Virus record (IMG/VR): IMGVR_UViG_2905894795_000003
Length of the DNA stretch: 64,000 nucleotides
Source: an uncultured virus (IMG/VR IMGVR_UViG_2905894795_000003)
Lineage: Duplodnaviria; Heunggongvirae; Uroviricota; Caudoviricetes
Reading direction: 5' to 3' (one strand)
In this document: positions 1 through 64,000 of the stretch, in pieces
Layout: each line of letters begins with the position of its first letter
Numbering within the stretch: position 1 is the stretch's first letter
The notes under the pieces: model-generated
Told to the model about the DNA's origin: nothing
Seen by the model: only the letters and a program-made list of their open reading frames with translations
Databases searched by the model: none
Translations under genes and position numbers: made by a program

Positions 1-1482
1 CTACCGGAAAGGCGGCTCATTAAACGTCCGCAGCTTACGCGAATGCAGCTTATCACCCTCAGCGCGCAGCAGCTCAACCGCGTGAATGCCAATCTGCAGA
101 TGCTCTGAAATCGCCCCCTCATAGAAGCGGTTCGCCTGACCCGGCAGCTTGATTTCGCCGTGCAGCGGTTTGTCGGAAACGCACAGCAGCGTGCCGTACG
201 GCACCCGGAAACGATAGCCCTGCGCGGCAATGGTGGCGCTCTCCATATCGACCGCTACCGCGCGGCTCAGGTTAAAGCGCAGGGCCGACGCGGAGTAGCG
301 CAACTCCCAGTTGCGATCGTCGGTGGTCACCACGGTGCCGGTACGCAGGCGCTGCTTCACCTCTTCACCTGGCATGCCGCTCACCGACTTGGTGGCGTCA
401 TACAGTGCGCGCTGCACTTCGGCAATGCTTGGCACCGGGATGTCTGGCGGAAGCACGCTATCGAGTACGTGATCGTCACGCAGATAAGCGTGGGCCAGCA
501 CATAGTCGCCGATCCGTTGGCTCTCGCGCAGACCGCCGCAGTGACCAATCATCAGCCACGCGTGCGGGCGCATCACCGCCAGATGATCGCAGATGGTTTT
601 GGCATTCGACGGGCCGACACCGATATTAACCAGTGTGATGCCGCGACGATTAGGTGAGGTGAGATGCCAGGCAGGCATCTGATGCTTCTTCCACGCCAGA
701 TCTGAGAGCATCGACTCGCTGTTGGCGGTATCGGCCGTCAGCACCACGTCACCCGCACAGGCCAGGCTGTCGTAAGGGGTGTTAGGATCGCGCACCTGCT
801 CAATTGCCCAGCGCACGAACTCGTCGACATAACGGGTATAGTTGGTGAACAGCACAAAAGGCTGGAAGTGCTCTACGCTGGTGCCGGTGTAGTGACGCAG
901 ACGGGCCAGCGAGAAGTCGGTGCGCAGCGCGTCGAAGTGCGACAGGGGGAATTTGGCGTCGGCGTGGAACAGACCGTCGGTAGTCTCATCGCCAATCTGT
1001 GACAGCTCGGTGGTCGGGAAGTGGCGCGCAATACCGGCGCTCATGGTGCGATCCAGCGACAGATCAGAACCGTCGATCACGTAAGGATAGGGGATCTCCT
1101 GGCTGGACGGCACCACGTCGATCTCCAGTTGATACTCTTTTTCCAGCATCTGAAGCTGTTCTGAAATATAGTGGCGCAGTAACGCCGGACGGGTAACGGT
1201 GGTGCTGTAACTGCCGGTATGGGTAAAGCGGCCCCAGGCACGCGTGCGATTCTGCTGCGGACCTTCACCGTGCCAGGTGATGCGCAGCTCCGGGTATACA
1301 AACAGTCCCTTTTCCCGTTCCGCGGCATTGGGGAGCGTGCCGTTTTCGGTAAACAGTTTAATCGCCGCACGCAGCGCATCAACGGCACCATCGTAAAGGC
1401 GTTCAAGTTCATCCAGCGCCTGCTGGCTGGTCAGGTTTTTCCGTAATGTCGGCATGGTTTCTCCTTCCATTTTTTTCCGCAA
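1..1482 (-). CDS. amn: AMP nucleosidase
   Basis: 493-aa ORF with NIGVGPSNAKT, IGHCGGLR, AVDMESAT and C-terminal KLHSRKLRTFNEPPFR typical of Amn; true start may be the second or third Met. Confidence 0.96.
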   Translation of the reverse strand: MRKKMEGETMPTLRKNLTSQQALDELERLYDGAVDALRAAIKLFTENGTLPNAAEREKGLFVYPELRITWHGEGPQQNRTRAWGRFTHTGSYSTTVTRPALLRHYISEQLQMLEKEYQLEIDVVPSSQEIPYPYVIDGSDLSLDRTMSAGIARHFPTTELSQIGDETTDGLFHADAKFPLSHFDALRTDFSLARLRHYTGTSVEHFQPFVLFTNYTRYVDEFVRWAIEQVRDPNTPYDSLACAGDVVLTADTANSESMLSDLAWKKHQMPAWHLTSPNRRGITLVNIGVGPSNAKTICDHLAVMRPHAWLMIGHCGGLRESQRIGDYVLAHAYLRDDHVLDSVLPPDIPVPSIAEVQRALYDATKSVSGMPGEEVKQRLRTGTVVTTDDRNWELRYSASALRFNLSRAVAVDMESATIAAQGYRFRVPYGTLLCVSDKPLHGEIKLPGQANRFYEGAISEHLQIGIHAVELLRAEGDKLHSRKLRTFNEPPFR

Positions 1483-1893
1483 TTTGCCCCAAGCTTAGCG
1501 GGTTTGTTGCAGAGATTGGTGAAGAATCTGTGATCGCCTTTTTTTTGCGCTAACGAAGCGCGTAATCTGAGCAGTGCGGCAGTGAGCCGGAACGCACATT
1601 ACGAAAATCCGTTAAGAAAATCTTTATTACCGCAACAGGCGATGCCGCCGTGTCTGTTGCGCTGCAACTGATAAAAGAGCAGCAGTGCAGCCGGTGGCAC
1701 CGTGATGACAGGCGATCGTAACCTACCGGAAATAATCAGGTTTGCTACAGCGGACGGCCCGGCGAGGCAGAATCTGCCGAATCTGAACTAAAAAGTTTGT
1801 AACCATGATTAATTTGTCCCGGAAAGACTTTGCATATTTCTCTGCTCACTATCATCATTAGATCTCGTCAGTCTCTTCTGATTTGGTAATCCT

Positions 1894-3132
1894 TTGCAAA
1901 ATCCCGGCGTAGCAGTGATGCAGGCGATTAAGCGCACGGCGTGGTACCCGAAACGCCGCTCTTATCGCACGCTCTACTGGCGTGAAATATCGCCATTAGC
2001 AGTGCCTATCTTCTTCGAGAATGCCTGTGTGCTGTTGATGGGCGTACTGAGCACCTTCCTGGTCAGCTGGCTGGGCAAAGAGGCAATGGCGGGCGTTGGC
2101 CTGGCCGACAGCTTCAATATGGTGATCATCTCGTTCTTTGCGGCTATCGATCTCGGCACCACGGTGGTGGTGGCGTTCAGTCTGGCAAAACGCAACGGCA
2201 AGCGTGCCCGCGCCGCCACGCGTCAGTCGCTGGCCATGATGACGATACTCGCCTTTGTGCTGGTGATCGCCATTGAGTTCTGGGGCCATCTCATCATTGA
2301 TGCCATCGCCGGTGCTGCCGAACCCAAAGTTAAAGCGCTGGCGCTGAGTTATCTGCAGACCTCTGCCTGGAGCTATCCGGCAGCCGCTATTACGCTGATC
2401 GGCAGCGGGGCGCTGCGTGGCGCGGGTAACACCAAAATCCCGATGCTGATTAACGGCGGCATGAACATCCTCAACATCATCATCAGTAGCGTGCTGATCT
2501 ATGGCTGCTTCTCGTGGGACGGTTTAGGGTTTATCGGTGCCGGGCTGGGTCTGACCATCACCCGTTATATCGGGGCGATCGCGGTGATTTACGTGCTGAT
2601 GATCGGCTTTAATGCCTCGCTGAAAATCACGCTGTCGAGCTATTTCCGGCGCTGGAACAGCAGCATTCTGATGGAAGTATTAGGTATAGGTGTGCCTGCC
2701 AGTATCGAGTCGGTCCTGTTCAACGGCGGTAAATTGCTGACGCAGGTGTTTGTGGCAGGCATGGGCACCAGTGAGATTGCGGGTAACTTTATCGCGTTCT
2801 CGGTCGCGTCGCTGATCAACCTGCCGGGCAACGCGCTGGGTTCAGCCTCAACTATCATTACCGGTACCCGTCTGGGCAAAAATCAGGTCTTCCAGGCGGA
2901 GCGTCAGGTGCGGCATGTTTTCTGGCTGGCGACGGCGTGTCTGAGCGCGATAGCGCTGCTGACGGTGCCGCTGGCCGGGTTGCTGGCGCGGTTCTACACC
3001 AGCGACCCGGAAGTGATCAACGTAACGAAACATCTGCTCTGGCTGAATGCGCTGTTTATGCCGCTATGGGCCGCGTCATGGGTGCTGCCGGCGGGTCTTA
3101 AAGGCGCACGTGATGCGCGGTACACTATGTAT
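1894..3132 (+). pseudogene. yeeO: MATE-family efflux transporter YeeO, 3'-truncated by prophage insertion
   Basis: Multi-TM MATE protein next to amn; similarity ends at LKGARDARYTMY, then the frame runs 17 codons into phage-end sequence and stops at 3186; last TM segments missing. Confidence 0.88.
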
Positions 3133-3219
3133 TGTAGCGCGGCAAAATATTTTGCACTGATTTGGAAGCTATTTTGCACTGCGTAAATCGAATTTGAGAG
3201 TGCAAAATACCTTCCAAAT
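3133..3219. repeat. Mu-like attR end with three putative transposase-binding sites
   Basis: TGTAGCGCGG start; TATTTTGCACT repeated at 22-bp spacing (ending 3158 and 3180); ATTTGGAAGCTATTTTGCACT (3160-3180) is inverted-repeated at 3199-3219 with 1 mismatch. Confidence 0.82.
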
Positions 3220-3352
3220 TGTGTGAAAAGCAATCTAAAAAATCTTTGTCTTTTTCTTTCTGTGGAGTGCAGTGGACTCGTCTTTTAAGTCGAGTTAATG
3301 TGCGCAGCAACACACGACTGTGTGATTTTTCACCAATCAGAAGGAATTTATT

Positions 3353-3598
3353 GTGAATTTTTCACTTATCCGTCAGAGCATGACAGATGACGCCTGTGAG
3401 ATTGTTTCAGCCCTCAGCCAGTCACCGGCGATTACCCTTCAGGCAATTCTTTTCATCACCAAGGGCAAGCCGCACACCACTCGTTTCATACTGGAACAAA
3501 TGGCGGTGCGTGGTCTGGCCGCTGATAACAACGGCCTGTGGCAGCTGACTGAGGCGTTCAGGGCTTCAGCGTGCCGGGCGACTGCTCAAAGTTGGTAA
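3353..3598 (+). CDS. small hypothetical phage protein, possibly winged-helix-like
   Basis: 81-aa ORF with aagga upstream, next to the phage end. Confidence 0.45.
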   Translation: MNFSLIRQSMTDDACEIVSALSQSPAITLQAILFITKGKPHTTRFILEQMAVRGLAADNNGLWQLTEAFRASACRATAQSW

Positions 3599-4343
3599 TG
3601 ATAAGTTCGGCAGCCTTATGGCCGTTATTGGCCCCGACCGAGTAAGTTGTGCTGGCCAACGAGATATCAAGCCCACCAAACACCCGGCGCATGTCCGGGT
3701 GATCGTTTACCGAGATCAAAACCTTACCTTTGACTGTACGCGCAAGGTTGGCCATCTGATCATACTGCTCAATACCAAAAGGCACACCGTAGCCCTGAGT
3801 CTGCCAGTAAGGCGGATCGAGATAAAAGAGAGTGCCTGAACGGTCATAACGGCGTATACATTCCTGCCAGTCCAGGTGTTCTATTGTTGCCCGGTGAAGC
3901 CTTAGCCATGCGTCAGACAGGGTTTCTTCCATTCGCAGAATATTAAGACTTGATGGGCTGGTGGCACTCGTGCCAAATGTGCGTCCCTCAGCCTTTGAAC
4001 CGAATGACAGCTTCTGGAGATAGTAAAAGCGTGCGGCCCGCTGAATATCGGTCAGCGTTTCGGGTGGTGTCTCGTTGAGCCATTTAAATATTTCACGGCT
4101 GGTTAAAGCCCATTTAAACTGCCTTATAAACTCTTCCAGGTGGTTCTGGATGATCCGATAAAGATTGACGATATCGCCGTTTATATCGTTCAGTACCTCT
4201 GCTTTTGAAGGCTCCTTCATAAAGAACAGCGCAGCGCCACCGCAGAATGGCTCTACATAGCAGGTGTGAGCCGGGAACAACGGGAGCAGGTGCTTAGCCA
4301 GTTTACGTTTTCCACCCACCCACGGGATGATGGTTGTTTTCAT
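3558..4343 (-). CDS. D12-class (Dam-like) DNA adenine methyltransferase
   Basis: PWVGGK, EPFCGG and DPPY motifs; RBS gagg before ATG 4343. Confidence 0.93.
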   Translation of the reverse strand: MKTTIIPWVGGKRKLAKHLLPLFPAHTCYVEPFCGGAALFFMKEPSKAEVLNDINGDIVNLYRIIQNHLEEFIRQFKWALTSREIFKWLNETPPETLTDIQRAARFYYLQKLSFGSKAEGRTFGTSATSPSSLNILRMEETLSDAWLRLHRATIEHLDWQECIRRYDRSGTLFYLDPPYWQTQGYGVPFGIEQYDQMANLARTVKGKVLISVNDHPDMRRVFGGLDISLASTTYSVGANNGHKAAELIITNFEQSPGTLKP

Positions 4344-4403
4344 TACTTGCCTCTTATTGATCCACAAAAACGATCAATTACCTTTGATTGATCGACGGAT
4401 TCA

Positions 4404-4450
4404 ATGATATGGGCAGGCAGCAGTTGTTAGCAGTTGCAGGGGTGAGGCGG
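4404..4450 (-). promoter_or_regulatory. activator-dependent late promoter (Pmom-like) of the Mu-like phage
   Basis: CCGCCTCACCCC-N29-TATCAT on the minus strand; same geometry as the motifs at 44704 and 56526. Confidence 0.6.
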
Positions 4451-4549
4451 GAGAAAAGATGCCTAAGTATTGATAAATCGTTGAATTTGATCGGATTACG
4501 CTCGCTGCATTGCAGATGCATGATGCTTTGCTTTAGCGAGGTGGCCACT

Positions 4550-4828
4550 ATGAAAAAACATGCTGTTTCAGAAGAAGTGCAATGGGAGATTCTGGATTAT
4601 CTGTATGACATACATCCCCAGAGATTGACAGAAAGTGAGTTTTGTGAAAATTTCGGTGAACCCGAAAATGCGGCGCTTATTGCTAATGTTCGAATACTGA
4701 TTGATGAGGGCTTAGTAAATCCCCTCGCTGTAATAAAGACCCTTACGCGAGAGGTTATTTTTCCTTCGGAGCTTAGGTTAACCCCTGCGGGGCTTAACCT
4801 CGTATCAAGCATTCCTGAAGAAGATTAA
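4550..4828 (+). CDS. hypothetical protein (92 aa, winged-helix-like)
   Basis: GAGGT RBS before ATG 4550; EILDYLYDIHP...LRLTPAG. Confidence 0.6.
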   Translation: MKKHAVSEEVQWEILDYLYDIHPQRLTESEFCENFGEPENAALIANVRILIDEGLVNPLAVIKTLTREVIFPSELRLTPAGLNLVSSIPEED

Positions 4829-4843
4829 ACCGTTAAGGCCCCG

Positions 4844-5056
4844 TCAGAGATCAATACGCAACATACTCTCTGTCGGGTCCGAGCCGTCAAGCCCCAGAGC
4901 GAGCTTCACCGTTAACTCAAGGGGCGCATCTGGTTTAGAGGTGATGGTGCTTTCGAGCACTTCATCAACTAAAACTCCATCAATAGCGACGCTATAACCC
5001 TTAAAATAGCCATGCTGATATAAATGAACTAACTGAACTTTGCTATTTTTCTTCAC
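4844..5056 (-). CDS. small hypothetical protein
   Basis: GTG start after aagga; 70 aa. Confidence 0.5.
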   Translation of the reverse strand: MKKNSKVQLVHLYQHGYFKGYSVAIDGVLVDEVLESTITSKPDAPLELTVKLALGLDGSDPTESMLRIDL

Positions 5057-5142
5057 AATATTTAATCCTTTCAAATTCTCTATTAAATAACGAGAAATGC
5101 GCCAGATTAACTGGCGCATGATGGCCGGAATGTTCGCGTTAA

Positions 5143-5595
5143 TTAAACCGCTTCAGCCGGTTGTCCTGCGTTTACCGCATCCTGACCATCGTCGATGCTG
5201 TGTTTATATTGCAGATTATCGACATAAGTCTGCACCTGCTGTTCTACTTCAGCTTTGTCCGCATCAATGACGGCGTCGGCCAGCTTCTCAGCAATGCCCT
5301 GAGCCTGGTCTGCAAATGCTGACTGGATTTTATCGAAGTTCTCACCGCATGCAGTGCGGACTGAGGCTTCATTGTGCAGGGTCAGGTGATTGACAAAGTC
5401 AGTCGCCGCAGCGGTGGCATCGTCTTTAGTCGGGCCGGTATAGATTGCGGCCAGAATGCCATCAACAACCACTTTACTGCGCAGTTGAGTGATAGCGGCT
5501 TTCTGGATATTGCCGGTGATATTAATTGTGCTCATGGTGTTTTCCTTTTTGGATTTACGGGTAAAGAACGTGCGCAGCCATGCCAGTAATTTCAT
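5143..5595 (-). CDS. hypothetical acidic protein, homolog of 26567..27022
   Basis: Shares YTG, LTLHN, ACG and YVDNLQYKHS.D.GQD with the 26567..27022 product. Confidence 0.8.
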   Translation of the reverse strand: MKLLAWLRTFFTRKSKKENTMSTINITGNIQKAAITQLRSKVVVDGILAAIYTGPTKDDATAAATDFVNHLTLHNEASVRTACGENFDKIQSAFADQAQGIAEKLADAVIDADKAEVEQQVQTYVDNLQYKHSIDDGQDAVNAGQPAEAV

Positions 5596-5752
5596 GGAAT
5601 CAGCTCGCTTAGATTTAGGATGTAATTAATAATTCTGGTTGATTCAGTATTTAGTCTGAATCAGTTATTCTCTTTGACCGCTCTATATATAATTATAATT
5701 GAAACTCCGAACCCATTAGCGCCCGTACTGGGGCGCTTTTTTTAACCTTTAT

Positions 5753-6176
5753 TTACGGTTTATCTGGCCAGGTAATTGCGCTATATCCCGTCTCATCGCC
5801 AACGCCGCTGAGATCCAGCTTTCGCAGCACTTTGGCGTATTTAGTCCACTCGATAAGGCTGGCTTTGTCGTCATCGCCGAGAATGCCTGCGCTTTCTTCT
5901 CTTTCCCACGCGGTCATGGTGGCGTTCGCAGCGGTGAGCAGGCTTTGACGTTGTGCTTCAGCTCTGGCCTGCCAGTCGATTACCGGGTCGGTCAGAACAG
6001 GCTTACCAGTGCCGTCCGGGGTAATGACCTTACCGTTTGCCTGACCATTGAGCAGAGTCTGGTATTGCTCATCCNACGGCATCGTCAGGCCAGCCGTCAG
6101 GAGAGGACTTATAATCATCTTCCAGCTCAGAGTGATAAAAGCCGTTATTTTTCGCACTGTAATAAATAGTATCCAT
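5753..6176 (-). CDS. tail fibre assembly chaperone (copy 1; spans N gap at 6075)
   Basis: MDTIYYSAKNNGFY...WPDDA...ITWPDKP; replacing the N with the 9 bp present in copy 2 restores a 143-aa frame. Confidence 0.85.
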
Positions 6177-6180
6177 ATTC

Positions 6181-7194
6181 TCACCAGCCTATAGCTTCCC
6201 AATACGCTCCGTTATTGTCCTGACCACATAAAAAACCAGCCTGCGTAACATTGCCTGCGGTTGCATAGTTATCTGAATAAACTGTGACACCATTATCTAC
6301 AGCAGTTACCTGCACGTTGGCGCAGGCATTTGGAAACGTGATTGGAAAATTAACTTGGTAATGTCCGCGAGTTCCGGCATTTATCGAACCCCACTGACGG
6401 ATGCGGCCAGTAGCGGAATTCTTTTCCCAGCCGCCCGCCAGATTAGCCGTTGCTGTTGTCACTGCGCCCGTCGCGCCGTTAACGCTCGTTACCGGATAAG
6501 GAGGCGGATTATTTTCGTAATACATAGCCCCCTCATCTGATGAGTCAACGGTCAGCCTGAGTTTCCCGTCAGCTCCCCAGCCAAGATAAATTTTATTAGA
6601 ACCCTGGTTTGCTCCCCCGCCCTGCTGAACGGCCACCCAGTTACCAACGTTTCCCAGACCTACATCTGATTTACCCAGGCTTACCGCACCTGTTTTACTG
6701 TTTACGCTGGTTACAGGATAAGGCGGTGGATTATTGTTGTAGAACAGCTCGCCCATTTGAGTAGAGTCTATCTGGAGAAGAGCTTTTTTGCCGTCCCAGC
6801 CTACATAGACCTTATTATCTTTCATGCCGGTGCCACCGCCCTGCTGTACAGCAACCCAGTTACCGACCTTATCAAGCGCAAGGGCTTCCCGGGCTTTGGC
6901 AGAGTCAGTCAGATCGGACAGGTTTTTATCTTTCTGCAGCGCACCGCTAACGCGGCTGTCGTCTTCTGCAAGAAACAGGACTTTCAGCGCCGTTAGTAGC
7001 TGATTAAGTTCACCTTTTTTTAGTGTTATATTCGCGGCCTCAATAACGGCGCAAACCTCTTCCTGAAGCGCATCAAACATGTCTGCATTAAGGTCTGTAG
7101 ACTGCCTGCCAGTTGACGGATCGCCATCTGTGAAGCCGTTTTTACCCTGCCCAAATTTGTCTTTCTGAGCCGTACTGGTGTCAATTCGATGCAT
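6181..7194 (-). CDS. tail fibre protein
   Basis: SfV-type N terminus [22 protein letters not shown]; two internal [12 protein letters not shown] repeats; QWG...FPITFPNAC...WEAIGW tip. Confidence 0.92.
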
Positions 7195-7786
7195 TTTTTT
7201 TGTACTCCGTCACTTCATCCTGCCCGTCGTATGCAAAAACAACTACGGTGTGCGACGGGCAAAGCTTGTCTATTACGCACTCAACAACGGTGTCGCCCCA
7301 CGTTCGGAGCGCTTCGTTACACTTGCTGCGACACGTCATGCGCTTTACGTTCGCATTTTCTGGAATGTTGACTTTCCAGTAATAGCGCCAGTATTCGCCC
7401 CAATCCGCATCAGGGGATTTGTCATCGTTTTGGTACTGCGTGATTGTGGTCGTCGTGTACCCCAAGGCGTCAAGCTGTCGGCGGTAAAACGCCTCATTTA
7501 TCCCACCATAGCCGTTGACCTTCGCATCGAGGCGGCGCTGTCGTTGCGCCAGTGTCTGTACGCCATCCGGCGCACATGCATCAGGAAGGCCGCAAAGTGC
7601 CTCATAGCGGTCGATAAGCTCCACTGTAGAACCGGGGTCTATTTCTGTGGTTAAGTCCTGTGTGCGTTTATGTACGCGAGCCAGAGAAGGGGCTAACCCC
7701 TCCAGCAACGCGTTATCACCCTCCCATGCAGGACCTGGTGGAAGAAGGTTCACCAGCAATCGGGTGTACTCATCCTGAAGAGCCAT
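7181..7786 (-). CDS. baseplate protein, YmfQ/DUF2313 (Mu gp48-like)
   Basis: [19 protein letters not shown]; sits between baseplate J and fibre. Confidence 0.88.
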
Positions 7787-8868
7787 CAGCCGTTGTCCTT
7801 CTTCTCATAAGTTACCCAAGTGATTTCACCCAATACCGGTAATTCATATTGGGAAAGCTCGATGTCGCCGGTAGGAACCTCAATTCGGTGTGCAACGTCT
7901 CCCGAAGCAAGGCTGATCGCTTCACTGAAATCAGAGTAAAAAAGTTTTTCGGATGGCTTACCGGCACGAAGAAGGAAAGATTTAAGCTCTTTCTGTGCAG
8001 CCTGACGGATAGCGGCGGTGTCTTTGGCTAACGCTATAGTCATGTCGATTTTTTTGGCCGTAGGCGCAAATATCGTTAAGCCAGAACCGGCTACCGGCGC
8101 TAACGGCAAAATGTGTTGTCGGACTGCAGCAATCAGCGTGTCATCGGGGATAGGTGAATCAGGATTACTGGTTGCCACCATCACGCCAACAGTGCCAATG
8201 CCTGAATAGTGACGATACGTCCACGCCCGACTGATTCCGGCGATATCGGTAGCCCAGATAACATAATCCTCATCCGCGCCGCCCTGCGGGGTGTAATACC
8301 AGCGGGCCATAATCCGTGATCGCCATTCCTCTATGCTTTCGATATCCGTACCGCCTTGCACGGTATCGGCATATCCGGTTGATGAAAGCCCGGAGACAGG
8401 CTCCAGCAGCCTCAAGGCTACCCCATCGTCCGTGTTCGCTGCTGTGCCTGCCGTCTCTGCCTCAATCGGCGCTCGCAATACCCCATCAGCAACAGTTGCA
8501 TCTGCGGTCGTGGAAAATTCTGTTTGATCGTCTCGCTGAATAAGCGTTCCTGCTGGCAGAGTAATGACGTTCTGCACGCCCTCCCAGCGCACATAACCCG
8601 CCGCTGTTGTAGCCTGCTTACGTGGGACTCGTTTCAGATTACCGTGACGCACAAGCCAGCTTTCGTCGGCCTGATCGGGTAAAATATTGCGGGCCAGATA
8701 ATCGAGGTATCCATAAAGCGTATGCACCGCTGCGGCCATTACTCGCGCATAAACCTCAGCATCGAGACGGCGCAACAATACGTCATCCTCAAAGCGGGTT
8801 AACAAATCACTTCTGATCGTGCTGATCAACTCAGGCAGTTCAGGACGAGAAAAATCACTGTCAGCCAT
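7786..8868 (-). CDS. baseplate J / Mu gp47-like wedge protein
   Basis: [26 protein letters not shown] motifs. Confidence 0.92.
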
Positions 8869-9277
8869 TCAAAACTCCTTGCCAGATATCGTCAAAAATC
8901 AGAGCGTGCCTGCTGCCGTCACGCTGCCAGATAACAACGCTCAACTTCAGCGATGAAAGCCCCGTGCGTGAAACATCAATATCAATCCGGGCCGCTACGC
9001 CGTCTTCAGTCATCCAGGCAAGCGCCTGTTCGGCATAGTTCCGCGCACTGGCAACGGTGTTATTAGTAAGTTTGCTACGACTAAGCAGCCACAGGCGCGA
9101 ACCAATGCGATCATTGGCTACTGTCGGGTAACTGTCGCCCCACCAGCCAAAAGGTCGCTCTGTGTCATCGTCAGGCTCAGCTCTGCGCCAGGTGAAGAGA
9201 GATATAATTACTGCTCGTGTTAAAGGGTCGGTTATGTCGCTGGAATCAGTGAGTAAGCCATCAACGTAATAAATCAT
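8861..9277 (-). CDS. Mu gp46-like baseplate protein
   Basis: AVIISLFTWRRA, GWWGD, IGSRLWLL. Confidence 0.92.
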   Translation of the reverse strand: MIYYVDGLLTDSSDITDPLTRAVIISLFTWRRAEPDDDTERPFGWWGDSYPTVANDRIGSRLWLLSRSKLTNNTVASARNYAEQALAWMTEDGVAARIDIDVSRTGLSSLKLSVVIWQRDGSRHALIFDDIWQGVLNG

Positions 9278-9285
9278 CAGTTACC

Positions 9286-9867
9286 TCAGCCCATAAGTTG
9301 ACCGGGTTTCTTGGTCGTGCCGCCCGTTGAGTCCACATGATCGTGATCGTCGTATACCTCCCGGATAGCGGCCATTGTTCCTTTGCCGTCACTCATATCT
9401 TCAGCCGCTTTAGCGCTACCCGACATATCCACCAGCGGGGTATTCATGGCCGCTTTGTTAGTAGCGTTAAGCTCAATATCAGGCGCAGTAAGGCCAATTT
9501 TCTTTGTTGCGGTGACTTTCAGCTCCCCCGTGGACATTTCGATAACATTTCCGCGCTTCAGCACTATGCTGTCGCCCTCGTCGGTATAAATGGCTACCTC
9601 ACCCTGTTTAAGCCCTTTAAGCCGGTAGCGGCGGTCTCCTACGGCCAGCACAACACCATGAGAGCGATCCCCTCCCGGAAACAGAATTACAGCCTCTGCA
9701 CCGTTTTGAGGGGCAGACGTGAAGCCGTAAGATTCGAGGTGCTCCACATTTTCTTTAAGCGAACCGGCCAGCATCTTCACCCCAACCATCTGACACTTCT
9801 TAGCTGTATCGAGGCCAGTTATCACGACGCGGGAAACGATGTTCGCTATGCTGCTTCTTATGCTCAA
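9286..9867 (-). CDS. baseplate spike, Mu gp45/V-like
   Basis: YGFTSAP, GGDRSHG, DRRYR and C-terminal HDH. Confidence 0.92.
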   Translation of the reverse strand: MSIRSSIANIVSRVVITGLDTAKKCQMVGVKMLAGSLKENVEHLESYGFTSAPQNGAEAVILFPGGDRSHGVVLAVGDRRYRLKGLKQGEVAIYTDEGDSIVLKRGNVIEMSTGELKVTATKKIGLTAPDIELNATNKAAMNTPLVDMSGSAKAAEDMSDGKGTMAAIREVYDDHDHVDSTGGTTKKPGQLMG

Positions 9868-10928
9868 AATGAATCGTCCTCCTGCTTTTTATGCTTTTTG
9901 AGTTTCGGCGGTTTGGGCAGGTACGCATCAGCAGGGCCAACCCTCAGCTCTGAAAGCGTGCCACTCTGGTTCAGGGTGTAGGTGACTTCAGCGATAACCA
10001 TTTCGCGGTTGTTAAAGCCCAAAACGGGGTCGTACACAATAACGCGCATGTTCGGACGCCATAGATCGCCACCACCCTGACGCCAGCCCTGTACGGTGTA
10101 AGTCGTTTCGTCAGTTTTGGCCGCACGTTGCTTTGCCTCAAATTCGCATCGATATTTGCAGGTCGCGGTTGTCGCCATGCCGGTTTGCTGTATCTGGTGT
10201 GGACGGTAACGCCCTACAGCTGCGTCTCTGGATGTGTTCTTAATGGCCGCAATCGTAGCCTCTCCAAAATCATCATCGTTCCCGGCTCGCTGGCCGCTTA
10301 CCTGATAATCAGAGAAACGCTCACGAATACTACGTTCGGTATCACAGGACAGGATGTTATCGCCCAGCACCAGCGCCGTGCTGGCCTTGCCTGAACCTAC
10401 CGTTCCAATAATCAACTGACCTTTCTCGTCGTCGTAGGCCAGCGCCTGACTCTGACCCAAAAGCCGGTTAAGAACGTCAACTACCGTTTCACCATGTTCA
10501 GGCTGCGCTTCAATAAGGGAATCGGTAGGCGCGCCATTGTCTATCACTGTGACGCCAAACGGCTTTGCCAGCGTGGTAGCGATCTGGATGAGCGTTTTTC
10601 CTGTGTGCTGATTGGCTACTGCTGAACAGTCAATCAGGTCAGCCGTCAGACTGCGGCCAACTATCGACATTGATATTGAGGTAGCGTCATAGCGCACCGG
10701 CAACGCCTCAACCCAGCCCGTTAAAACAAGGTCTGTTCCAATCAATACCTCAACCCGGTCACCATTTTTTATTTTGGGAACGGCTTTGTTTTCGTTATCG
10801 CCAGGCCACTGGCTGGTTATCTCAACATTAAAATCCCGCGCCATGCGATCAATGCCCGCACTGATACGTATCGACGTCCAGCCGCACCATTCACGACCGT
10901 TAACACGAAGGAATACTATGTTATTCAT
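9864..10928 (-). CDS. baseplate hub, Mu gpP/gp44-like
   Basis: GWTSIRISAGIDR, DLIDCSA, YTVQGWRQ. Confidence 0.9.
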   Translation of the reverse strand: MNNIVFLRVNGREWCGWTSIRISAGIDRMARDFNVEITSQWPGDNENKAVPKIKNGDRVEVLIGTDLVLTGWVEALPVRYDATSISMSIVGRSLTADLIDCSAVANQHTGKTLIQIATTLAKPFGVTVIDNGAPTDSLIEAQPEHGETVVDVLNRLLGQSQALAYDDEKGQLIIGTVGSGKASTALVLGDNILSCDTERSIRERFSDYQVSGQRAGNDDDFGEATIAAIKNTSRDAAVGRYRPHQIQQTGMATTATCKYRCEFEAKQRAAKTDETTYTVQGWRQGGGDLWRPNMRVIVYDPVLGFNNREMVIAEVTYTLNQSGTLSELRVGPADAYLPKPPKLKKHKKQEDDSF

Positions 10929-12268
10929 CTGACCGGCACCCTCAGTTGTTCAACAGGAACAAAGCCCGGATGCGTGACAGTGTTACGTGTGAGTATGTCT
11001 GTCTCGCGGCTGGCATCGTCGAACCACTCAGCGGCCAGCACCAGCGCTGGCAAAACATCTTTAGGGGTGCGCGTGACCGTCTTTTCAACCTGAGCCAGAC
11101 GAGAAGCAATGTCCCGATTAACAGAGGCCCGGAGGTTTGTCAGTGATAGAAAAAGAGTGTCGTTCGTCGTTCGCAGCTGTTCTTTGTCTATCGCGTCATT
11201 GAGCGCCGTTCTGATATCACTGAGATCATCCCAAGAGACGTAATCTGCGGGTTTGCTCGTTGCTGCATCTGCGTCCAGGGCAGGATGCGTAACATTCACG
11301 ATATCGGAAACGTTACGATTGATACTGCTGGCCGTACTATTACCGCTGTTTAATGAAGCAGCAGACTGTGCCGGCTGCGGAAGAAGCGCGACCGTTCGGG
11401 CCGCTTCGCTGATCGCTGTCGTTCGCACTGTTGCAGCAACAAGATTACTTAGCGACTTTTGCGTTTTTTGTGTGCCTGAATCGTTACCCCATACGCCACG
11501 GGGCGACAGGCCGCTATCCAGTGTTACGCCGGAGAACGTCTGGATCATCGTCGTCAGGTCTTTAGAGTCACCAGAGAGACGGGAACCGGTGCGCCACGCC
11601 TTTTGCAGTGCCTGAACAAAGTCATTTGAAGTGCTGGGCGGGCTAAGAAGAACAGATAAATCACCCTGCATTAAACGCATCGCTGCCGTTACGCCGGAAT
11701 CGATCATCTGAAAAGTGTTCGCTACATCATTCAGCATGGCCGTAGCGTTGCTGATTACATCGTCCTGAATGAAATGAACAACGTCATCCAGAGAAAAGGA
11801 TGAGAACATGTCACTGATCGCGCTATCCAGTGAATCAGCATCACCCGATAGCTTTTGTCCCGACGCTGCGCCAGCAGTAGGAAATGTCAGTTCGCCAGAC
11901 TCAACAAAAGCGAACGAGATCCGACACATTCTCCCTTCTGTGGTGCTGTGAGTAACCCTCACTTGCCCGTCAATATTGCCCTTCATTTCTCCATAGGTCG
12001 GGTGAACAAGCGTACCGGAACCTGCCGTTTCAATCGCGGTAATCAGCTTATCCCGCTGATCAATATAATTTTCCCCGATAATATAGGCATTAATATTGAA
12101 ACGTCTGGTTGCGCGGCCTAAGTCTTCTGTCCAGGGCTTATCCCGGTTAGGGTATTCATGTACCTGAACGCGTCGCCCAAACGTGCCTTCATCATCGACC
12201 ATACTAAATTTAACGCCGCGCCATGAAGCAGGGCGTAACCTTGAACGCCAACCTGAATCTACATCCAT
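10925..12268 (-). CDS. DNA circularisation protein, Mu gpN-like
   Basis: ASWRGVKF, GRRVQVHEYP, GTLVHPTYG, HPGFVP. Confidence 0.92.
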   Translation of the reverse strand: MDVDSGWRSRLRPASWRGVKFSMVDDEGTFGRRVQVHEYPNRDKPWTEDLGRATRRFNINAYIIGENYIDQRDKLITAIETAGSGTLVHPTYGEMKGNIDGQVRVTHSTTEGRMCRISFAFVESGELTFPTAGAASGQKLSGDADSLDSAISDMFSSFSLDDVVHFIQDDVISNATAMLNDVANTFQMIDSGVTAAMRLMQGDLSVLLSPPSTSNDFVQALQKAWRTGSRLSGDSKDLTTMIQTFSGVTLDSGLSPRGVWGNDSGTQKTQKSLSNLVAATVRTTAISEAARTVALLPQPAQSAASLNSGNSTASSINRNVSDIVNVTHPALDADAATSKPADYVSWDDLSDIRTALNDAIDKEQLRTTNDTLFLSLTNLRASVNRDIASRLAQVEKTVTRTPKDVLPALVLAAEWFDDASRETDILTRNTVTHPGFVPVEQLRVPVR

Positions 12269-12341
12269 AAATTATCTCCAATAATAAACCCGCAATGCGG
12301 GTTTATTTTTCGATGTAAACATTTTCATCACGACTACAGCA

Positions 12342-14228
12342 TTACTGAGGTTTTCGGAAAGGTGAATAACCAACATCAGATGTAACTCGCATATATGGAT
12401 CACCTGCTTTTGGATTGTCGAGCACTCGCATCCCTGGAGGAGCATTATCAAACGTTACTTTAAGTTCAGTCTGCTGTTTAGTTGGCGATACAGCACGGTC
12501 AAGTGGAACTAACGGTTTATAATCGTAAATATTATCAACTGGCCTTCCCTGCTTGTTAGCAATATTTACCTCGTTCTGATACCAACCGCCGTGCATCCTA
12601 TTTTTAAGTGACGTCCAAAAAGAATCAGTCCCATCCTTTTGCTTCACAGCTTCTTCAATTTCTTTGAGTTGGTTAAACATTTCAATAGCGACAGCTATAT
12701 ATATTGTCGTAGCTCCAAGTCCACCAATTTTTGACAAAACACCCTGTAACTTTGTAGCCACCGAAAGTGCGTCTTTAAGCGTACCCACAGTATTAAGAGC
12801 AAACTTCCCCCCCATATACAGAGAAACACCACCAGCAACAGACTCCCACCCACCCAATGCCTGAGCAACACCATCAATATCGCCCCACACCTCCCTGATA
12901 ACAGGACCAACCTGATCCCAATTGTCAATAATAAGATACGCACCACCCACCAGCGCAGCTATTGCCAGTTTTGCCGGTGACAAATCCATAACGTTATTAA
13001 GTATTTTCGATGCCTTAGACACTGCGCCTAATGCAAGACCAGTTCCGATAAGGGATTTAGAAAGATTCGCTATCTGCGAGATTGTTTCTGGATTTTTTTG
13101 CACAAACTCATCGAACTGTTGAATAAGTGGCACCATATCTTTAACTGCATCATTGATAGCAGGGAGAAACGTACTGCCAACATCAACCCCAACAATATTT
13201 AAATTATTGGAAAGTATTTTTAATTGTGATTGAGTATTCTTAGTTACCGCTTCAAATTCTTTCTGGGTAGAGCCTGTATATTTCTGCGCATCTGAAACAT
13301 CGCTAAAATACTCTTTCAACTTATCAAGATTGTTAAGCAATGGAGTAATAGCAGCTGAGGACTCACTACCAAAAAGCAGAGTTAATGCTTTGGCTTTTTT
13401 TGCTTCCGGTAATTTATTTATTCCTTCCAAAACCTTGACCATTGTTCCACGCGCATCTTTCACCATGCCATTAGCAACCTGTGAAGGGTTCATATGTATA
13501 GCGTGGAAAACTTTTTTAGCATTACCAGAGTTAGAACTTGTAAGTGCTTTAAAAAAGTTTTTAATACCAGTTGCAGCAACGTCGGACTGAACACCCACGC
13601 CCATTGTTGTTGCAGCAAGTGCCGCCAGGTCTTCTGCTGAAACATGTGCAGCTTTTGCAATACTTGATACATCTGTTACCACAGATGCAATCTGTGCCCC
13701 CGTGGCCTTACCATGACGGCCAAGATAACTAACCTGATCTGATAGTCTCTCAATATCAGCTTGGGGCATCTTGAAGGCTGCACGCCATGCTGTCATAGCC
13801 TGCCCGGCATCTTCCGCAGACATACCAAACGCCACACCTGTTTTTGCCGCATCTGTGGCGAATTGTTTAAGTTCAGTATGTGCAACACCAGCCTGGCCGG
13901 CTGCGGCAACAATCTCAGCTATGCCATCCGCTGACATTGGGATAGAGGAGGAAAGATCTAATATATCTCTGCCCATCTTTGCGAAAGCTTTCTGATCGTC
14001 CATCCCTTCGACAACCTTTCTGACCTCCGACATCTTTTCATCGAATTCAATGGCTTCATGAATGGGAACGGCAAACATTCCAGCAATACCAAAACCAGCT
14101 GTTGAAGCGATTTTAGAAAGAGAAGCCATCTCTTTCTTAAAACCTTTAACCTGCCGCTGCATTCCCTGTAGCGGCCCGGTTAATTTGTCAACGGCGGTTA
14201 TAATGGCTTTTAGTTCAAAACTATCCAC
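12342..14228 (-). CDS. tail tape measure protein (TP901-type core)
   Basis: 628-aa Ala-rich helical protein after the chaperone; FELKAIITAVDKLTGPL start. Confidence 0.9.
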   Translation of the reverse strand: MDSFELKAIITAVDKLTGPLQGMQRQVKGFKKEMASLSKIASTAGFGIAGMFAVPIHEAIEFDEKMSEVRKVVEGMDDQKAFAKMGRDILDLSSSIPMSADGIAEIVAAAGQAGVAHTELKQFATDAAKTGVAFGMSAEDAGQAMTAWRAAFKMPQADIERLSDQVSYLGRHGKATGAQIASVVTDVSSIAKAAHVSAEDLAALAATTMGVGVQSDVAATGIKNFFKALTSSNSGNAKKVFHAIHMNPSQVANGMVKDARGTMVKVLEGINKLPEAKKAKALTLLFGSESSAAITPLLNNLDKLKEYFSDVSDAQKYTGSTQKEFEAVTKNTQSQLKILSNNLNIVGVDVGSTFLPAINDAVKDMVPLIQQFDEFVQKNPETISQIANLSKSLIGTGLALGAVSKASKILNNVMDLSPAKLAIAALVGGAYLIIDNWDQVGPVIREVWGDIDGVAQALGGWESVAGGVSLYMGGKFALNTVGTLKDALSVATKLQGVLSKIGGLGATTIYIAVAIEMFNQLKEIEEAVKQKDGTDSFWTSLKNRMHGGWYQNEVNIANKQGRPVDNIYDYKPLVPLDRAVSPTKQQTELKVTFDNAPPGMRVLDNPKAGDPYMRVTSDVGYSPFRKPQ

Positions 14229-14312
14229 CCTTTATATCCTCATTGATGCGCACAGCTTCCGATTCTAATTCAAGAAACTGTCCGATTGGTTCCTTCATTA
14301 AAGAAAGAGGAT

Positions 14313-14660
14313 TTATTTTCCAGAAGTATGCTGTGTTGAAGATTCTTCTTCGGAGCCTTCCACTTCCGACGCATTCTGGATCCCCGACTGAGTAAAAAAA
14401 CCAACTATTAACATTGACGCTTTAAAAATATCGAAAAGATTGATTTTTTTAGCAGAACTTTTAGGGATTCCTGCTAGCACAGGTATGTACTCCAGACAGG
14501 CAGAGGAAAGTGGTTTAACCTCCCCATCACCTATTGAAAAAGGAAAGCCATATTTAGTTATTTCATCATAAGTCGGCTGCCTTAATTCCAGTACATGCAG
14601 TTTTTCGCCATGTGCAGTAATAGGAGAGGACAAAACCAACTCTTTCTTTTCTTCAATCAT
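14313..14660 (-). CDS. tail assembly chaperone; -1 frameshift form predicted to end at 14221
   Basis: Between tube and tape measure; T TTT TTT at 14394-14400 with an open -1 frame to TAG 14221. Confidence 0.85.
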   Translation of the reverse strand: MIEEKKELVLSSPITAHGEKLHVLELRQPTYDEITKYGFPFSIGDGEVKPLSSACLEYIPVLAGIPKSSAKKINLFDIFKASMLIVGFFTQSGIQNASEVEGSEEESSTQHTSGK

Positions 14661-15013
14661 TGGAAATCACCATTTTCACTGTGGAATTCTACTTCTACCG
14701 TACCTTCTTCGGGGTTGTAATTCATTTCCCCATGAACCCATGCATCGGAAAGCACATAAACCATTCCGTTAGCGAACTCAGAAGTTACTGTCATATTTTC
14801 AGAAGACGCCAGTTTTGAGAACGGAAATGTTTTAGGTACTTTTAGCGTAGCCTTTGTATACGCTGCCCGGTGTGTTTCCTTATAATCAACAGAACCATCG
14901 AGGCCAATAATATCATCCTTAACTTTAGTGTTCATCGGAACTTCAATACCACCAGTTGCGGATAATTGCTGTCCATCGACTTTGATATAACATGTACCAG
15001 CTAACTTAGGCAT
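14657..15013 (-). CDS. tail tube protein
   Basis: AGTCYIKVDGQQL, FANGMVYVLSDAW; follows sheath. Confidence 0.9.
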   Translation of the reverse strand: MPKLAGTCYIKVDGQQLSATGGIEVPMNTKVKDDIIGLDGSVDYKETHRAAYTKATLKVPKTFPFSKLASSENMTVTSEFANGMVYVLSDAWVHGEMNYNPEEGTVEVEFHSENGDFQ

Positions 15014-17099
15014 TAGCAGCCATCTCCTCATCGCTATATTGCAGACGGAATTGATTCAAAAGCGCAAAGACGCGCAACTGATTCACATAATCAGGTGGGA
15101 ACAATACATCTACGCGATTAACGTTATTAGCATTGCGCACCACTTTAAGATTTGATTTGAACGTGTCGAAGTTCTCAACAATGCCCGCTGTTTCTAACTG
15201 ACGATAAACAGCGCAGATTTCCCCTTTAAGTACGGCTGGCGTAACAATTGCCTGTCCTGCGCCATAGCGTGTGCCGTCATCTGCCAGTTTGTGACGCGGG
15301 TATTTTGAAGTGATAGCACTCTTTAATTTCCGAATAACATACGCTGAGGTATGCAGTGTTTCAGAATCAAGGTAGCTGTTATCACTTACGCCATATTTGT
15401 TTTTCTTGTAAGTCGTAATATCTCGCTGAATTAACAACGCGCCAGACGTTACAGAAGCTGTAGCGATACCGTGAGTCAAAAGTGACTGCTGTTCCGTAAG
15501 CGTAAAACGGCTTCCCACTGGTGCAGGTAATGCGCCTGTTAGCTCGCCCGTTTGCGTGGGCCGTGCCGGATCATTACGTAAAAACACCGCCTGACGGCCC
15601 AGACGATAGCCAATCAGCTCATCATAGGGCGTCTGCGTTGCTACCTCATATCCGCAAATGGTGAGGTGTTGCTTATTGAACGAATCACCAAACTCTACCA
15701 GCTCCGATAACGTCCCGGTTCGGGCCGTGTAAACATGGCCATAAAGCTGTCTTGCCCAGCTCCAGCGCCCGGATGAATCGTTCATTTCAGCGTCCATAGT
15801 CGCCAGAGACGCCGAATCATTTAACGCCAGCCCGATAAAGTCGAATGCCTCATCACCCATTGCCGCTATAGCGTCGTCCGGCGTCAAGCTGGCCTCACCG
15901 CCTTTCATGCCATCAATAATGATGGTGAGTCCATCTGGTGTCTCTTCACCACCTACCGTTCCATAATAATTCAGCGTCAGAGGAATGGCATTACCGGCTT
16001 TGCCAGCATATTTAGCAGTAAGCGTAACCACCGCTGTTGTTACGCCACTTTTTACCCCGGATGCTGATTTAACCTGCGCAGTAACTGTCGCGGCACAAGT
16101 AGCCGTCTTTTTGCCATCCTTAGTTGTCACCGTGATATTTGCCGCGCCCGCTTTAACGCCAGTAACGACGCCATCAACAACAGTTGCGATAGTTTCATCG
16201 TCTGAAGCCCAGGTAACAGCCTTGTTCGTCGCCGTAGCAGGCGCAATGGTTGCTGCCAGTGGGTCAGAGGAAGCGCCAACGGCTACACTCAACGTTGTTT
16301 TATCAAGCGTTACGCCGGTGACAGCAACACTCTGGGCTGAGATAACAATGCTCTTATCTGCTGTTTTATTACCATCCTGTGTCGTGACCGTGACTTTTAC
16401 CGTCCCAGCCTTAACCGCTGTTACTTCGCAGGATTCGTTATTGCTACCGGATGGTGCGAGCGTTGCCAGGCTGGAATCATTCACCGTCCAGGTAACAGTT
16501 TTATTCGTGGCATTGTTGGGGGAAACGTTAGCAGTAAGCGTGGTTTTATCACCCACGGCCAGCGAAGAAGACCCTCCCGACACACTAACGCCATCTACGC
16601 TAACAGAGGCTGCTTTAACCGTGGCCGTAACCGGCAAATCGGCTTTTGCATTAATCGCATCAGCCAGCGCCTGAGCACTTTGTATAGGCGTATCATCAGC
16701 TGAAATAACCGCCTGAACCCGATTAGTGCCGATATATACACTTATAGTGCCAGCCGCATTAGCAGTACCTGATATCGATACAGTACCAGTGGCGTTTGTA
16801 CCCTGTTTATCATCATCTACAGCAATAACGTAAAGTTCGCCAAACGGATCAGTTGCGCGGTATGCGGCAACCATCCGTGCTAATTGTGAACCGCGCCCAC
16901 AGATTTTTTTAGCCAGATCAGCAGAAGGCATAATAACCGGCTTGTTACGATCGATACTGGCTTCAGGCAGAACCTGACCAATCAAAAGTGAAGGCCCGGA
17001 ATCCTGAGCAGTATTTGCCTTACTGTTGTCCATTTCTGCATAAAACAACGGCACTTGTACATCTGAAGGCAAATTTTCAAACGAAACTGAATCAGCCAT
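15006..17099 (-). CDS. contractile tail sheath (Mu gpL-like) with two inserted Ig-like (Big_2) domains
   Basis: VPLFYAEMDNS, DPARPTQT, PPDYVNQLRVFA plus two NATNK.VTW Ig repeats. Confidence 0.93.
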   Translation of the reverse strand: MADSVSFENLPSDVQVPLFYAEMDNSKANTAQDSGPSLLIGQVLPEASIDRNKPVIMPSADLAKKICGRGSQLARMVAAYRATDPFGELYVIAVDDDKQGTNATGTVSISGTANAAGTISVYIGTNRVQAVISADDTPIQSAQALADAINAKADLPVTATVKAASVSVDGVSVSGGSSSLAVGDKTTLTANVSPNNATNKTVTWTVNDSSLATLAPSGSNNESCEVTAVKAGTVKVTVTTQDGNKTADKSIVISAQSVAVTGVTLDKTTLSVAVGASSDPLAATIAPATATNKAVTWASDDETIATVVDGVVTGVKAGAANITVTTKDGKKTATCAATVTAQVKSASGVKSGVTTAVVTLTAKYAGKAGNAIPLTLNYYGTVGGEETPDGLTIIIDGMKGGEASLTPDDAIAAMGDEAFDFIGLALNDSASLATMDAEMNDSSGRWSWARQLYGHVYTARTGTLSELVEFGDSFNKQHLTICGYEVATQTPYDELIGYRLGRQAVFLRNDPARPTQTGELTGALPAPVGSRFTLTEQQSLLTHGIATASVTSGALLIQRDITTYKKNKYGVSDNSYLDSETLHTSAYVIRKLKSAITSKYPRHKLADDGTRYGAGQAIVTPAVLKGEICAVYRQLETAGIVENFDTFKSNLKVVRNANNVNRVDVLFPPDYVNQLRVFALLNQFRLQYSDEEMAANA

Positions 17100-17255
17100 T
17101 TAACTTTCCTTTGGTGGTTTTTCTTCTTTCACGTCACCATCTTTTAAGCGACGCAACCAATAGCCATCTTTGGGGACATTTCGCCCTTTTTCGGGCAACA
17201 GGTCGCCACGGGCGGGATCAGGAACTGATCGCCCTTTTTGAGGGACTACATACAT
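17100..17255 (-). CDS. DUF2635 / Mu gp38-like small protein (not in ORF track)
   Basis: Hand-translated MYVVPQKGRSVPDPARGDLLPEKGRNVPKDGYWLRRLKDGDV...; directly before sheath. Confidence 0.85.
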   Translation of the reverse strand: MYVVPQKGRSVPDPARGDLLPEKGRNVPKDGYWLRRLKDGDVKEEKPPKES

Positions 17256-17269
17256 GGGGTTACTCTTTT

Positions 17270-17824
17270 TTAGGGGAAGTGGATTTCTTCGTGGTGCTCT
17301 ATCTCGCCATCCGGCCCGCCGCCAGGACTGGCATAATCGAAATCTATCATGACAGTTTTGAGCGGTGGCAATTTGCTAAGGTCGGCACCATGACGAGTAT
17401 CGACGTCACTCACCTCACGTACCGCTGAAAAGTCGAACTGATAGTAGAGTAGCTCGCGGTTAATGCTGATAACCTGCCCGCCTTCGTACTTGATGGGATA
17501 AGTGTTCTCATCGACTTCCCATCCCAGCAGGGCCGCCCAGATTTCAGCCCTGATATCGTTGACCGAATCATATGCATTTTGTCCGCGCTGATCGGCCCGG
17601 TTATCTAAGGCAACTATCACCGCGAAACCTTCCGTCACCAGCTGATCATAATCTGTCTGTGATTTCTGTTCGCCAGCGTTATCACCCGTTGGGACGACAT
17701 AAGCAGCAGGCGCTTGCATTTGAGAGACATTATCAATGGCCTTAAACTCCGCAGCCCCACCAACACGCCCACCAAATGACTGTGATATTTCGCGCAGTGC
17801 TTCAATAATTAAAGATAACTTCAT
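17270..17824 (-). CDS. tail terminator/completion protein
   Basis: FGGRVGGAAEF, PAAYVVP, ALLGW, YQFDF. Confidence 0.75.
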   Translation of the reverse strand: MKLSLIIEALREISQSFGGRVGGAAEFKAIDNVSQMQAPAAYVVPTGDNAGEQKSQTDYDQLVTEGFAVIVALDNRADQRGQNAYDSVNDIRAEIWAALLGWEVDENTYPIKYEGGQVISINRELLYYQFDFSAVREVSDVDTRHGADLSKLPPLKTVMIDFDYASPGGGPDGEIEHHEEIHFP

Positions 17825-18363
17825 TTAACCACCCTTTTTACTCTCGGTGGCCGCAGCGATTCCCGCAGCGCCCTTTGCAATATATAGCGTGTCCATGCTT
17901 TACGGCTCTCCAGCACATCAACCATAAAGTTATTGCGTGGAGCGATACGCCATTCAGATGAGCCGGTTGTGTTTTTATGGTGTTTTTTCTGCCTAACGGC
18001 CCCCTGGTGAACTCCATAAAATAGCGCTGCAGGATAAAAAACATTACCACCATGCCGATCCTTCTTCTCTGGCAGAGCCTGACCGCCGCCATCCCCGCGC
18101 AATTCACCCGGTGCAATTCGCACCATCAGCCCTGAACGGCGTGATGAAGCATTAGGCACCCAATAACCAATAGATCGCGCTAAAGCCCCGGTCTGATACC
18201 CTGGATTCTCTCCCGGAGCAGAGACACCACGACGCATAACCAGGCGGCGGGCATCTCGCATGTGTATCTGACCAATTTTAAAAAAAACACGCCGCATTTT
18301 GGCCCGGTTAAAAACCAGATTTTCCGGCGTATCAAAATCAACGTGAAAAACAGGTCTAGCCAT
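17821..18363 (-). CDS. neck/tail component, HK97 gp10-like
   Basis: SAPGENPGYQTGALARSI, IAPRNNFM; neck position. Confidence 0.7.
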   Translation of the reverse strand: MARPVFHVDFDTPENLVFNRAKMRRVFFKIGQIHMRDARRLVMRRGVSAPGENPGYQTGALARSIGYWVPNASSRRSGLMVRIAPGELRGDGGGQALPEKKDRHGGNVFYPAALFYGVHQGAVRQKKHHKNTTGSSEWRIAPRNNFMVDVLESRKAWTRYILQRALRESLRPPRVKRVVK

Positions 18364-18748
18364 AAGCACCCCCACTGTAATTTTCCGCAGCGCCCTTCGA
18401 TTCACACTCAAGCAGCAGGAAGCGTCCCGCGCTATTCAGATCACGTATTCGCCGAATTCGCATCACTTCACCAGATACAACCGCTTCCCACTCTGAAGAA
18501 ATATCAGTGCGGTAACGAATAGTGAGATAGTGCGTTACTGTCGTATCCGTCTGCACCGTTCCCTGATAAGTAGCTGCCCCGGTTTGTCTGACCTTAGTCC
18601 ATGTCTCAAACGTCGAAAGGTCTTTTGATACCAGAGTGCCACTATCACCGGGAACACTGATCCGCTTACGGTATGCCACGCGCTTGTTTAATTCCCCAGG
18701 GTCAGGAAATGAGTAATTCGCACTGGTTAGTGCTGGCGCTCGTTTCAT
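18356..18748 (-). CDS. head closure / head-tail adaptor
   Basis: PGELNKR, THYLTIRYR, FLLLEC. Confidence 0.85.
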   Translation of the reverse strand: MKRAPALTSANYSFPDPGELNKRVAYRKRISVPGDSGTLVSKDLSTFETWTKVRQTGAATYQGTVQTDTTVTHYLTIRYRTDISSEWEAVVSGEVMRIRRIRDLNSAGRFLLLECESKGAAENYSGGAYG

Positions 18749-19062
18749 AGCGGAATAAACCGGTAGGGGCCAACCAGCCAGTTAAAGGACTGCGGCATTT
18801 CAGACATTTCAACATCAGAAACGGATGATCGGCTTTCATAAAGATGCGTAACCAGCATCAAAATACCCTGTCGCACATCGGCGGGCAGAACCAGACCATC
18901 AGGATCACTATCAGGCACTGAATCGGCGTACAATTTGCGGTTAAGATACGTAGATGTTCTGGTCTCAGCCGCAGCTCCCAGAGCCTGAAGTAAACCATCT
19001 TCTGCCGTATAATCTGGTTCAAGCCGTAACTGCGTCTTAATCTCTTCAAGTGTGATTATCAT
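18745..19062 (-). CDS. head-tail connector (gp6-like)
   Basis: LEEIKTQLRL, LMLVTHLYESR, PYR. Confidence 0.88.
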   Translation of the reverse strand: MIITLEEIKTQLRLEPDYTAEDGLLQALGAAAETRTSTYLNRKLYADSVPDSDPDGLVLPADVRQGILMLVTHLYESRSSVSDVEMSEMPQSFNWLVGPYRFIPL

Positions 19063-19104
19063 GCTCTCACCCAAATAAGCCTGCCCTCCAAGGGCAGGCG
19101 CACA

Positions 19105-20580
19105 TTAAGCAACTGTCGCGGCACAAGTAGCCGTCTTACCACCATCAGCAGTTTTAGCCGTGATATTGGCCGTACCTGCTTTGACGCCAGTGACAACACC
19201 GTCAGCAACCGTGGCGACTTTTTCATTATCGGAAGCCCAGGTAACGGCCTTATTCGTCGCCGTGGCGGGCGCAACGGTCGCTACCAGTGCGTCAGATGAG
19301 GCCCCAACGGCAACGCTCAGCGTTGTTTTGTCCAGCGTTACGCCGGTAACGGCAATACCTGTATCAGGACTGGTTAATCCCTTAATGGCAGAGACATCTT
19401 CGAGTACACAATCAAAGCGATGAAATGCCAGAAATCCTGTTTGATCATACTCGGCGTAACGTTCAACTAAGCGACGTAGCAACATATATTCGACACGGCG
19501 AACGATAAAGTGGCTGAAATCGCCGCAATACATAAAGGATTTACCAGTGCCAATATCCGCAATGCCCTGATCAACAACATAAGGGGTCGCAAAAACAGTA
19601 GCGGGGGCGATCCCCACAACATCAGGTAACCAGATAGGCCGATTCTGGTCATCTTTCATTTTGCTTATCTCAAGCAAAGTATTGTCATTAAAAGCGAAAC
19701 GGAACTTTGGCGAATTTCTATAGGCTGGGTCAACGCTATGCTTGAGCGTGAGAACGTCTTCCCATGACAGTGAGCTACCTGCGATACCCTTTGTCTTTGA
19801 AACCCACTTATCGAGTCCCTTCGGAGTTTTAGTGTCACTACCATCACCGTTAATGATGTACTTTGCCTCACCACGCCCAATACGTTGCGCAATGCGTCCA
19901 GCTAAGAACCCTTCGATATCGATTCCGCTGTCTTGTAAAAGCTCATTCGGCACACGAATGATTTTTGATGTGAGTTTTTTTGCACCTAACTGCACAGACC
20001 CAAAATTTGCCGCTTCTTCTTCTGCCGCTTCATTTTCGCCAATCAGCATCCCTTCTTCTTCAGTACCATCACTGAAGACCCAATCGATTGGCTGCCCATT
20101 TGGGGTCGTCAGTATTTGCGCGACTGAAGCAATACCGCCGTATGCCTTCATTGCCTCCACAACGCGATTCCAGAATTGAGTAGGTACGGTAAACCCCCCT
20201 TTCTCATTCGATCCCGTAGACTGCCAGTCGCCGGACGCACGTAATTCTTTCAACGCCTGTCGTTCTTCCACAGTCATTTCCGAAAGACCAACACGGATAA
20301 ACTTGTTAAACGCAGCAGCACGACGGTCTACATCCACGTCCCCCGGACGATTTATTAAACCGCGCTGTTCGGGGTTGAGTTCCTGTACAAAAGTATCGTC
20401 GAGAGACTGGATTTCCTCCTCCCGCTTAATAAACTGATCTAAACGAGTGAGTTCGCTGTTCGCTTCATCCCACTTACGGCTTTGCTCTTCCGTCCAGGAA
20501 TTATCCCCAATGTCGTCATGCAACTTACGCATTTCGCCAGCAATGGTTGAGCGTTTCTGTTTTGCTTCATAAAGTTTCAT
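19105..20580 (-). CDS. HK97-fold major capsid protein with C-terminal Ig-like (Big_2) domain
   Basis: GGFTVP, ELLQDS, ERYAEYDQTGF then VTGVTLDKTTLSVAVG...TNKAVTWAS. Confidence 0.94.
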   Translation of the reverse strand: MKLYEAKQKRSTIAGEMRKLHDDIGDNSWTEEQSRKWDEANSELTRLDQFIKREEEIQSLDDTFVQELNPEQRGLINRPGDVDVDRRAAAFNKFIRVGLSEMTVEERQALKELRASGDWQSTGSNEKGGFTVPTQFWNRVVEAMKAYGGIASVAQILTTPNGQPIDWVFSDGTEEEGMLIGENEAAEEEAANFGSVQLGAKKLTSKIIRVPNELLQDSGIDIEGFLAGRIAQRIGRGEAKYIINGDGSDTKTPKGLDKWVSKTKGIAGSSLSWEDVLTLKHSVDPAYRNSPKFRFAFNDNTLLEISKMKDDQNRPIWLPDVVGIAPATVFATPYVVDQGIADIGTGKSFMYCGDFSHFIVRRVEYMLLRRLVERYAEYDQTGFLAFHRFDCVLEDVSAIKGLTSPDTGIAVTGVTLDKTTLSVAVGASSDALVATVAPATATNKAVTWASDNEKVATVADGVVTGVKAGTANITAKTADGGKTATCAATVA

Positions 20581-20650
20581 TCTGATATTTCCTTTGGGTA
20601 TAAAAAAACCCCGCCTAAGCGAGGTTATTTCTCGATAAATAATTATTTAA

Positions 20651-21250
20651 TTAAATATTTAACAATCGCATGACACGCTCTCGCGCCATCCGCTGGTTAA
20701 CAGCCTTTTTCATAGCGCCACTATCATGTGCTTCTTGCCATGCCTGCATTGAACGAACAGAAGAGCCTGCCTGCTGATATGCAGGATACGTTACTGGTGA
20801 TACATCAAACAGGCGGGATACCTGATAGATTTCGTGTATCAGCACGCCGTCGTCGTCCTGATACCAGTCATCGCCATCACGAGCGATGCGAAATGCAAAC
20901 GAACTTTGGCTAATATCTCCACGCTGCATGGGTGCGATTACCAGATCCCGAATCGTCTGTGTTTCAGGGGCGGTAATTTCATAGCGCAGCCCCTTATCAT
21001 CTACAGAAAGAGCCAGCGTTCCCGCAGCACTTCTCCCCAGGATAAAGTTAGGGTCGTGGTTAAATAACGCCCGAACATCGTCACCTAAGACATTATCGAA
21101 AGCGCCAGGCTTTATGATTTCCCTGAACCCAAAGATCACCTCAGAAAGAGTGTCAAAAACAGAACCATACCCGACAATTCTCGTCGGCTCGCCATCATCC
21201 TGTGCAGCCCTGATTTCCCCTCCGTAGCTACGTTTTTCAATATCACTCAT
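20651..21250 (-). CDS. HK97-family prohead protease
   Basis: LFNHD, QSSFAF, DVSPVTYPAY. Confidence 0.94.
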   Translation of the reverse strand: MSDIEKRSYGGEIRAAQDDGEPTRIVGYGSVFDTLSEVIFGFREIIKPGAFDNVLGDDVRALFNHDPNFILGRSAAGTLALSVDDKGLRYEITAPETQTIRDLVIAPMQRGDISQSSFAFRIARDGDDWYQDDDGVLIHEIYQVSRLFDVSPVTYPAYQQAGSSVRSMQAWQEAHDSGAMKKAVNQRMARERVMRLLNI

Positions 21251-22496
21251 TTAAACCCAACTCCTTTTCAACATCTTTAGCTACAGCCCCAGAAGGCGTG
21301 GCCGCATTTACACTAATGAGCATTTCATCGAGACCATCACAAGGGTTCAGGTCTTCAAAAACGCGCACCTCATTTCGACTCATCCAGCCATCAGTAATCG
21401 CGTAGTGGTACAAAGCGGCACGTTCTTTCGGCGTACCACGTAGCAAACCAGCCAGATTGAATTTTACGTAGTAGCCTGCGGCCCGCTCCTGACGAGTAAA
21501 TATTCGGCGATTTAGCTCCTGCTCCCAGTTAACTACCCAGGGCATGACTGAAAACCTGACGAACTGAATAGACTGTTCGGAGATATTGGAGTACGTAGCC
21601 GCTTCAAGGTCATTAATCATGTGTGCCGGCACGTTAAAAATCCCGGCGATAATGGACCGATTAAGCTTCATCATATCGATTAACTGAGCGTCAACGGGTG
21701 ATACTGTCAGGGCCTTATAATCAAGATCTGCAGGAAGTAAAAGCGTCTTATTCTCCTGGCCTTTGAGTGCGGCGGCGGCCTGCTTCCAGACCGATTTTAA
21801 ACGGTTCCAGGACGCATCTTTAATCTCATTTTTTACTGTCACTATCCCTGCTGGCCGCGCATTACCATTAAAGAAACTTTCCGTATATGCCTGCCCAGAA
21901 AGACCTAATCCAATTGTCTGCGCATGCTGCATGATCGGAGAAAGTCCATACTTGTAATCATTTCCTAATGCCCGGATGTGGATCATGTCATCCATTTGCA
22001 CAGCCCAGGAACCATCCTCCGTATAAACCCCGTACACATACCGCGTACCGTTGCGAACAAGCGAGGTTTCCCACGGCATCCGATGAGCCAACTGGGTAAC
22101 TTCGCCCCGCCTGCTTCGTATGACTTCGGTATAACCGTTTCCCCAGCCCAGGATATGACGCTGTTTAAGCTCCCGCCATTTGTAGGACGTTTCCCAGGCG
22201 TTGGGTTCATCGTGAATAAGATAAAAGGCCGGGTGATCTGTTGCTGCCTCTATATTCCTGCCGGTCTTACGAAGGACGCGCACCGGCATCTGCGCAATAC
22301 TCGACGAGAGGACATAAATACACGCATAAACAGCAGCAAGTTTCATCGCTGTTTCAGGAGATACATAAACGCCACTGAGTAGGCCGCTTACCGCATCTAT
22401 GGTCTCGCCGTTCAACGGCACATTAGGGTTTTCAAGTGAGCCGGGGCCGCTGTTTATATCAGCATCGGATCTAAAAAAGGCATCCAGAAGCATCAT
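21243..22496 (-). CDS. HK97-family portal protein
   Basis: AVYACI, MIHIR, GLSP, FNVPAHMI, GWMSRNEVR. Confidence 0.94.
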   Translation of the reverse strand: MMLLDAFFRSDADINSGPGSLENPNVPLNGETIDAVSGLLSGVYVSPETAMKLAAVYACIYVLSSSIAQMPVRVLRKTGRNIEAATDHPAFYLIHDEPNAWETSYKWRELKQRHILGWGNGYTEVIRSRRGEVTQLAHRMPWETSLVRNGTRYVYGVYTEDGSWAVQMDDMIHIRALGNDYKYGLSPIMQHAQTIGLGLSGQAYTESFFNGNARPAGIVTVKNEIKDASWNRLKSVWKQAAAALKGQENKTLLLPADLDYKALTVSPVDAQLIDMMKLNRSIIAGIFNVPAHMINDLEAATYSNISEQSIQFVRFSVMPWVVNWEQELNRRIFTRQERAAGYYVKFNLAGLLRGTPKERAALYHYAITDGWMSRNEVRVFEDLNPCDGLDEMLISVNAATPSGAVAKDVEKELGLNE

Positions 22497-22642
22497 TGCC
22501 CCCTTTTACGCGCCAGCGCCAGACCAGTAATCAGCATTCCTGAACCAGCAACAGCAAGGCCAGCAACAATCCCCCAGCGAAGATAAGCCGCAGCAATGAG
22601 CATTCCAAAGCCAACAAGCCCCAGGTAATCGTGTAGTTTCAT
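22493..22642 (-). CDS. small membrane protein between terL and portal (not in ORF track)
   Basis: Hand-translated [49 protein letters not shown]; overlaps both neighbours. Confidence 0.65.
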
Positions 22643-24372
22643 AAAAAAAGTAAATCCTCATCAGGATCGAGATTTGCGAGAAAATCGGTAGGTTCATGCA
22701 ATATGGCGCGTCCAATCGCCATTATTAGCGCTACAGCTCCGTCAATCTTGTTTTCTGACTGCTCTTTGATGGGTCGAACAACGTCATCATTTCCGGGAAG
22801 TGTTTTGCCTACAACATTACTGATACACCAGCTCAGTATTGGATTTCCGTCATGGTGAAATCGCCCGGATTCTATAGCCGCTTCCAGCTCCTTCATGGGA
22901 TCCGACATACTGGTGTAATTCTGGATGATGGTAATGGGATTAAGCCCTTCATCCTCCAGATCGTGGGATAATCCTGTAGCACCAGACGGATCGATGGGGG
23001 ACTCTGTAACCGGGTTTAGCCGATTGGCCGCTTTGGCCTCTTCCAGGATATACCGATAATCCACCTCCGCGCCGTCAGTGACGGTCAGCAGCCCCATTTC
23101 TACCCACTTCTGAAATCGTTCAGCTGTTCGCCTGTCCTCATTTTTTTCAGTACTGTAAACCGTGTCATACGGCACCCAAAACTTAGGCGAGACACTGTAG
23201 AAATGACGCTTCCCGTCAATTTCTCGCGTAAACAACCGCGCCATGCTGTTGAGATCGAGTTTCCGCGCAAGGTCAAAAGAAAGAATGCAGGGTTGTCCCT
23301 CAAACATCTCAAGAGTAAGGGTTTTGTCCTCGCATTTTTGCCAGCTAATAAGGTTGTAATAAGCAGCCCTTGCAGCAACCCACACATTAAGATGTTTCGT
23401 CTTAAAAATGCTGGCCTGCCGGGCATTGTTTATTGCTCGCTGTTGCTGGCTCAGGAGGAAATCACGATAAACCGATACGCCCATATTGGGATTGGCTTTC
23501 GCCAGCACTGCCGGAGAAGTCCAATCATCGCCCTCATCTATCGTATAAATCACGCCAAAAAGCTCATCGTTCGGCACAGAGCCGCTTAGCATTTCAATTA
23601 CTTCACGGCGCTTGTCATAACACGGGCCTTCGATATTGAAGCCCGCTGTAGTGATAGCCCACATCAGAGGCTGACGACGCGCCCCCATACCAGTAAGCAT
23701 TGTGGTATAGAGCGCATCGGTCTGGTGCTCATGGTACTCATCGACGATGGCGCAGTGAGGCGAGGAGCCATCGCCAGGATTGCCTATCAATGGCTCAAAA
23801 CGAGCGCCATCTTCAGGCCGGTTTAAGTTTGAGGCATTGACTTCTATTCCGAATGCCTCAACCAGCATCGGGGTACGTTTACACATTATTCGGGCGGGGC
23901 GGAAAACCTCCCATGCCTGCTTTTCGGTCGTTGCGCCAGAGTAAACCTCAGCGCCAAATTCTGAATCGCATGTAAAGCAAAACAGCGCTACCCCAGCTGA
24001 TATGGCTGATTTACCGTTTTTCCGTGGAATCTCGGTATAAACTTCACGGAAGCGGCGCAATTTGGATCCTTTATGAACCCAACCAAAAGCACAGCAGACG
24101 ATGAACAATTGCCAGGGTTCAAGCGTTATAGGCATACGCTTAAACGCCCACTCACCCTTTGTGTGAGGCAATAGCTGGATAAACTTCGCCGCCTTTTCGG
24201 CACGGTCTTTATCAAACCGAAACCGAAATTTTTTACTCTTCTCGACGGCCAAATCGTCAATATGGCGCTGGCAAGCCTGAATGACATAGCTACAAGCCGG
24301 AATCTTCCCCCTGACCACATCGCGGGCATACTGATTCGCGGCATTGACGCTAGGGTAAGTTTTACGACTCAT
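22639..24372 (-). CDS. terL: terminase large subunit
   Basis: PRKNGKS Walker A, IVDEYH, ITTAG, KIDGAVA. Confidence 0.96.
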
Positions 24373-24857
24373 GAGTTAATCATCTTGATAAAGGGGTTAT
24401 CTGTCTTTTTGGCACTTGGGCCAATAAGACGCTGGCGACTTGAAGGATCAAGCCCCAGCAGACTACCGAACGTGACAATTTGCCGCATAGCTTCATTGGC
24501 CGCCGTCAACGCAGGGTTCTTCTTTGGCCCACTTTCAGAAGCAACAGTGATCCCATACAGCACCACTTCTTTTTGGGCCTCATGCCAGTTTCTGAATGCA
24601 GTGCAAAAGAGCACAACATTATGTAGATCAGTCACACAGAGCACCCCAGCAGTGCATAACTCTTTCATCACTGTGTCCCACATCTGGCGCTGAACATCAT
24701 CAAACCACTCTGGCGGCTCAGCTTTTGTTACGGGCGTGAAGCTGGGTTCATCTTTATTCAGCGCACGTTTGCCGGGATTGCCAGCAAGTGCCTTTTTGGC
24801 CGTTGGCTTAGGCTTTCTCCCCCTTCCAGGCACTGTAGATTTCCCGGTCATGGGCAT
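24369..24857 (-). CDS. terS: terminase small subunit (P27 family)
   Basis: [28 protein letters not shown]. Confidence 0.93.
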
Positions 24858-24869
24858 TTCCTGAATTTT

Positions 24870-24952
24870 TTAATTTCGCGGGTGCAAAAAATCGTTGGGG
24901 CGGGCAGTCAATTAGGGCTTTGGTCCTGGTGATTTTTATACCCCCCTACCCA
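24870..24952 (-). other. putative cos packaging site
   Basis: Between HNH and terS: GGGTAGGGGGG...CTGCCCGCCCC (24897-24907)...TTTTTGCACCCGCGAAAT, the layout of SfV/P27-like cos regions. Confidence 0.6.
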
Positions 24953-24996
24953 GTCTCGGAGCCGCACGCACCATCTTTGATAGTCATGACCTATCA

Positions 24997-25347
24997 TCAT
25001 TTGAGGCGTTCTCTGGCCGTTTTGGCGCGATGGTGATCCGTGCAGATGCATTCGAGATTGCTTAGCGCATCCGTTCCACCGTGCGCTTTAGCAATCACAT
25101 GGTCAACACTTGAGCCGGGGCGATAAATACCTTCTCGCTTACACTGCTGGCACAGCCCTTTGTCACGCCTCACCACCTGATTACGTAGCTTGCGCCACTC
25201 TGCGCCATAGCCTCGCTCAGTGGCGCTCTGGCCTTTAGAATAGTTTTTCCATCCCTGCCCAACGTGCTTATCGCAGTAGCCGGAAGGATCGACAGTGACA
25301 AATCGGCAACCTCGCACACGACAAGCCTTTTTGATTCTTGGGGGCAT
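24997..25347 (-). CDS. terminase-associated HNH endonuclease
   Basis: RGYG, CQQC, VDHVI..HGG....N...C..HH..KT. Confidence 0.92.
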   Translation of the reverse strand: MPPRIKKACRVRGCRFVTVDPSGYCDKHVGQGWKNYSKGQSATERGYGAEWRKLRNQVVRRDKGLCQQCKREGIYRPGSSVDHVIAKAHGGTDALSNLECICTDHHRAKTARERLK

Positions 25348-25361
25348 AAGCACACTCTTAT

Positions 25362-25790
25362 TTAGTGAAGAAGAAACAGCGCTTTTTCAGCAGCGCGGCG
25401 TTTGACCAGTCCAGGCTGCAAAACGTTTTTGGCAAATACCCAGCGCCCGAACTGGTCAGCAGCGGCAGTAAAGCTGCCCGCGTTCAGCCGGGTCAGCAGC
25501 GTAGACGAGGCCAGATTGCCCCTGCCCAGGTTGAAGGTGAAGCTCACCAGCGCGTCAAACTGATGCTGGTTTAGCTCAACTTTCACCAGACTTTTTACTG
25601 CGTTTTCTGCATCCACCACGTCAGTTATTAGCCAGGCTTCGGCCTGTGCGGCTGTGCAGGTGTCGCCCTCCTTTACGCGAGCAGTGTGGCCGTAACCAAT
25701 CGTCCATACGCCAGCCGGGCAGAGATACGCTTCAGTCCGCAATCCTTCGAACTGCTTAATCAGGTCGAGGCCAGTTTGACTCACGTTCAC
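25362..25790 (-). CDS. endolysin, GH24 lysozyme
   Basis: FEG...YLCPAGVWTIGYGHT, FDALVSFTFNLG, GLVKRR. Confidence 0.94.
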   Translation of the reverse strand: MNVSQTGLDLIKQFEGLRTEAYLCPAGVWTIGYGHTARVKEGDTCTAAQAEAWLITDVVDAENAVKSLVKVELNQHQFDALVSFTFNLGRGNLASSTLLTRLNAGSFTAAADQFGRWVFAKNVLQPGLVKRRAAEKALFLLH

Positions 25791-26124
25791 TTTTATTCCC
25801 CTTCACCAGATGACCGACATTGCCCCGCGCACGCCAGATGGCCATGCACAGCAGGAGGTTTATCAGAACCTCTGTCCAGTCGGTGTAAAAGTATTCGCCG
25901 GTCAACACCCGGATAGTGACCGAAGCAGTAGCTACGGCGAGCAACCAGGCCAGCCAGCCCATTAAGCGGTTATGTTTTGCTTTGCCGCGCCGGAACGTCA
26001 GCAGCCGCATAGATGTGATGGCACAGATAATGGCGTTGGTATTCAACATCAACCATTCGTAGTGCTGTCCGATCCATCCAATCGGATCACTAATGAAACT
26101 CATGAAGCCATTCAGGAAATTCAT
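25756..26124 (-). CDS. putative holin (DUF754-like, 3 TM)
   Basis: RLLTFRR and RARGNV motifs; directly before lysozyme. Confidence 0.75.
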   Translation of the reverse strand: MNFLNGFMSFISDPIGWIGQHYEWLMLNTNAIICAITSMRLLTFRRGKAKHNRLMGWLAWLLAVATASVTIRVLTGEYFYTDWTEVLINLLLCMAIWRARGNVGHLVKGNKSERESNWPRPD

Positions 26125-26492
26125 CAGCCACCCCCGCGAAATCTGGATAACATCGACGGGCCATCTTTGCTGCTGATTGCCATCAGGATTCGGACAACTG
26201 CCGCCGAAGCCACCAGCGCCCCGATGGGCATATCCACTGCTGTGTTATGCGGTGTTACTGCTTCAATCAGGCTTGCAGTAAACGGTGCGGCCACCAGCCC
26301 AATAGCGAAGGACAGCGCACCGAGGAAAAGACGCCACCAGATTTTGAAATCACTGGCTGACGCAACAAAAATTGCAGCACCGGCAAACGCGCCAATGACA
26401 GTCGGGCCGTCAAGCGGGCCGAACAAACTAACAAGGGTTATGCCGGTTACTGCTGCCGTAGTCGCGCCAGCGCCGGTAACGGGTTCGGCCAC
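26124..26492 (-). CDS. putative holin/antiholin
   Basis: Hydrophobic; GAFAGAAIFV; ends RGGG. Confidence 0.75.
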   Translation of the reverse strand: MAEPVTGAGATTAAVTGITLVSLFGPLDGPTVIGAFAGAAIFVASASDFKIWWRLFLGALSFAIGLVAAPFTASLIEAVTPHNTAVDMPIGALVASAAVVRILMAISSKDGPSMLSRFRGGG

Positions 26493-26566
26493 ATTAATTA
26501 CTCCAGAAATGAAAAAGCCCACATGCGCGGGCTTTTAAATATTTATTTAATTTGTTATTTCTGATT

Positions 26567-27022
26567 TTAAGCCTGAACGTCAGGCACTGGCTCATTTACA
26601 TCAGCAGCGGCGGCCTGATCCTGCCCGTTATCTTCGGAATGCTTGTATTGCAGATTGTCTACGTACTTTTGAACAATCGCTTTTGCCGCTTTCTGGTCTT
26701 CTTCCACAATCTGCGCGGCCAGTGTTTGAACAAGATCGGTCTCTTCGGCAGTAGCTGCTGCCTGTAATGGTGCGAAGTAGTCACCGCAGGCAGCCTGAAC
26801 TGCATCAGCATTGTGCAGCGTGATATGCGTCAGAACTTCATTTGCAGCAGCGGCGGCATCATCTGGCGTTACGCCGGTATAGACTTTGCTCACAAGAAGC
26901 GACACAACAGCATCAGAACGCAGCGCCTTTAAAGCGCTTTTCTGTAAGGTTGAGGTTAATGACATTGGTTTGTCCTCTTTGGGTTTGATGAACAGGCTTA
27001 ACAGCCTTCTGATAAAACTCAC
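26567..27022 (-). CDS. hypothetical acidic protein, homolog of 5143..5595
   Basis: Shared motifs with 5143..5595; flanked by terminators. Confidence 0.8.
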   Translation of the reverse strand: MSFIRRLLSLFIKPKEDKPMSLTSTLQKSALKALRSDAVVSLLVSKVYTGVTPDDAAAAANEVLTHITLHNADAVQAACGDYFAPLQAAATAEETDLVQTLAAQIVEEDQKAAKAIVQKYVDNLQYKHSEDNGQDQAAAADVNEPVPDVQA

Positions 27023-27087
27023 GGGTTATCCCTTTTTCAGGGCACAAAAAAACCGCAATTAAGCGGCATTCTTTCGGTTAATGATGG

Positions 27088-27393
27088 CTATCGGCTATAT
27101 GAAGCCCGTTTCGACTCAAGCCCTTTAAGGTATGGCTCAGCCTCCACCAGCTCTTTCATAATATTTGTTTGCTTATCCACCTCTAAGGCAATATCCAGAA
27201 TTGCATCCAGTTCCTTCTTAAACACCTCAACGGATCCTGGAGTTATATTCTCAGGGCCGGAAGCGCCATAAAAGGTCATTTCTGAAAATTGATCCCAGAG
27301 ACGGCTTCGGATTGCATTCCCTGACTTGCAGAGTTCAGTAATATTTTGGCTTGCCTCAGTGTAACGGCCAATTGCGTCATAATTCTTGTTCAT
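27088..27393 (-). CDS. hypothetical protein (NYDAIGRY N terminus)
   Basis: 101-aa ORF with GGGGTG RBS. Confidence 0.65.
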   Translation of the reverse strand: MNKNYDAIGRYTEASQNITELCKSGNAIRSRLWDQFSEMTFYGASGPENITPGSVEVFKKELDAILDIALEVDKQTNIMKELVEAEPYLKGLESKRASYSR

Positions 27394-27458
27394 AACACCC
27401 CTTAAATAATTAAATATTTATTTAAAAACTTGTCACTTTTGGTCATAAGCAGCACATA

Positions 27459-27716
27459 TCAACCTTCTTTCTTATCAGCTCGCTCATTAACAGTCGCAAG
27501 CCATCCCACTACTTCATCATGCGATTTAAGTGCATTGGTAAGTAATAATTTGATTTCGTTCATGGCGCTGTCTGTTACAGATTGATGGTGATAAAAGCGT
27601 ATGTCTGCAATCGCCTTCTCTGCCCTTTCCAGGTCTTCGAGCATTGAAGTCCGAAGCTCAGAAATTCGCGCCTGCGCATCTGGATACTGACTGACTGCTT
27701 CATAGTTCTTAATCAC
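27459..27716 (-). CDS. hypothetical protein (NYEAVSQY N terminus)
   Basis: 85-aa ORF with AGGTG RBS. Confidence 0.65.
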   Translation of the reverse strand: MIKNYEAVSQYPDAQARISELRTSMLEDLERAEKAIADIRFYHHQSVTDSAMNEIKLLLTNALKSHDEVVGWLATVNERADKKEG

Positions 27717-27737
27717 AGCACACCTTTAATTAAAGAT

Positions 27738-28280
27738 TTATTTACTGAGTCGTGTTTTTTCTGCCTGCTGGATAGCGTACAGCTTGCCGTTCGCTTCATC
27801 CAGCGCACTCAATAGCGGGTCTATCCAAAGCACTGCCTGACGGTATGTCAGTTTGCAGGCGGTAACGGTGCGATTACCAGACTCGTTAGCGTTTTCGGAA
27901 GTTCCTCGCACTGCTGCGGCACGTAAACGCTTCGCGTAGTCGAGCAACCCGCAAGCAACAGAATTATCAATAAGCTCATCAGCAGCCTTAACCCTGACCA
28001 GCTTTTCACGGTATATGACAACACGTTTTTCACTCTCCATAGTGGTTGTTTGCGTCTGGCGCTCTGTCGCTGCGGCTATCTCATTAAATCGCTGGAAGGT
28101 TAATGCCCGCTGAGCAATCACCCTAGACTGAAGGTCATTGTCACTTTGCAGTTGACTAGACCTGGATTCAGCCGCCGTTGCTCTGCTGTGAAAAATAACC
28201 ACCAGCACACATAACCCAGCCACCAGCCCAATGAGTGATACGCACAGCCATAACCTGAACGCCTTAAATAGTCCAAACAC
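27738..28280 (-). CDS. inner-membrane spanin (Rz-like)
   Basis: N-terminal TM, coiled coil, embedded lipoprotein gene. Confidence 0.8.
   Translation of the reverse strand: MFGLFKAFRLWLCVSLIGLVAGLCVLVVIFHSRATAAESRSSQLQSDNDLQSRVIAQRALTFQRFNEIAAATERQTQTTTMESEKRVVIYREKLVRVKAADELIDNSVACGLLDYAKRLRAAAVRGTSENANESGNRTVTACKLTYRQAVLWIDPLLSALDEANGKLYAIQQAEKTRLSK
27848..27979 (-). CDS. embedded outer-membrane spanin (Rz1-like)
   Basis: MSLLIILLLAGC lipobox and Pro-rich tail in an alternative frame. Confidence 0.8.
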   Translation of the reverse strand: MSLLIILLLAGCSTTRSVYVPQQCEELPKTLTSLVIAPLPPAN

Positions 28281-28296
28281 TGCATATCTCCACAGT

Positions 28297-28324
28297 AAAA
28301 AGCCCCGCTGCAAGGCGAGGCTTT
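28297..28324 (-). terminator. intrinsic terminator in late leader
   Basis: GC hairpin followed by T-run on the minus strand. Confidence 0.65.
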
Positions 28325-28441
28325 AGCCGATACGTAGATGTTGGCGTGGGTCATGGCTCAACCGGCGCACGTAAAGGTTTCCGTTGAGGCGTGGCACACG
28401 CCAACATCTACGGATCGGGTTTTGAATAAAATAAGTCTTTA

Positions 28442-28456
28442 AGAATGTTGTAACTA
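28442..28456 (+). promoter_or_regulatory. Tus-binding Ter-like replication terminator
   Basis: AGAATGTTGTAACTA fits consensus AGNATGTTGTAACTA. Confidence 0.65.
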
Positions 28457-28473
28457 GCTCGCCCATTCCAAAT

Positions 28474-28504
28474 AAAAAGCCCGCACTGAGTAAGTACGGG
28501 CTTT
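28474..28504 (-). terminator. tR'-like intrinsic terminator
   Basis: AAAGCCCGTAC...GTGCGGGCTTTTT on minus strand, ~70 nt after the putative late promoter. Confidence 0.7.
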
Positions 28505-28578
28505 CATAGAAGCTGTGAGGAATCAGGTCGCGGACAAACGCCCTTCACTCTGGGCGCGACTTCGTCACGTTAATAAAA

Positions 28579-28607
28579 ACACTAAAGTAAAAGCTCACCT
28601 AATTCAA
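28579..28607 (-). promoter_or_regulatory. putative pR'-like late promoter
   Basis: TTGAAT-17-TAGTGT upstream of two terminators and the late operon. Confidence 0.45.
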
Positions 28608-28804
28608 ACGAAAAATCGCCTATTGAAAAGCCCGGCGCTTATATTTTGATAAATATCAAAATAATTAACCCATACATCGCTTCAATTTGAATTAAAGAAA
28701 GATTTCCTATTTAATCCGAATTGAAGCGGTTAATTCAAAATGGAGCGATTCGGGCAACAGGTTCATTTCCGTGTCCGGTCACAATTGAGCGAGAGGCTAC
28801 AATA

Positions 28805-29101
28805 ATGAAAGTTAACCACGTCGATTACCTGGTATTAGGCGGTGCTAATCACGGCGAAATCTACAACGGGGAAAGAAGGGAAACTTTAACTTTGCGCTCC
28901 AGAGAAGCTATTCGGTCTTTGCCACCCTTCTGTGCCCCTGTATCTGAAGCCATGACGGTAATACCACCCGCAGTAACCTATAAAGTTCATGAGCATCAGG
29001 GGCTGGACGGGAAACGCTACCTGATTGCTACGAATCAGCCACTGACAGATTTCGATATAGACAATGAAATAAGGAAAGCAGGCATTGCGCCCACAGACTG
29101 A
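28805..29101 (+). CDS. hypothetical protein, opposite strand (moron-like)
   Basis: GAGG RBS then ATG 28805; YLVLGGANHGE. Confidence 0.65.
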   Translation: MKVNHVDYLVLGGANHGEIYNGERRETLTLRSREAIRSLPPFCAPVSEAMTVIPPAVTYKVHEHQGLDGKRYLIATNQPLTDFDIDNEIRKAGIAPTD

Positions 29102-29124
29102 TCTTTAATTATTTAATTAAATAA

Positions 29125-29448
29125 CTAAAGCGATAGCGCCAGTGTCAGCGGGCCATAAGTGCGCCAGCAATCAGAATCGCCTTCACAAATGCATTCCGTA
29201 ACTGGCGCTTTATCTCCGCACTTCCTGCAATGCCCCACCAGCAATAGTTGCTCCTGATAACGCACAAAATCCTGACGAAGCAGTAAACCAATATACTCTG
29301 ACGGCGTATAGGCACTACGCCCCGGCCTTCGGGCTGCTGCAAGCTGACTCAGCATATCAATTTCAGCAGCATCAAGACGAAGCTCATAGCGCTTAACACC
29401 GGCTTTCCTGTCCCGCTCCCGCTGGCAGGCTTTGCGATCAGCACTCAT
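29125..29448 (-). CDS. hypothetical phage protein with C-terminal Cys cluster
   Basis: RKACQRER...RRPGR...CRKCGD...C.CEGDSDCW. Confidence 0.7.
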   Translation of the reverse strand: MSADRKACQRERDRKAGVKRYELRLDAAEIDMLSQLAAARRPGRSAYTPSEYIGLLLRQDFVRYQEQLLLVGHCRKCGDKAPVTECICEGDSDCWRTYGPLTLALSL

Positions 29449-29455
29449 ATCAGCC

Positions 29456-29545
29456 TCAGTAGTTAAAGCGCTTAACAACGAGAACCAGCAACGCAATCAG
29501 AGCCAGCACACCAACAAGACCAGCAGCAACTTTAACCATCAACAT
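29456..29545 (-). CDS. 29-aa single-TM peptide (not in ORF track)
   Basis: AGGAG RBS; MLMVKVAAGLVGVLALIALLVLVVKRFNY. Confidence 0.5.
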   Translation of the reverse strand: MLMVKVAAGLVGVLALIALLVLVVKRFNY

Positions 29546-29559
29546 GATTATCTCTCCTA

Positions 29560-29868
29560 TCAACACCCACCAAACGGATCGCCGTTCGTCATGCAGGACG
29601 GACACTCACAACCTTCCCAGTAGTACGGAAAGGCACTATCCAGAAGTACATACCAGCGACGGTGCCGGTCACACCAGAAACATTCCCACGGTAATTTATA
29701 CTCGCGCATCAGTCCACGAATCATCGCCGGGATTGTCTCTGACGGTAACTCCTCTGGTAACAGCTTGCCGGACAACTCCCTTTCCATTCGTGAGAGTTGC
29801 GCCCCCATAGCGCTTACTTCTCGCTTAAGGCGGCTGTTCTCCTCCTGCAACTCAGACTTAGTTGGCAT
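29560..29868 (-). CDS. hypothetical protein, putative zinc-binding
   Basis: Coiled coil then CDRH...CPSC. Confidence 0.65.
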   Translation of the reverse strand: MPTKSELQEENSRLKREVSAMGAQLSRMERELSGKLLPEELPSETIPAMIRGLMREYKLPWECFWCDRHRRWYVLLDSAFPYYWEGCECPSCMTNGDPFGGC

Positions 29869-29871
29869 CGC

Positions 29872-30186
29872 TTATCCGGCATTCTTCAAATCGCGCAACG
29901 TAACGCCATTCAAAGCATTAACCACCAGCTGCGGGGCTTTGTTTGAAGACAGGCAGGCAAGCGTATCAGCAACAGAAATCCTCGCCAGGCTTCGTGCGGG
30001 CATGTATCCACCACCAGGGCCGCGAAGTGATTCGATTAATCCCGCACTGCGCAGACACCGAATAATCTGCTCTATATAGCTAATAGAAATGCCGGTAGCT
30101 TCAGACAAATCATGGGCTGTACAAACGTCCAGCTCATCAAGACTTATCATGATTCTTAAGGCATTAATCTGTTTGTTAGTTAACAT
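29872..30186 (-). CDS. truncated Rrf2-family winged-helix regulator
   Basis: ISISYIEQIIRCLRSAGLIESLRGPGGGY matches the IscR/Rrf2 HTH-wing. Confidence 0.85.
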   Translation of the reverse strand: MLTNKQINALRIMISLDELDVCTAHDLSEATGISISYIEQIIRCLRSAGLIESLRGPGGGYMPARSLARISVADTLACLSSNKAPQLVVNALNGVTLRDLKNAG

Positions 30187-30237
30187 CACCCCCCCAAGCG
30201 ACACGGCGATCAAATAAATATTTAAATAATTAAATGC

Positions 30238-30834
30238 TCATGGCCGCGTGTTAGCATTCAGGCGTTGCGCTTCTGCAATGTTGCGCAGGATGGAGGCGCG
30301 GCAGGCGTTAAAACCGTTGGCAAATCCCACATCGAAAACATCCTCATTGCCGCGAGTCACTTCACCCGGCACCAGCTCCGCCAAGCTAACGGCGGGCGCG
30401 GGGCGGTCGAATAGAGGTGTGACGTGTGGCACTTTGTCGTGCGGGCCTATCTGCCACCAGTTACCCGGGCCGTCCTCGTAAAAGTTGCCAACTGGCTCTT
30501 GCTTCTCAAATTCTGCCAACTTCGCCTCTGCTGCTGCCAGTTTCTGAGATAGCATCATCATGCCGTTGTGGTGCGGCTGCTCTGGCGCTGCAATCGGCGG
30601 CGTGGTGAATATCGGCAGTGTCTGGTTGTACTCACCTGACTTTGGTTCGGCTGACCAGCTTCCACCTGCACGCTTGCCGCGATATTCTTTCAGCGTTGCT
30701 GGATCGATATATCCGATTGGCTTCGCAGTCAGGGCGGCGAGTGCGATTTCATAAATCTGCCTATGCTGCCCAGCACTACCCGCCACCAAAAATTTGAGGA
30801 ACTGAATCAGCGCCTGCTTCTCTTCTGCGTTCAC
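30238..30834 (-). CDS. Eaa/Ea22-like mosaic hypothetical phage protein
   Basis: EIALAAL, KQEPV, GFNACRA modules. Confidence 0.65.
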   Translation of the reverse strand: MNAEEKQALIQFLKFLVAGSAGQHRQIYEIALAALTAKPIGYIDPATLKEYRGKRAGGSWSAEPKSGEYNQTLPIFTTPPIAAPEQPHHNGMMMLSQKLAAAEAKLAEFEKQEPVGNFYEDGPGNWWQIGPHDKVPHVTPLFDRPAPAVSLAELVPGEVTRGNEDVFDVGFANGFNACRASILRNIAEAQRLNANTRP

Positions 30835-31088
30835 CGGTCACCCTCCACGCGTTCTGCTGATTTCAACTCTATAATTTCCAGATGCTCAGGGCGTACGCGG
30901 CTGACTTTGACTGTCATGCTGCAACAGCTACAAGGGGCAAACTCCAAGTTGAAACCACGACTAACACCGGTGACCACAGCCACTGAACCCGCTGGCATTT
31001 TTGCGTAGCCGTTTTCCATTGCGTATAGCGTCTTCACGCGCGAACCTACCCAATCGGCCATGCGCTTTGGTGATTTGATAGCCATCAC
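30831..31088 (-). CDS. hypothetical phage protein
   Basis: 85-aa ORF coupled to neighbours. Confidence 0.6.
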   Translation of the reverse strand: MMAIKSPKRMADWVGSRVKTLYAMENGYAKMPAGSVAVVTGVSRGFNLEFAPCSCCSMTVKVSRVRPEHLEIIELKSAERVEGDR

Positions 31089-31303
31089 TTACCATCCTTA
31101 ACCATTTCAGTAATGGTGATAGGTGAGACACTTTCCAGCAGCAGGCGTGCGCGAGTTCCGGCTATACCACCGCGGCGGCCAGCCTCTTTGTAGTAATACT
31201 CTTTGCCGCTAACCACCCACGTTGTGGCGCTTTGGTGCAGCTTGACGCACTTTTCACCGTCTCGCGTGATTACAGTTCCTGTATGGGTTTTAACAGTCAT
31301 CAC
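31085..31303 (-). CDS. hypothetical phage protein
   Basis: KTHTGTVIT...RLLLES; coupled ORF. Confidence 0.6.
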   Translation of the reverse strand: MMTVKTHTGTVITRDGEKCVKLHQSATTWVVSGKEYYYKEAGRRGGIAGTRARLLLESVSPITITEMVKDGK

Positions 31304-31866
31304 TCCGCATCCTCTGCAAGCCTGCCAGTAATCTCGACTTCTGGCGCTTCAACCGCCACATGCGGGTTTGCCCTGGCATCGTGGGGCTGTTCATACATTG
31401 CAGCAATATCAGCACGGGCTTTATCGGCATAGTCGCGTGTGAGTTCTTCGGCAGTGGCATTGGGCAGAAATTCAAGCGCTGACAGAACCGCCCCGGAAAC
31501 ATCAGCAACTTCTGAGGGCGTAGCTTTGATAAAACCCGATTTCCATGCTGCCAGTATACGGTTAGCTGCAAAATGAATACCTTCAGCCCGAATGGCGGTT
31601 AGCTTCTCTCTGCTTTCTGCTGTTTTGGTTACAGCCGCGTAAGCGTCCCGCTGCTTGCGAAGATTCACTATAATCTGTAAAGCATCAGCGGCCAGCTCGG
31701 TAATATCGATATACGAGGAGGCTTCGCGGCCTGCTTCATCCTCCCCATAAATTTCAAATTCCCCGGAATCAATGTCGCTCATTTCCACGGCTGATATTTC
31801 GTGCAAAAACCATTCAACGTTTGATCCATAACGTAACTCGCGGTCGTTGTTATCCATCATCATCAC
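31300..31866 (-). CDS. Ead/Ea22-like phage protein
   Basis: RAEGIHFAANRILAAWKSGFI module. Confidence 0.65.
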   Translation of the reverse strand: MMMMDNNDRELRYGSNVEWFLHEISAVEMSDIDSGEFEIYGEDEAGREASSYIDITELAADALQIIVNLRKQRDAYAAVTKTAESREKLTAIRAEGIHFAANRILAAWKSGFIKATPSEVADVSGAVLSALEFLPNATAEELTRDYADKARADIAAMYEQPHDARANPHVAVEAPEVEITGRLAEDAE

Positions 31867-31891
31867 CTTTAATTAAAGAATTAAATATTTA

Positions 31892-32293
31892 TTACCGAAT
31901 CGCATCGTTTATGCTGATTAGCTTCTGCCGCTTCAGGTAGTTCATGGCGTCGTTCGCCATCATCACGCCGGGTGGGTTCGCGTTATTCCTCATCGAGAAA
32001 GAAAGACGTTTAATCCACATGGTCAGCTCAGCCACCAGCATTTCATTGTTGAGGCTGTCTGACTGCTTCTCCTCTGGTTGCCGCACAACAGGCGACACAA
32101 TCACCTCCTGCCCGGATTTAACAGATTCAACCGCTGCAACGCCGGTATTCAGCAAAACGCCCAGCACTGACAAAACATCATCGTTATTGTTGCAACGACA
32201 GTCGTTGATAAGCCGCTCAATGGCCGCTGCGGCCATTACCTGTACCTCATGCCTTTCAGGGCATAGCCCCGTTTCGTGATTTACATTGGTCAT
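31892..32293 (-). CDS. hypothetical phage protein
   Basis: 133 aa with AAGGA RBS; ELTMWIKRL module. Confidence 0.65.
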   Translation of the reverse strand: MTNVNHETGLCPERHEVQVMAAAAIERLINDCRCNNNDDVLSVLGVLLNTGVAAVESVKSGQEVIVSPVVRQPEEKQSDSLNNEMLVAELTMWIKRLSFSMRNNANPPGVMMANDAMNYLKRQKLISINDAIR

Positions 32294-32459
32294 AACATTA
32301 TTCCTTTTAAATAATTATTTAATTATTTAACGGCTCGCTAGCTATGAGCCGGATATCGCAACAGCAAAGGCGACAAAAAATGTCAGAATGAAGATGAATA
32401 GGGTGCCGCCTACGCATACGGCGATAAATTTCGCCCTACATAATAAAGAATTAAATAAT

Positions 32460-32855
32460 TCAATATTCACACAGAATCCCCAGCCGCTTAGCAAGATATT
32501 CAGCAACGAACCGCCGCGCCTTCTCCAGCTTGCGCCGGTAACGGATTAGCGGAATCCCCATCGCAGCAGACTTACCCAACTGTGTCTGAGGATTGCTCCT
32601 GAACCGCTTAACGCCATACTCAACACGCAAAACCCCGGCTGATAACTCATCCTGAATCTTCAGAAGCGCTACCGCCCCCTCGACGCTGGTTTCTACCGCG
32701 TCATTAGGTGCGCCGCCACCGCCTGAAAACTGGCAGTGCGTCACCATCATCATTTCTAAAATCGAAGCGAAACTACTTCCATATCCATAGCTGTAACCAG
32801 CAATCGCCCATCTGGCCCAAAGCTCCAGCAACTGATCCAGATCGCGGCGGTTCAC
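32460..32855 (-). CDS. putative Q-like late antiterminator
   Basis: LLELWARW N-terminal motif and C-terminal HTH-like segment; several terminators lie inside the late operon. Confidence 0.6.
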   Translation of the reverse strand: MNRRDLDQLLELWARWAIAGYSYGYGSSFASILEMMMVTHCQFSGGGGAPNDAVETSVEGAVALLKIQDELSAGVLRVEYGVKRFRSNPQTQLGKSAAMGIPLIRYRRKLEKARRFVAEYLAKRLGILCEY

Positions 32856-32857
32856 GG

Positions 32858-33217
32858 TTAAACCTCCGTAATTACGACCGGGTAATGAAACTCCACCAGC
32901 TTTTTCTTCGTTTTATATTCGGTAGTTCTCACACCTTTAACGTCGATTACAGCCACCTCTCCAGAGGCATAAAAAACAAGGAAGTCGGCTACATACTTAA
33001 CGCCACCGGGCAGGTGAAAAGGGGTCTGACGGAGAAATGTCACCACATCGCCTGCCATGACCTGACGCTTTAGCTGTACGTAGTAATTACACTCCTTCAT
33101 GCTGTCGAATCTGAAGCCGTCCAGCTCACAACGCTTATTGCGGTATTTGTTAGCAGTTGGCGCTTTGAATTTCGTGTAACTCAGTGTCGGGCGGGTTGTC
33201 GCTAATTGAGAGGTCAA
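32858..33217 (-). CDS. DUF1064-family nuclease-like protein
   Basis: NKYRNK, FDSMKE, YVADF, DVKG; start uncertain. Confidence 0.82.
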   Translation of the reverse strand: MTSQLATTRPTLSYTKFKAPTANKYRNKRCELDGFRFDSMKECNYYVQLKRQVMAGDVVTFLRQTPFHLPGGVKYVADFLVFYASGEVAVIDVKGVRTTEYKTKKKLVEFHYPVVITEV

Positions 33218-33581
33218 AACCTATCTCCTCTTTAATGTGATCGGGTATCTGCTCCCATGCATAAGCACACAGAAAAGCATCATCACCGTAGCGCTCACTG
33301 AAGCGTGGGCCATTACTCAGAATGGGATGGCGAACAGCTACATCTGACGCCGAACGGCAGGCACCAGGAATAACGCCGCGATGATGGACAGCACATAGAC
33401 CAAAACCCCGAAAGTGTGCGTTTCGGTCTGTGCTGCCATAGTCGGGATCATGATGAAACTCAGTCCATACAGCCGGGTTTTCAATATCGCGCCCATCAAG
33501 ACGACAGGCCACGCAGCCCACTTCTGATACGCAGGCACTTATATAAAGTCGCTCTGCCTTAGTTGGCGTTCTTCCGTTCAT
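33150..33581 (-). CDS. Ref-family (RecA-dependent) HNH nuclease
   Basis: GRTPTKAE, GCVAC, EFHH, LCAVHHR. Confidence 0.75.
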   Translation of the reverse strand: MNGRTPTKAERLYISACVSEVGCVACRLDGRDIENPAVWTEFHHDPDYGSTDRNAHFRGFGLCAVHHRGVIPGACRSASDVAVRHPILSNGPRFSERYGDDAFLCAYAWEQIPDHIKEEIGFDLSISDNPPDTELHEIQSANC

Positions 33582-33805
33582 TTGTGACGAATGCAGTAGC
33601 GGTTAAACTGAAAAATTAAATCGGTATAACGGCTCTGCGCCTCTTGATTGGTGTTCAGCTCACTGCGTGAAGCTATACCGCAACGGCGGCGAAGGGCTAT
33701 AGCAGCTTCTGCCTCATTAGTTACGGTGTCACCTGTGCAGGTAAGGAATTGCCAGAATCGAGGCATCTGGCAGAAACGTACCGCCCCCTTAACAAGCTGC
33801 TGCAT
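33578..33805 (-). CDS. hypothetical phage protein
   Basis: FWQFL, CGIASRSEL. Confidence 0.65.
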   Translation of the reverse strand: MQQLVKGAVRFCQMPRFWQFLTCTGDTVTNEAEAAIALRRRCGIASRSELNTNQEAQSRYTDLIFQFNRYCIRHK

Positions 33806-34244
33806 GGCGAAGTCTCCCGTTACGTCTCATCTCCGCAACTAAACAACGTGAGAAAGCCTCCTCCGGCGTGCAATACATCTTTCTCTTTGCTTCCGTTCCG
33901 CATTTGCCCGGACTCGACGTGACAAAAATAAACTGATCGTCGATTCCAACACGGCCAGACAACAGCACTCTGGGCAGAACGCCAGGAAGCACACAGAAAA
34001 ACGCGCCCCGCGCCCTTAACAGCGCTATTTCTTCCTCCCGAACAATGCCAGTAAATACAGTAAGCAGTTCAGGCCCGGCACCAGCAGCCGTCGCCGTGCG
34101 TATCGTGTTCAGCGATGCGCCTTCTTTACGGGATGAAAAGGTGATTTTGTGCAAACGGTAGTCAGGTTTGATGGCACGTTCCATTAGCGCAATCAGTGAG
34201 TTTTGCGCAGGTAAGTCGCTACCCATAAAGGCTAAAATCATCAT
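33789..34244 (-). CDS. hypothetical phage protein
   Basis: 151-aa coupled ORF. Confidence 0.6.
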   Translation of the reverse strand: MMILAFMGSDLPAQNSLIALMERAIKPDYRLHKITFSSRKEGASLNTIRTATAAGAGPELLTVFTGIVREEEIALLRARGAFFCVLPGVLPRVLLSGRVGIDDQFIFVTSSPGKCGTEAKRKMYCTPEEAFSRCLVAEMRRNGRLRHAAAC

Positions 34245-34729
34245 GACGCTAAAGCCCTCAGATTTTCACGGCGGGTTACTGCAATGGTTTCGTGAATGAG
34301 ATTTATATCGGACGGGTTTTTACCCAGTGAAGAGAGTTTTTCGAGGGCGCTACGAACTTCTCCAACTGTGACATTCGTAGTTTTCCAGCGGCACAAAATT
34401 AATTCAGTCTGCTTTTCGTCAACTTCAAAGCGAAGAGTCTGCTCTTCAAATATTTTTTTTAGCTTAGATAGATTGTTGACAAGAATGTTATTGCGCTGAC
34501 GGCGTTTACAGAGAACCCGTGCCTTGCTTTTCTCAGCTCGCTTGCTTAACAACAGATGAAAATCCACTTCATCGCTAAGTTTTTCTAACAAAGTCATCAT
34601 CATATCTGCTCTTGGATAACGATCACCACGGCAATAAGCAGATAATGTGGTGGCATTGACACCCAGTTTTCTCGCCGCAGATGCTATTGATCTTTCGCTT
34701 TCAACCCATTGCTGGAGACTGATCTTCAT
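34241..34729 (-). CDS. Cro-like HTH regulator with long C-terminal extension
   Basis: SIASAARKLGVNATTLSAYCRGDRYP; divergent from repressor. Confidence 0.75.
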   Translation of the reverse strand: MKISLQQWVESERSIASAARKLGVNATTLSAYCRGDRYPRADMMMTLLEKLSDEVDFHLLLSKRAEKSKARVLCKRRQRNNILVNNLSKLKKIFEEQTLRFEVDEKQTELILCRWKTTNVTVGEVRSALEKLSSLGKNPSDINLIHETIAVTRRENLRALAS

Positions 34730-34885
34730 AACCACACCTCGAATTAACAACACATAACGAAGTTACAGAAAATTCATATTGTGTGTCAACTCAAATTGAA
34801 GTAGTTAATTCAATTTGTAGCGGTTTTTTTTCACAGCTAGGATAAAATTTGCCACCCAAAATGCGAACATTTCACGGTTAACTAA

Positions 34886-35521
34886 ATGACAATCCAAACG
34901 CCAGAAATCATAGGGAAAAGAATTAAAGCGGCGAGACAACAAAAGGGCATAACAATCAAAGATTTATCTTTGTTAGTTAATTTGGCTCCATCCTCTATCC
35001 AGAACTATGAATCGGGGATCCGCCAACCTTCGCTTGACACACTCAAAGTTCTTGCAAAAGCTTTAGAGTGCTCTGCCGTTTGGCTTAGCACTCTTTCTGA
35101 CATAAATGAGGGTGCTGAAAATTACTGCTACAGCCTGATAAATCCAGTTGTACCCGGCAGACCGCCATTAGAGGTTGATTCGGTGATGTTTTCTGCAAAG
35201 CACATCGAAGCTCACGGGGCCTCTCCTGCTCTGACAAAATTAATTAAGGTTACAGATGATTACTTATTTCCCGATATTAGAGAAGGGGATGAAGTTTTAG
35301 TTAATACCGGCGATAAAAATATATCAGTCAAGGCTGATTTTTTTTGTTTCTCCGATGCTGCCCAGAAACCAATAGTTAGATGGGCACGCAGAGATATAGG
35401 ACAAGAAGGTTTTCATGTTTATTCGAATAACAATACTCACTCTCCCGAAGTATTTATTTCAGATAATACATGTACAGTTTTCATAATCGGAAAAGTAATC
35501 AGTCTTGTCAGATGGGTATAA
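34886..35521 (+). CDS. CI-like repressor (HTH plus degenerate S24 domain)
   Basis: RIKAARQQKG...IQNYESGIRQP; VTDDYLFPDIREGDEVLV; IIGKV. Confidence 0.88.
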   Translation: MTIQTPEIIGKRIKAARQQKGITIKDLSLLVNLAPSSIQNYESGIRQPSLDTLKVLAKALECSAVWLSTLSDINEGAENYCYSLINPVVPGRPPLEVDSVMFSAKHIEAHGASPALTKLIKVTDDYLFPDIREGDEVLVNTGDKNISVKADFFCFSDAAQKPIVRWARRDIGQEGFHVYSNNNTHSPEVFISDNTCTVFIIGKVISLVRWV

Positions 35522-35524
35522 GTA

Positions 35525-35947
35525 ATGAGTTTGCTCCTCAAGGGTGAAGCATATCACCGATATGTAATCTCTATGAGGTGGAAAATGGAAGAAAACCTTT
35601 ATCAGGTTATCGTTAATATCGATGCAATCGAAGCCTACTGTGATGCACTAGATTGCTTTCTTAACGACGCTCATACTCTACAAAATTTACTACCATCAGC
35701 GTTTACCTTGACTGTGGTTCAACACGAAAAGATAGCCAGCCTCACGACAGCATATGAGGCTTTATCTTTGCTTGATGATGCAACTACCTTATCTTTTCTT
35801 CTCAAAATAGCCAACCTAAACGTAGCCATAAATGCGATTCTGAATCAGTACGCAGAAGACAAAAGTGATATTCATATCAATAGCTTAAGAAGCATTAATG
35901 CTGACATCCTCTCTTTTCTGAATGAGTTCAGGGAATGCGTCGGATAG
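35525..35947 (+). CDS. hypothetical helical protein downstream of repressor
   Basis: 140-aa low-GC ORF; start may be Met at 35585. Confidence 0.6.
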   Translation: MSLLLKGEAYHRYVISMRWKMEENLYQVIVNIDAIEAYCDALDCFLNDAHTLQNLLPSAFTLTVVQHEKIASLTTAYEALSLLDDATTLSFLLKIANLNVAINAILNQYAEDKSDIHINSLRSINADILSFLNEFRECVG

Positions 35948-36070
35948 TGTCCAGGCGAAGGGCGGGCAACCGCCCAATCTTTAATTAAATAATTATTTAC
36001 TGGTTTTGCGAGGTGATGTAAACTCCCTCAAAACGTTAATTCTTTAATTATTTATCAGGAGGGAATCTTA

Positions 36071-36742
36071 ATGACGCTATCCATAGCTCTAATTGGAGGC
36101 AAGGGCGGGGTGACTAAATCAACAATCGCCCGCGCACTTGGCGTTGCATATGCTGCGGCTGATTGGCGTGTGCTGGGTGCCGATTTAGAACTAGGCCAGG
36201 CCACTATCAGAAAATGGGCTAAGCGGCGTGAAGAAGCAGGTTTTTTACCATCTGTGCCCGTTCAGTCCTTCGGTGCAGTATCAATGGCCGCGAAAGAAGT
36301 TAAAAACGGTTCATGGGACATCGTCATTCTTGACTGCCCGGCTTTCGCGTCAAAGTCGTCAATTGAAGTCGCAGAACTGGCTGACATGGTTGTACTGCCT
36401 ACCCGCTTTTCTATTGATGATATGGAAAGTACCGCCGAAACGGCAAACTCACTGGTTGTAGCGGGCGTTCAACCAGAGAAAATAGCAATCGTGTTTTCAG
36501 GGGTAGCGGAAGCAAGATCCAGTGCAGAACGTGAGCGAGATAACGAAGACGCACGCGCATATTTCAGTACAACACCCTATTTTGTGATTGATGGCTACAT
36601 CCCCCACCAGAAAGCCCTTAGCACAGCTCAGGATGTGGGAAGAACTATTACCGAATGTCAGTACAAAGGGCCACGAGAGAAAGCAGATCGTGTGATCCAG
36701 GGCATCATTTCACGTTTCGAAAGCATTACAGAGGACAAGTAA
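36071..36742 (+). CDS. parA: ParA-family partition ATPase (short, type Ib)
   Basis: KGGVTKST deviant Walker A, ILDCP, ADMVVLP; no N-terminal HTH. Confidence 0.92.
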   Translation: MTLSIALIGGKGGVTKSTIARALGVAYAAADWRVLGADLELGQATIRKWAKRREEAGFLPSVPVQSFGAVSMAAKEVKNGSWDIVILDCPAFASKSSIEVAELADMVVLPTRFSIDDMESTAETANSLVVAGVQPEKIAIVFSGVAEARSSAERERDNEDARAYFSTTPYFVIDGYIPHQKALSTAQDVGRTITECQYKGPREKADRVIQGIISRFESITEDK

Positions 36743-36744
36743 TC

Positions 36745-36975
36745 ATGGCATCACCTAAAAGACCACCACGCACTGCACCAACCATCGAACAAACAGCATC
36801 AGCAGTGCAGGCCACCAGCAGAGGGGCCAGAGAATCGAAAGGCGGAAAAGCCATGAATTTCAATGTTGATCCTGAGTTTTTTACAGAATATAAATCGTTC
36901 GCATCAATGAACAACCTGTCTATGAAACAGCTACTTGAAAATAGTTTCATGGAATACAAACGTAATCACAGTTGA
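36745..36975 (+). CDS. small ribbon-helix-helix partition protein (ParG/ParB-like)
   Basis: 76 aa right after parA; flexible N terminus then MNFNVDPEFFTEYKSFA...SMKQLL. Confidence 0.78.
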   Translation: MASPKRPPRTAPTIEQTASAVQATSRGARESKGGKAMNFNVDPEFFTEYKSFASMNNLSMKQLLENSFMEYKRNHS

Positions 36976-36990
36976 TTGTGACCGGACACG

Positions 36991-37011
36991 AAGCCCACTA
37001 AGTGGGCTTTT
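36991..37011. terminator. intrinsic terminator after par operon
   Basis: AAGCCCACT-A-AGTGGGCTTTT. Confidence 0.7.
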
Positions 37012-37059
37012 AGTTACGATATAAATAATATCCAAGTGTTTATGCAAGCATGTTGTTAA

Positions 37060-37554
37060 TCAATCGACCATACCTAATTTGCACTTTATCTTTGGTGATT
37101 CATCCTCTCCTAAAATTTGGGACTGTACCGTAATTTTTCCGCTTTTCCATACGGAAATATAGATATGTCCCTTAGGCATTGAAAAGGTGAAAGTTTCACC
37201 TATTGCAATGAAGTCTTTATCAGAGAAAAAATCGTCTTCGTTCGTGACCTCTGGAATTAAAGAGGTCAACTCACCATTATAAATAGATTCGGGTTTATTT
37301 ATTAATAGGGTTCCATTGAATTTTGTATTCAAGTCATATCCCACATGATTTAAAACGATTGTTCCATCGAAAGAATTTTTAGGGCATATAATCGAAAAAG
37401 CGCTAGACAAATTACCGTCCTTACGTGCTGCACTATCGATTAAGTTGACGATGGTAGTTGATAATTCTTTTTGTTCTTTATTTGTGGCTGAATGGGAAAA
37501 TATAGATACTGTCGATAGCGAAAAAAGTAATATAAGTTTATATAGTCCGTTCAC
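37060..37554 (-). CDS. exported hypothetical protein (moron)
   Basis: Signal-peptide-like N terminus, two Cys, low GC. Confidence 0.7.
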   Translation of the reverse strand: MNGLYKLILLFSLSTVSIFSHSATNKEQKELSTTIVNLIDSAARKDGNLSSAFSIICPKNSFDGTIVLNHVGYDLNTKFNGTLLINKPESIYNGELTSLIPEVTNEDDFFSDKDFIAIGETFTFSMPKGHIYISVWKSGKITVQSQILGEDESPKIKCKLGMVD

Positions 37555-37679
37555 AATCGTTCCTTTTATCTTGTAATAAGCTTATTAGCCCGGTAAAGAT
37601 AAGCATATTGTTATCAACAAAAGGTCTACGAACCGCAAATTTATTTGAAGCAGCAAAAGCCCGCAATTAGCGGGCTTTT

Positions 37680-37934
37680 TTATGTCAGCTCAAAATCGTC
37701 ATCGAACAGGTGCGCGGTTATGGCGACTCTGTCAGCAGTGAGCGTGTACCTTATTCCCTCAGCAAGTGAGACAGGGCGATCAAACTCCAGCATGAAACAG
37801 TAATCGTACGTGCGGCCAAACCAGTAGCCGCCGCCACTCTCTCGGCTACGCTGAAAAAACACCCAACCCCCAGGCTGGTAACTCTCCAGCCGTTCGCCCC
37901 TGTAAACCACCTGATAATTGACGTCGCGTCCCAT
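37680..37934 (-). CDS. LexA-regulated small protein, candidate antirepressor
   Basis: 84 aa; SOS box 20 bp upstream; terminators on both sides. Confidence 0.7.
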   Translation of the reverse strand: MGRDVNYQVVYRGERLESYQPGGWVFFQRSRESGGGYWFGRTYDYCFMLEFDRPVSLAEGIRYTLTADRVAITAHLFDDDFELT

Positions 37935-37953
37935 GATTCCCCTGTTTAAAAAA

Positions 37954-37973
37954 TACTGTGTATTTAAACAGTA
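37954..37973. promoter_or_regulatory. LexA (SOS) box
   Basis: TACTGTGTATTTAAACAGTA = TACTG-N10-CAGTA. Confidence 0.88.
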
Positions 37974-38048
37974 TTACTGAAAAGGGAAAGCGGTCAAGTG
38001 GGGGCTTGCCGGACATAAAAAAGCCTGCTAATCGCGGGCTTTGCTGGC

Positions 38049-38327
38049 TTAAAAATAGAGCATCGCAGACTCGACTCCGCACGCTTTGGCGTAGCGGGCG
38101 ACCGTGTCGACACTGGCCGACGTTATATTTTTTTCCATCCGGGACACAGTAGGCGGCTTAACCCCCATGCGCTCGGCGACTTGTGCGCTCGTCAGTCCGG
38201 CATGTTTGCGCCACTCCAGCAAAAGCGCCTGTAGGCGCTCTTTCCGTTCTTCGGCTTCGTATGCGGCGCGATATTTATCATCGCGCATCATTTCGGCATG
38301 GATCTCTTTATGTGTTCTGTACTTCAC
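38049..38327 (-). CDS. HTH (HigA-like) antitoxin
   Basis: GLTSAQVAERMGVKPPTVSRME; overlaps toxin stop. Confidence 0.85.
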   Translation of the reverse strand: MKYRTHKEIHAEMMRDDKYRAAYEAEERKERLQALLLEWRKHAGLTSAQVAERMGVKPPTVSRMEKNITSASVDTVARYAKACGVESAMLYF

Positions 38328-38637
38328 GTTTCATTTCCTCCAGTCGCTGCCAGGCTGTTTCGATTTCGGCGGGGGGCGTTTTCGGCGACTTTTTAATGAA
38401 AATCCTCAGCATATAGATTTTTTGGCCCGCCTGATAAACCCACAGCCCCCGCGATATATCTCCGCCCATTGTTCGCACTTCGAAAAGACCACCGCCTAAC
38501 GACTTCGTGTGCGGCTCCCGTAACAGTCGGGGATCGGCTTCCAGTTTTGTGACCAGCTTGTCGAACTTCACGCGGATGGCCACGGGCAAACTTTTTAACT
38601 CTGCTTCCGCTTCGTCGTGGTAAATAACATCAAACAA
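38308..38637 (-). CDS. RelE/HigB-family toxin (toxin-first operon)
   Basis: EPHTKSLGGGLFEVR, FIKKSPKTP. Confidence 0.88.
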   Translation of the reverse strand: MFDVIYHDEAEAELKSLPVAIRVKFDKLVTKLEADPRLLREPHTKSLGGGLFEVRTMGGDISRGLWVYQAGQKIYMLRIFIKKSPKTPPAEIETAWQRLEEMKREVQNT

Positions 38638-38716
38638 TTGGCGTCCCTCCCTGAAACGAACATTAGCCTAAAGGCTATCATAGCGCAAGGGCTAATATTC
38701 ATTCAGTACGTACTCT

Positions 38717-38744
38717 ATTTAACATATTGTATGTAACGCGCATC
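38717..38744 (-). other. dif/psi-like XerCD recombination site
   Basis: GATGCGCGTTA-CATACA-ATATGTTAAAT vs dif GGTGCGCATAA-TGTATA-TTATGTTAAAT (8/11 and 10/11). Confidence 0.78.
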
Positions 38745-38901
38745 ACCCGACCGGCACTCGCAGCCGGAATGCTTCCAACACGGTAAAAGGATCGATTATC
38801 CTGGTCGGAAACAGCCCTGTTTTATGTTGCTGATTTGTTAATGCGAGCAAGATTCATATTTGGCGTCGATTTTTTATCGAAGTGCGTGTTTTGGTCAGTT
38901 T

Positions 38902-38939
38902 GGGGTATTATTCTCAGCGGAACGAAAACTCACGTTATT
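38902..38939 (+). repeat. solo Tn3-type 38-bp terminal inverted repeat
   Basis: GGGGTATTATTCTCAGCGGAACGAAAACTCACGTTATT, 31/38 identical to the Tn3 end as recalled; no partner or tnpA in window. Confidence 0.75.
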
Positions 38940-39215
38940 TATTTCAGAAAGTTCTATTCTGAATCTCAAAAGGCACATTTTCTAATATAGGGATGCTGGG
39001 GCGATATTTCCGACCAGATGCGGCAGTTCTGCTGCTTGTGTCCCGGCTCCTTTTTAGCCCTTTCCTTTGCTAAGCCATACGGCCTTACAGGCGACTAATT
39101 TGCTTATCTAAGCCCTTTGCCCCGGTGAGCGGGCGAAACGGCGCGTAGCGACGTTACGTGCGTGATTTCCGGGGTCTTAGGCGAACGGCGCGATAGCGGT
39201 GTTGGCCTTAGAGGC

Positions 39216-39460
39216 TTAGTTACACCATTCCCATTGCCCCATGTGGAACATGGGGTGCTATTTCATAGGCGCTTGCGCCGCAGGCTGTTCAGTTATCCAC
39301 TTACTAAAGGGGATAACAGTAATGTTTTTAATATTGGTTTCTCTTTTAAGTTTTTTTAAAAGAGAAACCAACAGAGTATTTGCACGGCTTCGCTTGCACT
39401 TGCATGTAACTTACGCACAGGGAATACCTGGCTTATGCGCGGAGAAGAAAAATGCATAGC
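39216..39460. promoter_or_regulatory. putative replication origin downstream of repA
   Basis: Ter-like site 39216-39231, DnaA-box-like TTATCCACT 39293-39301, AT-rich tract ~39320-39365. Confidence 0.6.
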
Positions 39461-39718
39461 CAAAAATATTGATGTAGAACGAGCAGCCGGCGGTGCTGGC
39501 CAGCTGCTGCAGTTGGATTCCGGCAACTCTATGAACCCATATTTTTTAGTAGCTTAGGTTGTTTAGGGTGGGCAAGAAGATAGTGAAAAAATTTGAATTA
39601 TGACTGTGGCGCTTGGGGGGCTACCTCTGGCAGCTCTGCCGCCAGATTGCGGTTAAAATGATACCAGCTAGCAAAGGGCGTGCGGAATCACCGCCAGCTA
39701 AGGCGGTAGGTGAGGCTA

Positions 39719-40414
39719 TCAGGCAAGGGTTGGAGGAGAGTAATAATCTAACTTGCGTTGGCGGGCGGTTTCACGCTTTGCTTTCATCCGGGCTAACCCG
39801 GCTTCAGCTTTACGCTTCCAGTTTGCCACCCGGATCGAGATCAGACGAGCGTCCCATGAGGCAATGACTTCTTCTGGCGGGGCTTCCAGTAAACGCGCAC
39901 GTTCTCTGTAAACTTGCTTAAGCGGTATGCCCAGTGCAGCAAAAAAATCTTCTGTCACCTCAATATTTTTACAGGCACAGCGTGCATCGTAAGGATTAAA
40001 AGGGGCTTTTTCGGTAATGATCAGATTAAGCCATTGAAGGCGATCGCAACCCCGGCTTGCTCTTGAAGTCTGCTTACGACCCGTATCACTACGTGTTATG
40101 AGTCCAGCCCGTTCGGCCAGCGTTTCAAGATTGTGTCTGGTCTGCCAATCCCGCAAATCGAGATCGTCCAGAATAGCTAAGGCCAACTCACAAAGCGCAT
40201 CCAGCCCAAACTGGTTTGCCTCATTGACCCAATAGCGTGACAGCCTGATTCTGCGTCGAAATTCATTTCTGATTTTCTGACGACCGGCAGTTGTTGCGAG
40301 TGTGCGTATCCACCGGCTCAGAAAGCGGCGGCGTTTGCGCGAAGCAACGTTATAGCAGGGGGTTTGCTTTGGTATGCCCGCAGGAGAGCATGAAAGTTTT
40401 AGGCTATCAGACAT
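39719..40414 (-). CDS. repA: IncFII-family replication initiator RepA (divergent)
   Basis: LETLAERAGLITRSDTGRKQTSRASR...LNLI and VTEDFFAALG align with R1/R100 RepA motifs; cop/tap context. Confidence 0.85.
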   Translation of the reverse strand: MSDSLKLSCSPAGIPKQTPCYNVASRKRRRFLSRWIRTLATTAGRQKIRNEFRRRIRLSRYWVNEANQFGLDALCELALAILDDLDLRDWQTRHNLETLAERAGLITRSDTGRKQTSRASRGCDRLQWLNLIITEKAPFNPYDARCACKNIEVTEDFFAALGIPLKQVYRERARLLEAPPEEVIASWDARLISIRVANWKRKAEAGLARMKAKRETARQRKLDYYSPPTLA

Positions 40415-40478
40415 GTCCTCCTGCGCTTATTCTGCGCAGAAAGAGCATATACGGAATGTGTTGAGTTTTTCCGGGCAT
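40407..40478 (-). CDS. tap: Tap-like RepA leader peptide (23 aa; not in ORF track)
   Basis: Hand-translated MPGKTQHIPYMLFLRRISAGGHV; its stop overlaps the repA start. Confidence 0.85.
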   Translation of the reverse strand: MPGKTQHIPYMLFLRRISAGGHV

Positions 40479-40491
40479 TAGTTATACTCCC

Positions 40492-40583
40492 CTTCAGGTA
40501 GCAGAATACCTGAAGGTTGTTGTGATAGCCCCGTTAATCTTTCCTCGCCGGCCAAAGTGAAGAGAAGATTATCGGGGTTTTTC
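40492..40583 (+). ncRNA. copA: CopA-like antisense copy-control RNA
   Basis: TTGAGT-16-TATACT promoter (40461-40488); hairpin CCTTCAGGTA/TACCTGAAGG; long CCCCG...CGGGG stem with GGCCAAAG loop and T-run, as in IncFII CopA. Confidence 0.85.
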
Positions 40584-40875
40584 CTTTTCTGGCTCCAAAT
40601 AATTTTTTAGAACCAGCCCCGGCCACTTAACGGTGTGGCCAACCATGAAATTTTCAGAGACAAAGCTAATTACTGATATGCTTTAGCACATCCCGACACA
40701 TAATTTCACTTCAAAGTGAAGTGTCACCACAGATACGAAATATAACCCTAAAGCACACGAAGATCCACCAGCAAACAAGCCTTAGTCCTTCGTTTCGGTT
40801 AGATTTTGCTCTTTAAGCAGTAACTGCCTGATACTCAAGCCCCGTATCATCCTTCAGATTCCACAAGCGAACAAG

Positions 40876-40911
40876 CAAAAGATCCTGGATCCTTGAAAGG
40901 ATCCAAAGATT
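40876..40911 (-). terminator. terminator between tail fibre chaperone and rep region
   Basis: TGGATCCTT-TC-AAGGATCCA hairpin followed by CTTTT on minus strand. Confidence 0.55.
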
Positions 40912-41436
40912 TTACGCTATCGGCTTCTCCGGCCAGACAATCGCGTTATATCCCGCCTCATCGTTGACGCTGCTGAGATCCAGCTTTCGCAGCACTTTGG
41001 CGTATTTCGTCCACTCGATAAGGCTGGCTTTGTCGTCATCGTCGAGAATGCCTGCGCTTTCTTCTCTTTCCCACGCGGTCATGGTGGCGTTCGCAGCGGT
41101 GAGCAGGCTTTGACGTTGTGCTTCAGCTCTGGCCTGCCAGTCGATTACCGGGTCGGTCAGAACAGGCTTACCAGTGCCGTCCGGGGTAATGACCTTACCG
41201 TTTGCCTGACCATTGAGCAGAGTCTGGTATTGCTCATCCGAGACAGCGACGGCATCGTCAGGCCAGCCGTCAGGAGAGGACTTATAATCATCTTCCAGCT
41301 CAGAGTGATAAAAGCCGTTATTTTTCGCACTGTAATANACGGCATCGTCAGGCCAGCCGTCAGGAGAGGACTTATAATCATCTTCCAGCTCAGAGTGATA
41401 AAAGCCGTTATTTTTCGCACTGTAATAGATTGTCAT
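40912..41436 (-). CDS. tail fibre assembly chaperone (copy 2; 89-bp duplication at N 41338)
   Basis: Nearly identical to 5753..6176; 144 aa once the duplication is removed. Confidence 0.85.
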   Translation of the reverse strand: MTIYYSAKNNGFYHSELEDDYKSSPDGWPDDAXYYSAKNNGFYHSELEDDYKSSPDGWPDDAVAVSDEQYQTLLNGQANGKVITPDGTGKPVLTDPVIDWQARAEAQRQSLLTAANATMTAWEREESAGILDDDDKASLIEWTKYAKVLRKLDLSSVNDEAGYNAIVWPEKPIA

Positions 41437-41437
41437 G

Positions 41438-42723
41438 TTAATACCCCATAGCTATCCATCGATAGCCTATATTCGTCCCTGAAGTTTTAGATGTGAACTG
41501 GATATTATTCGCAGGTTCCAGATAAAGAGTGCTGCCGTTATTAATACCAGTCCCAATCGTTCCCACAATTGCGAGACAAGCGTTAGGGAACGAAATGTTA
41601 AAGGTTTTTACTTCGGTAGCGACTGAGCTATTCGCACCTCCGCCAGTCTGAAAAATCAAACCAGTCGCCTTATCCTTCCACCAACCCGCGCCGAGACTTG
41701 CCTCCGCTGTTGTAACTGCTCCAGTGGTGCCATTCACGCTGGTTACGGGGTANGTTGGTGGAAGGATAAGGCGACTGGTTTGATTTTTCAGACTGGCGGA
41801 GGTGCGAATAGCTCAGTCCCAATCGTTCCCACAATTGCGAGACAAGCGTTAGGGAACGAAATGTTAAAGGTTTTTACTTCGGTAGCGACTGAGCTATTCG
41901 CACCTCCGCCAGTCTGAAAAATCAAACCAGTCGCCTTATCCTTCCACCAACCCGCGCCGAGACTTGCCTCCGCTGTTGTAACTGCTCCAGTGGTGCCATT
42001 CACGCTGGTTACGGGGTAAGGCGGCGGATTATTTTCGTAATACATAGCCCCCTCATCTGATGAGTCAACGGTCAGCCTGAGTTTCCCGTCAGCTCCCCAG
42101 CCAAGATAAAGTTTATTAGTGCCCTGGTTTGCTCCGCCGCCCTGCTGAACGGCCGCCCAGTTACCAACATTTCCCAGACCCACATCCGACTTACTCAGGC
42201 TTACCGCACCTGTTTTACTGTTTACGCTGGTTACAGGATAAGGCGGTGGATTGACCGTCGTAAACAGCGCGCCCTCATCAGATGTATCGACAGTTATATG
42301 AAGCTTTCCATCTTCACCCCAGTCGATATAAATGTGGTGATTACCGGATGAGTGCAGCCCGCCATTGGCCTGGACGGCCATCCAGTTACCGACCTTATCG
42401 AGGAAAAGGGCTCCTCTGGCTTTGGCAGAGTCGGTCAGATCGGACAGGTTTTTATCTTTCTGCAGCGCACCGCTGACGCGGCTGTCGTCTTCTGCCAGAA
42501 ACAGGGCTTTCAGCGCACTTAAAAGCTGGTCATTAGTTGCGTCGGCGGGCTTAATGCCTGCGGCAGTTAATATGCTGATGACTTCCCGCTGCAGGCTGCG
42601 GGTTGCACCCTGCGTGTCATTCATATAAACCGGCGTGACGATGGTGGCTAATTGTCCGGTCTGATTATCTCGACCGTGAAACTGGCCGTCGTCGGTATTA
42701 ATCGAATCAATTAAGGGTTTCAT
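41438..42723 (-). CDS. tail fibre protein of Mu-like phage (split by 266-bp assembly duplication at N 41753)
   Basis: ORFs 41788..42723 and 41438..41737 overlap in sequence; collapsing 266 bp gives one 339-aa frame ending WIAMGY. Confidence 0.85.
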
Positions 42724-43259
42724 TTATTGCTGCCCTCAGAATATTTAAACAGGCACTCGGTATGCGCCGGTTTTAAACGTTTAAATAAGGTTTCAAGGTC
42801 GGGATCGCCTGTTTCTTCCAGACGGTCGCCGACAACGGATTCACCCACGCGGAAATACCACACGCGCTCAGGTGCACCGTTCACGTTCACTATCCAGCGC
42901 CACTTTGGATCGTCTGGTTCATCAATCGTTATGTCATAGCCCAGCGCTTTTGCCAGGTTAATAAAGTACTGGCGGCTCAATCCCCCGGTCTCAGCCAGCG
43001 CAGCCATGACTCTGGCGCGGCGTTGCTGCAGGGTGTCGCTGTCGTTCACGGTCAGCGCGTAAACCCGCTCCCAGTCCGGCAGCGTGAGCGTGGCCAGATT
43101 GGGATCGGTGGAGCTGACCAGCCCGGATATCAGCGCATCCACTGTAGCGAGTAGTTTTGCCTCGGCGCTGAGTTCGGCGCTCAGCTGCTCACCCGAGGCA
43201 TCGTAGGTCACCGGCGGTAACAGTTGCGCCAGCAGACTGTAATAATCGTCTCTGGTCAC
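42720..43259 (-). CDS. YmfQ/DUF2313 (Mu gp48-like) baseplate protein
   Basis: LLPP, LPDWER, GGLSRQYF, KPAHT. Confidence 0.88.
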   Translation of the reverse strand: MTRDDYYSLLAQLLPPVTYDASGEQLSAELSAEAKLLATVDALISGLVSSTDPNLATLTLPDWERVYALTVNDSDTLQQRRARVMAALAETGGLSRQYFINLAKALGYDITIDEPDDPKWRWIVNVNGAPERVWYFRVGESVVGDRLEETGDPDLETLFKRLKPAHTECLFKYSEGSNK

Positions 43260-43264
43260 GCGCG

Positions 43265-44347
43265 CTATTCCTGCAGCTGAGTGAAGGTAAACGTGCCCGG
43301 CCTTACCCACTCGACGGTGTTTTCGTCCACGGTCGGCGTGACGTTGGCGGTGGGTTTTGCCAGCTCGTAATCCAGCACGCCATCGACGTCTGAAATCAGC
43401 GCACCCGCCTGGCTGCGTATCGCCTCCTGACCGGGAATGAGCGCATCAAACCACGTATTGAGGCTGGTTGTGATTGCGCCCTGTACCGCATCAAAAGTGA
43501 CACTATCACTGATGCCCACTGCCGCCGTGACGTTCACGGTTTTGATGGTGGGAGCCAGCACCTTGCAGCCCGCCGCACCCGGACCGACCGGGCGGACGCT
43601 GTCGATATAGTCCTGCACGGCCTTCAGGGTTTCGGCTGACGGCAGACCGCCGGTCGCAGTGATGACGACGTCGACCGTGCCCAGCCCGCGCCGCAGCGGA
43701 AACACGTAAGCGCCACTGACGCCGTTCACCGACTCGGCCCAGACCTTGTAGTCGTGCGCGTTGCCACCCGCAGGTGGCTGGCGCATCACGTCCAGCAGGC
43801 GTGCCAGCAGCTCGTCGTCGGTCTCGGTGTCGGTCGCGCCGGTCATGGTGACAACCGTCACGGCGCTGTCGATGCCGGACGGCGCGGAGACCAGCGTGCC
43901 GGTGCTGCCTGCGGTCAGGTTGCCCGCCGTGCCGGTGGTGGTGGCCTTCGCGGTCACGGTGAGCGAGCCATCGGTGCCGGTCTTGCCCGCCTCAGTGGTC
44001 TGGTACAGAGTGTCATTGCCCTTAACCCGGAACTGAAGCCCGCTCGCTATAGTGGTTGCCGCCTTACCGGTCAGCGTGACGCTGCCGCCTGCGGCGGTGG
44101 CCTTCTTGCGGGTCAGACTGCGCAGGCGGGCGTGCATCTCCAGATACTCCGTGTCCGCTGTGTCCGGGAAAGCCTGACGCAGCGCCCATGCAACGTACTG
44201 GTACAGACCCCAGTGCGCTGAGGCTGTGGCGTTAGCCCGCACCCGATAGTCGCTGTCGGAGTAAACATCCGCATCCGGCAGCTGATTGCTGACCTCATCC
44301 AGGTAATTTCCGGCGATGTCGTCCTGTGACGGGATAGTTAACGGCAT
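43265..44347 (-). CDS. baseplate J / Mu gp47-like
   Basis: FPDTAD, GGNAHDYKVWA, RRGLGTVDV. Confidence 0.92.
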   Translation of the reverse strand: MPLTIPSQDDIAGNYLDEVSNQLPDADVYSDSDYRVRANATASAHWGLYQYVAWALRQAFPDTADTEYLEMHARLRSLTRKKATAAGGSVTLTGKAATTIASGLQFRVKGNDTLYQTTEAGKTGTDGSLTVTAKATTTGTAGNLTAGSTGTLVSAPSGIDSAVTVVTMTGATDTETDDELLARLLDVMRQPPAGGNAHDYKVWAESVNGVSGAYVFPLRRGLGTVDVVITATGGLPSAETLKAVQDYIDSVRPVGPGAAGCKVLAPTIKTVNVTAAVGISDSVTFDAVQGAITTSLNTWFDALIPGQEAIRSQAGALISDVDGVLDYELAKPTANVTPTVDENTVEWVRPGTFTFTQLQE

Positions 44348-44348
44348 G

Positions 44349-44696
44349 TCAGCTCACCTTCACCGGATGTTCAAACGTGGCCACGTCACCCGTGGCCTGC
44401 GTAATGCGGACAGAAAGAGAGAGCCAGCCCGGCAGCTTCCGGGTTGCGGTGACCGAGATCGCCGTCGCGCGACCGTCCGTGATGAGCGGCGAGAGCGCCT
44501 GAAAGGCGTACTGCTCAGCCAGCGCGCGGGTCTGCTCCGTATCCTTACGGGGCAGCAGATGCAGCTTCGATCCCAAATCCTGATCAAAGAGCCAGCTTCC
44601 CAGCGGGGTCTTCAGGCGCATCTGTACGGCGTTCTCCAGGCCGGTAGTGCGTTTACCGTTATAGTCGCCTGTAGCCGGATCAATCATTCTGTCCAT
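44349..44696 (-). CDS. Mu gp46-like baseplate protein
   Basis: RLKTPLGSW, GSKLHLL. Confidence 0.88.
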   Translation of the reverse strand: MDRMIDPATGDYNGKRTTGLENAVQMRLKTPLGSWLFDQDLGSKLHLLPRKDTEQTRALAEQYAFQALSPLITDGRATAISVTATRKLPGWLSLSVRITQATGDVATFEHPVKVS

Positions 44697-44703
44697 GCCG
44701 GGC

Positions 44704-44750
44704 AGACTATCGCGCGCGCGTGAGGTGCGCCCGTTACGGGGGTGGAGTGG
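44704..44750 (-). promoter_or_regulatory. activator-dependent late promoter
   Basis: CCACTCCACCCC-N29-TAGTCT. Confidence 0.65.
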
Positions 44751-44843
44751 TGGTCTGTCTGTGACGGGAGGTTTTAGTGCGGGCGCGGGATATGGGGCGG
44801 GGATGGCCCGGCAGTGCTGCGCCGGGCCGAGGGCCGGACGGGA

Positions 44844-45509
44844 TTAACCCGCCTGCATCGGGCCGGAATTGCCGTCCGGGGTGGTGTGAATGTGCTTATT
44901 GACCTCGACGCCGTTAATTTTGATGCTGACGGAGCTGATCGAGCCGGAGGTATGGCTGATGCTGCCCGCAAAGCTGGCCGCCGCGCCGCTGCCGTTATCA
45001 CCGGAAATGCTCATGCCGCCGCTGCCCGTGAGCAGCCCTTTGACGGTGGCGTTCTGCGAGGTGGAGAAGTCCGGCGTGTCGTATTCGGCTGACTCACTGG
45101 CGGTCACTTTCCACGTTTTACAGTCTGCAGTGAATGCATCACACGCCATGTGAATGGCTTTGCCGTTCTTCAGCGTAATACTGGCCCCGTCGCTGCTGTA
45201 GATGGACACCTCGCCGGGCTTCAGGGACTGAATGCGGTATTCACTGTGTTCAGTAGCCACCACCACGCCATGACTGGTGTCCCCGCCGACAGGCAGGATG
45301 ATGGCCATTGCGCCTTCAGGCGGGACGGAGGTGATACCGAAATGCTGAAACACCTCAAGCGCCTGCAGAGTCTCGCCCTGCAGCCCGTCAAGCTGGGCGG
45401 TCATCACGCCGCCGTCAGTGGTGATGCGCGAAATAACTGCGCGAAGAGGTCTGCGGATGCTGGCCAGCGCACTGGCGATGCGCCGGTTGATGATGCCGGT
45501 GACGTCCAT
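44844..45509 (-). CDS. baseplate spike gp45/V-like
   Basis: QHFGITSVPP and C-terminal HIH. Confidence 0.9.
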   Translation of the reverse strand: MDVTGIINRRIASALASIRRPLRAVISRITTDGGVMTAQLDGLQGETLQALEVFQHFGITSVPPEGAMAIILPVGGDTSHGVVVATEHSEYRIQSLKPGEVSIYSSDGASITLKNGKAIHMACDAFTADCKTWKVTASESAEYDTPDFSTSQNATVKGLLTGSGGMSISGDNGSGAAASFAGSISHTSGSISSVSIKINGVEVNKHIHTTPDGNSGPMQAG

Positions 45510-46651
45510 CAGTTGATTTCCTCCCAGGTGTGATAGGTCGGCACCTGCTGTTTCCCTTTTTTCTTATGGCGGGAGCGCGGGTATGCATCCGGCGTCCAGA
45601 TGCCGTCCTCTTTCAGGGTCAGCGTGGTAACCAGCTCCTGGCCGCGCCCGCAGCGGATGGTGCGGGCCATGATGAAATAGATCGCGTCTATATCGTGAAT
45701 ATCGCTTCTGACCGCCACGCGCTGGCCGGGCTGCCATGCGGTGCCGCCGGATGTGCGCACACCCCGGACGGTGGCCGTAAGGGTCAGCGCCTTCAGGCGG
45801 GAGTCCGAAAGAATTTTACGAGCACGGGCGGTGGCCATGTCGTCGGTGTCGGTGTCGCCCATCACCTCGATAAAGGGGCGGTACAGTGTCATGCCGGTAT
45901 CCGTCGCGGTGCCGTGCCGGTTGTGTGCGCCGTTGTGGCTCTGCGTGCCGTGGCTCTGGGAAAGTACGGTGACCTGCGAGTAGCGACCGGCGATGCTGGT
46001 CAGCTTACCGAGCTGCAGCAGGTTGCCGGTGCCATCTTTCCGCATCACGAGTGAGTCCACGGGGGCGGCGCTGTAGTCCGGGCCGCCGATAATCAGCGTA
46101 CCGTCCGGGGCAATCCACGGCCAGAGGCCATTAACCTCGGCGACGTTCATCAGCGCACTCCAGGCGGTCTGGCCCGGCTGGATGCTGAACTTCTTCGGTG
46201 CGGTGCTTTTGTCGGCATGAATGGCGATTTTCGTGATGCCAGACGGCTTCACGATTTTATTTATCACCTCAGCCAGCGTCATGTTTTCGGCGGTAAATAT
46301 CGGTGCGGAGCAGTCAACCAGCGCACCGGCGTTGTCGCGACCGGCGAGGTTGAGTACGTGCCGGCCATTGGTAACGTCGTGATTGATGTCATCAATCAGC
46401 CCGGTCATCAGAATATCGCTGCCCGCACTCAGGACGGCGCGCGCGCCGGGGTGGACATCAGCGGGTGGGCGGGCCTCGTTAAGACCGATGCGGAGCGACC
46501 AGGCACCCGCTGGTGTCAGAAAAGAACTGTCGACGCTGGCGCTTTCCCAGTCGCTGTGGGTTACGCCGCCCACGGTCAGGGTCAGGCGCTCATCGGCTGC
46601 CTTGGTTGTGTTACGGCTGTTTTTTGCTGTGGCGTTATTTTGCGTAGGCAT
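45509..46651 (-). CDS. baseplate hub gpP/gp44-like
   Basis: GRD...LVDCSAP, WQPGQRV. Confidence 0.9.
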   Translation of the reverse strand: MPTQNNATAKNSRNTTKAADERLTLTVGGVTHSDWESASVDSSFLTPAGAWSLRIGLNEARPPADVHPGARAVLSAGSDILMTGLIDDINHDVTNGRHVLNLAGRDNAGALVDCSAPIFTAENMTLAEVINKIVKPSGITKIAIHADKSTAPKKFSIQPGQTAWSALMNVAEVNGLWPWIAPDGTLIIGGPDYSAAPVDSLVMRKDGTGNLLQLGKLTSIAGRYSQVTVLSQSHGTQSHNGAHNRHGTATDTGMTLYRPFIEVMGDTDTDDMATARARKILSDSRLKALTLTATVRGVRTSGGTAWQPGQRVAVRSDIHDIDAIYFIMARTIRCGRGQELVTTLTLKEDGIWTPDAYPRSRHKKKGKQQVPTYHTWEEIN

Positions 46652-47972
46652 AGAGAGTCATTCCGGGCTGAATATCATTAGGGTTGCCGAGGGATGGATT
46701 CAGACGCAGCAGCTCTCCGGCGCGGCTGGCGTCGGCGTACCACTCAAAGGCCAGCAGGTGCAGGCTGGTGCGGCGCGTGGCGGTGCGGGTGATAAGCGGC
46801 GGGCGTTGCTGAATCAGCGACACGGCCTGCCGCTGCAGGGTCAGGGCCAGCGTCTGCAGGTGCGTGATAATAGCGACATGGACACGACCGTCGGAGGTCA
46901 GGCCGCTGGCGCGCGCCTGTGCCTCAAGGGTCTGCAGGGCGGCACGCTGGCCGGTCAGGGCTTCCACAATCACGGCACGCACATTGCCGGTGACCTGCTC
47001 AATCTGGGTGCTGGTCAGCGACGGCGTGCTGGCCTCGTTCTGCAGAACAGTGGCTGCAACCTCAGCCATCTCGCTCACGGCCACCAGACGGACGGTGCGC
47101 GTCACCAGCTGCGTGTCGCTGTCGCGCACGGCGGTGACCTGACTCAGCGGCAGCCGAAACGGCTTTGTGATGCTGGTGACGCTGCGATTCTGAACGTACT
47201 TCGCCGGGTAGCTGACGACGTGCTTCGCCAGACGGGTCACCTGCTGCCAGTCGGAGGTAACGCCGGTGCCGGTCAGGGTGAGCGTATCGCTGAAAGTGCT
47301 GACCAGGCTTTTTAAGTCACTGACCAGCGCGGCGGGCGTATCCAGCAGGTTGCTGACGCTGGCGGCGGTGCTCTGAATCTCTTCGCGCACACTGTCGAGC
47401 ACGTACTCGCCTTCCGCGACGATGGTGTTGATGCGCTCAACGCCGTTTTCCAGCGTGCGCAGGTCGGTCATGGCGGTGCTGAAGGCCGAAGCGGCGCTGT
47501 CGAGCAGGCTGCTGCCGGTTGAGGTGATGCTCTGTGCGGCCTGATCGGCTGACGCAGCGGCGAACAGCGCCTGCTCCTCGCCGGACTCAATAAACACCAG
47601 CTCGACGGTGACGGCGTCCATTGTCTCGGCCTGCTTCTCAATGCCCGCTTCCAGAAACTGCGCGCGCGGGATCGAACCGTAGACCGGGTGGATCAGCTCG
47701 CCGGGGCCGCTGGATTTAAACGCGGTTATAAGCGCCTTTAACTGCTGTTTCCAGTCATGACCCCAGAGAAAGGCGGTAATGCGGAAGTTGACCGGGTTCA
47801 GCCCCTGATCCTCGACAGTTGCGCCGTCGTGATATGGGTATGCATAGTTAACGGTGGTACGTGCCAGCGTGTCGCGGGTGGCCAGGCAGTCAAACTCAAC
47901 GCCCCGGAAGGATGCCTGCATCAGGGTATCAATGCCCGCCAGCGCAGCGAGCTGGGAAATAAAGTCTGTCAT
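46635..47972 (-). CDS. DNA circularisation protein gpN-like
   Basis: ASFRGVEF, GELIHPVYG, LLRLNP. Confidence 0.9.
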   Translation of the reverse strand: MTDFISQLAALAGIDTLMQASFRGVEFDCLATRDTLARTTVNYAYPYHDGATVEDQGLNPVNFRITAFLWGHDWKQQLKALITAFKSSGPGELIHPVYGSIPRAQFLEAGIEKQAETMDAVTVELVFIESGEEQALFAAASADQAAQSITSTGSSLLDSAASAFSTAMTDLRTLENGVERINTIVAEGEYVLDSVREEIQSTAASVSNLLDTPAALVSDLKSLVSTFSDTLTLTGTGVTSDWQQVTRLAKHVVSYPAKYVQNRSVTSITKPFRLPLSQVTAVRDSDTQLVTRTVRLVAVSEMAEVAATVLQNEASTPSLTSTQIEQVTGNVRAVIVEALTGQRAALQTLEAQARASGLTSDGRVHVAIITHLQTLALTLQRQAVSLIQQRPPLITRTATRRTSLHLLAFEWYADASRAGELLRLNPSLGNPNDIQPGMTLYAYAK

Positions 47973-50275
47973 GCGCCGTGCCTCCGGGCGTTCTGGTCCA
48001 CATGCGTCTGGAACCATGACAGCAGCTGCTGCCCGTCGACGTGGACATTGACGCTCACCACAGGCGCGGGTTGCGCGGGAAGCTGCAGAACGGGCTGACC
48101 GCCGGGTGTTTTCTTCTCACCGTTCCAGTTCTGCAGGTAGCCCAGCGCTTCGGCTGAGGTCTGACGGGCGTTTACACCCTGATTGTGGTTTTTGAGGCGC
48201 GCCAGTTCGTCAGACTCATTCTTGCCGCTGACGGTGTCGGAGGGGATGATTAGTCCGGCGATAGTCGCTGCCAGAGGATTGCCAATCAGGCCGTCTGTGA
48301 CCAGGCCTTTTCCACCGCTAACGGCTGCACCACCCAGCGTGCGACCACCTTTAAGGAGCCAGCGCACAACACTGCCGAGACCGCTACCGCCCTCCGCCGC
48401 AACCGCCTCACCACCTGCAACCTCTGCGCCTTCCGTTACCGCGCCTGCCTCTGTGGCGCTGCTACCACCCTTGAAGATATTCTTTATTTTCTTTAAACCA
48501 CCGCCCAGCAACAAACCCGCACCCAGACCTCCGAGGCCGCTATTACTCAACGCATTAAAAGCAGAGGTGGTGCCTGAAACGGCCGTGGCCAGCGCCGGAA
48601 GTTTTTGCTCCAGGTCCGCAAGGCCATTCATAAAATCACCATATATAGCCGCAAGGCCGCCCGTCGTTTTGTTACTACCCACGATGGCCACGTTCTTTTC
48701 GCGGTCCTGTTTCCACTGCGTGCCGCCTGAGACAACCTGCCAGTCCAGGTCGGCTGATCGCTGGCCTTCAGGTTTGGTAAATTGTTCCTCACCTTCTTTA
48801 ACCAGCTGATTGTAAAAGGGGCGGTTGCGGTCAAAGTTCAGATAAGCGTTGCGGTCCTGCTGATTAGGGAACAGCTGGGAGATATGCTGACCGTGGATCT
48901 GGTCAATCTGCGCCTGAATATCTGCACGCTGCTGATCGGTGGTGGCTGACTTAAGTCGCTTAGTCAGACGCTTATAGGCCGGATCGGTTTCATCCATTTT
49001 GCTGATGACGCCCGTCACGGTATCCAGCGCCGTCTTACCATGTGCAAGGTCATAACGCATCATGCCCCGGATATCGAGCTTATGGCCGTTAATCCTGATG
49101 CGCTCGCCGCTGTTTTCCAGGTTATTACCTGACAGCGCCGCGAGCAGGTCATTGGTGTTTGTCGCCGCCTCCTGCGGATCGCCCGTACCAATGGCCGCAG
49201 CCTCAAAGATTGCGCCCAGCTGGCTGAACCCCTTCGTGCCATGGTAACCCGCTGATTTACCCGCTTCGAGTGCGCGAGGCATCGCTCGCGCCAGCTCTGG
49301 TACGTCCACCTTTCCGTGCTGAGCGAAGGTGGTCAGCACACTTACTGCTGCTGCTGCGTCGCTGTCATTGAGACCAAAGTTAACCGCGCTGGCCTGCGTA
49401 CTGGCCACCGACTCTGCATCCGCACCGGTAGCCTTTGCATTACGCAGGACATTATTCAAAAATTTATACGGCTTTTCCTTGCCCATAACGCCTGAGCGCC
49501 ACATGGTCTCAAGTGCAGAGAACGCCTCTTCGGGTGACGCCCCGGTCTTATCAACGGCATCGCTGACAGCAGATGAGATACGATCCATTCCCGCCAGTCG
49601 CCCCTTGGCGTCGCGGTCGCTATACGCAAAATTAGCCTCACGGCGCAGCGTGGCATCATAGGCAGACGCATCGTTAATCGGACCGCGCAGAAACATTCCC
49701 GCACCGATTACCGCGCCGCCAATCTTACCGGCGGCGATGGCCCCGCCACGAAAGCGCTCACCCAGCGTACGCTCCTGTCGCGCGGTTTCACCCAACTCCT
49801 TACGAAGGCGAGCCACTGTGGCGATGTTTTTCTCCTGCGCCCGCTGCAGCTCCTGCGCCGAGAGCACACCTGACCGCTCAAGCCGGTTATAGGCGGCTGT
49901 CGTCCTCTGGATCTCGCGCTGGATCTCGTGCTCGCTGCGGATGCCCAGTGCGGTGTAAGCCTCGCGGGCCGCGTTGCGGCTGGTATAGCTCCGCACCTCG
50001 GCTTCGGCCATCTCCTTCTGCAGGCGGGTAATTTTCGCGGCTGCTTTTTCCTGAGCGCGGGACATCTCAGCGGCGCTGAGCGTGCCGCTGCGGGCAAGAC
50101 GGTTCAGAGAGGCTTCGGTCTGCTGGATGGCACGACGGATTTTGTGCTCGCTCTGCACGCCGAGGCGCTCGCGCGCCTCCTGCATGCGCGTCACTTCATT
50201 GCGGATGCTTTTAATACCGGCGGTGGCGTTGTCCTTAACGCCAATGCCAATCTGCGTGTCGAACGGACCTGCCAT
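47969..50275 (-). CDS. tail tape measure protein
   Basis: 768 aa, helical, N-terminal repeated LG..SEH.I.R.I unit; follows chaperone. Confidence 0.88.
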   Translation of the reverse strand: MAGPFDTQIGIGVKDNATAGIKSIRNEVTRMQEARERLGVQSEHKIRRAIQQTEASLNRLARSGTLSAAEMSRAQEKAAAKITRLQKEMAEAEVRSYTSRNAAREAYTALGIRSEHEIQREIQRTTAAYNRLERSGVLSAQELQRAQEKNIATVARLRKELGETARQERTLGERFRGGAIAAGKIGGAVIGAGMFLRGPINDASAYDATLRREANFAYSDRDAKGRLAGMDRISSAVSDAVDKTGASPEEAFSALETMWRSGVMGKEKPYKFLNNVLRNAKATGADAESVASTQASAVNFGLNDSDAAAAVSVLTTFAQHGKVDVPELARAMPRALEAGKSAGYHGTKGFSQLGAIFEAAAIGTGDPQEAATNTNDLLAALSGNNLENSGERIRINGHKLDIRGMMRYDLAHGKTALDTVTGVISKMDETDPAYKRLTKRLKSATTDQQRADIQAQIDQIHGQHISQLFPNQQDRNAYLNFDRNRPFYNQLVKEGEEQFTKPEGQRSADLDWQVVSGGTQWKQDREKNVAIVGSNKTTGGLAAIYGDFMNGLADLEQKLPALATAVSGTTSAFNALSNSGLGGLGAGLLLGGGLKKIKNIFKGGSSATEAGAVTEGAEVAGGEAVAAEGGSGLGSVVRWLLKGGRTLGGAAVSGGKGLVTDGLIGNPLAATIAGLIIPSDTVSGKNESDELARLKNHNQGVNARQTSAEALGYLQNWNGEKKTPGGQPVLQLPAQPAPVVSVNVHVDGQQLLSWFQTHVDQNARRHGA

Positions 50276-50415
50276 AGGTTATTTCCTGCGGGAATGGCGG
50301 CGGCGCTTTTTGTCGCGCCGCCTGCTGACAAAGCGGACATTCTGGCCCCGCTGCTTCTTCAGCCAGGCTTTCGGGTCCTGAACGTGATCGAGGGCGTCAA
50401 GCACCCCCAGCAGCT

Positions 50416-50874
50416 CTATAGCACTAAGGGCGCGGACGCGGTCTTCGCTCCAGCCGTATTGTCCGAGCCGGAGGCAGGCGCAGCGGAAGTGGTGACGCTG
50501 GCGCTCATCTCTTTGCGCTTTTTTTTCAGCTCTTCGGTGGCCCTGTTCATGATGGCAAAATCACCATGGGTCAGCTCATCGTGCAGCAGCTTATAGGTAA
50601 TGCTCTCAGCCGGGATCGTACCCAGCGCGGTGAGACAGCGGACAAGCAGGGCGACCCTGAAACCACTGTCGGGGATGCTGATATCTTCAGATGTATCAAT
50701 TTCATCCCCCACGGTCGGCAGACGCAGCGTAAAGTCGCGGTGTAACTGACCGTCAAACTCGATGCCGATTTCAAGCTGACCGGCGATCGCCTTTGTTTTT
50801 GGATCAAATACAAAGGCCACCTGCTGCTCTTTTTTAACGTCTTTATCGCCGGTTTTTGCGTTTCCGTTCATCAT
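50416..50874 (-). CDS. tail assembly chaperone; -1 frameshift form predicted to end at 50279
   Basis: Position; A AAA AAG at ~50518-50526 with open -1 frame. Confidence 0.8.
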   Translation of the reverse strand: MMNGNAKTGDKDVKKEQQVAFVFDPKTKAIAGQLEIGIEFDGQLHRDFTLRLPTVGDEIDTSEDISIPDSGFRVALLVRCLTALGTIPAESITYKLLHDELTHGDFAIMNRATEELKKKRKEMSASVTTSAAPASGSDNTAGAKTASAPLVL

Positions 50875-51251
50875 TATTCCTCAATGCAGTTAAGGGCGAA
50901 GCCGCTGATGCTGATGCGGGCCTCGTTGTCTACGCTGAACTGTTCACCCACCGTCGAGACGGTAAAGTTCTGGTAAGTTTTGGTCAGGCCACCGCTGGCG
51001 GCATCTTCGGGATACAGGGTCAGTTTGGCGTCCACGATGTTTTCCCAGACAATGGTGCCGGTTTTCGGGATGACCGCCTCCAGCGTCAGGTTGTAGGTGG
51101 CAATGCCGTTAACATGCCCCTTTGCCCGTCCGGTGGAGTTCATGGTTTTCACCAGCTTGCGACCGGTATCGATGGTCGGGTTGACGCTCACAATTTCAAT
51201 CTCGGTCCCGTTGACCTCAAGCACAATCGGGCCGACGTATACGTCACTCAT
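50874..51251 (-). CDS. tail tube protein
   Basis: 125 aa after sheath; GRKLVKTMN. Confidence 0.82.
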   Translation of the reverse strand: MSDVYVGPIVLEVNGTEIEIVSVNPTIDTGRKLVKTMNSTGRAKGHVNGIATYNLTLEAVIPKTGTIVWENIVDAKLTLYPEDAASGGLTKTYQNFTVSTVGEQFSVDNEARISISGFALNCIEE

Positions 51252-51263
51252 GCTCTGCGCTCC

Positions 51264-52685
51264 TTAATACAGATAAATGGTGCCGGTCAGGATGTGCAGT
51301 CCGCGCACGACCGGGGCCGGAATGGTGGTATCGGCACGGGTGTCGTCCTGCGCGTTGCGTGTGACTGCCACCTGGTCCTTATAGGTGTCGATGTTCTCCA
51401 CCATCTCCAGTCGCTCCAGCGCATAGAGCACGTCGAGCGTCTCCGAGCGGATCTGCAGCAGACGGCGGTCGGTCAGCTTGCCGCCGTTCGGGAAGCGCTG
51501 CGACATACGTGTGCGCCACGCTTTGCGCACATAGTCCAGGGTGCGGATGGTGGTGATATCGAGCAGGGTCGGGTCGTCAATACCCTGGCTGTTCTTCACG
51601 TAATTACTGATGGCGCGCGTCAGCTGCACCTTACCGTTCACCACCTCAAAGGGTGACAGGCCGTTGTGCAGCGCCTTTTCCATCTCGGTGCGCATCGGCC
51701 ATGACGCCTGCGGGGTAACGTCCAGACCGGTCAGCACGGCATTGTCCAGCGGCTCAGACGGATCGTCCTCAGCAGCAATAATGGCTGCATACACCGCTGC
51801 CAGAATGCCGTTGCTCAGCACCGAGGCCGGATGCCAGCCCGTGGTAATGCGCGCGGCGTTACTGGCGGTGGTGAGTGTGGTGCCGGTAGCCAGCGTACCG
51901 TTCCAGCCGGTGACGCCGACCGCGCCGCGCTGCTCAATCGGGCCGGACACGTTCCCCAGATGCTCTGACAGGGCGCTCAGGGCATCGGTGGTGCTGTACG
52001 GCATCACAATCAGCGTGTGACCGGCGCTGTAAATGGCGGTCAGCGCCAGCGTCACGTCCGGGTCACCTTCACCGCCCGCCATCGGGCTGAGCACGCCGGT
52101 GACGCCGGTCGCGGTGATGGTCAGCGACAGGCCGATCTCGTTCCCGCACGCGCCTTTGTTCTTCGCGGTCAGGATAAGCGTGGTGCCTTTGCCTGCCGGG
52201 CTGTCGAGGGTCGCCCTGACCGGCAGGTCAGCTTCTGCCGCCATCGATTCATGCAGGCTCTGCAGCAGGGCATTGGCGGTGCTGCCGTTCTTCACAGCCA
52301 CGGCGACGGTTTTACCCCCCACCTGCAGGCGCACCTGGCCGGAGCTGGTCGCCGGGCCGCTCAGGGTCAGTCGCCCCGTTGCGGCTACGCCCGCCTTGTC
52401 GTCGTCCAGTGCGCAGACAGCCAGCTGAATATTGCTGTTTGCACGGATGGCTGCGGCGGCCATCAGGTGCGCCTGTGAGCCGTGACCGAAGTACTGCGCC
52501 GCCTCATCGCTGCTGTAGACGTCGGTCGGCACCAGCGCCTTCACGGTGCCCGTGTCAAGACGCTGCGCCAGAATTACCACGTACTGGTCGTCGGTGGCCA
52601 GCGTGCGGGAGCCGTTGGTGAAGTTGTAATTGACGTAGGTGCCCGGCACGCGGGTCGTGGTCGAAATCTCGTCGGTATCAGCCAT
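51264..52685 (-). CDS. tail sheath gpL-like
   Basis: RVPGTY, FGHGSQAH, DITTIRTLDYVR. Confidence 0.93.
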   Translation of the reverse strand: MADTDEISTTTRVPGTYVNYNFTNGSRTLATDDQYVVILAQRLDTGTVKALVPTDVYSSDEAAQYFGHGSQAHLMAAAAIRANSNIQLAVCALDDDKAGVAATGRLTLSGPATSSGQVRLQVGGKTVAVAVKNGSTANALLQSLHESMAAEADLPVRATLDSPAGKGTTLILTAKNKGACGNEIGLSLTITATGVTGVLSPMAGGEGDPDVTLALTAIYSAGHTLIVMPYSTTDALSALSEHLGNVSGPIEQRGAVGVTGWNGTLATGTTLTTASNAARITTGWHPASVLSNGILAAVYAAIIAAEDDPSEPLDNAVLTGLDVTPQASWPMRTEMEKALHNGLSPFEVVNGKVQLTRAISNYVKNSQGIDDPTLLDITTIRTLDYVRKAWRTRMSQRFPNGGKLTDRRLLQIRSETLDVLYALERLEMVENIDTYKDQVAVTRNAQDDTRADTTIPAPVVRGLHILTGTIYLY

Positions 52686-52688
52686 GAC

Positions 52689-52922
52689 TCAGCTCTCCTT
52701 TTTAGCGTCGGCAGCGCGCTGCACCACCGGCTCGTCGCTGTCGGCCTGCGCGGGCCTTGCCGGGGTGGCCGGTGCCAGCTGCAGGTCGCCGTCGTTCATG
52801 CGGCGGCGGTAGTAGGTGCTCAACACCACATCCACGGCGCTGCCATCCGTGATGTACTCGCGGCTGCTGTTCTCCAGCGGCACGCACACGCCCTTACGGG
52901 CAATAACCTTAACTGTCTGCAT
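52689..52922 (-). CDS. DUF2635 / gp38-like
   Basis: YYRRRMNDGDL. Confidence 0.8.
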   Translation of the reverse strand: MQTVKVIARKGVCVPLENSSREYITDGSAVDVVLSTYYRRRMNDGDLQLAPATPARPAQADSDEPVVQRAADAKKES

Positions 52923-53571
52923 CGTTGTTCTCCGCTGGCAGAGTATTCAGGGTGTCTTGAGCGACTACCTCACCGTCACGGATGTAGTCTGCGTGGGTGG
53001 TGACGTGATCAGGGTATGGGGTATCAAGTCGGCCAGCCCAGCGCACAAAGTCATGATCCGGGTCGGACTCGTCCGCCGGTGCCTGTGGCCAGTGGCGGTT
53101 TTCCAGCGCATCCTCAAACCACGCCGTGTCAAAGATGCACTCGTATACTGCTATGGCCCTGCCAGACAGTGTCTTGTTCGTGGCGGGCCGTACGGTGACC
53201 GGGCGCAGCCTCTGGATCTCCAGCCCCATATCCTGCTCTGTCAGCAGGCGTCGCACGGCCCGGATAAGCCGGTAACAGCCCGGCTCGTCGTCCCTGACGC
53301 CACCGTGACGGGCAGCTTCGTTTTCTCTCAGGCTGTAATCGGCCACCACGACGGAAAATCGCCCGGCAACCTTATAGCGGGTGCGCCGGGTGTCATGCGC
53401 CTGGCTGGCCGTGATGCCATTAAAGGTGACAAACGCGCCCGGCAGGGTGCTGAGAATGATGCCAATGTCGTCGGTCATCACGTCCCAGCTCACGACCTCG
53501 GCGACCATGCCACCCAGCCCTTCGCGCAGCCGGTTGCAGATGGCGTTCTCAATGGCGGTAATAGTGACCAT
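52909..53571 (-). CDS. gp37-like (DUF1834) tail terminator
   Basis: IENAI..RL, ARHGG, VRRLL. Confidence 0.78.
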   Translation of the reverse strand: MVTITAIENAICNRLREGLGGMVAEVVSWDVMTDDIGIILSTLPGAFVTFNGITASQAHDTRRTRYKVAGRFSVVVADYSLRENEAARHGGVRDDEPGCYRLIRAVRRLLTEQDMGLEIQRLRPVTVRPATNKTLSGRAIAVYECIFDTAWFEDALENRHWPQAPADESDPDHDFVRWAGRLDTPYPDHVTTHADYIRDGEVVAQDTLNTLPAENNDADS

Positions 53572-54011
53572 CAGTAGCAGCCTCCATTGGTGTTGCGGCG
53601 GCTCCAGAGGTCTTCGCCCCCGGAATAAAAGAACACGTCGGGCGCGGAGCCGTCGACGCTTGCGCCGTTCTCCGGGTTGGTGCCGATGCCCGCTTTGCCA
53701 CTGGCAACCAGCTTCAGCCAGGCGATGGCGTCCTCATAGCGCAGGCGAATCTCCTCTGCACAGGGGTGTTCGTTACCCGTCAGCAGGTAGCGGGCAATGT
53801 CACAGCAGTAGTCGCGCAGCGCCTGCGGTACGTCGGTCAGCGGCAGGCGGTAGCGCGCGCCGATATAGGCATCAATGCGCGCGCTGGCCCCCTCCAGATG
53901 GTAGGTAAGGCGATCCCTGTCCGGGACCGCTTTACCGCGCTGCGCTGACGCACCCACCGCATCCCGCTCACCAAAATAGGCGATGTAGTTATCCGGGGTG
54001 GCGTAGCTCAT
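53571..54011 (-). CDS. gp36-like (DUF1320) head-tail adaptor
   Basis: MSYAT, RYRLPL, CDIARY, RYEDAIAWL. Confidence 0.88.
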   Translation of the reverse strand: MSYATPDNYIAYFGERDAVGASAQRGKAVPDRDRLTYHLEGASARIDAYIGARYRLPLTDVPQALRDYCCDIARYLLTGNEHPCAEEIRLRYEDAIAWLKLVASGKAGIGTNPENGASVDGSAPDVFFYSGGEDLWSRRNTNGGCY

Positions 54012-54013
54012 GG

Positions 54014-54937
54014 TCAGGCACCTTCACCGGTTGAGCCGTAGATCATCTGCCACAGGCCGAAGCCTGCCGCCCCACGGGACTCTGCGCCAAATTTCAGCAG
54101 GCCGCGCATAAAGACGTCCGGGTTATTCAGATCCTGCTGTGACACAAACACCGGCTTTTTACGCTGCTGGAAAATAAGTGGCTTGATGGCGCGGGTGGTA
54201 TCCATCAGGAACCACTGGGTGTCCGACGTCAGCCACGGCACGACCAGCACTTTGGCGGTGCCCTTGTAGTAGTTGGTCTTGCCGTCATCGAGCCGGTCTG
54301 CCGTCATCAGGGCGTTGGCCACATCCTCCAGCGCAGGTGGCACCACCAGAATGTTGGGGCGGACGTTGAGCGGGCGACCCTCGGCGTCTTTCAGGCTGCG
54401 CATGGCCGTGCGGCCCGCACCGTAAGAGGCTTTGGCCTCAGCAATCGACGCGGCAGAGAGCGGCGCGGTGCCCAGATTGCTGGCCGTCAGCTGGGTTTTA
54501 CCGTCCATGCCGTTAGGGTGCGAGGCGGAGATAAACGGCTCGCCGTCGTAGCACGTTGCGGTAAAGGCGCTGTTCAGAAGCTCAAAGACCAGCTCATCCG
54601 GCCACTGTTTGGCGCTGAATCCCGCCTCTCTGGCCTGCGGTTCGTAGATGCCGATCTGATCGTCTTCGAGGTCGTCCCGAGAGACTTCGACCGTGGCCTC
54701 AAATCTACGGTTTTTGATCGTGTAGTTATAGACGGCCAGGGATTTGATGACTTTGTCTCCCACCCATTCGCGCATGCGCGGGAAACGGTCGATCCAGGCA
54801 TAGTCGTTTTCACGCGTGGTGGACGTGACCAGCGTCGCGACCTGATCCCACTGGCTGGGGGCGGCGTCAAACGCGTTATTAAAGGTGGTTTTAATGCTGA
54901 CAAAAAGCGTGGTCAGCGTTCTTGCGTTGATTAACAT
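54014..54937 (-). CDS. Mu gpT-like major capsid protein
   Basis: PRMREWVG, CYDG, LVVPPALE, KPLIFQ. Confidence 0.93.
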   Translation of the reverse strand: MLINARTLTTLFVSIKTTFNNAFDAAPSQWDQVATLVTSTTRENDYAWIDRFPRMREWVGDKVIKSLAVYNYTIKNRRFEATVEVSRDDLEDDQIGIYEPQAREAGFSAKQWPDELVFELLNSAFTATCYDGEPFISASHPNGMDGKTQLTASNLGTAPLSAASIAEAKASYGAGRTAMRSLKDAEGRPLNVRPNILVVPPALEDVANALMTADRLDDGKTNYYKGTAKVLVVPWLTSDTQWFLMDTTRAIKPLIFQQRKKPVFVSQQDLNNPDVFMRGLLKFGAESRGAAGFGLWQMIYGSTGEGA

Positions 54938-54950
54938 AGCGTTTCCTTAT

Positions 54951-55397
54951 TCACTCGACCCAGACGCCGTCTGCATCCAGCATGATGACCGTGCCCGCCT
55001 TTGAATGACTGGCATTAACAGCAGGCGTTTTGCCGTCTTCAGAGGCAGGTGAACTGCCATCCGTGCCCGTCACCGTGCGGTTGTCCAGCACGTACACGCG
55101 CTGGCCCAGCATGGCCTGCGTGACGGTGCCGTCATTCAGCCAGCGAAAGGCTTTCTTACGGCGGACAAGAACATGCACAGCACCATCGGCCCCGCTCGTG
55201 TTATCGACAAACTCATCGGCGCGGCCTGCATAGGTCAGGCCTGTTGCAGCCTGACCGCCGACCGCGTAACCAGCAGCGTTAATGCACACGATGGTTCCCG
55301 CAGGGATATATTCCCCTTTGGCCACCGGCACCGGCGTCAGCTCCCCGTCGCGGTAAGGCGCGTTAAAATCAGCTTTCAGTGAATCAGCGAGTGCCAT
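54951..55397 (-). CDS. putative head decoration protein
   Basis: Between protease and capsid; ends DGVWVE. Confidence 0.65.
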   Translation of the reverse strand: MALADSLKADFNAPYRDGELTPVPVAKGEYIPAGTIVCINAAGYAVGGQAATGLTYAGRADEFVDNTSGADGAVHVLVRRKKAFRWLNDGTVTQAMLGQRVYVLDNRTVTGTDGSSPASEDGKTPAVNASHSKAGTVIMLDADGVWVE

Positions 55398-56490
55398 GTC
55401 CCATCTCCTCTGCAACGGCTTTTGCCACGTCTTTTGCGTCGTGTCCGAACACGCTGCAGACGGCTAGCGACGCGTCATCCAGCGAGGCGTTACCCTTATC
55501 ATCCAGCGACATGCCGGTGGTCTGCATCTGCGACAGCGCACGGATGGGCTTACGGACGCTGACCATTTTTTCCAGCAGCGCGTAATCCTTTTTGCCCAGC
55601 TCGCGGAAGTACTCTTCCTCAGCACCCTTGAGGATGCGCCCGTCGCTGAGCGCGGCGGTCAGCAGAGCATCGACTTTGTCGCCCTGAACCTGCGAGGACA
55701 GCGATGCCAGTTCGGTGCGCAGATCGTCCACTACTGCCACCGGCACGAATTTCGCCGGATCAGGGTTGCCGCTCTGCTGGCCAGGAACGGAGAGCGCGGC
55801 AATCTGCGTTTTTCCCTCCTGGATGGCCTGGTCCTTCTCCTGCAGCTGCGCGTTGTGCGCCTCAATCAGCGCGGCGACGCTGGAGCAGTTAGCGGTTTTC
55901 AGCGCGCCGTTCTGCAGCGACTCGGTGGCGGCCAGAATGGCGCTTTCGTCTGCCTTGCTGTCCAGCCCCATAATGGCGCAGAGTGCAAGTCGCAGGTTTT
56001 CGTTCATGGGTTGTTCTCCGTTATCAAAAAACATTAATGACGCAGCGACCTGCCGCATCCCGTCGAGTACCGGCATATTGGTGAGCGCAGCATTGACCAG
56101 CTCGCGCACGTTTCCCTTTTCGTCATAGCGAAAGGTTGGCGAAACATAGCGATACTCGTCGGCCTGAATCAGCGAGGCGGCGCGCGCTGTCCACTTCACG
56201 TCCGCAAACAGCCCCTGACCCTCGACCCAGCTCAGTGATTTAAACCACCCGGAGGCAGGCACCGGCCCGGTGGCGCGCGGGGCGTTAAGGGACTGGTGCT
56301 CATAGTCAAACTGGTAATCGTTTTTGCGCTTCGCGGCCTCATCAATGAGGCTCTGCGCCAGCGCGGCATCCATGTACCAGCGCTGGCCGCCTTTGGGCGA
56401 ACCGAACCAGCCCGCCGGAAAAAGCTGTATCCGGGCGCAGTCGCTGGTTTTGTCGATGGCCGAAACGGAGGCCGTGGCAAGTTTCCACAT
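55384..56490 (-). CDS. Mu gpI-like protease/scaffold
   Basis: DYEHQ, EYRYVSP, ALTNMP. Confidence 0.92.
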   Translation of the reverse strand: MWKLATASVSAIDKTSDCARIQLFPAGWFGSPKGGQRWYMDAALAQSLIDEAAKRKNDYQFDYEHQSLNAPRATGPVPASGWFKSLSWVEGQGLFADVKWTARAASLIQADEYRYVSPTFRYDEKGNVRELVNAALTNMPVLDGMRQVAASLMFFDNGEQPMNENLRLALCAIMGLDSKADESAILAATESLQNGALKTANCSSVAALIEAHNAQLQEKDQAIQEGKTQIAALSVPGQQSGNPDPAKFVPVAVVDDLRTELASLSSQVQGDKVDALLTAALSDGRILKGAEEEYFRELGKKDYALLEKMVSVRKPIRALSQMQTTGMSLDDKGNASLDDASLAVCSVFGHDAKDVAKAVAEEMGHGTR

Positions 56491-56525
56491 CGAATGACAG
56501 TCCCTTTATTCGTTACGCTCAGCGC

Positions 56526-56572
56526 AGAATAACGGGCATCAGAACCGGGAAGCAGTGACAGGGGTGGAGTGG
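56526..56572 (-). promoter_or_regulatory. activator-dependent late promoter (PI-like)
   Basis: CCACTCCACCCC-N29-TATTCT upstream of protease. Confidence 0.65.
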
Positions 56573-56725
56573 GAGTTTCGGAGTAAGCGGTCGGATTAGC
56601 GTAAGGTTACGGTGCAGAGACGCACCGCAACCCGATTTAAAACCCGTTTAAATCGCGTCAGATGCGTTTAAACTTTTTCAGCCGGGCAAGCGTTGCGCTT
56701 TAACGGTAAAATGCAGCACAGGCCG

Positions 56726-57220
56726 TTACAGGCCGTCATCAGAATTATTCAGGATATGGTCAGCGATAGCCTGCCTGACCTCCTCATAATCCTCATCCGT
56801 GAGCGTCAGAAACGGACGCGCCGGAATTTTCGATCCGGGGTGGTTCACCTTTTTAGCAAATCGCCCGTTAAAACGCAGCGCCTTTTTATGGCGTGGGCGG
56901 ATCTCATGCGGGCGGGTCTGGCCACCATAGTTCTGGATGGCAGCATACACCACGTTGGTGCCGACCACCGCCATGTCGTTATCGTGCCACGGCGTAATGC
57001 TGTTGTGCAGCCGCCCGGAGAGCAGCAGCGGCTTACCGTCGCGGTACTTAAGCCCCTCCCATGCCGGACGGCCACCGGCAATAAAGTTCTCGTCGACCGC
57101 GTTCAGCATGATGTCCGCGATCTGCTCCATCAGCGGCGCACGCTGCGCCACGCGCGCCGCCAGCCGGTCCAGCCACGCCTGCAGGTCATCGGGTAGCGTT
57201 ATGTCAATCTCAGGCTGCAT
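56726..57220 (-). CDS. virion morphogenesis protein gpG-like
   Basis: GRLHNSI, VGTNVVYAAI, IPARPFL. Confidence 0.9.
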   Translation of the reverse strand: MQPEIDITLPDDLQAWLDRLAARVAQRAPLMEQIADIMLNAVDENFIAGGRPAWEGLKYRDGKPLLLSGRLHNSITPWHDNDMAVVGTNVVYAAIQNYGGQTRPHEIRPRHKKALRFNGRFAKKVNHPGSKIPARPFLTLTDEDYEEVRQAIADHILNNSDDGL

Positions 57221-58478
57221 CGCCGCCTCCGTTCAGGTCACCCTCTAACACATCAAACACATCACCACCGGCATCCGCTGCCGTCCACGGACGGACGCTG
57301 TCCACATAAAGCCCGCCCGCCTCAGCGCTTAAGCCGATCACGACGCGACCGTCTCCCGCGTCAGCCACTACGCTCAGCGCCTCCCCGTGACGCAGTACGG
57401 CCAGCGGGCGCAGCAGCGCCGAGACCAGGCGCGACCACAGCCCGCCGCCAGCAACGCGTATCGCATGCGTCCGGGCGGCATCAAGCGTGATAACAGAGGA
57501 AGGCAGCGCCCCCTTACCAAGGCGCGACACAGCCACAGGTGACAGTGCGCCCACACGGCGAAAGTCGCCCGCAGACTGCGGCGTCAGCGCATTTATCCAG
57601 GCCTCCGTGTCGCGATTCATGGCCGACACCAGCCGGTTATTGCCGGTAAGCGTCTCACGCACGGCCACGGCGGCCAGACCCGGCTCAGCCTTCGCGCCTT
57701 TCTCCAGCAGCGTCTGACCGAGACCGGCCAGATAGCCGCGCCCCGGATTCAGATGAAAACCGGCGTCAGGGGTCAGCATTTGCCCCGTAACCGGATCGCG
57801 GTACGCCTGCACCGGGCGGGTCTCCCCCTGCGTACCGTAAGGCTGCTGAATTGTCACCATGCGCCCGGCACTGCTTTCCAGCCCGACCGGGTGGCGGTCA
57901 AGCTGCGCCTGCGTCAGAGCGCGCACCCAGCAGCGGCACCGGTAGCCGTTCGGCGGGTAGATGGTTGCCCAGATGGGATCGTCTGCGGCAAAGACGCGAC
58001 CATTGAGCATCGCATGCACAGGACGCGTGCGGCTGTCCATGACCGCGTCATACTCCCAGTACGGACGCTGCGCGACGGTGCGCATCTGCTGCTGATAGCG
58101 CCCGGCAGCATAGGCGGATTGAATGTTGGTGCGGAAAATGGTGTCGAGCCGGTACGGCATCAGCTTTTTACCCTGCAGCTCGCCGTGCTCATCGGCAACC
58201 AGTCCGCTGCCGAGCCAGCCCTTACGCCGCAGGGTGGGGATTAAATCATCCTGAAACTGGCTCAGCGTGCCGCCGTTCTGCAGCACGCCGGTCAGGCTCT
58301 GCTGAATATCGCTCAGCACGTCGAGCTTCGTGATGCCCGCCACGGTGAACTTCACCGCATGCGCCTCATCCTTCATGTCCGGCCAGACCAGCGTCGGCTG
58401 CAACCCCTTCGATTTAAAATAATCGATGGCCTTTTCAGGCGGCAGGGTCATGGCGAAGCCTGCGCTGACGTCACCCAT
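57210..58478 (-). CDS. head morphogenesis protein gpF-like
   Basis: IFRTN, DSRTRPVH, PPNGYRCRC. Confidence 0.92.
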   Translation of the reverse strand: MGDVSAGFAMTLPPEKAIDYFKSKGLQPTLVWPDMKDEAHAVKFTVAGITKLDVLSDIQQSLTGVLQNGGTLSQFQDDLIPTLRRKGWLGSGLVADEHGELQGKKLMPYRLDTIFRTNIQSAYAAGRYQQQMRTVAQRPYWEYDAVMDSRTRPVHAMLNGRVFAADDPIWATIYPPNGYRCRCWVRALTQAQLDRHPVGLESSAGRMVTIQQPYGTQGETRPVQAYRDPVTGQMLTPDAGFHLNPGRGYLAGLGQTLLEKGAKAEPGLAAVAVRETLTGNNRLVSAMNRDTEAWINALTPQSAGDFRRVGALSPVAVSRLGKGALPSSVITLDAARTHAIRVAGGGLWSRLVSALLRPLAVLRHGEALSVVADAGDGRVVIGLSAEAGGLYVDSVRPWTAADAGGDVFDVLEGDLNGGGDAA

Positions 58479-60036
58479 GCTGCTGCCCCAGCACATCAGC
58501 CACAAACACCGCCTGACCGACCAGGTCACGCAGCGCCGAATCATTCAGGGAGGGATAGCTGGCCGCCAGCAGCGCATAGACCTCATCGGGCGTTGACGCC
58601 GCCTTTATCCGGTCAATCAGGGGCTGCAGCATGGCCTCACTCGCGGCGGCTACCTGTGCGGCCAGCAGCTGCGGTGCAGCGTCAAGCTGCTGCTGCACCC
58701 CGTCAGTTGTGGTCTGCGGCACGGACAGCGCCGCCATCTGATGCTGCACGGCGGCGGACAGGGCCGCATCCGCGGGTAACTGACGCGTAAGGGGTTTGAG
58801 TATGGTCTGCCCCTCCTGCGGCAGCGGGATGCCGCTTTTCTCCGACAGCCACTGCTCGGTGATGCTGAAGCCCGTGGCCTGCGCTTTGATGACCATATCC
58901 ATCAGGGACAACAAATCCACGGACTCGCGGGTATCAAACTCGAAACGCGGTGCCCGGCCCGGATCATAACGGCCATTCAGGGTCAGAATGGGCCACAGCA
59001 GCTGATGCGTGAGCGTATCGGCCACGGCCAGCGCATCCCCGACCAGCAGATCGTGACGCACCTCGTTATGGATACTGCCGAGCGCATTTGTTGACGTTTT
59101 GCCATCCGCCTGACTGGTCAGCGTACCGCCCAGAATGACCTTTGACTGCACCTTCTCGCACCAGTCCACCATGTCGAAGAAAGGAGCAGACTGTCCCGCC
59201 GCAGGTGAGACCAGCTCAATGGAGGCAGTATTAGGAATAATACCGCCGCCCTCGCGGGCCATCCTGCGGATACCCTGCAGCAGCCGCAGGCGCTCATTTT
59301 CTGACATGGTGGTGTCGTATTTACCGAGGCGGAACGGCAGGCCGTACAGGTTCAGGAACTGCGCCCAGTCACGGGCGGAGAGGTTTTTGAACAGGTAGGT
59401 CCAGACCAGCACGCGAAACAGCCCACTCTGCGCGACCGGGCCTGACTTTGATTTATGCTTATGCACTATCCAGCCCAGCGACTCAAGCGCTTCACCATCA
59501 GATCCGCCCCGGTTCAGCCGCACATCGTTGAGATCGGCCTGCGGCATGGTAAACACTCTGGCGGGGCGCTTATGGAAAGCAACAGGCAGCCACACGTCAC
59601 TTCTGACGGGCCACTCCAGCTCAATGCAGGCAAAGCCGTGACCGATGGCATCCAGCAGGTCCATCATCATCTCGCGCAGGCCGGGAAGATTGCGCAGCCA
59701 CCAGTCCGCCTCTGCCGCCAGCTTCTTCTCGGCCTCGCTGGCATCAGGCGGCGGCGCAACCTTAAACGGCAGCGTCAGCAATGCCCGCTTGCGCTTGGAC
59801 AGCTCTGCGAACAGGTGGCCGTCGCGCTCTTCCATGTCGCTGAACAGGTCACTCTGTGCCTCGATATCGCCCTGTTCGGCGGCGCTGAACAGGGCATAAA
59901 CCCGATTTATATCCAGGCCGGAAGACGGGTGCGCCGGGACACCCATATACAGATAATCATCGCCGTCACCCTGCATGGGGCGGGACTGCCCGCTGCTGAA
60001 AAGGCGTTTAACCGCACCTTTAATATCCATTACCAT
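58471..60036 (-). CDS. portal protein, DUF935 / gp29-like
   Basis: MEERDGH, YGLP, ILGGTLT, HNEVR. Confidence 0.93.
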   Translation of the reverse strand: MVMDIKGAVKRLFSSGQSRPMQGDGDDYLYMGVPAHPSSGLDINRVYALFSAAEQGDIEAQSDLFSDMEERDGHLFAELSKRKRALLTLPFKVAPPPDASEAEKKLAAEADWWLRNLPGLREMMMDLLDAIGHGFACIELEWPVRSDVWLPVAFHKRPARVFTMPQADLNDVRLNRGGSDGEALESLGWIVHKHKSKSGPVAQSGLFRVLVWTYLFKNLSARDWAQFLNLYGLPFRLGKYDTTMSENERLRLLQGIRRMAREGGGIIPNTASIELVSPAAGQSAPFFDMVDWCEKVQSKVILGGTLTSQADGKTSTNALGSIHNEVRHDLLVGDALAVADTLTHQLLWPILTLNGRYDPGRAPRFEFDTRESVDLLSLMDMVIKAQATGFSITEQWLSEKSGIPLPQEGQTILKPLTRQLPADAALSAAVQHQMAALSVPQTTTDGVQQQLDAAPQLLAAQVAAASEAMLQPLIDRIKAASTPDEVYALLAASYPSLNDSALRDLVGQAVFVADVLGQQHG

Positions 60037-61697
60037 CCTCCGGAACCGAACCCACCGGATTCACCGTCGTCATAATCATCATCTATACCACCACCAGATG
60101 CCGCCCCGAGGGGAATAAACTCAAAGTTGCCCACGCTGGTTGACGCGATGGCCCACAGCATGTGCAGCGCATCCGGCCCGTCGTCATGATCGGCCATCGG
60201 AAAATGCATCAGCTGCTCACGCAGCGTGGTCAGCGCCCGGCCTATCAGGATGCGCTCGCTCTCCATAAACGGCTGCAGCGACTCAATGCGCCCTGCCTTG
60301 TCGGTGGTCGGGATCACCGCGCGGGTGGGAACCGGCACACCCGCCTTCAGGGATTCATCCATCAGGGTTTCGCGCAGAAAGTCCTGGAACTGCACCGACT
60401 CAAACGCCCACGCCACGCAGCCAAATTCACGCTGTAGGGCGATAACGTCGGTAATGATTTTTTTCGGACGACGCACCCGGATGTCGGCCCGGACCACCTT
60501 CAGCACTCTTTTAATGCGGTGCCAGCCGCCGACCAGCAGCGCGCTGGGGTCGCCACCCCGCGTGTTGTGCTTACCCAGCGACGGGTCGCAGGCACCGAAA
60601 TAAATCAGGTCGGGTTCTTCCTCATGCCACTCATGGATACAGCCATGAAATATCGCGTTTTCACCGCTGACCGGATCGTTCTGATACTCCGCATCAAAGG
60701 CGCGGGTGCCGACGCGCACGCGGATGAGCATCAGGGTCAGCAGTGGACGCGCTGACCACGAGACGCGCGACCCCTTCAGCATGGCTTTCTGGTTGCGCTT
60801 ATAAAACGCATTCGCTGCCGCTTTGCCTTTCTCCCGCAGCACCGCCTCCCAGTCGTCCCACAGCTTGAGATTGGCAGGCCAGGCGAGGATCGCCTGGAAG
60901 CGTTTCGCGTTCCAGGAGGGATTTTTCATGGTCCGCGCCAGCACCGAGTCGTAATGCAGGATCGAACCAACGTAGATCACATCCAGCTTGACGCCGGGAC
61001 CGCCGAGCGGCAGAACGGTGCTGTTCAGCCACTTCTCCAGCTTGTCGCGCTGCTTAGGCGTCACCACGTTTTCGTCGTTTTCGAGGTCATCCAGATGCAC
61101 CAGATCGGGACGATAAGCACCATGCTTGCGCCCGCGCAGGCTCTGACCCTGACCCGCCGCCTCAATTTTGATACCGCTTGCCGTCAGGATGCAGCCAATG
61201 CGCCACACGCGGCCCTGACCGCACGCCTCCGGGTAATCCATCCACAGGGCGCGGTTGTAAAGCAGTTCCGCCTTAATCACCTCCAGCGACTCCGCCGCCT
61301 GCGTGGCGGTATCAAAGGCGATAATGATGAATTTCTTCAGCTCCCGCACCACGCACCACAGGTCAAACAGCTGCTGGCTCAGCGTGGTTTTTGCCTCACC
61401 GCGCGGGGCGGCTATCACCTCGTTCTCACCCTCATCACTTGCGACCACCTGCGGCAGACGTTCAAACAGATACTCGTGCAGCAGGCTGGTTTCCGGGTGA
61501 TGGAGGTGATGCTTAAAGTAGGTATTAACGAAGAAGCGAAACCCGGTCACCGGGTCGCTGACCTGTGACCGGCGAGCTTGTATCGCCTCCGGGCTACTGT
61601 CCAGACCACAGCTTGCGCTCTCAATGCGGTCGCGCAGCTCCCCCTGAATGCGGGCTATCTTCTCCCGAAAGGCTTTAAGCGATGATTTGGACGACAC
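60030..61697 (-). CDS. terL: terminase large subunit
   Basis: APRGEAKT, LDDLE, CDPS, HDDGPDAL. Confidence 0.93.
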   Translation of the reverse strand: MSSKSSLKAFREKIARIQGELRDRIESASCGLDSSPEAIQARRSQVSDPVTGFRFFVNTYFKHHLHHPETSLLHEYLFERLPQVVASDEGENEVIAAPRGEAKTTLSQQLFDLWCVVRELKKFIIIAFDTATQAAESLEVIKAELLYNRALWMDYPEACGQGRVWRIGCILTASGIKIEAAGQGQSLRGRKHGAYRPDLVHLDDLENDENVVTPKQRDKLEKWLNSTVLPLGGPGVKLDVIYVGSILHYDSVLARTMKNPSWNAKRFQAILAWPANLKLWDDWEAVLREKGKAAANAFYKRNQKAMLKGSRVSWSARPLLTLMLIRVRVGTRAFDAEYQNDPVSGENAIFHGCIHEWHEEEPDLIYFGACDPSLGKHNTRGGDPSALLVGGWHRIKRVLKVVRADIRVRRPKKIITDVIALQREFGCVAWAFESVQFQDFLRETLMDESLKAGVPVPTRAVIPTTDKAGRIESLQPFMESERILIGRALTTLREQLMHFPMADHDDGPDALHMLWAIASTSVGNFEFIPLGAASGGGIDDDYDDGESGGFGSGGW

Positions 61698-61707
61698 TTA
61701 TCTGCCC

Positions 61708-61938
61708 TCAGTCCTGGCTGCGAGTAGACAGCGCAGCCTCAAGCTGCTTCAGCAACGCGGATTTTGCATCCCACACCGATTTGCCATAAAGACCGTCAGC
61801 CTGATGAATCTCGCCATCTTCAGTCTGCACCATCAGATAATCGCTCTGAACATACACACGAACGATGGTATCGGCTCGTACCGCATTGCGGTCGGTAAGT
61901 AAGATGAACTGGTTAACCGGCTTAACAACGTCAGCCAT
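61708..61938 (-). CDS. hypothetical protein
   Basis: 76-aa coupled ORF. Confidence 0.55.
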   Translation of the reverse strand: MADVVKPVNQFILLTDRNAVRADTIVRVYVQSDYLMVQTEDGEIHQADGLYGKSVWDAKSALLKQLEAALSTRSQD

Positions 61939-62449
61939 ATTTTTTCTCCACGATTTGCTGAAACTCCGGCAGGACATCAAGAAAGCGCACCATCAGCGCC
62001 GGATGTCTGTCACTGAGAAAGGCCGCGAAATCCTCAACCACGCCAGCGGCCACCATCAGGCGGTCGGTCTGGGGCAGAATGCGACGGCTTGCGGCCATCA
62101 TCTTGTTAAAGCCGTCCTGAAGCCCGACCAGGCGCTTTGTATATTCATCAATAGGAAGCGCTGTACCGTCCGGGCTTCCGCGCATTTTGCGCAGCTCAGC
62201 GATGGCGAACTGGTTGTGCTCCAGGTATTCCAGCATCAGCGCCGTGGCGATTTCCTCCGGCGCACCGGAACCGAGGCGACGCGCAGCACGCAACCTGTCC
62301 CAGTCGTCGCCGGTATCCCGTGCCTCTCTGCGCCAGCGGATCACGGTGGCCACGCCTACACCGTGCATCGGCCCCAGCACCTCCGGGGCCATGCCCTGTG
62401 TGATGTAGTCACGGCGGACCGCATCACGCACTTCTTTGCCATGCGCCAT
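61931..62449 (-). CDS. DUF1804-family protein, putative small terminase
   Basis: MAH...VRRDY, GDDWD; upstream of terL. Confidence 0.8.
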   Translation of the reverse strand: MAHGKEVRDAVRRDYITQGMAPEVLGPMHGVGVATVIRWRREARDTGDDWDRLRAARRLGSGAPEEIATALMLEYLEHNQFAIAELRKMRGSPDGTALPIDEYTKRLVGLQDGFNKMMAASRRILPQTDRLMVAAGVVEDFAAFLSDRHPALMVRFLDVLPEFQQIVEKKYG

Positions 62450-62712
62450 CAGTGACTACCCGACCCGCTGATCAGCCTGTCAATCCGCTCAGTCGTGCGC
62501 TCCATTGACGACTTGATCTCCGCCAGCATCGACATAATCTGCTCCTGATCGCGAACGGCGTCGGACTTGAGCTGATACAGCTCGCGCATGCGGATATTCT
62601 CTTTACGAAGCTCATCAATAGCGCCGTGCAGACTTTTAACCCAGTAGGTCAGGCCGCTGGCAACCAGGCCGAAAAAAAGCGTCTGTAGCGTGTCCAATGA
62701 AATTAACTCCAT
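62449..62712 (-). CDS. single-TM coiled-coil protein (Mu gp25-like position)
   Basis: N-terminal TM then coiled coil. Confidence 0.6.
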   Translation of the reverse strand: MELISLDTLQTLFFGLVASGLTYWVKSLHGAIDELRKENIRMRELYQLKSDAVRDQEQIMSMLAEIKSSMERTTERIDRLISGSGSH

Positions 62713-62713
62713 G

Positions 62714-63034
62714 TTATTTGCCCTCCGGCCAGAAAAACGCTTCCAGCGCTTTCAGCTTCGCCGCATTCGCCTGACACCAGGCACCATAGTCTGCTGCGTG
62801 ACGTAACAGCGCTGCCGGAGGCAGGCCAGACGCCTTGCCCGCATACGCGGACGGGGCGGGCGGCATCGTGCCGACCGAGACCATCGCGCGCGGCGGCTTC
62901 ATCGCCTGCTCAATGACCGGCGCGGGCGTCACCGTTACCGTATCCAAGGGCGTTTTCGTAGAGCTGCACCCCGTGAGGACCAAGCCCGTTAAAACCACAG
63001 CCGCCAGCCTTACCCGCTGTCGCATTGTCATCAC
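62714..63034 (-). CDS. outer-membrane spanin lipoprotein
   Basis: LVLTGC lipobox, Pro-rich, overlaps i-spanin. Confidence 0.78.
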   Translation of the reverse strand: MMTMRQRVRLAAVVLTGLVLTGCSSTKTPLDTVTVTPAPVIEQAMKPPRAMVSVGTMPPAPSAYAGKASGLPPAALLRHAADYGAWCQANAAKLKALEAFFWPEGK

Positions 63035-63380
63035 TGATCGCCTTATCTATCTGCGTGCCGAGCAGCAGCCTGGCCTGCGCCAGCTCAGCCGTTTTATCCG
63101 CCAGCGTGGCCGCGAGCGCATCCGCCCGAGACTGCTGTGCCTGTTCACTCTGGCGCGCCTTAAGCAGCGCGGCGGTTGTCGCTTCACTGATACGCTGGCG
63201 CTCGTCAGAACGGGCTTTTTTCTCGCTGGCCAGCGCCACGTCACCGGCGCTTTTCGCCGCTGCGAAACCCGACTGATAACCGCTGTGACGCAGCCACCAC
63301 ACACTACCCGCAAGTACCGCGCACAGCAGTACACCCGGTAAAATCCGCGTTAAACACCACTTAATCAGCGCCGCGCTCAT
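62910..63380 (-). CDS. inner-membrane spanin
   Basis: N-terminal TM and Ala-rich coiled coil. Confidence 0.78.
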   Translation of the reverse strand: MSAALIKWCLTRILPGVLLCAVLAGSVWWLRHSGYQSGFAAAKSAGDVALASEKKARSDERQRISEATTAALLKARQSEQAQQSRADALAATLADKTAELAQARLLLGTQIDKAISDDNATAGKAGGCGFNGLGPHGVQLYENALGYGNGDARAGH

Positions 63381-63636
63381 CCGGCTTACCTCTTGGCTTA
63401 CCAGCTTCAGGTGGATCATCGTCCGCCTTGCTGTCGTGATATTTCTGGACCCCGGCATGCGCAACCCATGCACCGACGTAGACCGCCAGTGCGTCCACCG
63501 GCGCATGATTCCAGTACGCACACATCAGGACCACCGCCGAACTGACCAGCAGGGCCGTCAGCGTGGTGGCGTCCGTTGTTGAAAGCTGCCCCTGACGGTT
63601 GGAGACCAACTCCGGCAGGCGTTTAAGAAAGCCCAT
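63361..63636 (-). CDS. putative holin-like membrane protein
   Basis: GQLSTT motif and two TM segments upstream of spanins. Confidence 0.55.
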   Translation of the reverse strand: MGFLKRLPELVSNRQGQLSTTDATTLTALLVSSAVVLMCAYWNHAPVDALAVYVGAWVAHAGVQKYHDSKADDDPPEAGKPRGKPDERGAD

Positions 63637-63656
63637 TGCAATGACCCCGCGCCACA

Positions 63657-63863
63657 TCAGCGCCTCAGCCTGCGTTCCAGGCGGCAAAGCGCCTCTGGAA
63701 TAAATGTCACGTACACAAGCAGGGTCGCCAATACCACTAATGAAACTGACCAGCTAAAACCGGCAGCAAAATGCCACATAAGCAAGGTAAAGGCCGAATA
63801 ACCCACATTCAGAAACCACATATCAAGCCAGAGTTGCCAGCAGGCTTTCAGGTAGTCTTTCAT
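63657..63863 (-). CDS. small hydrophobic hypothetical protein
   Basis: 68-aa two-TM ORF; start uncertain. Confidence 0.35.
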   Translation of the reverse strand: MKDYLKACWQLWLDMWFLNVGYSAFTLLMWHFAAGFSWSVSLVVLATLLVYVTFIPEALCRLERRLRR

Positions 63864-64000
63864 GCCGGATACGCTGCAAAAGGAAGCTGGAAATGCGCAC
63901 CATCTTTGAGCGTGGTCCAGCTGCCGCCCCATTCAACAGGGATAGAGAGATCGGCAGACGCCTGTTTAAAGGCGATATTAATCTGTTCATAGAGGGACCA

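Follow-up and report, generated by a model that had tools for sequence, protein, structure and literature searches.

A circular 35.2-kb contractile-tailed phage that probably persists as a low-copy plasmid under CopA-like control

The window analysed here is a 64,000-nt stretch of an IMG/VR virus record (IMGVR_UViG_2905894795_000003), in which positions 6076-41248 correspond to a circle of 35,173 bp with 48.6% G+C. Pfam and PHROG scans covered 55 ORFs. Its circular unit and its phage genes are as follows.

6076-41248, no strand: one unit of the circular element, with an identical counterpart in record G002 and a nearly identical one in contig G001:C20
6076-6164, no strand: repeat R of 89 nt, with further copies at 41249-41337 and 41339-41427
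6176 to 6076, then 41248 to 40912, minus strand: tail-fibre assembly gene tfa, a 145-aa ORF that is intact only in the closed circle (3' part at 40912-41248, minus strand)
6181-7194, minus strand: tail fibre with Gp53-like C-terminus (Pfam/PHROG)
7181-17099, minus strand: Mu/SfV-type contractile tail (Pfam/PHROG, protein comparison with relatives), with baseplate and hub genes (gp48, baseplate J, gp46, gp45, gp44 hub), a DNA-circularisation N-like protein, tape measure, chaperone, tube, and a sheath carrying two Big_2 inserts
17270-19074, minus strand: tail terminator, neck, head completion and head-tail connector (Pfam/PHROG)
19105-25353, minus strand: HK97-type head and packaging genes (Pfam/PHROG; TerL identity), namely capsid with a C-terminal Big_2 domain, S78 protease, portal, TerL, P27-family TerS and HNH endonuclease
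25362-28313, minus strand: lysis region with lysozyme, two holins, three unknown ORFs and an Rz-like spanin (Pfam/PHROG)
29125-34753, minus strand: early/regulatory operon (Pfam/PHROG) with HTH (cro/cII-like), Ref-like nuclease, DUF1064 resolvase-like protein, Rrf2 regulator and unknowns
34241-34753, minus strand: HTH gene, divergent from the cI-like gene
34792-34817, no strand: operator-like palindrome in the interval that separates the divergently oriented repressor genes
34886-35521, plus strand: cI-like repressor (HTH_3; weak S24 peptidase match, E=0.011)

The head and packaging matches extend from TerS, TerL, portal, S78 protease and HK97-type capsid to the connectors. For the tail, sheath, tube, tape measure, the Mu gp44-48 baseplate and the tail fibre were matched, and for lysis the two holins, the lysozyme and the spanin. 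The virion and lysis genes found are without exception intact ORFs, their order is conserved, and their identity to working phages is 40-90%, except for the tape measure (22-23%). An HK97 head, a Mu/SfV-type tail, a lysis set and a cI/cro set had been named in a first-pass annotation of the window, and all were recovered, the last as the cI-like HTH protein with its weak S24 match and the divergent HTH gene. The Q-like gene named there was not confirmed; the only hint is a PF06530 match (E=0.068) at 32460-32855. The absence of an integrase was corroborated by a six-frame search of G002, an identical record, with 0 matches to tyrosine integrase (PF00589) and resolvase (PF00239), profiles that were positive in 14/14 and 12/14 control genomes, respectively. 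Likewise, no O/P, primase or helicase family, no phage replication initiator and no gene accounting for lytic DNA amplification was found among the 55 ORFs.

Between the repressor gene and tfa lie the genes and sites of a plasmid.

36071-36742, plus strand: ParA partition ATPase (PF01656 and NF041546, E=1e-21; PHROG 164)
36745-36975, plus strand: small ParG-like protein of 76 aa behind parA (predicted features)
38049-38637, minus strand: HigBA-like toxin-antitoxin pair (Pfam), with a Gp49/HigB-like toxin (38308-38637, minus strand) and an HTH antitoxin (38049-38327, minus strand)
38717-38744, minus strand: Xer (dif/cer)-like core of 28 nt (pattern match; site also in G001:C20)
39251-39427, no strand: probable origin (non-coding; conserved block, DnaA-box-like site)
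39719-40414, minus strand: repA, 231 aa, of the short-RepA branch of the IncFII/IncL-M superfamily (profiles, hhalign, plasmid homologues)
40407-40478, minus strand: tap-like leader of 23 codons, ending in a stop codon that overlaps the start codon of repA (ATG at 40414)
40461-40488, plus strand: promoter-like site just upstream of the antisense RNA (consensus match)
40495-40590, plus strand: CopA-like antisense RNA with two stem-loops and a U-tail (RF00042 match at 40501-40586)
40700-40727, minus strand: promoter-like site for the repA mRNA (consensus match only)

The ParG-like protein has a disordered N-terminal tail and two C-terminal helices, features that are consistent with a ribbon-helix-helix protein. 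Of the earlier claim of parA plus such a gene, the first half stands, and the second fits without being proven. The toxin-antitoxin pair, which had also been proposed, is 62-65% identical in amino acids to the pair adjoining RepA in plasmid relatives. The proposed Xer site was found with a pattern derived after the site had been seen.

Against RF00042 the CopA-like RNA scores 46.6 bits (E=1e-6) and does not reach the gathering score of 60; canonical IncFII neighbours obtain 68 and 84 bits. The fold of the antisense RNA has z=-3.4 and that of the leader z=-6.1, and in each case 0 of 200 shuffles were as stable. In the predicted fold the Shine-Dalgarno sequence of repA is buried in a hairpin within the leader. 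Promoter-like sites are not commoner than in shuffled sequences (2 found, 2.9 expected). The control region can be aligned to canonical IncFII leaders as far as the repA start, and it is 71-73% identical to the tap/repA region in at least 5000 IncFII plasmid records. Both canonical comparators carry copB, for which no PF10723 match was found among the 55 ORFs. With RF01089 (PK-repBA) the leader yields 38.1 bits (gathering score 45 not reached), and the distal pairing partner of PK-repBA is not recognisable in it. A weak terminator is located at 40884-40907, between tfa and repA.

RepA itself scores below the cut-offs of PF02387 (15.4 versus 22.9 bits) and NF040977 (37.7 versus 70 bits), but homology is supported by the E-value of 1.8e-9 for the latter and by hhalign with canonical IncFII RepA (89% probability, E=2e-6). 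RepA homologues with 60-81% identity occur in 432 plasmid records. Within the probable origin an inverted repeat holds the DnaA-box-like TTATCCAC (39293-39300), one stretch has 85% A+T, and 39334-39371 forms a perfect inverted repeat of 16 nt. In 10 of 11 plasmid relatives this block is 74-78% conserved, always at the same distance behind repA. Since RepA stays below the IncFII cut-offs and belongs to a group of plasmids with short RepA, the replicon appears to be a hybrid of an IncFII-type control region without copB and the RepA/ori of that group. The IncFII-type copA-tap-repA-ori replicon of the first-pass annotation is thus retained for the control region, homologous to tap/repA leaders, and for the presence of a CopA-like RNA, a coupled leader, repA and an ori block, but RepA and CopA both fall short of the curated thresholds.

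The 89-nt repeat is present in exact copies at 6076-6164 and 41249-41337, which gives closure to 35,173 bp, and the next contig opens with a third copy (41339-41427). The scaffold was joined by single Ns at 6075, 41338 and 41753. The predicted join of the circle is read through exactly, and closure restores the intact tfa ORF. Hence the circle proposed earlier is confirmed, but not the terminal repeats that were thought to close it: the 89 nt are an assembly overlap within tfa, common to the neighbouring Mu-like prophage, and no biological terminal repeat. The element appears inside this prophage because the scaffolder joined contigs at the tfa stretch common to both phages; its single-N joins placed the element there wrongly. 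G002, a de-replicated IMG/VR record, has a 127-nt end repeat elsewhere (window 14640-14766) and, after its removal, 0 mismatches to 6076-41248 in 35,173 positions. G001:C20, from a second strain, has 35,707 nt and a 127-nt end repeat, is likewise circular, and is 99.7-99.9% identical to the element, a conservation from which the host-range tip is excepted. As G002 probably stems from the same isolate as the window, G001 is the only independent strain.

The 5-kb plasmid module occupies the spot of (gtr-)int-xis in integrating relatives, where SfV has tfa-gtr-int-xis and EPP-1 has tfaE-recombinase. Relatives linking phage and plasmid modules were detected in three other studies: a single 12.8-kb contig of run X11 joins early phage genes (31860-34390) with parA and ori/repA, one contig of run X5 (39626-41240) joins repA, copA and tfa, and both modules are present in run X6, a plant metagenome. 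In run X1 one contig covers 30354-41240. No close relative was found in the phage, plasmid and IMG/VR collections searched, in line with the earlier suspicion of an undescribed lineage, and a megablast of window 6076-30000 (24 kb) against PLSDB gave nothing beyond 333 nt of tfa.

We consider it highly probable (about 0.8) that 6076-41248 constitutes a phage-plasmid: a temperate myovirus of 35.2 kb whose prophage is a circular molecule of its own, maintained as a low-copy plasmid. It has a complete virion, packaging and lysis set, together with plasmid replication and partition genes recognised by homology; no integration module is apparent, and circular contigs occur in two assemblies. As plasmid replication, partition and addiction genes replace the usual integration genes, the element most likely persists as a free low-copy circle. 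The compact contractile-tailed phage-plasmid envisaged in the first-pass annotation is therefore upheld by the circular contigs, the lack of an integrase and the plasmid module at the int site of SfV and EPP-1. It seems to represent a small undescribed phage-plasmid lineage.

The extrachromosomal state was judged from the contigs, by assembly topology. A truly integrated element, as a cointegrate formed by homologous recombination between the two tfa genes of element and Mu-like prophage, with the circles as an excised or replicating minority, would agree with the contig order A-B-C of the window, its 89 identical nucleotides and a scaffold that puts the element inside the prophage. Over about 320 nt (5756-6055 versus 40921-41220) the flanks reach 95% identity, enough for RecA recombination. 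In run X1 the word depth is 80-82 for the element and 83 for a different contig (15 kb) of the same genome, as would fit one copy per chromosome and equally the integrated state. However, single Ns and duplicated overlaps are seen at the joins, as is typical of scaffolding. Two assemblies resolved the 89-nt repeat into clean circles broken at arbitrary positions, which argues against an integrated/circular mixture, since a mixed graph would break at the repeat. In G001, moreover, the counterpart of window 5086-5861 directly adjoins that of 42370 onward with no element between, and the element has a complete plasmid maintenance set and no integrase. We regard the cointegrate as quite unlikely.

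It is also unlikely that the element is a plasmid with a defective or cryptic prophage, replicating as a plasmid but forming no infectious particles. The lack of a lytic replication gene among the ORFs would suit this explanation, but the state of the virion and lysis genes and the conservation between strains described above speak against it, and both modules are kept in diverged relatives, an argument that selection acts on the element as a whole. Finally, the nearby N joins of draft assemblies could raise the suspicion that a phage contig and a plasmid contig were fused into a chimera. This is extremely improbable, as single contigs of X1, X11 and X5 cross the module borders and the circular contigs G002 and G001:C20 cross both.

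For the phage-plasmid we propose the following life cycle. In the lysogen the cI-like repressor would silence the leftward early and late operons, and RepA would fire the origin at 39251-39427 with the help of host DnaA. Copy number would be set as in R1/R100: the CopA-like RNA of about 95 nt would pair with the stem-loop of the repA leader and block translation of the 23 codons. Because the ribosome site of repA is predicted to be locked in the hairpin inside the leader, repA would be translated only by coupling to it. Copies would be segregated by ParA and the ParG-like protein, dimers resolved at the Xer-like site, and cells losing the element killed by the HigBA-like pair. Upon induction DNA would be packaged into HK97-type heads, probably starting at cos ends that terminase and the HNH protein generate, and the contractile-tail virion would spread the plasmid. 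Tentatively, and with considerable doubt, the element may be viewed as a young independent phage-plasmid lineage, in which an SfV-type myovirus exchanged int-xis for a plasmid backbone of ~5 kb with a recombinant replicon. On this view, as phage replication genes are missing, the virus would rely on a single copy-controlled plasmid origin, lytic synthesis included. A possible lytic route is transcription of the late operon from tfa past the weak terminator into repA, swamping CopA.

Genes can be carried by phage-plasmids in two ways, the viral and the plasmid one. A 35-kb element essentially one module away from integrating phages would be a clean natural case of a prophage turned plasmid, and would reveal the coupling between plasmid copy control and a viral life cycle as well. 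A practical warning follows: via shared tail-fibre cassettes, scaffolders can bury such circles in chromosomes, and the circles then count among the ordinary prophages.

The phage-plasmid lifestyle is already known, and a bioRxiv preprint of 2026 describes a family with CopA control, p-p47 (10.64898/2026.08.19.745698). Copy number in this family is governed by RepA with CopA/CopT; its members measure 42-56 kb, reside mostly in E. coli, are untypeable by MOB-suite and lie outside the ten recognised types, and its authors applied an 80% coverage criterion for a shared backbone. Set against this description, our element has 35 kb, and its predicted CopA-like control is a common trait. No E. coli plasmid of the p-p47 size class with phage genes was seen among the 90 of 432 RepA matches listed. 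In a review table (PMC11652158), the well-studied enterobacterial phage-plasmid groups span 55-111 kb, and IncFII types occur in the P1 and pMT1 groups. The earlier statement that known phage-plasmids use other replicons therefore holds only in part, given these groups and the CopA/CopT-controlled family.

In their virion the temperate myoviruses SfV, ST64B, SfI-SfII-SfIV and EPP-1 (an Edwardsiella phage) resemble the element most, with HK97-type head, Mu-type tail and the same gene order from HNH-TerS-TerL through tail fibre-tfa. TerL is 85-90% identical in amino acids to that of SfV, ST64B and EPP-1, and 19-21 of 53 element proteins, all virion or lysis proteins, are common to these phages. 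They differ in having an integrase behind tfa (plus xis, and gtr in SfV) and a phage replication protein, neither of which the element has, and in lacking the extra Big_2 domains of its sheath and capsid. Its early, immunity and plasmid genes have no match in them.

The IncFII replicon of R1/R100 consists of copB, CopA/CopT, tap, repA and oriR. It shares with the element a two-stem-loop antisense RNA, a short leader to which repA translation is coupled, a hairpin that covers the ribosome site of repA and a DnaA-box origin behind repA, whereas the element is without copB, its RepA has 231 instead of ~290 aa, and RepA and CopA remain under curated cut-offs. The short-RepA plasmids (21-34 kb, mostly conjugative, from Enterobacterales, annotated 'RepA family replication protein'; for example NZ_CP018922.1, typed by MOB-suite as IncFII, MOBC, MPF_T) have a RepA 75-81% identical to that of the element, the same ori block and the common order RepA-ori-toxin-antitoxin(-ParA). 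None of 12 loci inspected in these plasmids carries phage genes. Their leaders match PK-repBA strongly (5/5 scanned, 66-105 bits, versus 38 bits), and the loop/distal pairing covaries in four of them, whereas the element lacks the distal partner.

P1, of ~95 kb, is a contractile-tailed temperate phage whose low-copy plasmid prophage has partition, addiction and dimer resolution, with its own iteron replicon, a separate lytic replicon and Cre/lox. Among phage records no megablast or RepA match related it to the element. In overall design the two are alike, each being a contractile-tailed phage with partition, addiction and dimer-resolution functions, which in the element are predicted.

The 64-kb window is a scaffold rather than one continuous piece of DNA. 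Its joins are single Ns at 6075, 41338 and 41753, and duplicated sequence surrounds each of them: an 89-nt repeat is found at 6076-6164, 41249-41337 and 41339-41427, and a 215-nt duplicate at 41548-41762 and 41814-42028. Since the repeat occupies both 6076-6164 and 41249-41337, 6076-41337 is a single contig bounded by it; the following contig likewise starts with the repeat, which lies inside the tail-fibre-assembly (tfa) gene. The left flank (5756-6055) matches 40921-41220 at 95% identity, and on the right 41.9-42.5 kb matches 6.4-7.0 kb at 87-89%. A Mu-like prophage accounts for 3.2-6.07 kb (3200-6074) and 41.3-64 kb (41339-64000). It adjoins yeeO and amn, has a G+C content of 60% (48.6% in the 35-kb contig) and encodes a gpT head, Mu portal, Mu F, gp36, gp37 and protease I.

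Two further records bear on the form of this contig. The matching IMG/VR record (G002; 35,300 nt, assigned to the class with direct terminal repeats) carries a 127-nt repeat that corresponds to 14640-14766, so that its break-point differs from that of the window. Without this repeat it shows 0 mismatches to 6076-41248 in 35,173 positions, and the predicted join 41248|6165 is read through directly. The nearest genome, G001 (4.9 Mb, 50 contigs), contains a 35,707-nt contig, C20, with a 127-nt end repeat and 99.7-99.9% identity to the element, with two exceptions, the tail-fibre tip/tfa region (41034-6725) and 30309-30719. Only G001 counts as an independent strain, because G002 and the window may come from one isolate. 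On one 322-kb contig of G001, sequence like 5086-5861 (93%) lies about 0.8 kb from sequence like 42370 onward (97%), with no element between them. Closing the circle restores an intact 145-aa tfa (ATG at 6176, stop at 40912). From these comparisons we conclude that a circular contig was inserted by the scaffold at the shared 89 nt. Of the earlier proposal that 89-bp terminal repeats close a 35,173-bp circle, the circle holds; the repeats are shared tfa sequence at a scaffold join and not biological ends. In sequencing run X1, from which this DNA may stem, one Logan contig spans 30354-41240, and the word depth of the element (80-82) compares with 83 for an unrelated 15-kb contig. These depths correspond to roughly one copy per chromosome and fit a one-copy plasmid and an integrated state equally well.

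The scaffold joins also yield false gene duplications and truncations, e.g. the tail-fibre ORF 41788-42723. A D12 adenine methylase gene (3558-4367) is located close to the end of the Mu-like prophage. G001 has a related copy of this prophage at a different chromosomal site and an empty yeeO site, a difference that is consistent with a transposable phage. The element and the Mu-like prophage have a common tail-fibre tip and tfa cassette (5756-7000 versus 40921-42500; 87-100% identity), and the cassette of C20 (6700-7767) differs, though the rest of the element is 99.7-99.9% identical. Co-resident phages are exchanging host-range modules.

Gene content was assigned by scanning 55 ORFs against Pfam and PHROGs. 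The virion, lysis and repressor genes are:

6181-25353, minus strand (virion run), tail: tail fibre, Mu gp48/47/46/45/44-type baseplate, DNA-circularisation-N-like protein, tape measure, chaperone, tube and sheath
6181-25353, minus strand, connectors: terminator, neck, head completion and connector
6181-25353, minus strand, head and packaging: HK97-type capsid, S78 protease, portal, TerL, P27-family TerS and HNH endonuclease
after the virion run, lysis: lysozyme, two holins and Rz-like spanin
34886-35521: cI-like repressor (HTH; weak S24 match, E=0.011)

A 170-aa HTH gene opposes the cI-like repressor across a 26-nt palindrome at 34792-34817. The families of the complete head, tail and lysis set named in the first-pass annotation were recovered, as was a cI/cro-like switch. 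Its Q-like gene was not confirmed, the sole hint being PF06530 at E=0.068. In agreement with the absence of an integrase noted there, six-frame searches of G002 detected neither a tyrosine integrase nor a resolvase, while the controls responded. Likewise, no O/P, primase, helicase or other phage-type replication initiator family was recognised among the 55 ORFs. A megablast search with 24 kb of the element returned no phage match, and the plasmid match comprised only 333 nt of tfa.

Several details of these genes deserve mention. The sheath (15006-17099) has 697 aa, compared with about 498 aa in the integrating phage SfV, and contains two Big_2 Ig-like domains as insertions; a further one is found at the C-terminus of the major capsid protein (19105-20580). 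The 81% identity of the domain DNA over 251 nt (16080-16330 versus 19108-19358) suggests recent copying between head and tail genes. A second core of the operator-like palindrome, with 2 mismatches, is found at 28719-28740, between the spanin and regulator genes at the start of the plus-strand ORF 28721-29101, and might couple late or lysis expression to the repressor. It is the only look-alike; no copy within 2-3 mismatches occurs at the repA promoter. The 198-aa early gene at 30238-30834, of unassigned family, contains the sole internal segment that varies between the two strains (30309-30719). Short pieces of it recur on other X1 contigs, which suggests a hot spot of recombination common to other prophages.

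A plasmid module extends over about 35.9-40.9 kb:

40884-40907: terminator-like hairpin after tfa
40700-40727, tfa strand: promoter-like site
40478-40407, tfa strand: structured leader with a 23-codon ORF, the stop of which overlaps the repA ATG at 40414
39719-40414, tfa strand: repA, followed by the non-coding block 39251-39427
38717-38744, tfa strand: Xer-like core
38049-38637, tfa strand: Gp49/HigB-like toxin and HTH antitoxin (Pfam/PHROG scan)
past the toxin-antitoxin pair, tfa strand: three small ORFs without family match
36071-36742, opposite strand to tfa, co-directional with cI: ParA
beside ParA, opposite strand to tfa, co-directional with cI: 76-aa protein

The toxin-antitoxin pair and the Xer-like site agree with what had been annotated; the Xer-like pattern matches only the window and C20 of G001 and is absent from plasmid relatives. 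For the proposed partition genes, ParA is confirmed. For the 76-aa protein, a disordered tail is predicted together with two C-terminal helices of high confidence, and its PDB match is insignificant (E=0.13). These features are compatible with a ParG-type ribbon-helix-helix fold without proving it. A par site may lie in the A+T-rich repeats at 35976-36054.

RepA remains below the IncFII cut-offs, with 15.4 bits (E=0.013; cut-off 22.9) for PF02387 and 37.7 bits (E=1.8e-9; cut-off 70) for NF040977 (RepA_IncFII_LM). Profile comparison with the canonical 291-aa IncFII RepA from contig C27 of G001 gave 89% probability (E=2e-6, 31% identity over 123 columns). In PLSDB, 432 records contain a "RepA family replication protein" with 60-81% identity, and 348 of them are conjugative by typing. 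They include a Serratia plasmid of 21.7 kb with the types IncFII, MOBC and MPF_T. RepA matched none of 50,697 phage records, and its profile matched nothing in the PDB. Relatives were compared in 10 species-representative genomes and two PLSDB loci. The toxin-antitoxin pair (62-65%) is common to six of these 12 loci and ParA (41-44%) to three; none carries any phage gene of the element. Their DNA aligns over repA (68-74%), and the block 39251-39427 is conserved at 74-78% in 10 of 11 loci. This block, which we take to be the putative origin, contains TTATCCAC within an inverted repeat, a stretch of 85% A+T and a perfect 16-nt inverted repeat.

Over the leader, the DNA of the relatives does not align with the element. 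From the upstream hairpin through the repA start codon, the element leader aligns instead to two canonical IncFII replicons (CopB present; CopA 68 and 84 bits; RepA 92 and 100 bits). At least 5000 plasmid records also align with it in their annotated tap/repA region (71-73%). At gathering thresholds Rfam gave no match in the whole window; the E-value scan alone revealed CopA on the antisense strand (46.6 bits) and PK-repBA (only 38.1 bits). The leaders of all five relatives scanned score 66-105 bits for PK-repBA. In four loci (L001, L014, L016 and L019) the loop covaries with a distal stretch ahead of "ATAAG" (TTGGCG/CGCCA, TTGGCGG/CCGCCA, TTGCCGG/CCGGCAA and TTGGCGA/TCGCCA), whereas the element leader has no distal pairing partner for the loop. 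This distal stretch lies just before the repA ribosome site in these relatives, and the covariation provides natural support for a predicted PK-repBA pseudoknot outside IncB/I plasmids. Hence, the replicon looks like a hybrid, or recombinant, of an IncFII-type leader with RepA and origin of another branch. Alternatively, the leader may simply have diverged within one lineage, without recombination.

In the hybrid replicon, R1-type control would drive RepA and an origin belonging to another branch: the antisense RNA would block translation of the leader, and repA would be translated solely via coupling to it. The predicted fold of the antisense RNA comprises two stem-loops and a U-tail (z=-3.4), and the mRNA leader fold pairs the repA Shine-Dalgarno sequence inside the leader ORF (z=-6.1). 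TTGAGT-16-TATACT is located at the expected antisense promoter position, although such promoter-like sites are unenriched (2 found, 2.9 expected). No copB was found among the 55 ORFs, though both IncFII comparators have CopB. At the sequence level, the annotated IncFII-type antisense-controlled replicon is thus upheld for the leader and the predicted CopA-like control, but RepA stays below the curated IncFII scores. Beside the element, G001 harbours a canonical IncFII replicon on C27 (L008, 1176-2615), comprising CopB, CopA (83.5 bits) and a RepA of 291 aa. The antisense loops of the two differ, and the replicons are therefore probably compatible.

In IMG/VR, RepA and ParA match only the element's own record. 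Among 79 other IMG/VR loci, the nearest portals show 68-78% identity; RepA, ParA and the toxin-antitoxin pair are absent from these loci, the 10-kb flanks of which stop short of that region. A 12.8-kb contig of run X11 links 31860-34390, parA and 38913-40541; other sequence takes the place of the cI region there. In X5 one contig spans repA-copA-tfa (39626-41240) and phage genes are also present, and X6, a plant metagenome, contains both modules at 85-99%. The linked design therefore recurs in three or more additional studies, and the immunity regions differ. Of 22 PLSDB records with ≥60% TerL identity, three (CP088862.1, NZ_CP149982.1 and NZ_CP081794.1) were examined and rejected as prophage-like; an integrase is present in two of these three, and a plasmid replication gene is annotated in none of them. 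NZ_CP073960.1 (44.9 kb, partial RepA match) was rejected as an ordinary IncY plasmid.

Known phage-plasmids had been described in the first-pass annotation as larger and using other replicons. Eight groups from enterobacteria and Acinetobacter, tabulated in a review, measure 55-111 kb, which agrees with the former; the latter holds only in part, since the same source gives IncFII types in the P1 and pMT1 groups (PMC11652158). The phage-plasmids of the p-p47 family, described in a 2026 preprint, are 42-56 kb in size, come mostly from E. coli, fall outside ten recognised types and have copy-up mutations in predicted CopA/CopT (10.64898/2026.08.19.745698). At the level of titles and abstracts, we found no published SfV-type phage-plasmid. 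The proposed small lineage is therefore retained: sequence comparison supports a phage-plasmid whose backbone falls outside the described groups, p-p47 being compared through its published description. It is unusually small for a phage-plasmid.

The closest virion likeness is to integrating phages. TerL is 85-90% identical to that of SfV, ST64B, SfI/II/IV and EPP-1, and 19 of 53 element proteins match SfV and 21 of 53 EPP-1, in virion and lysis genes only; none of the early, immunity or plasmid genes match either phage. Behind tfa, SfV carries gtrV-B-A, int and xis, EPP-1 a tyrosine recombinase, and the element the plasmid module. The element thus appears to have arisen through a plasmid backbone replacing int-xis. 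The phage-plasmid lifestyle is already known, as is the notion that CopA-type control operates in phage-plasmids.
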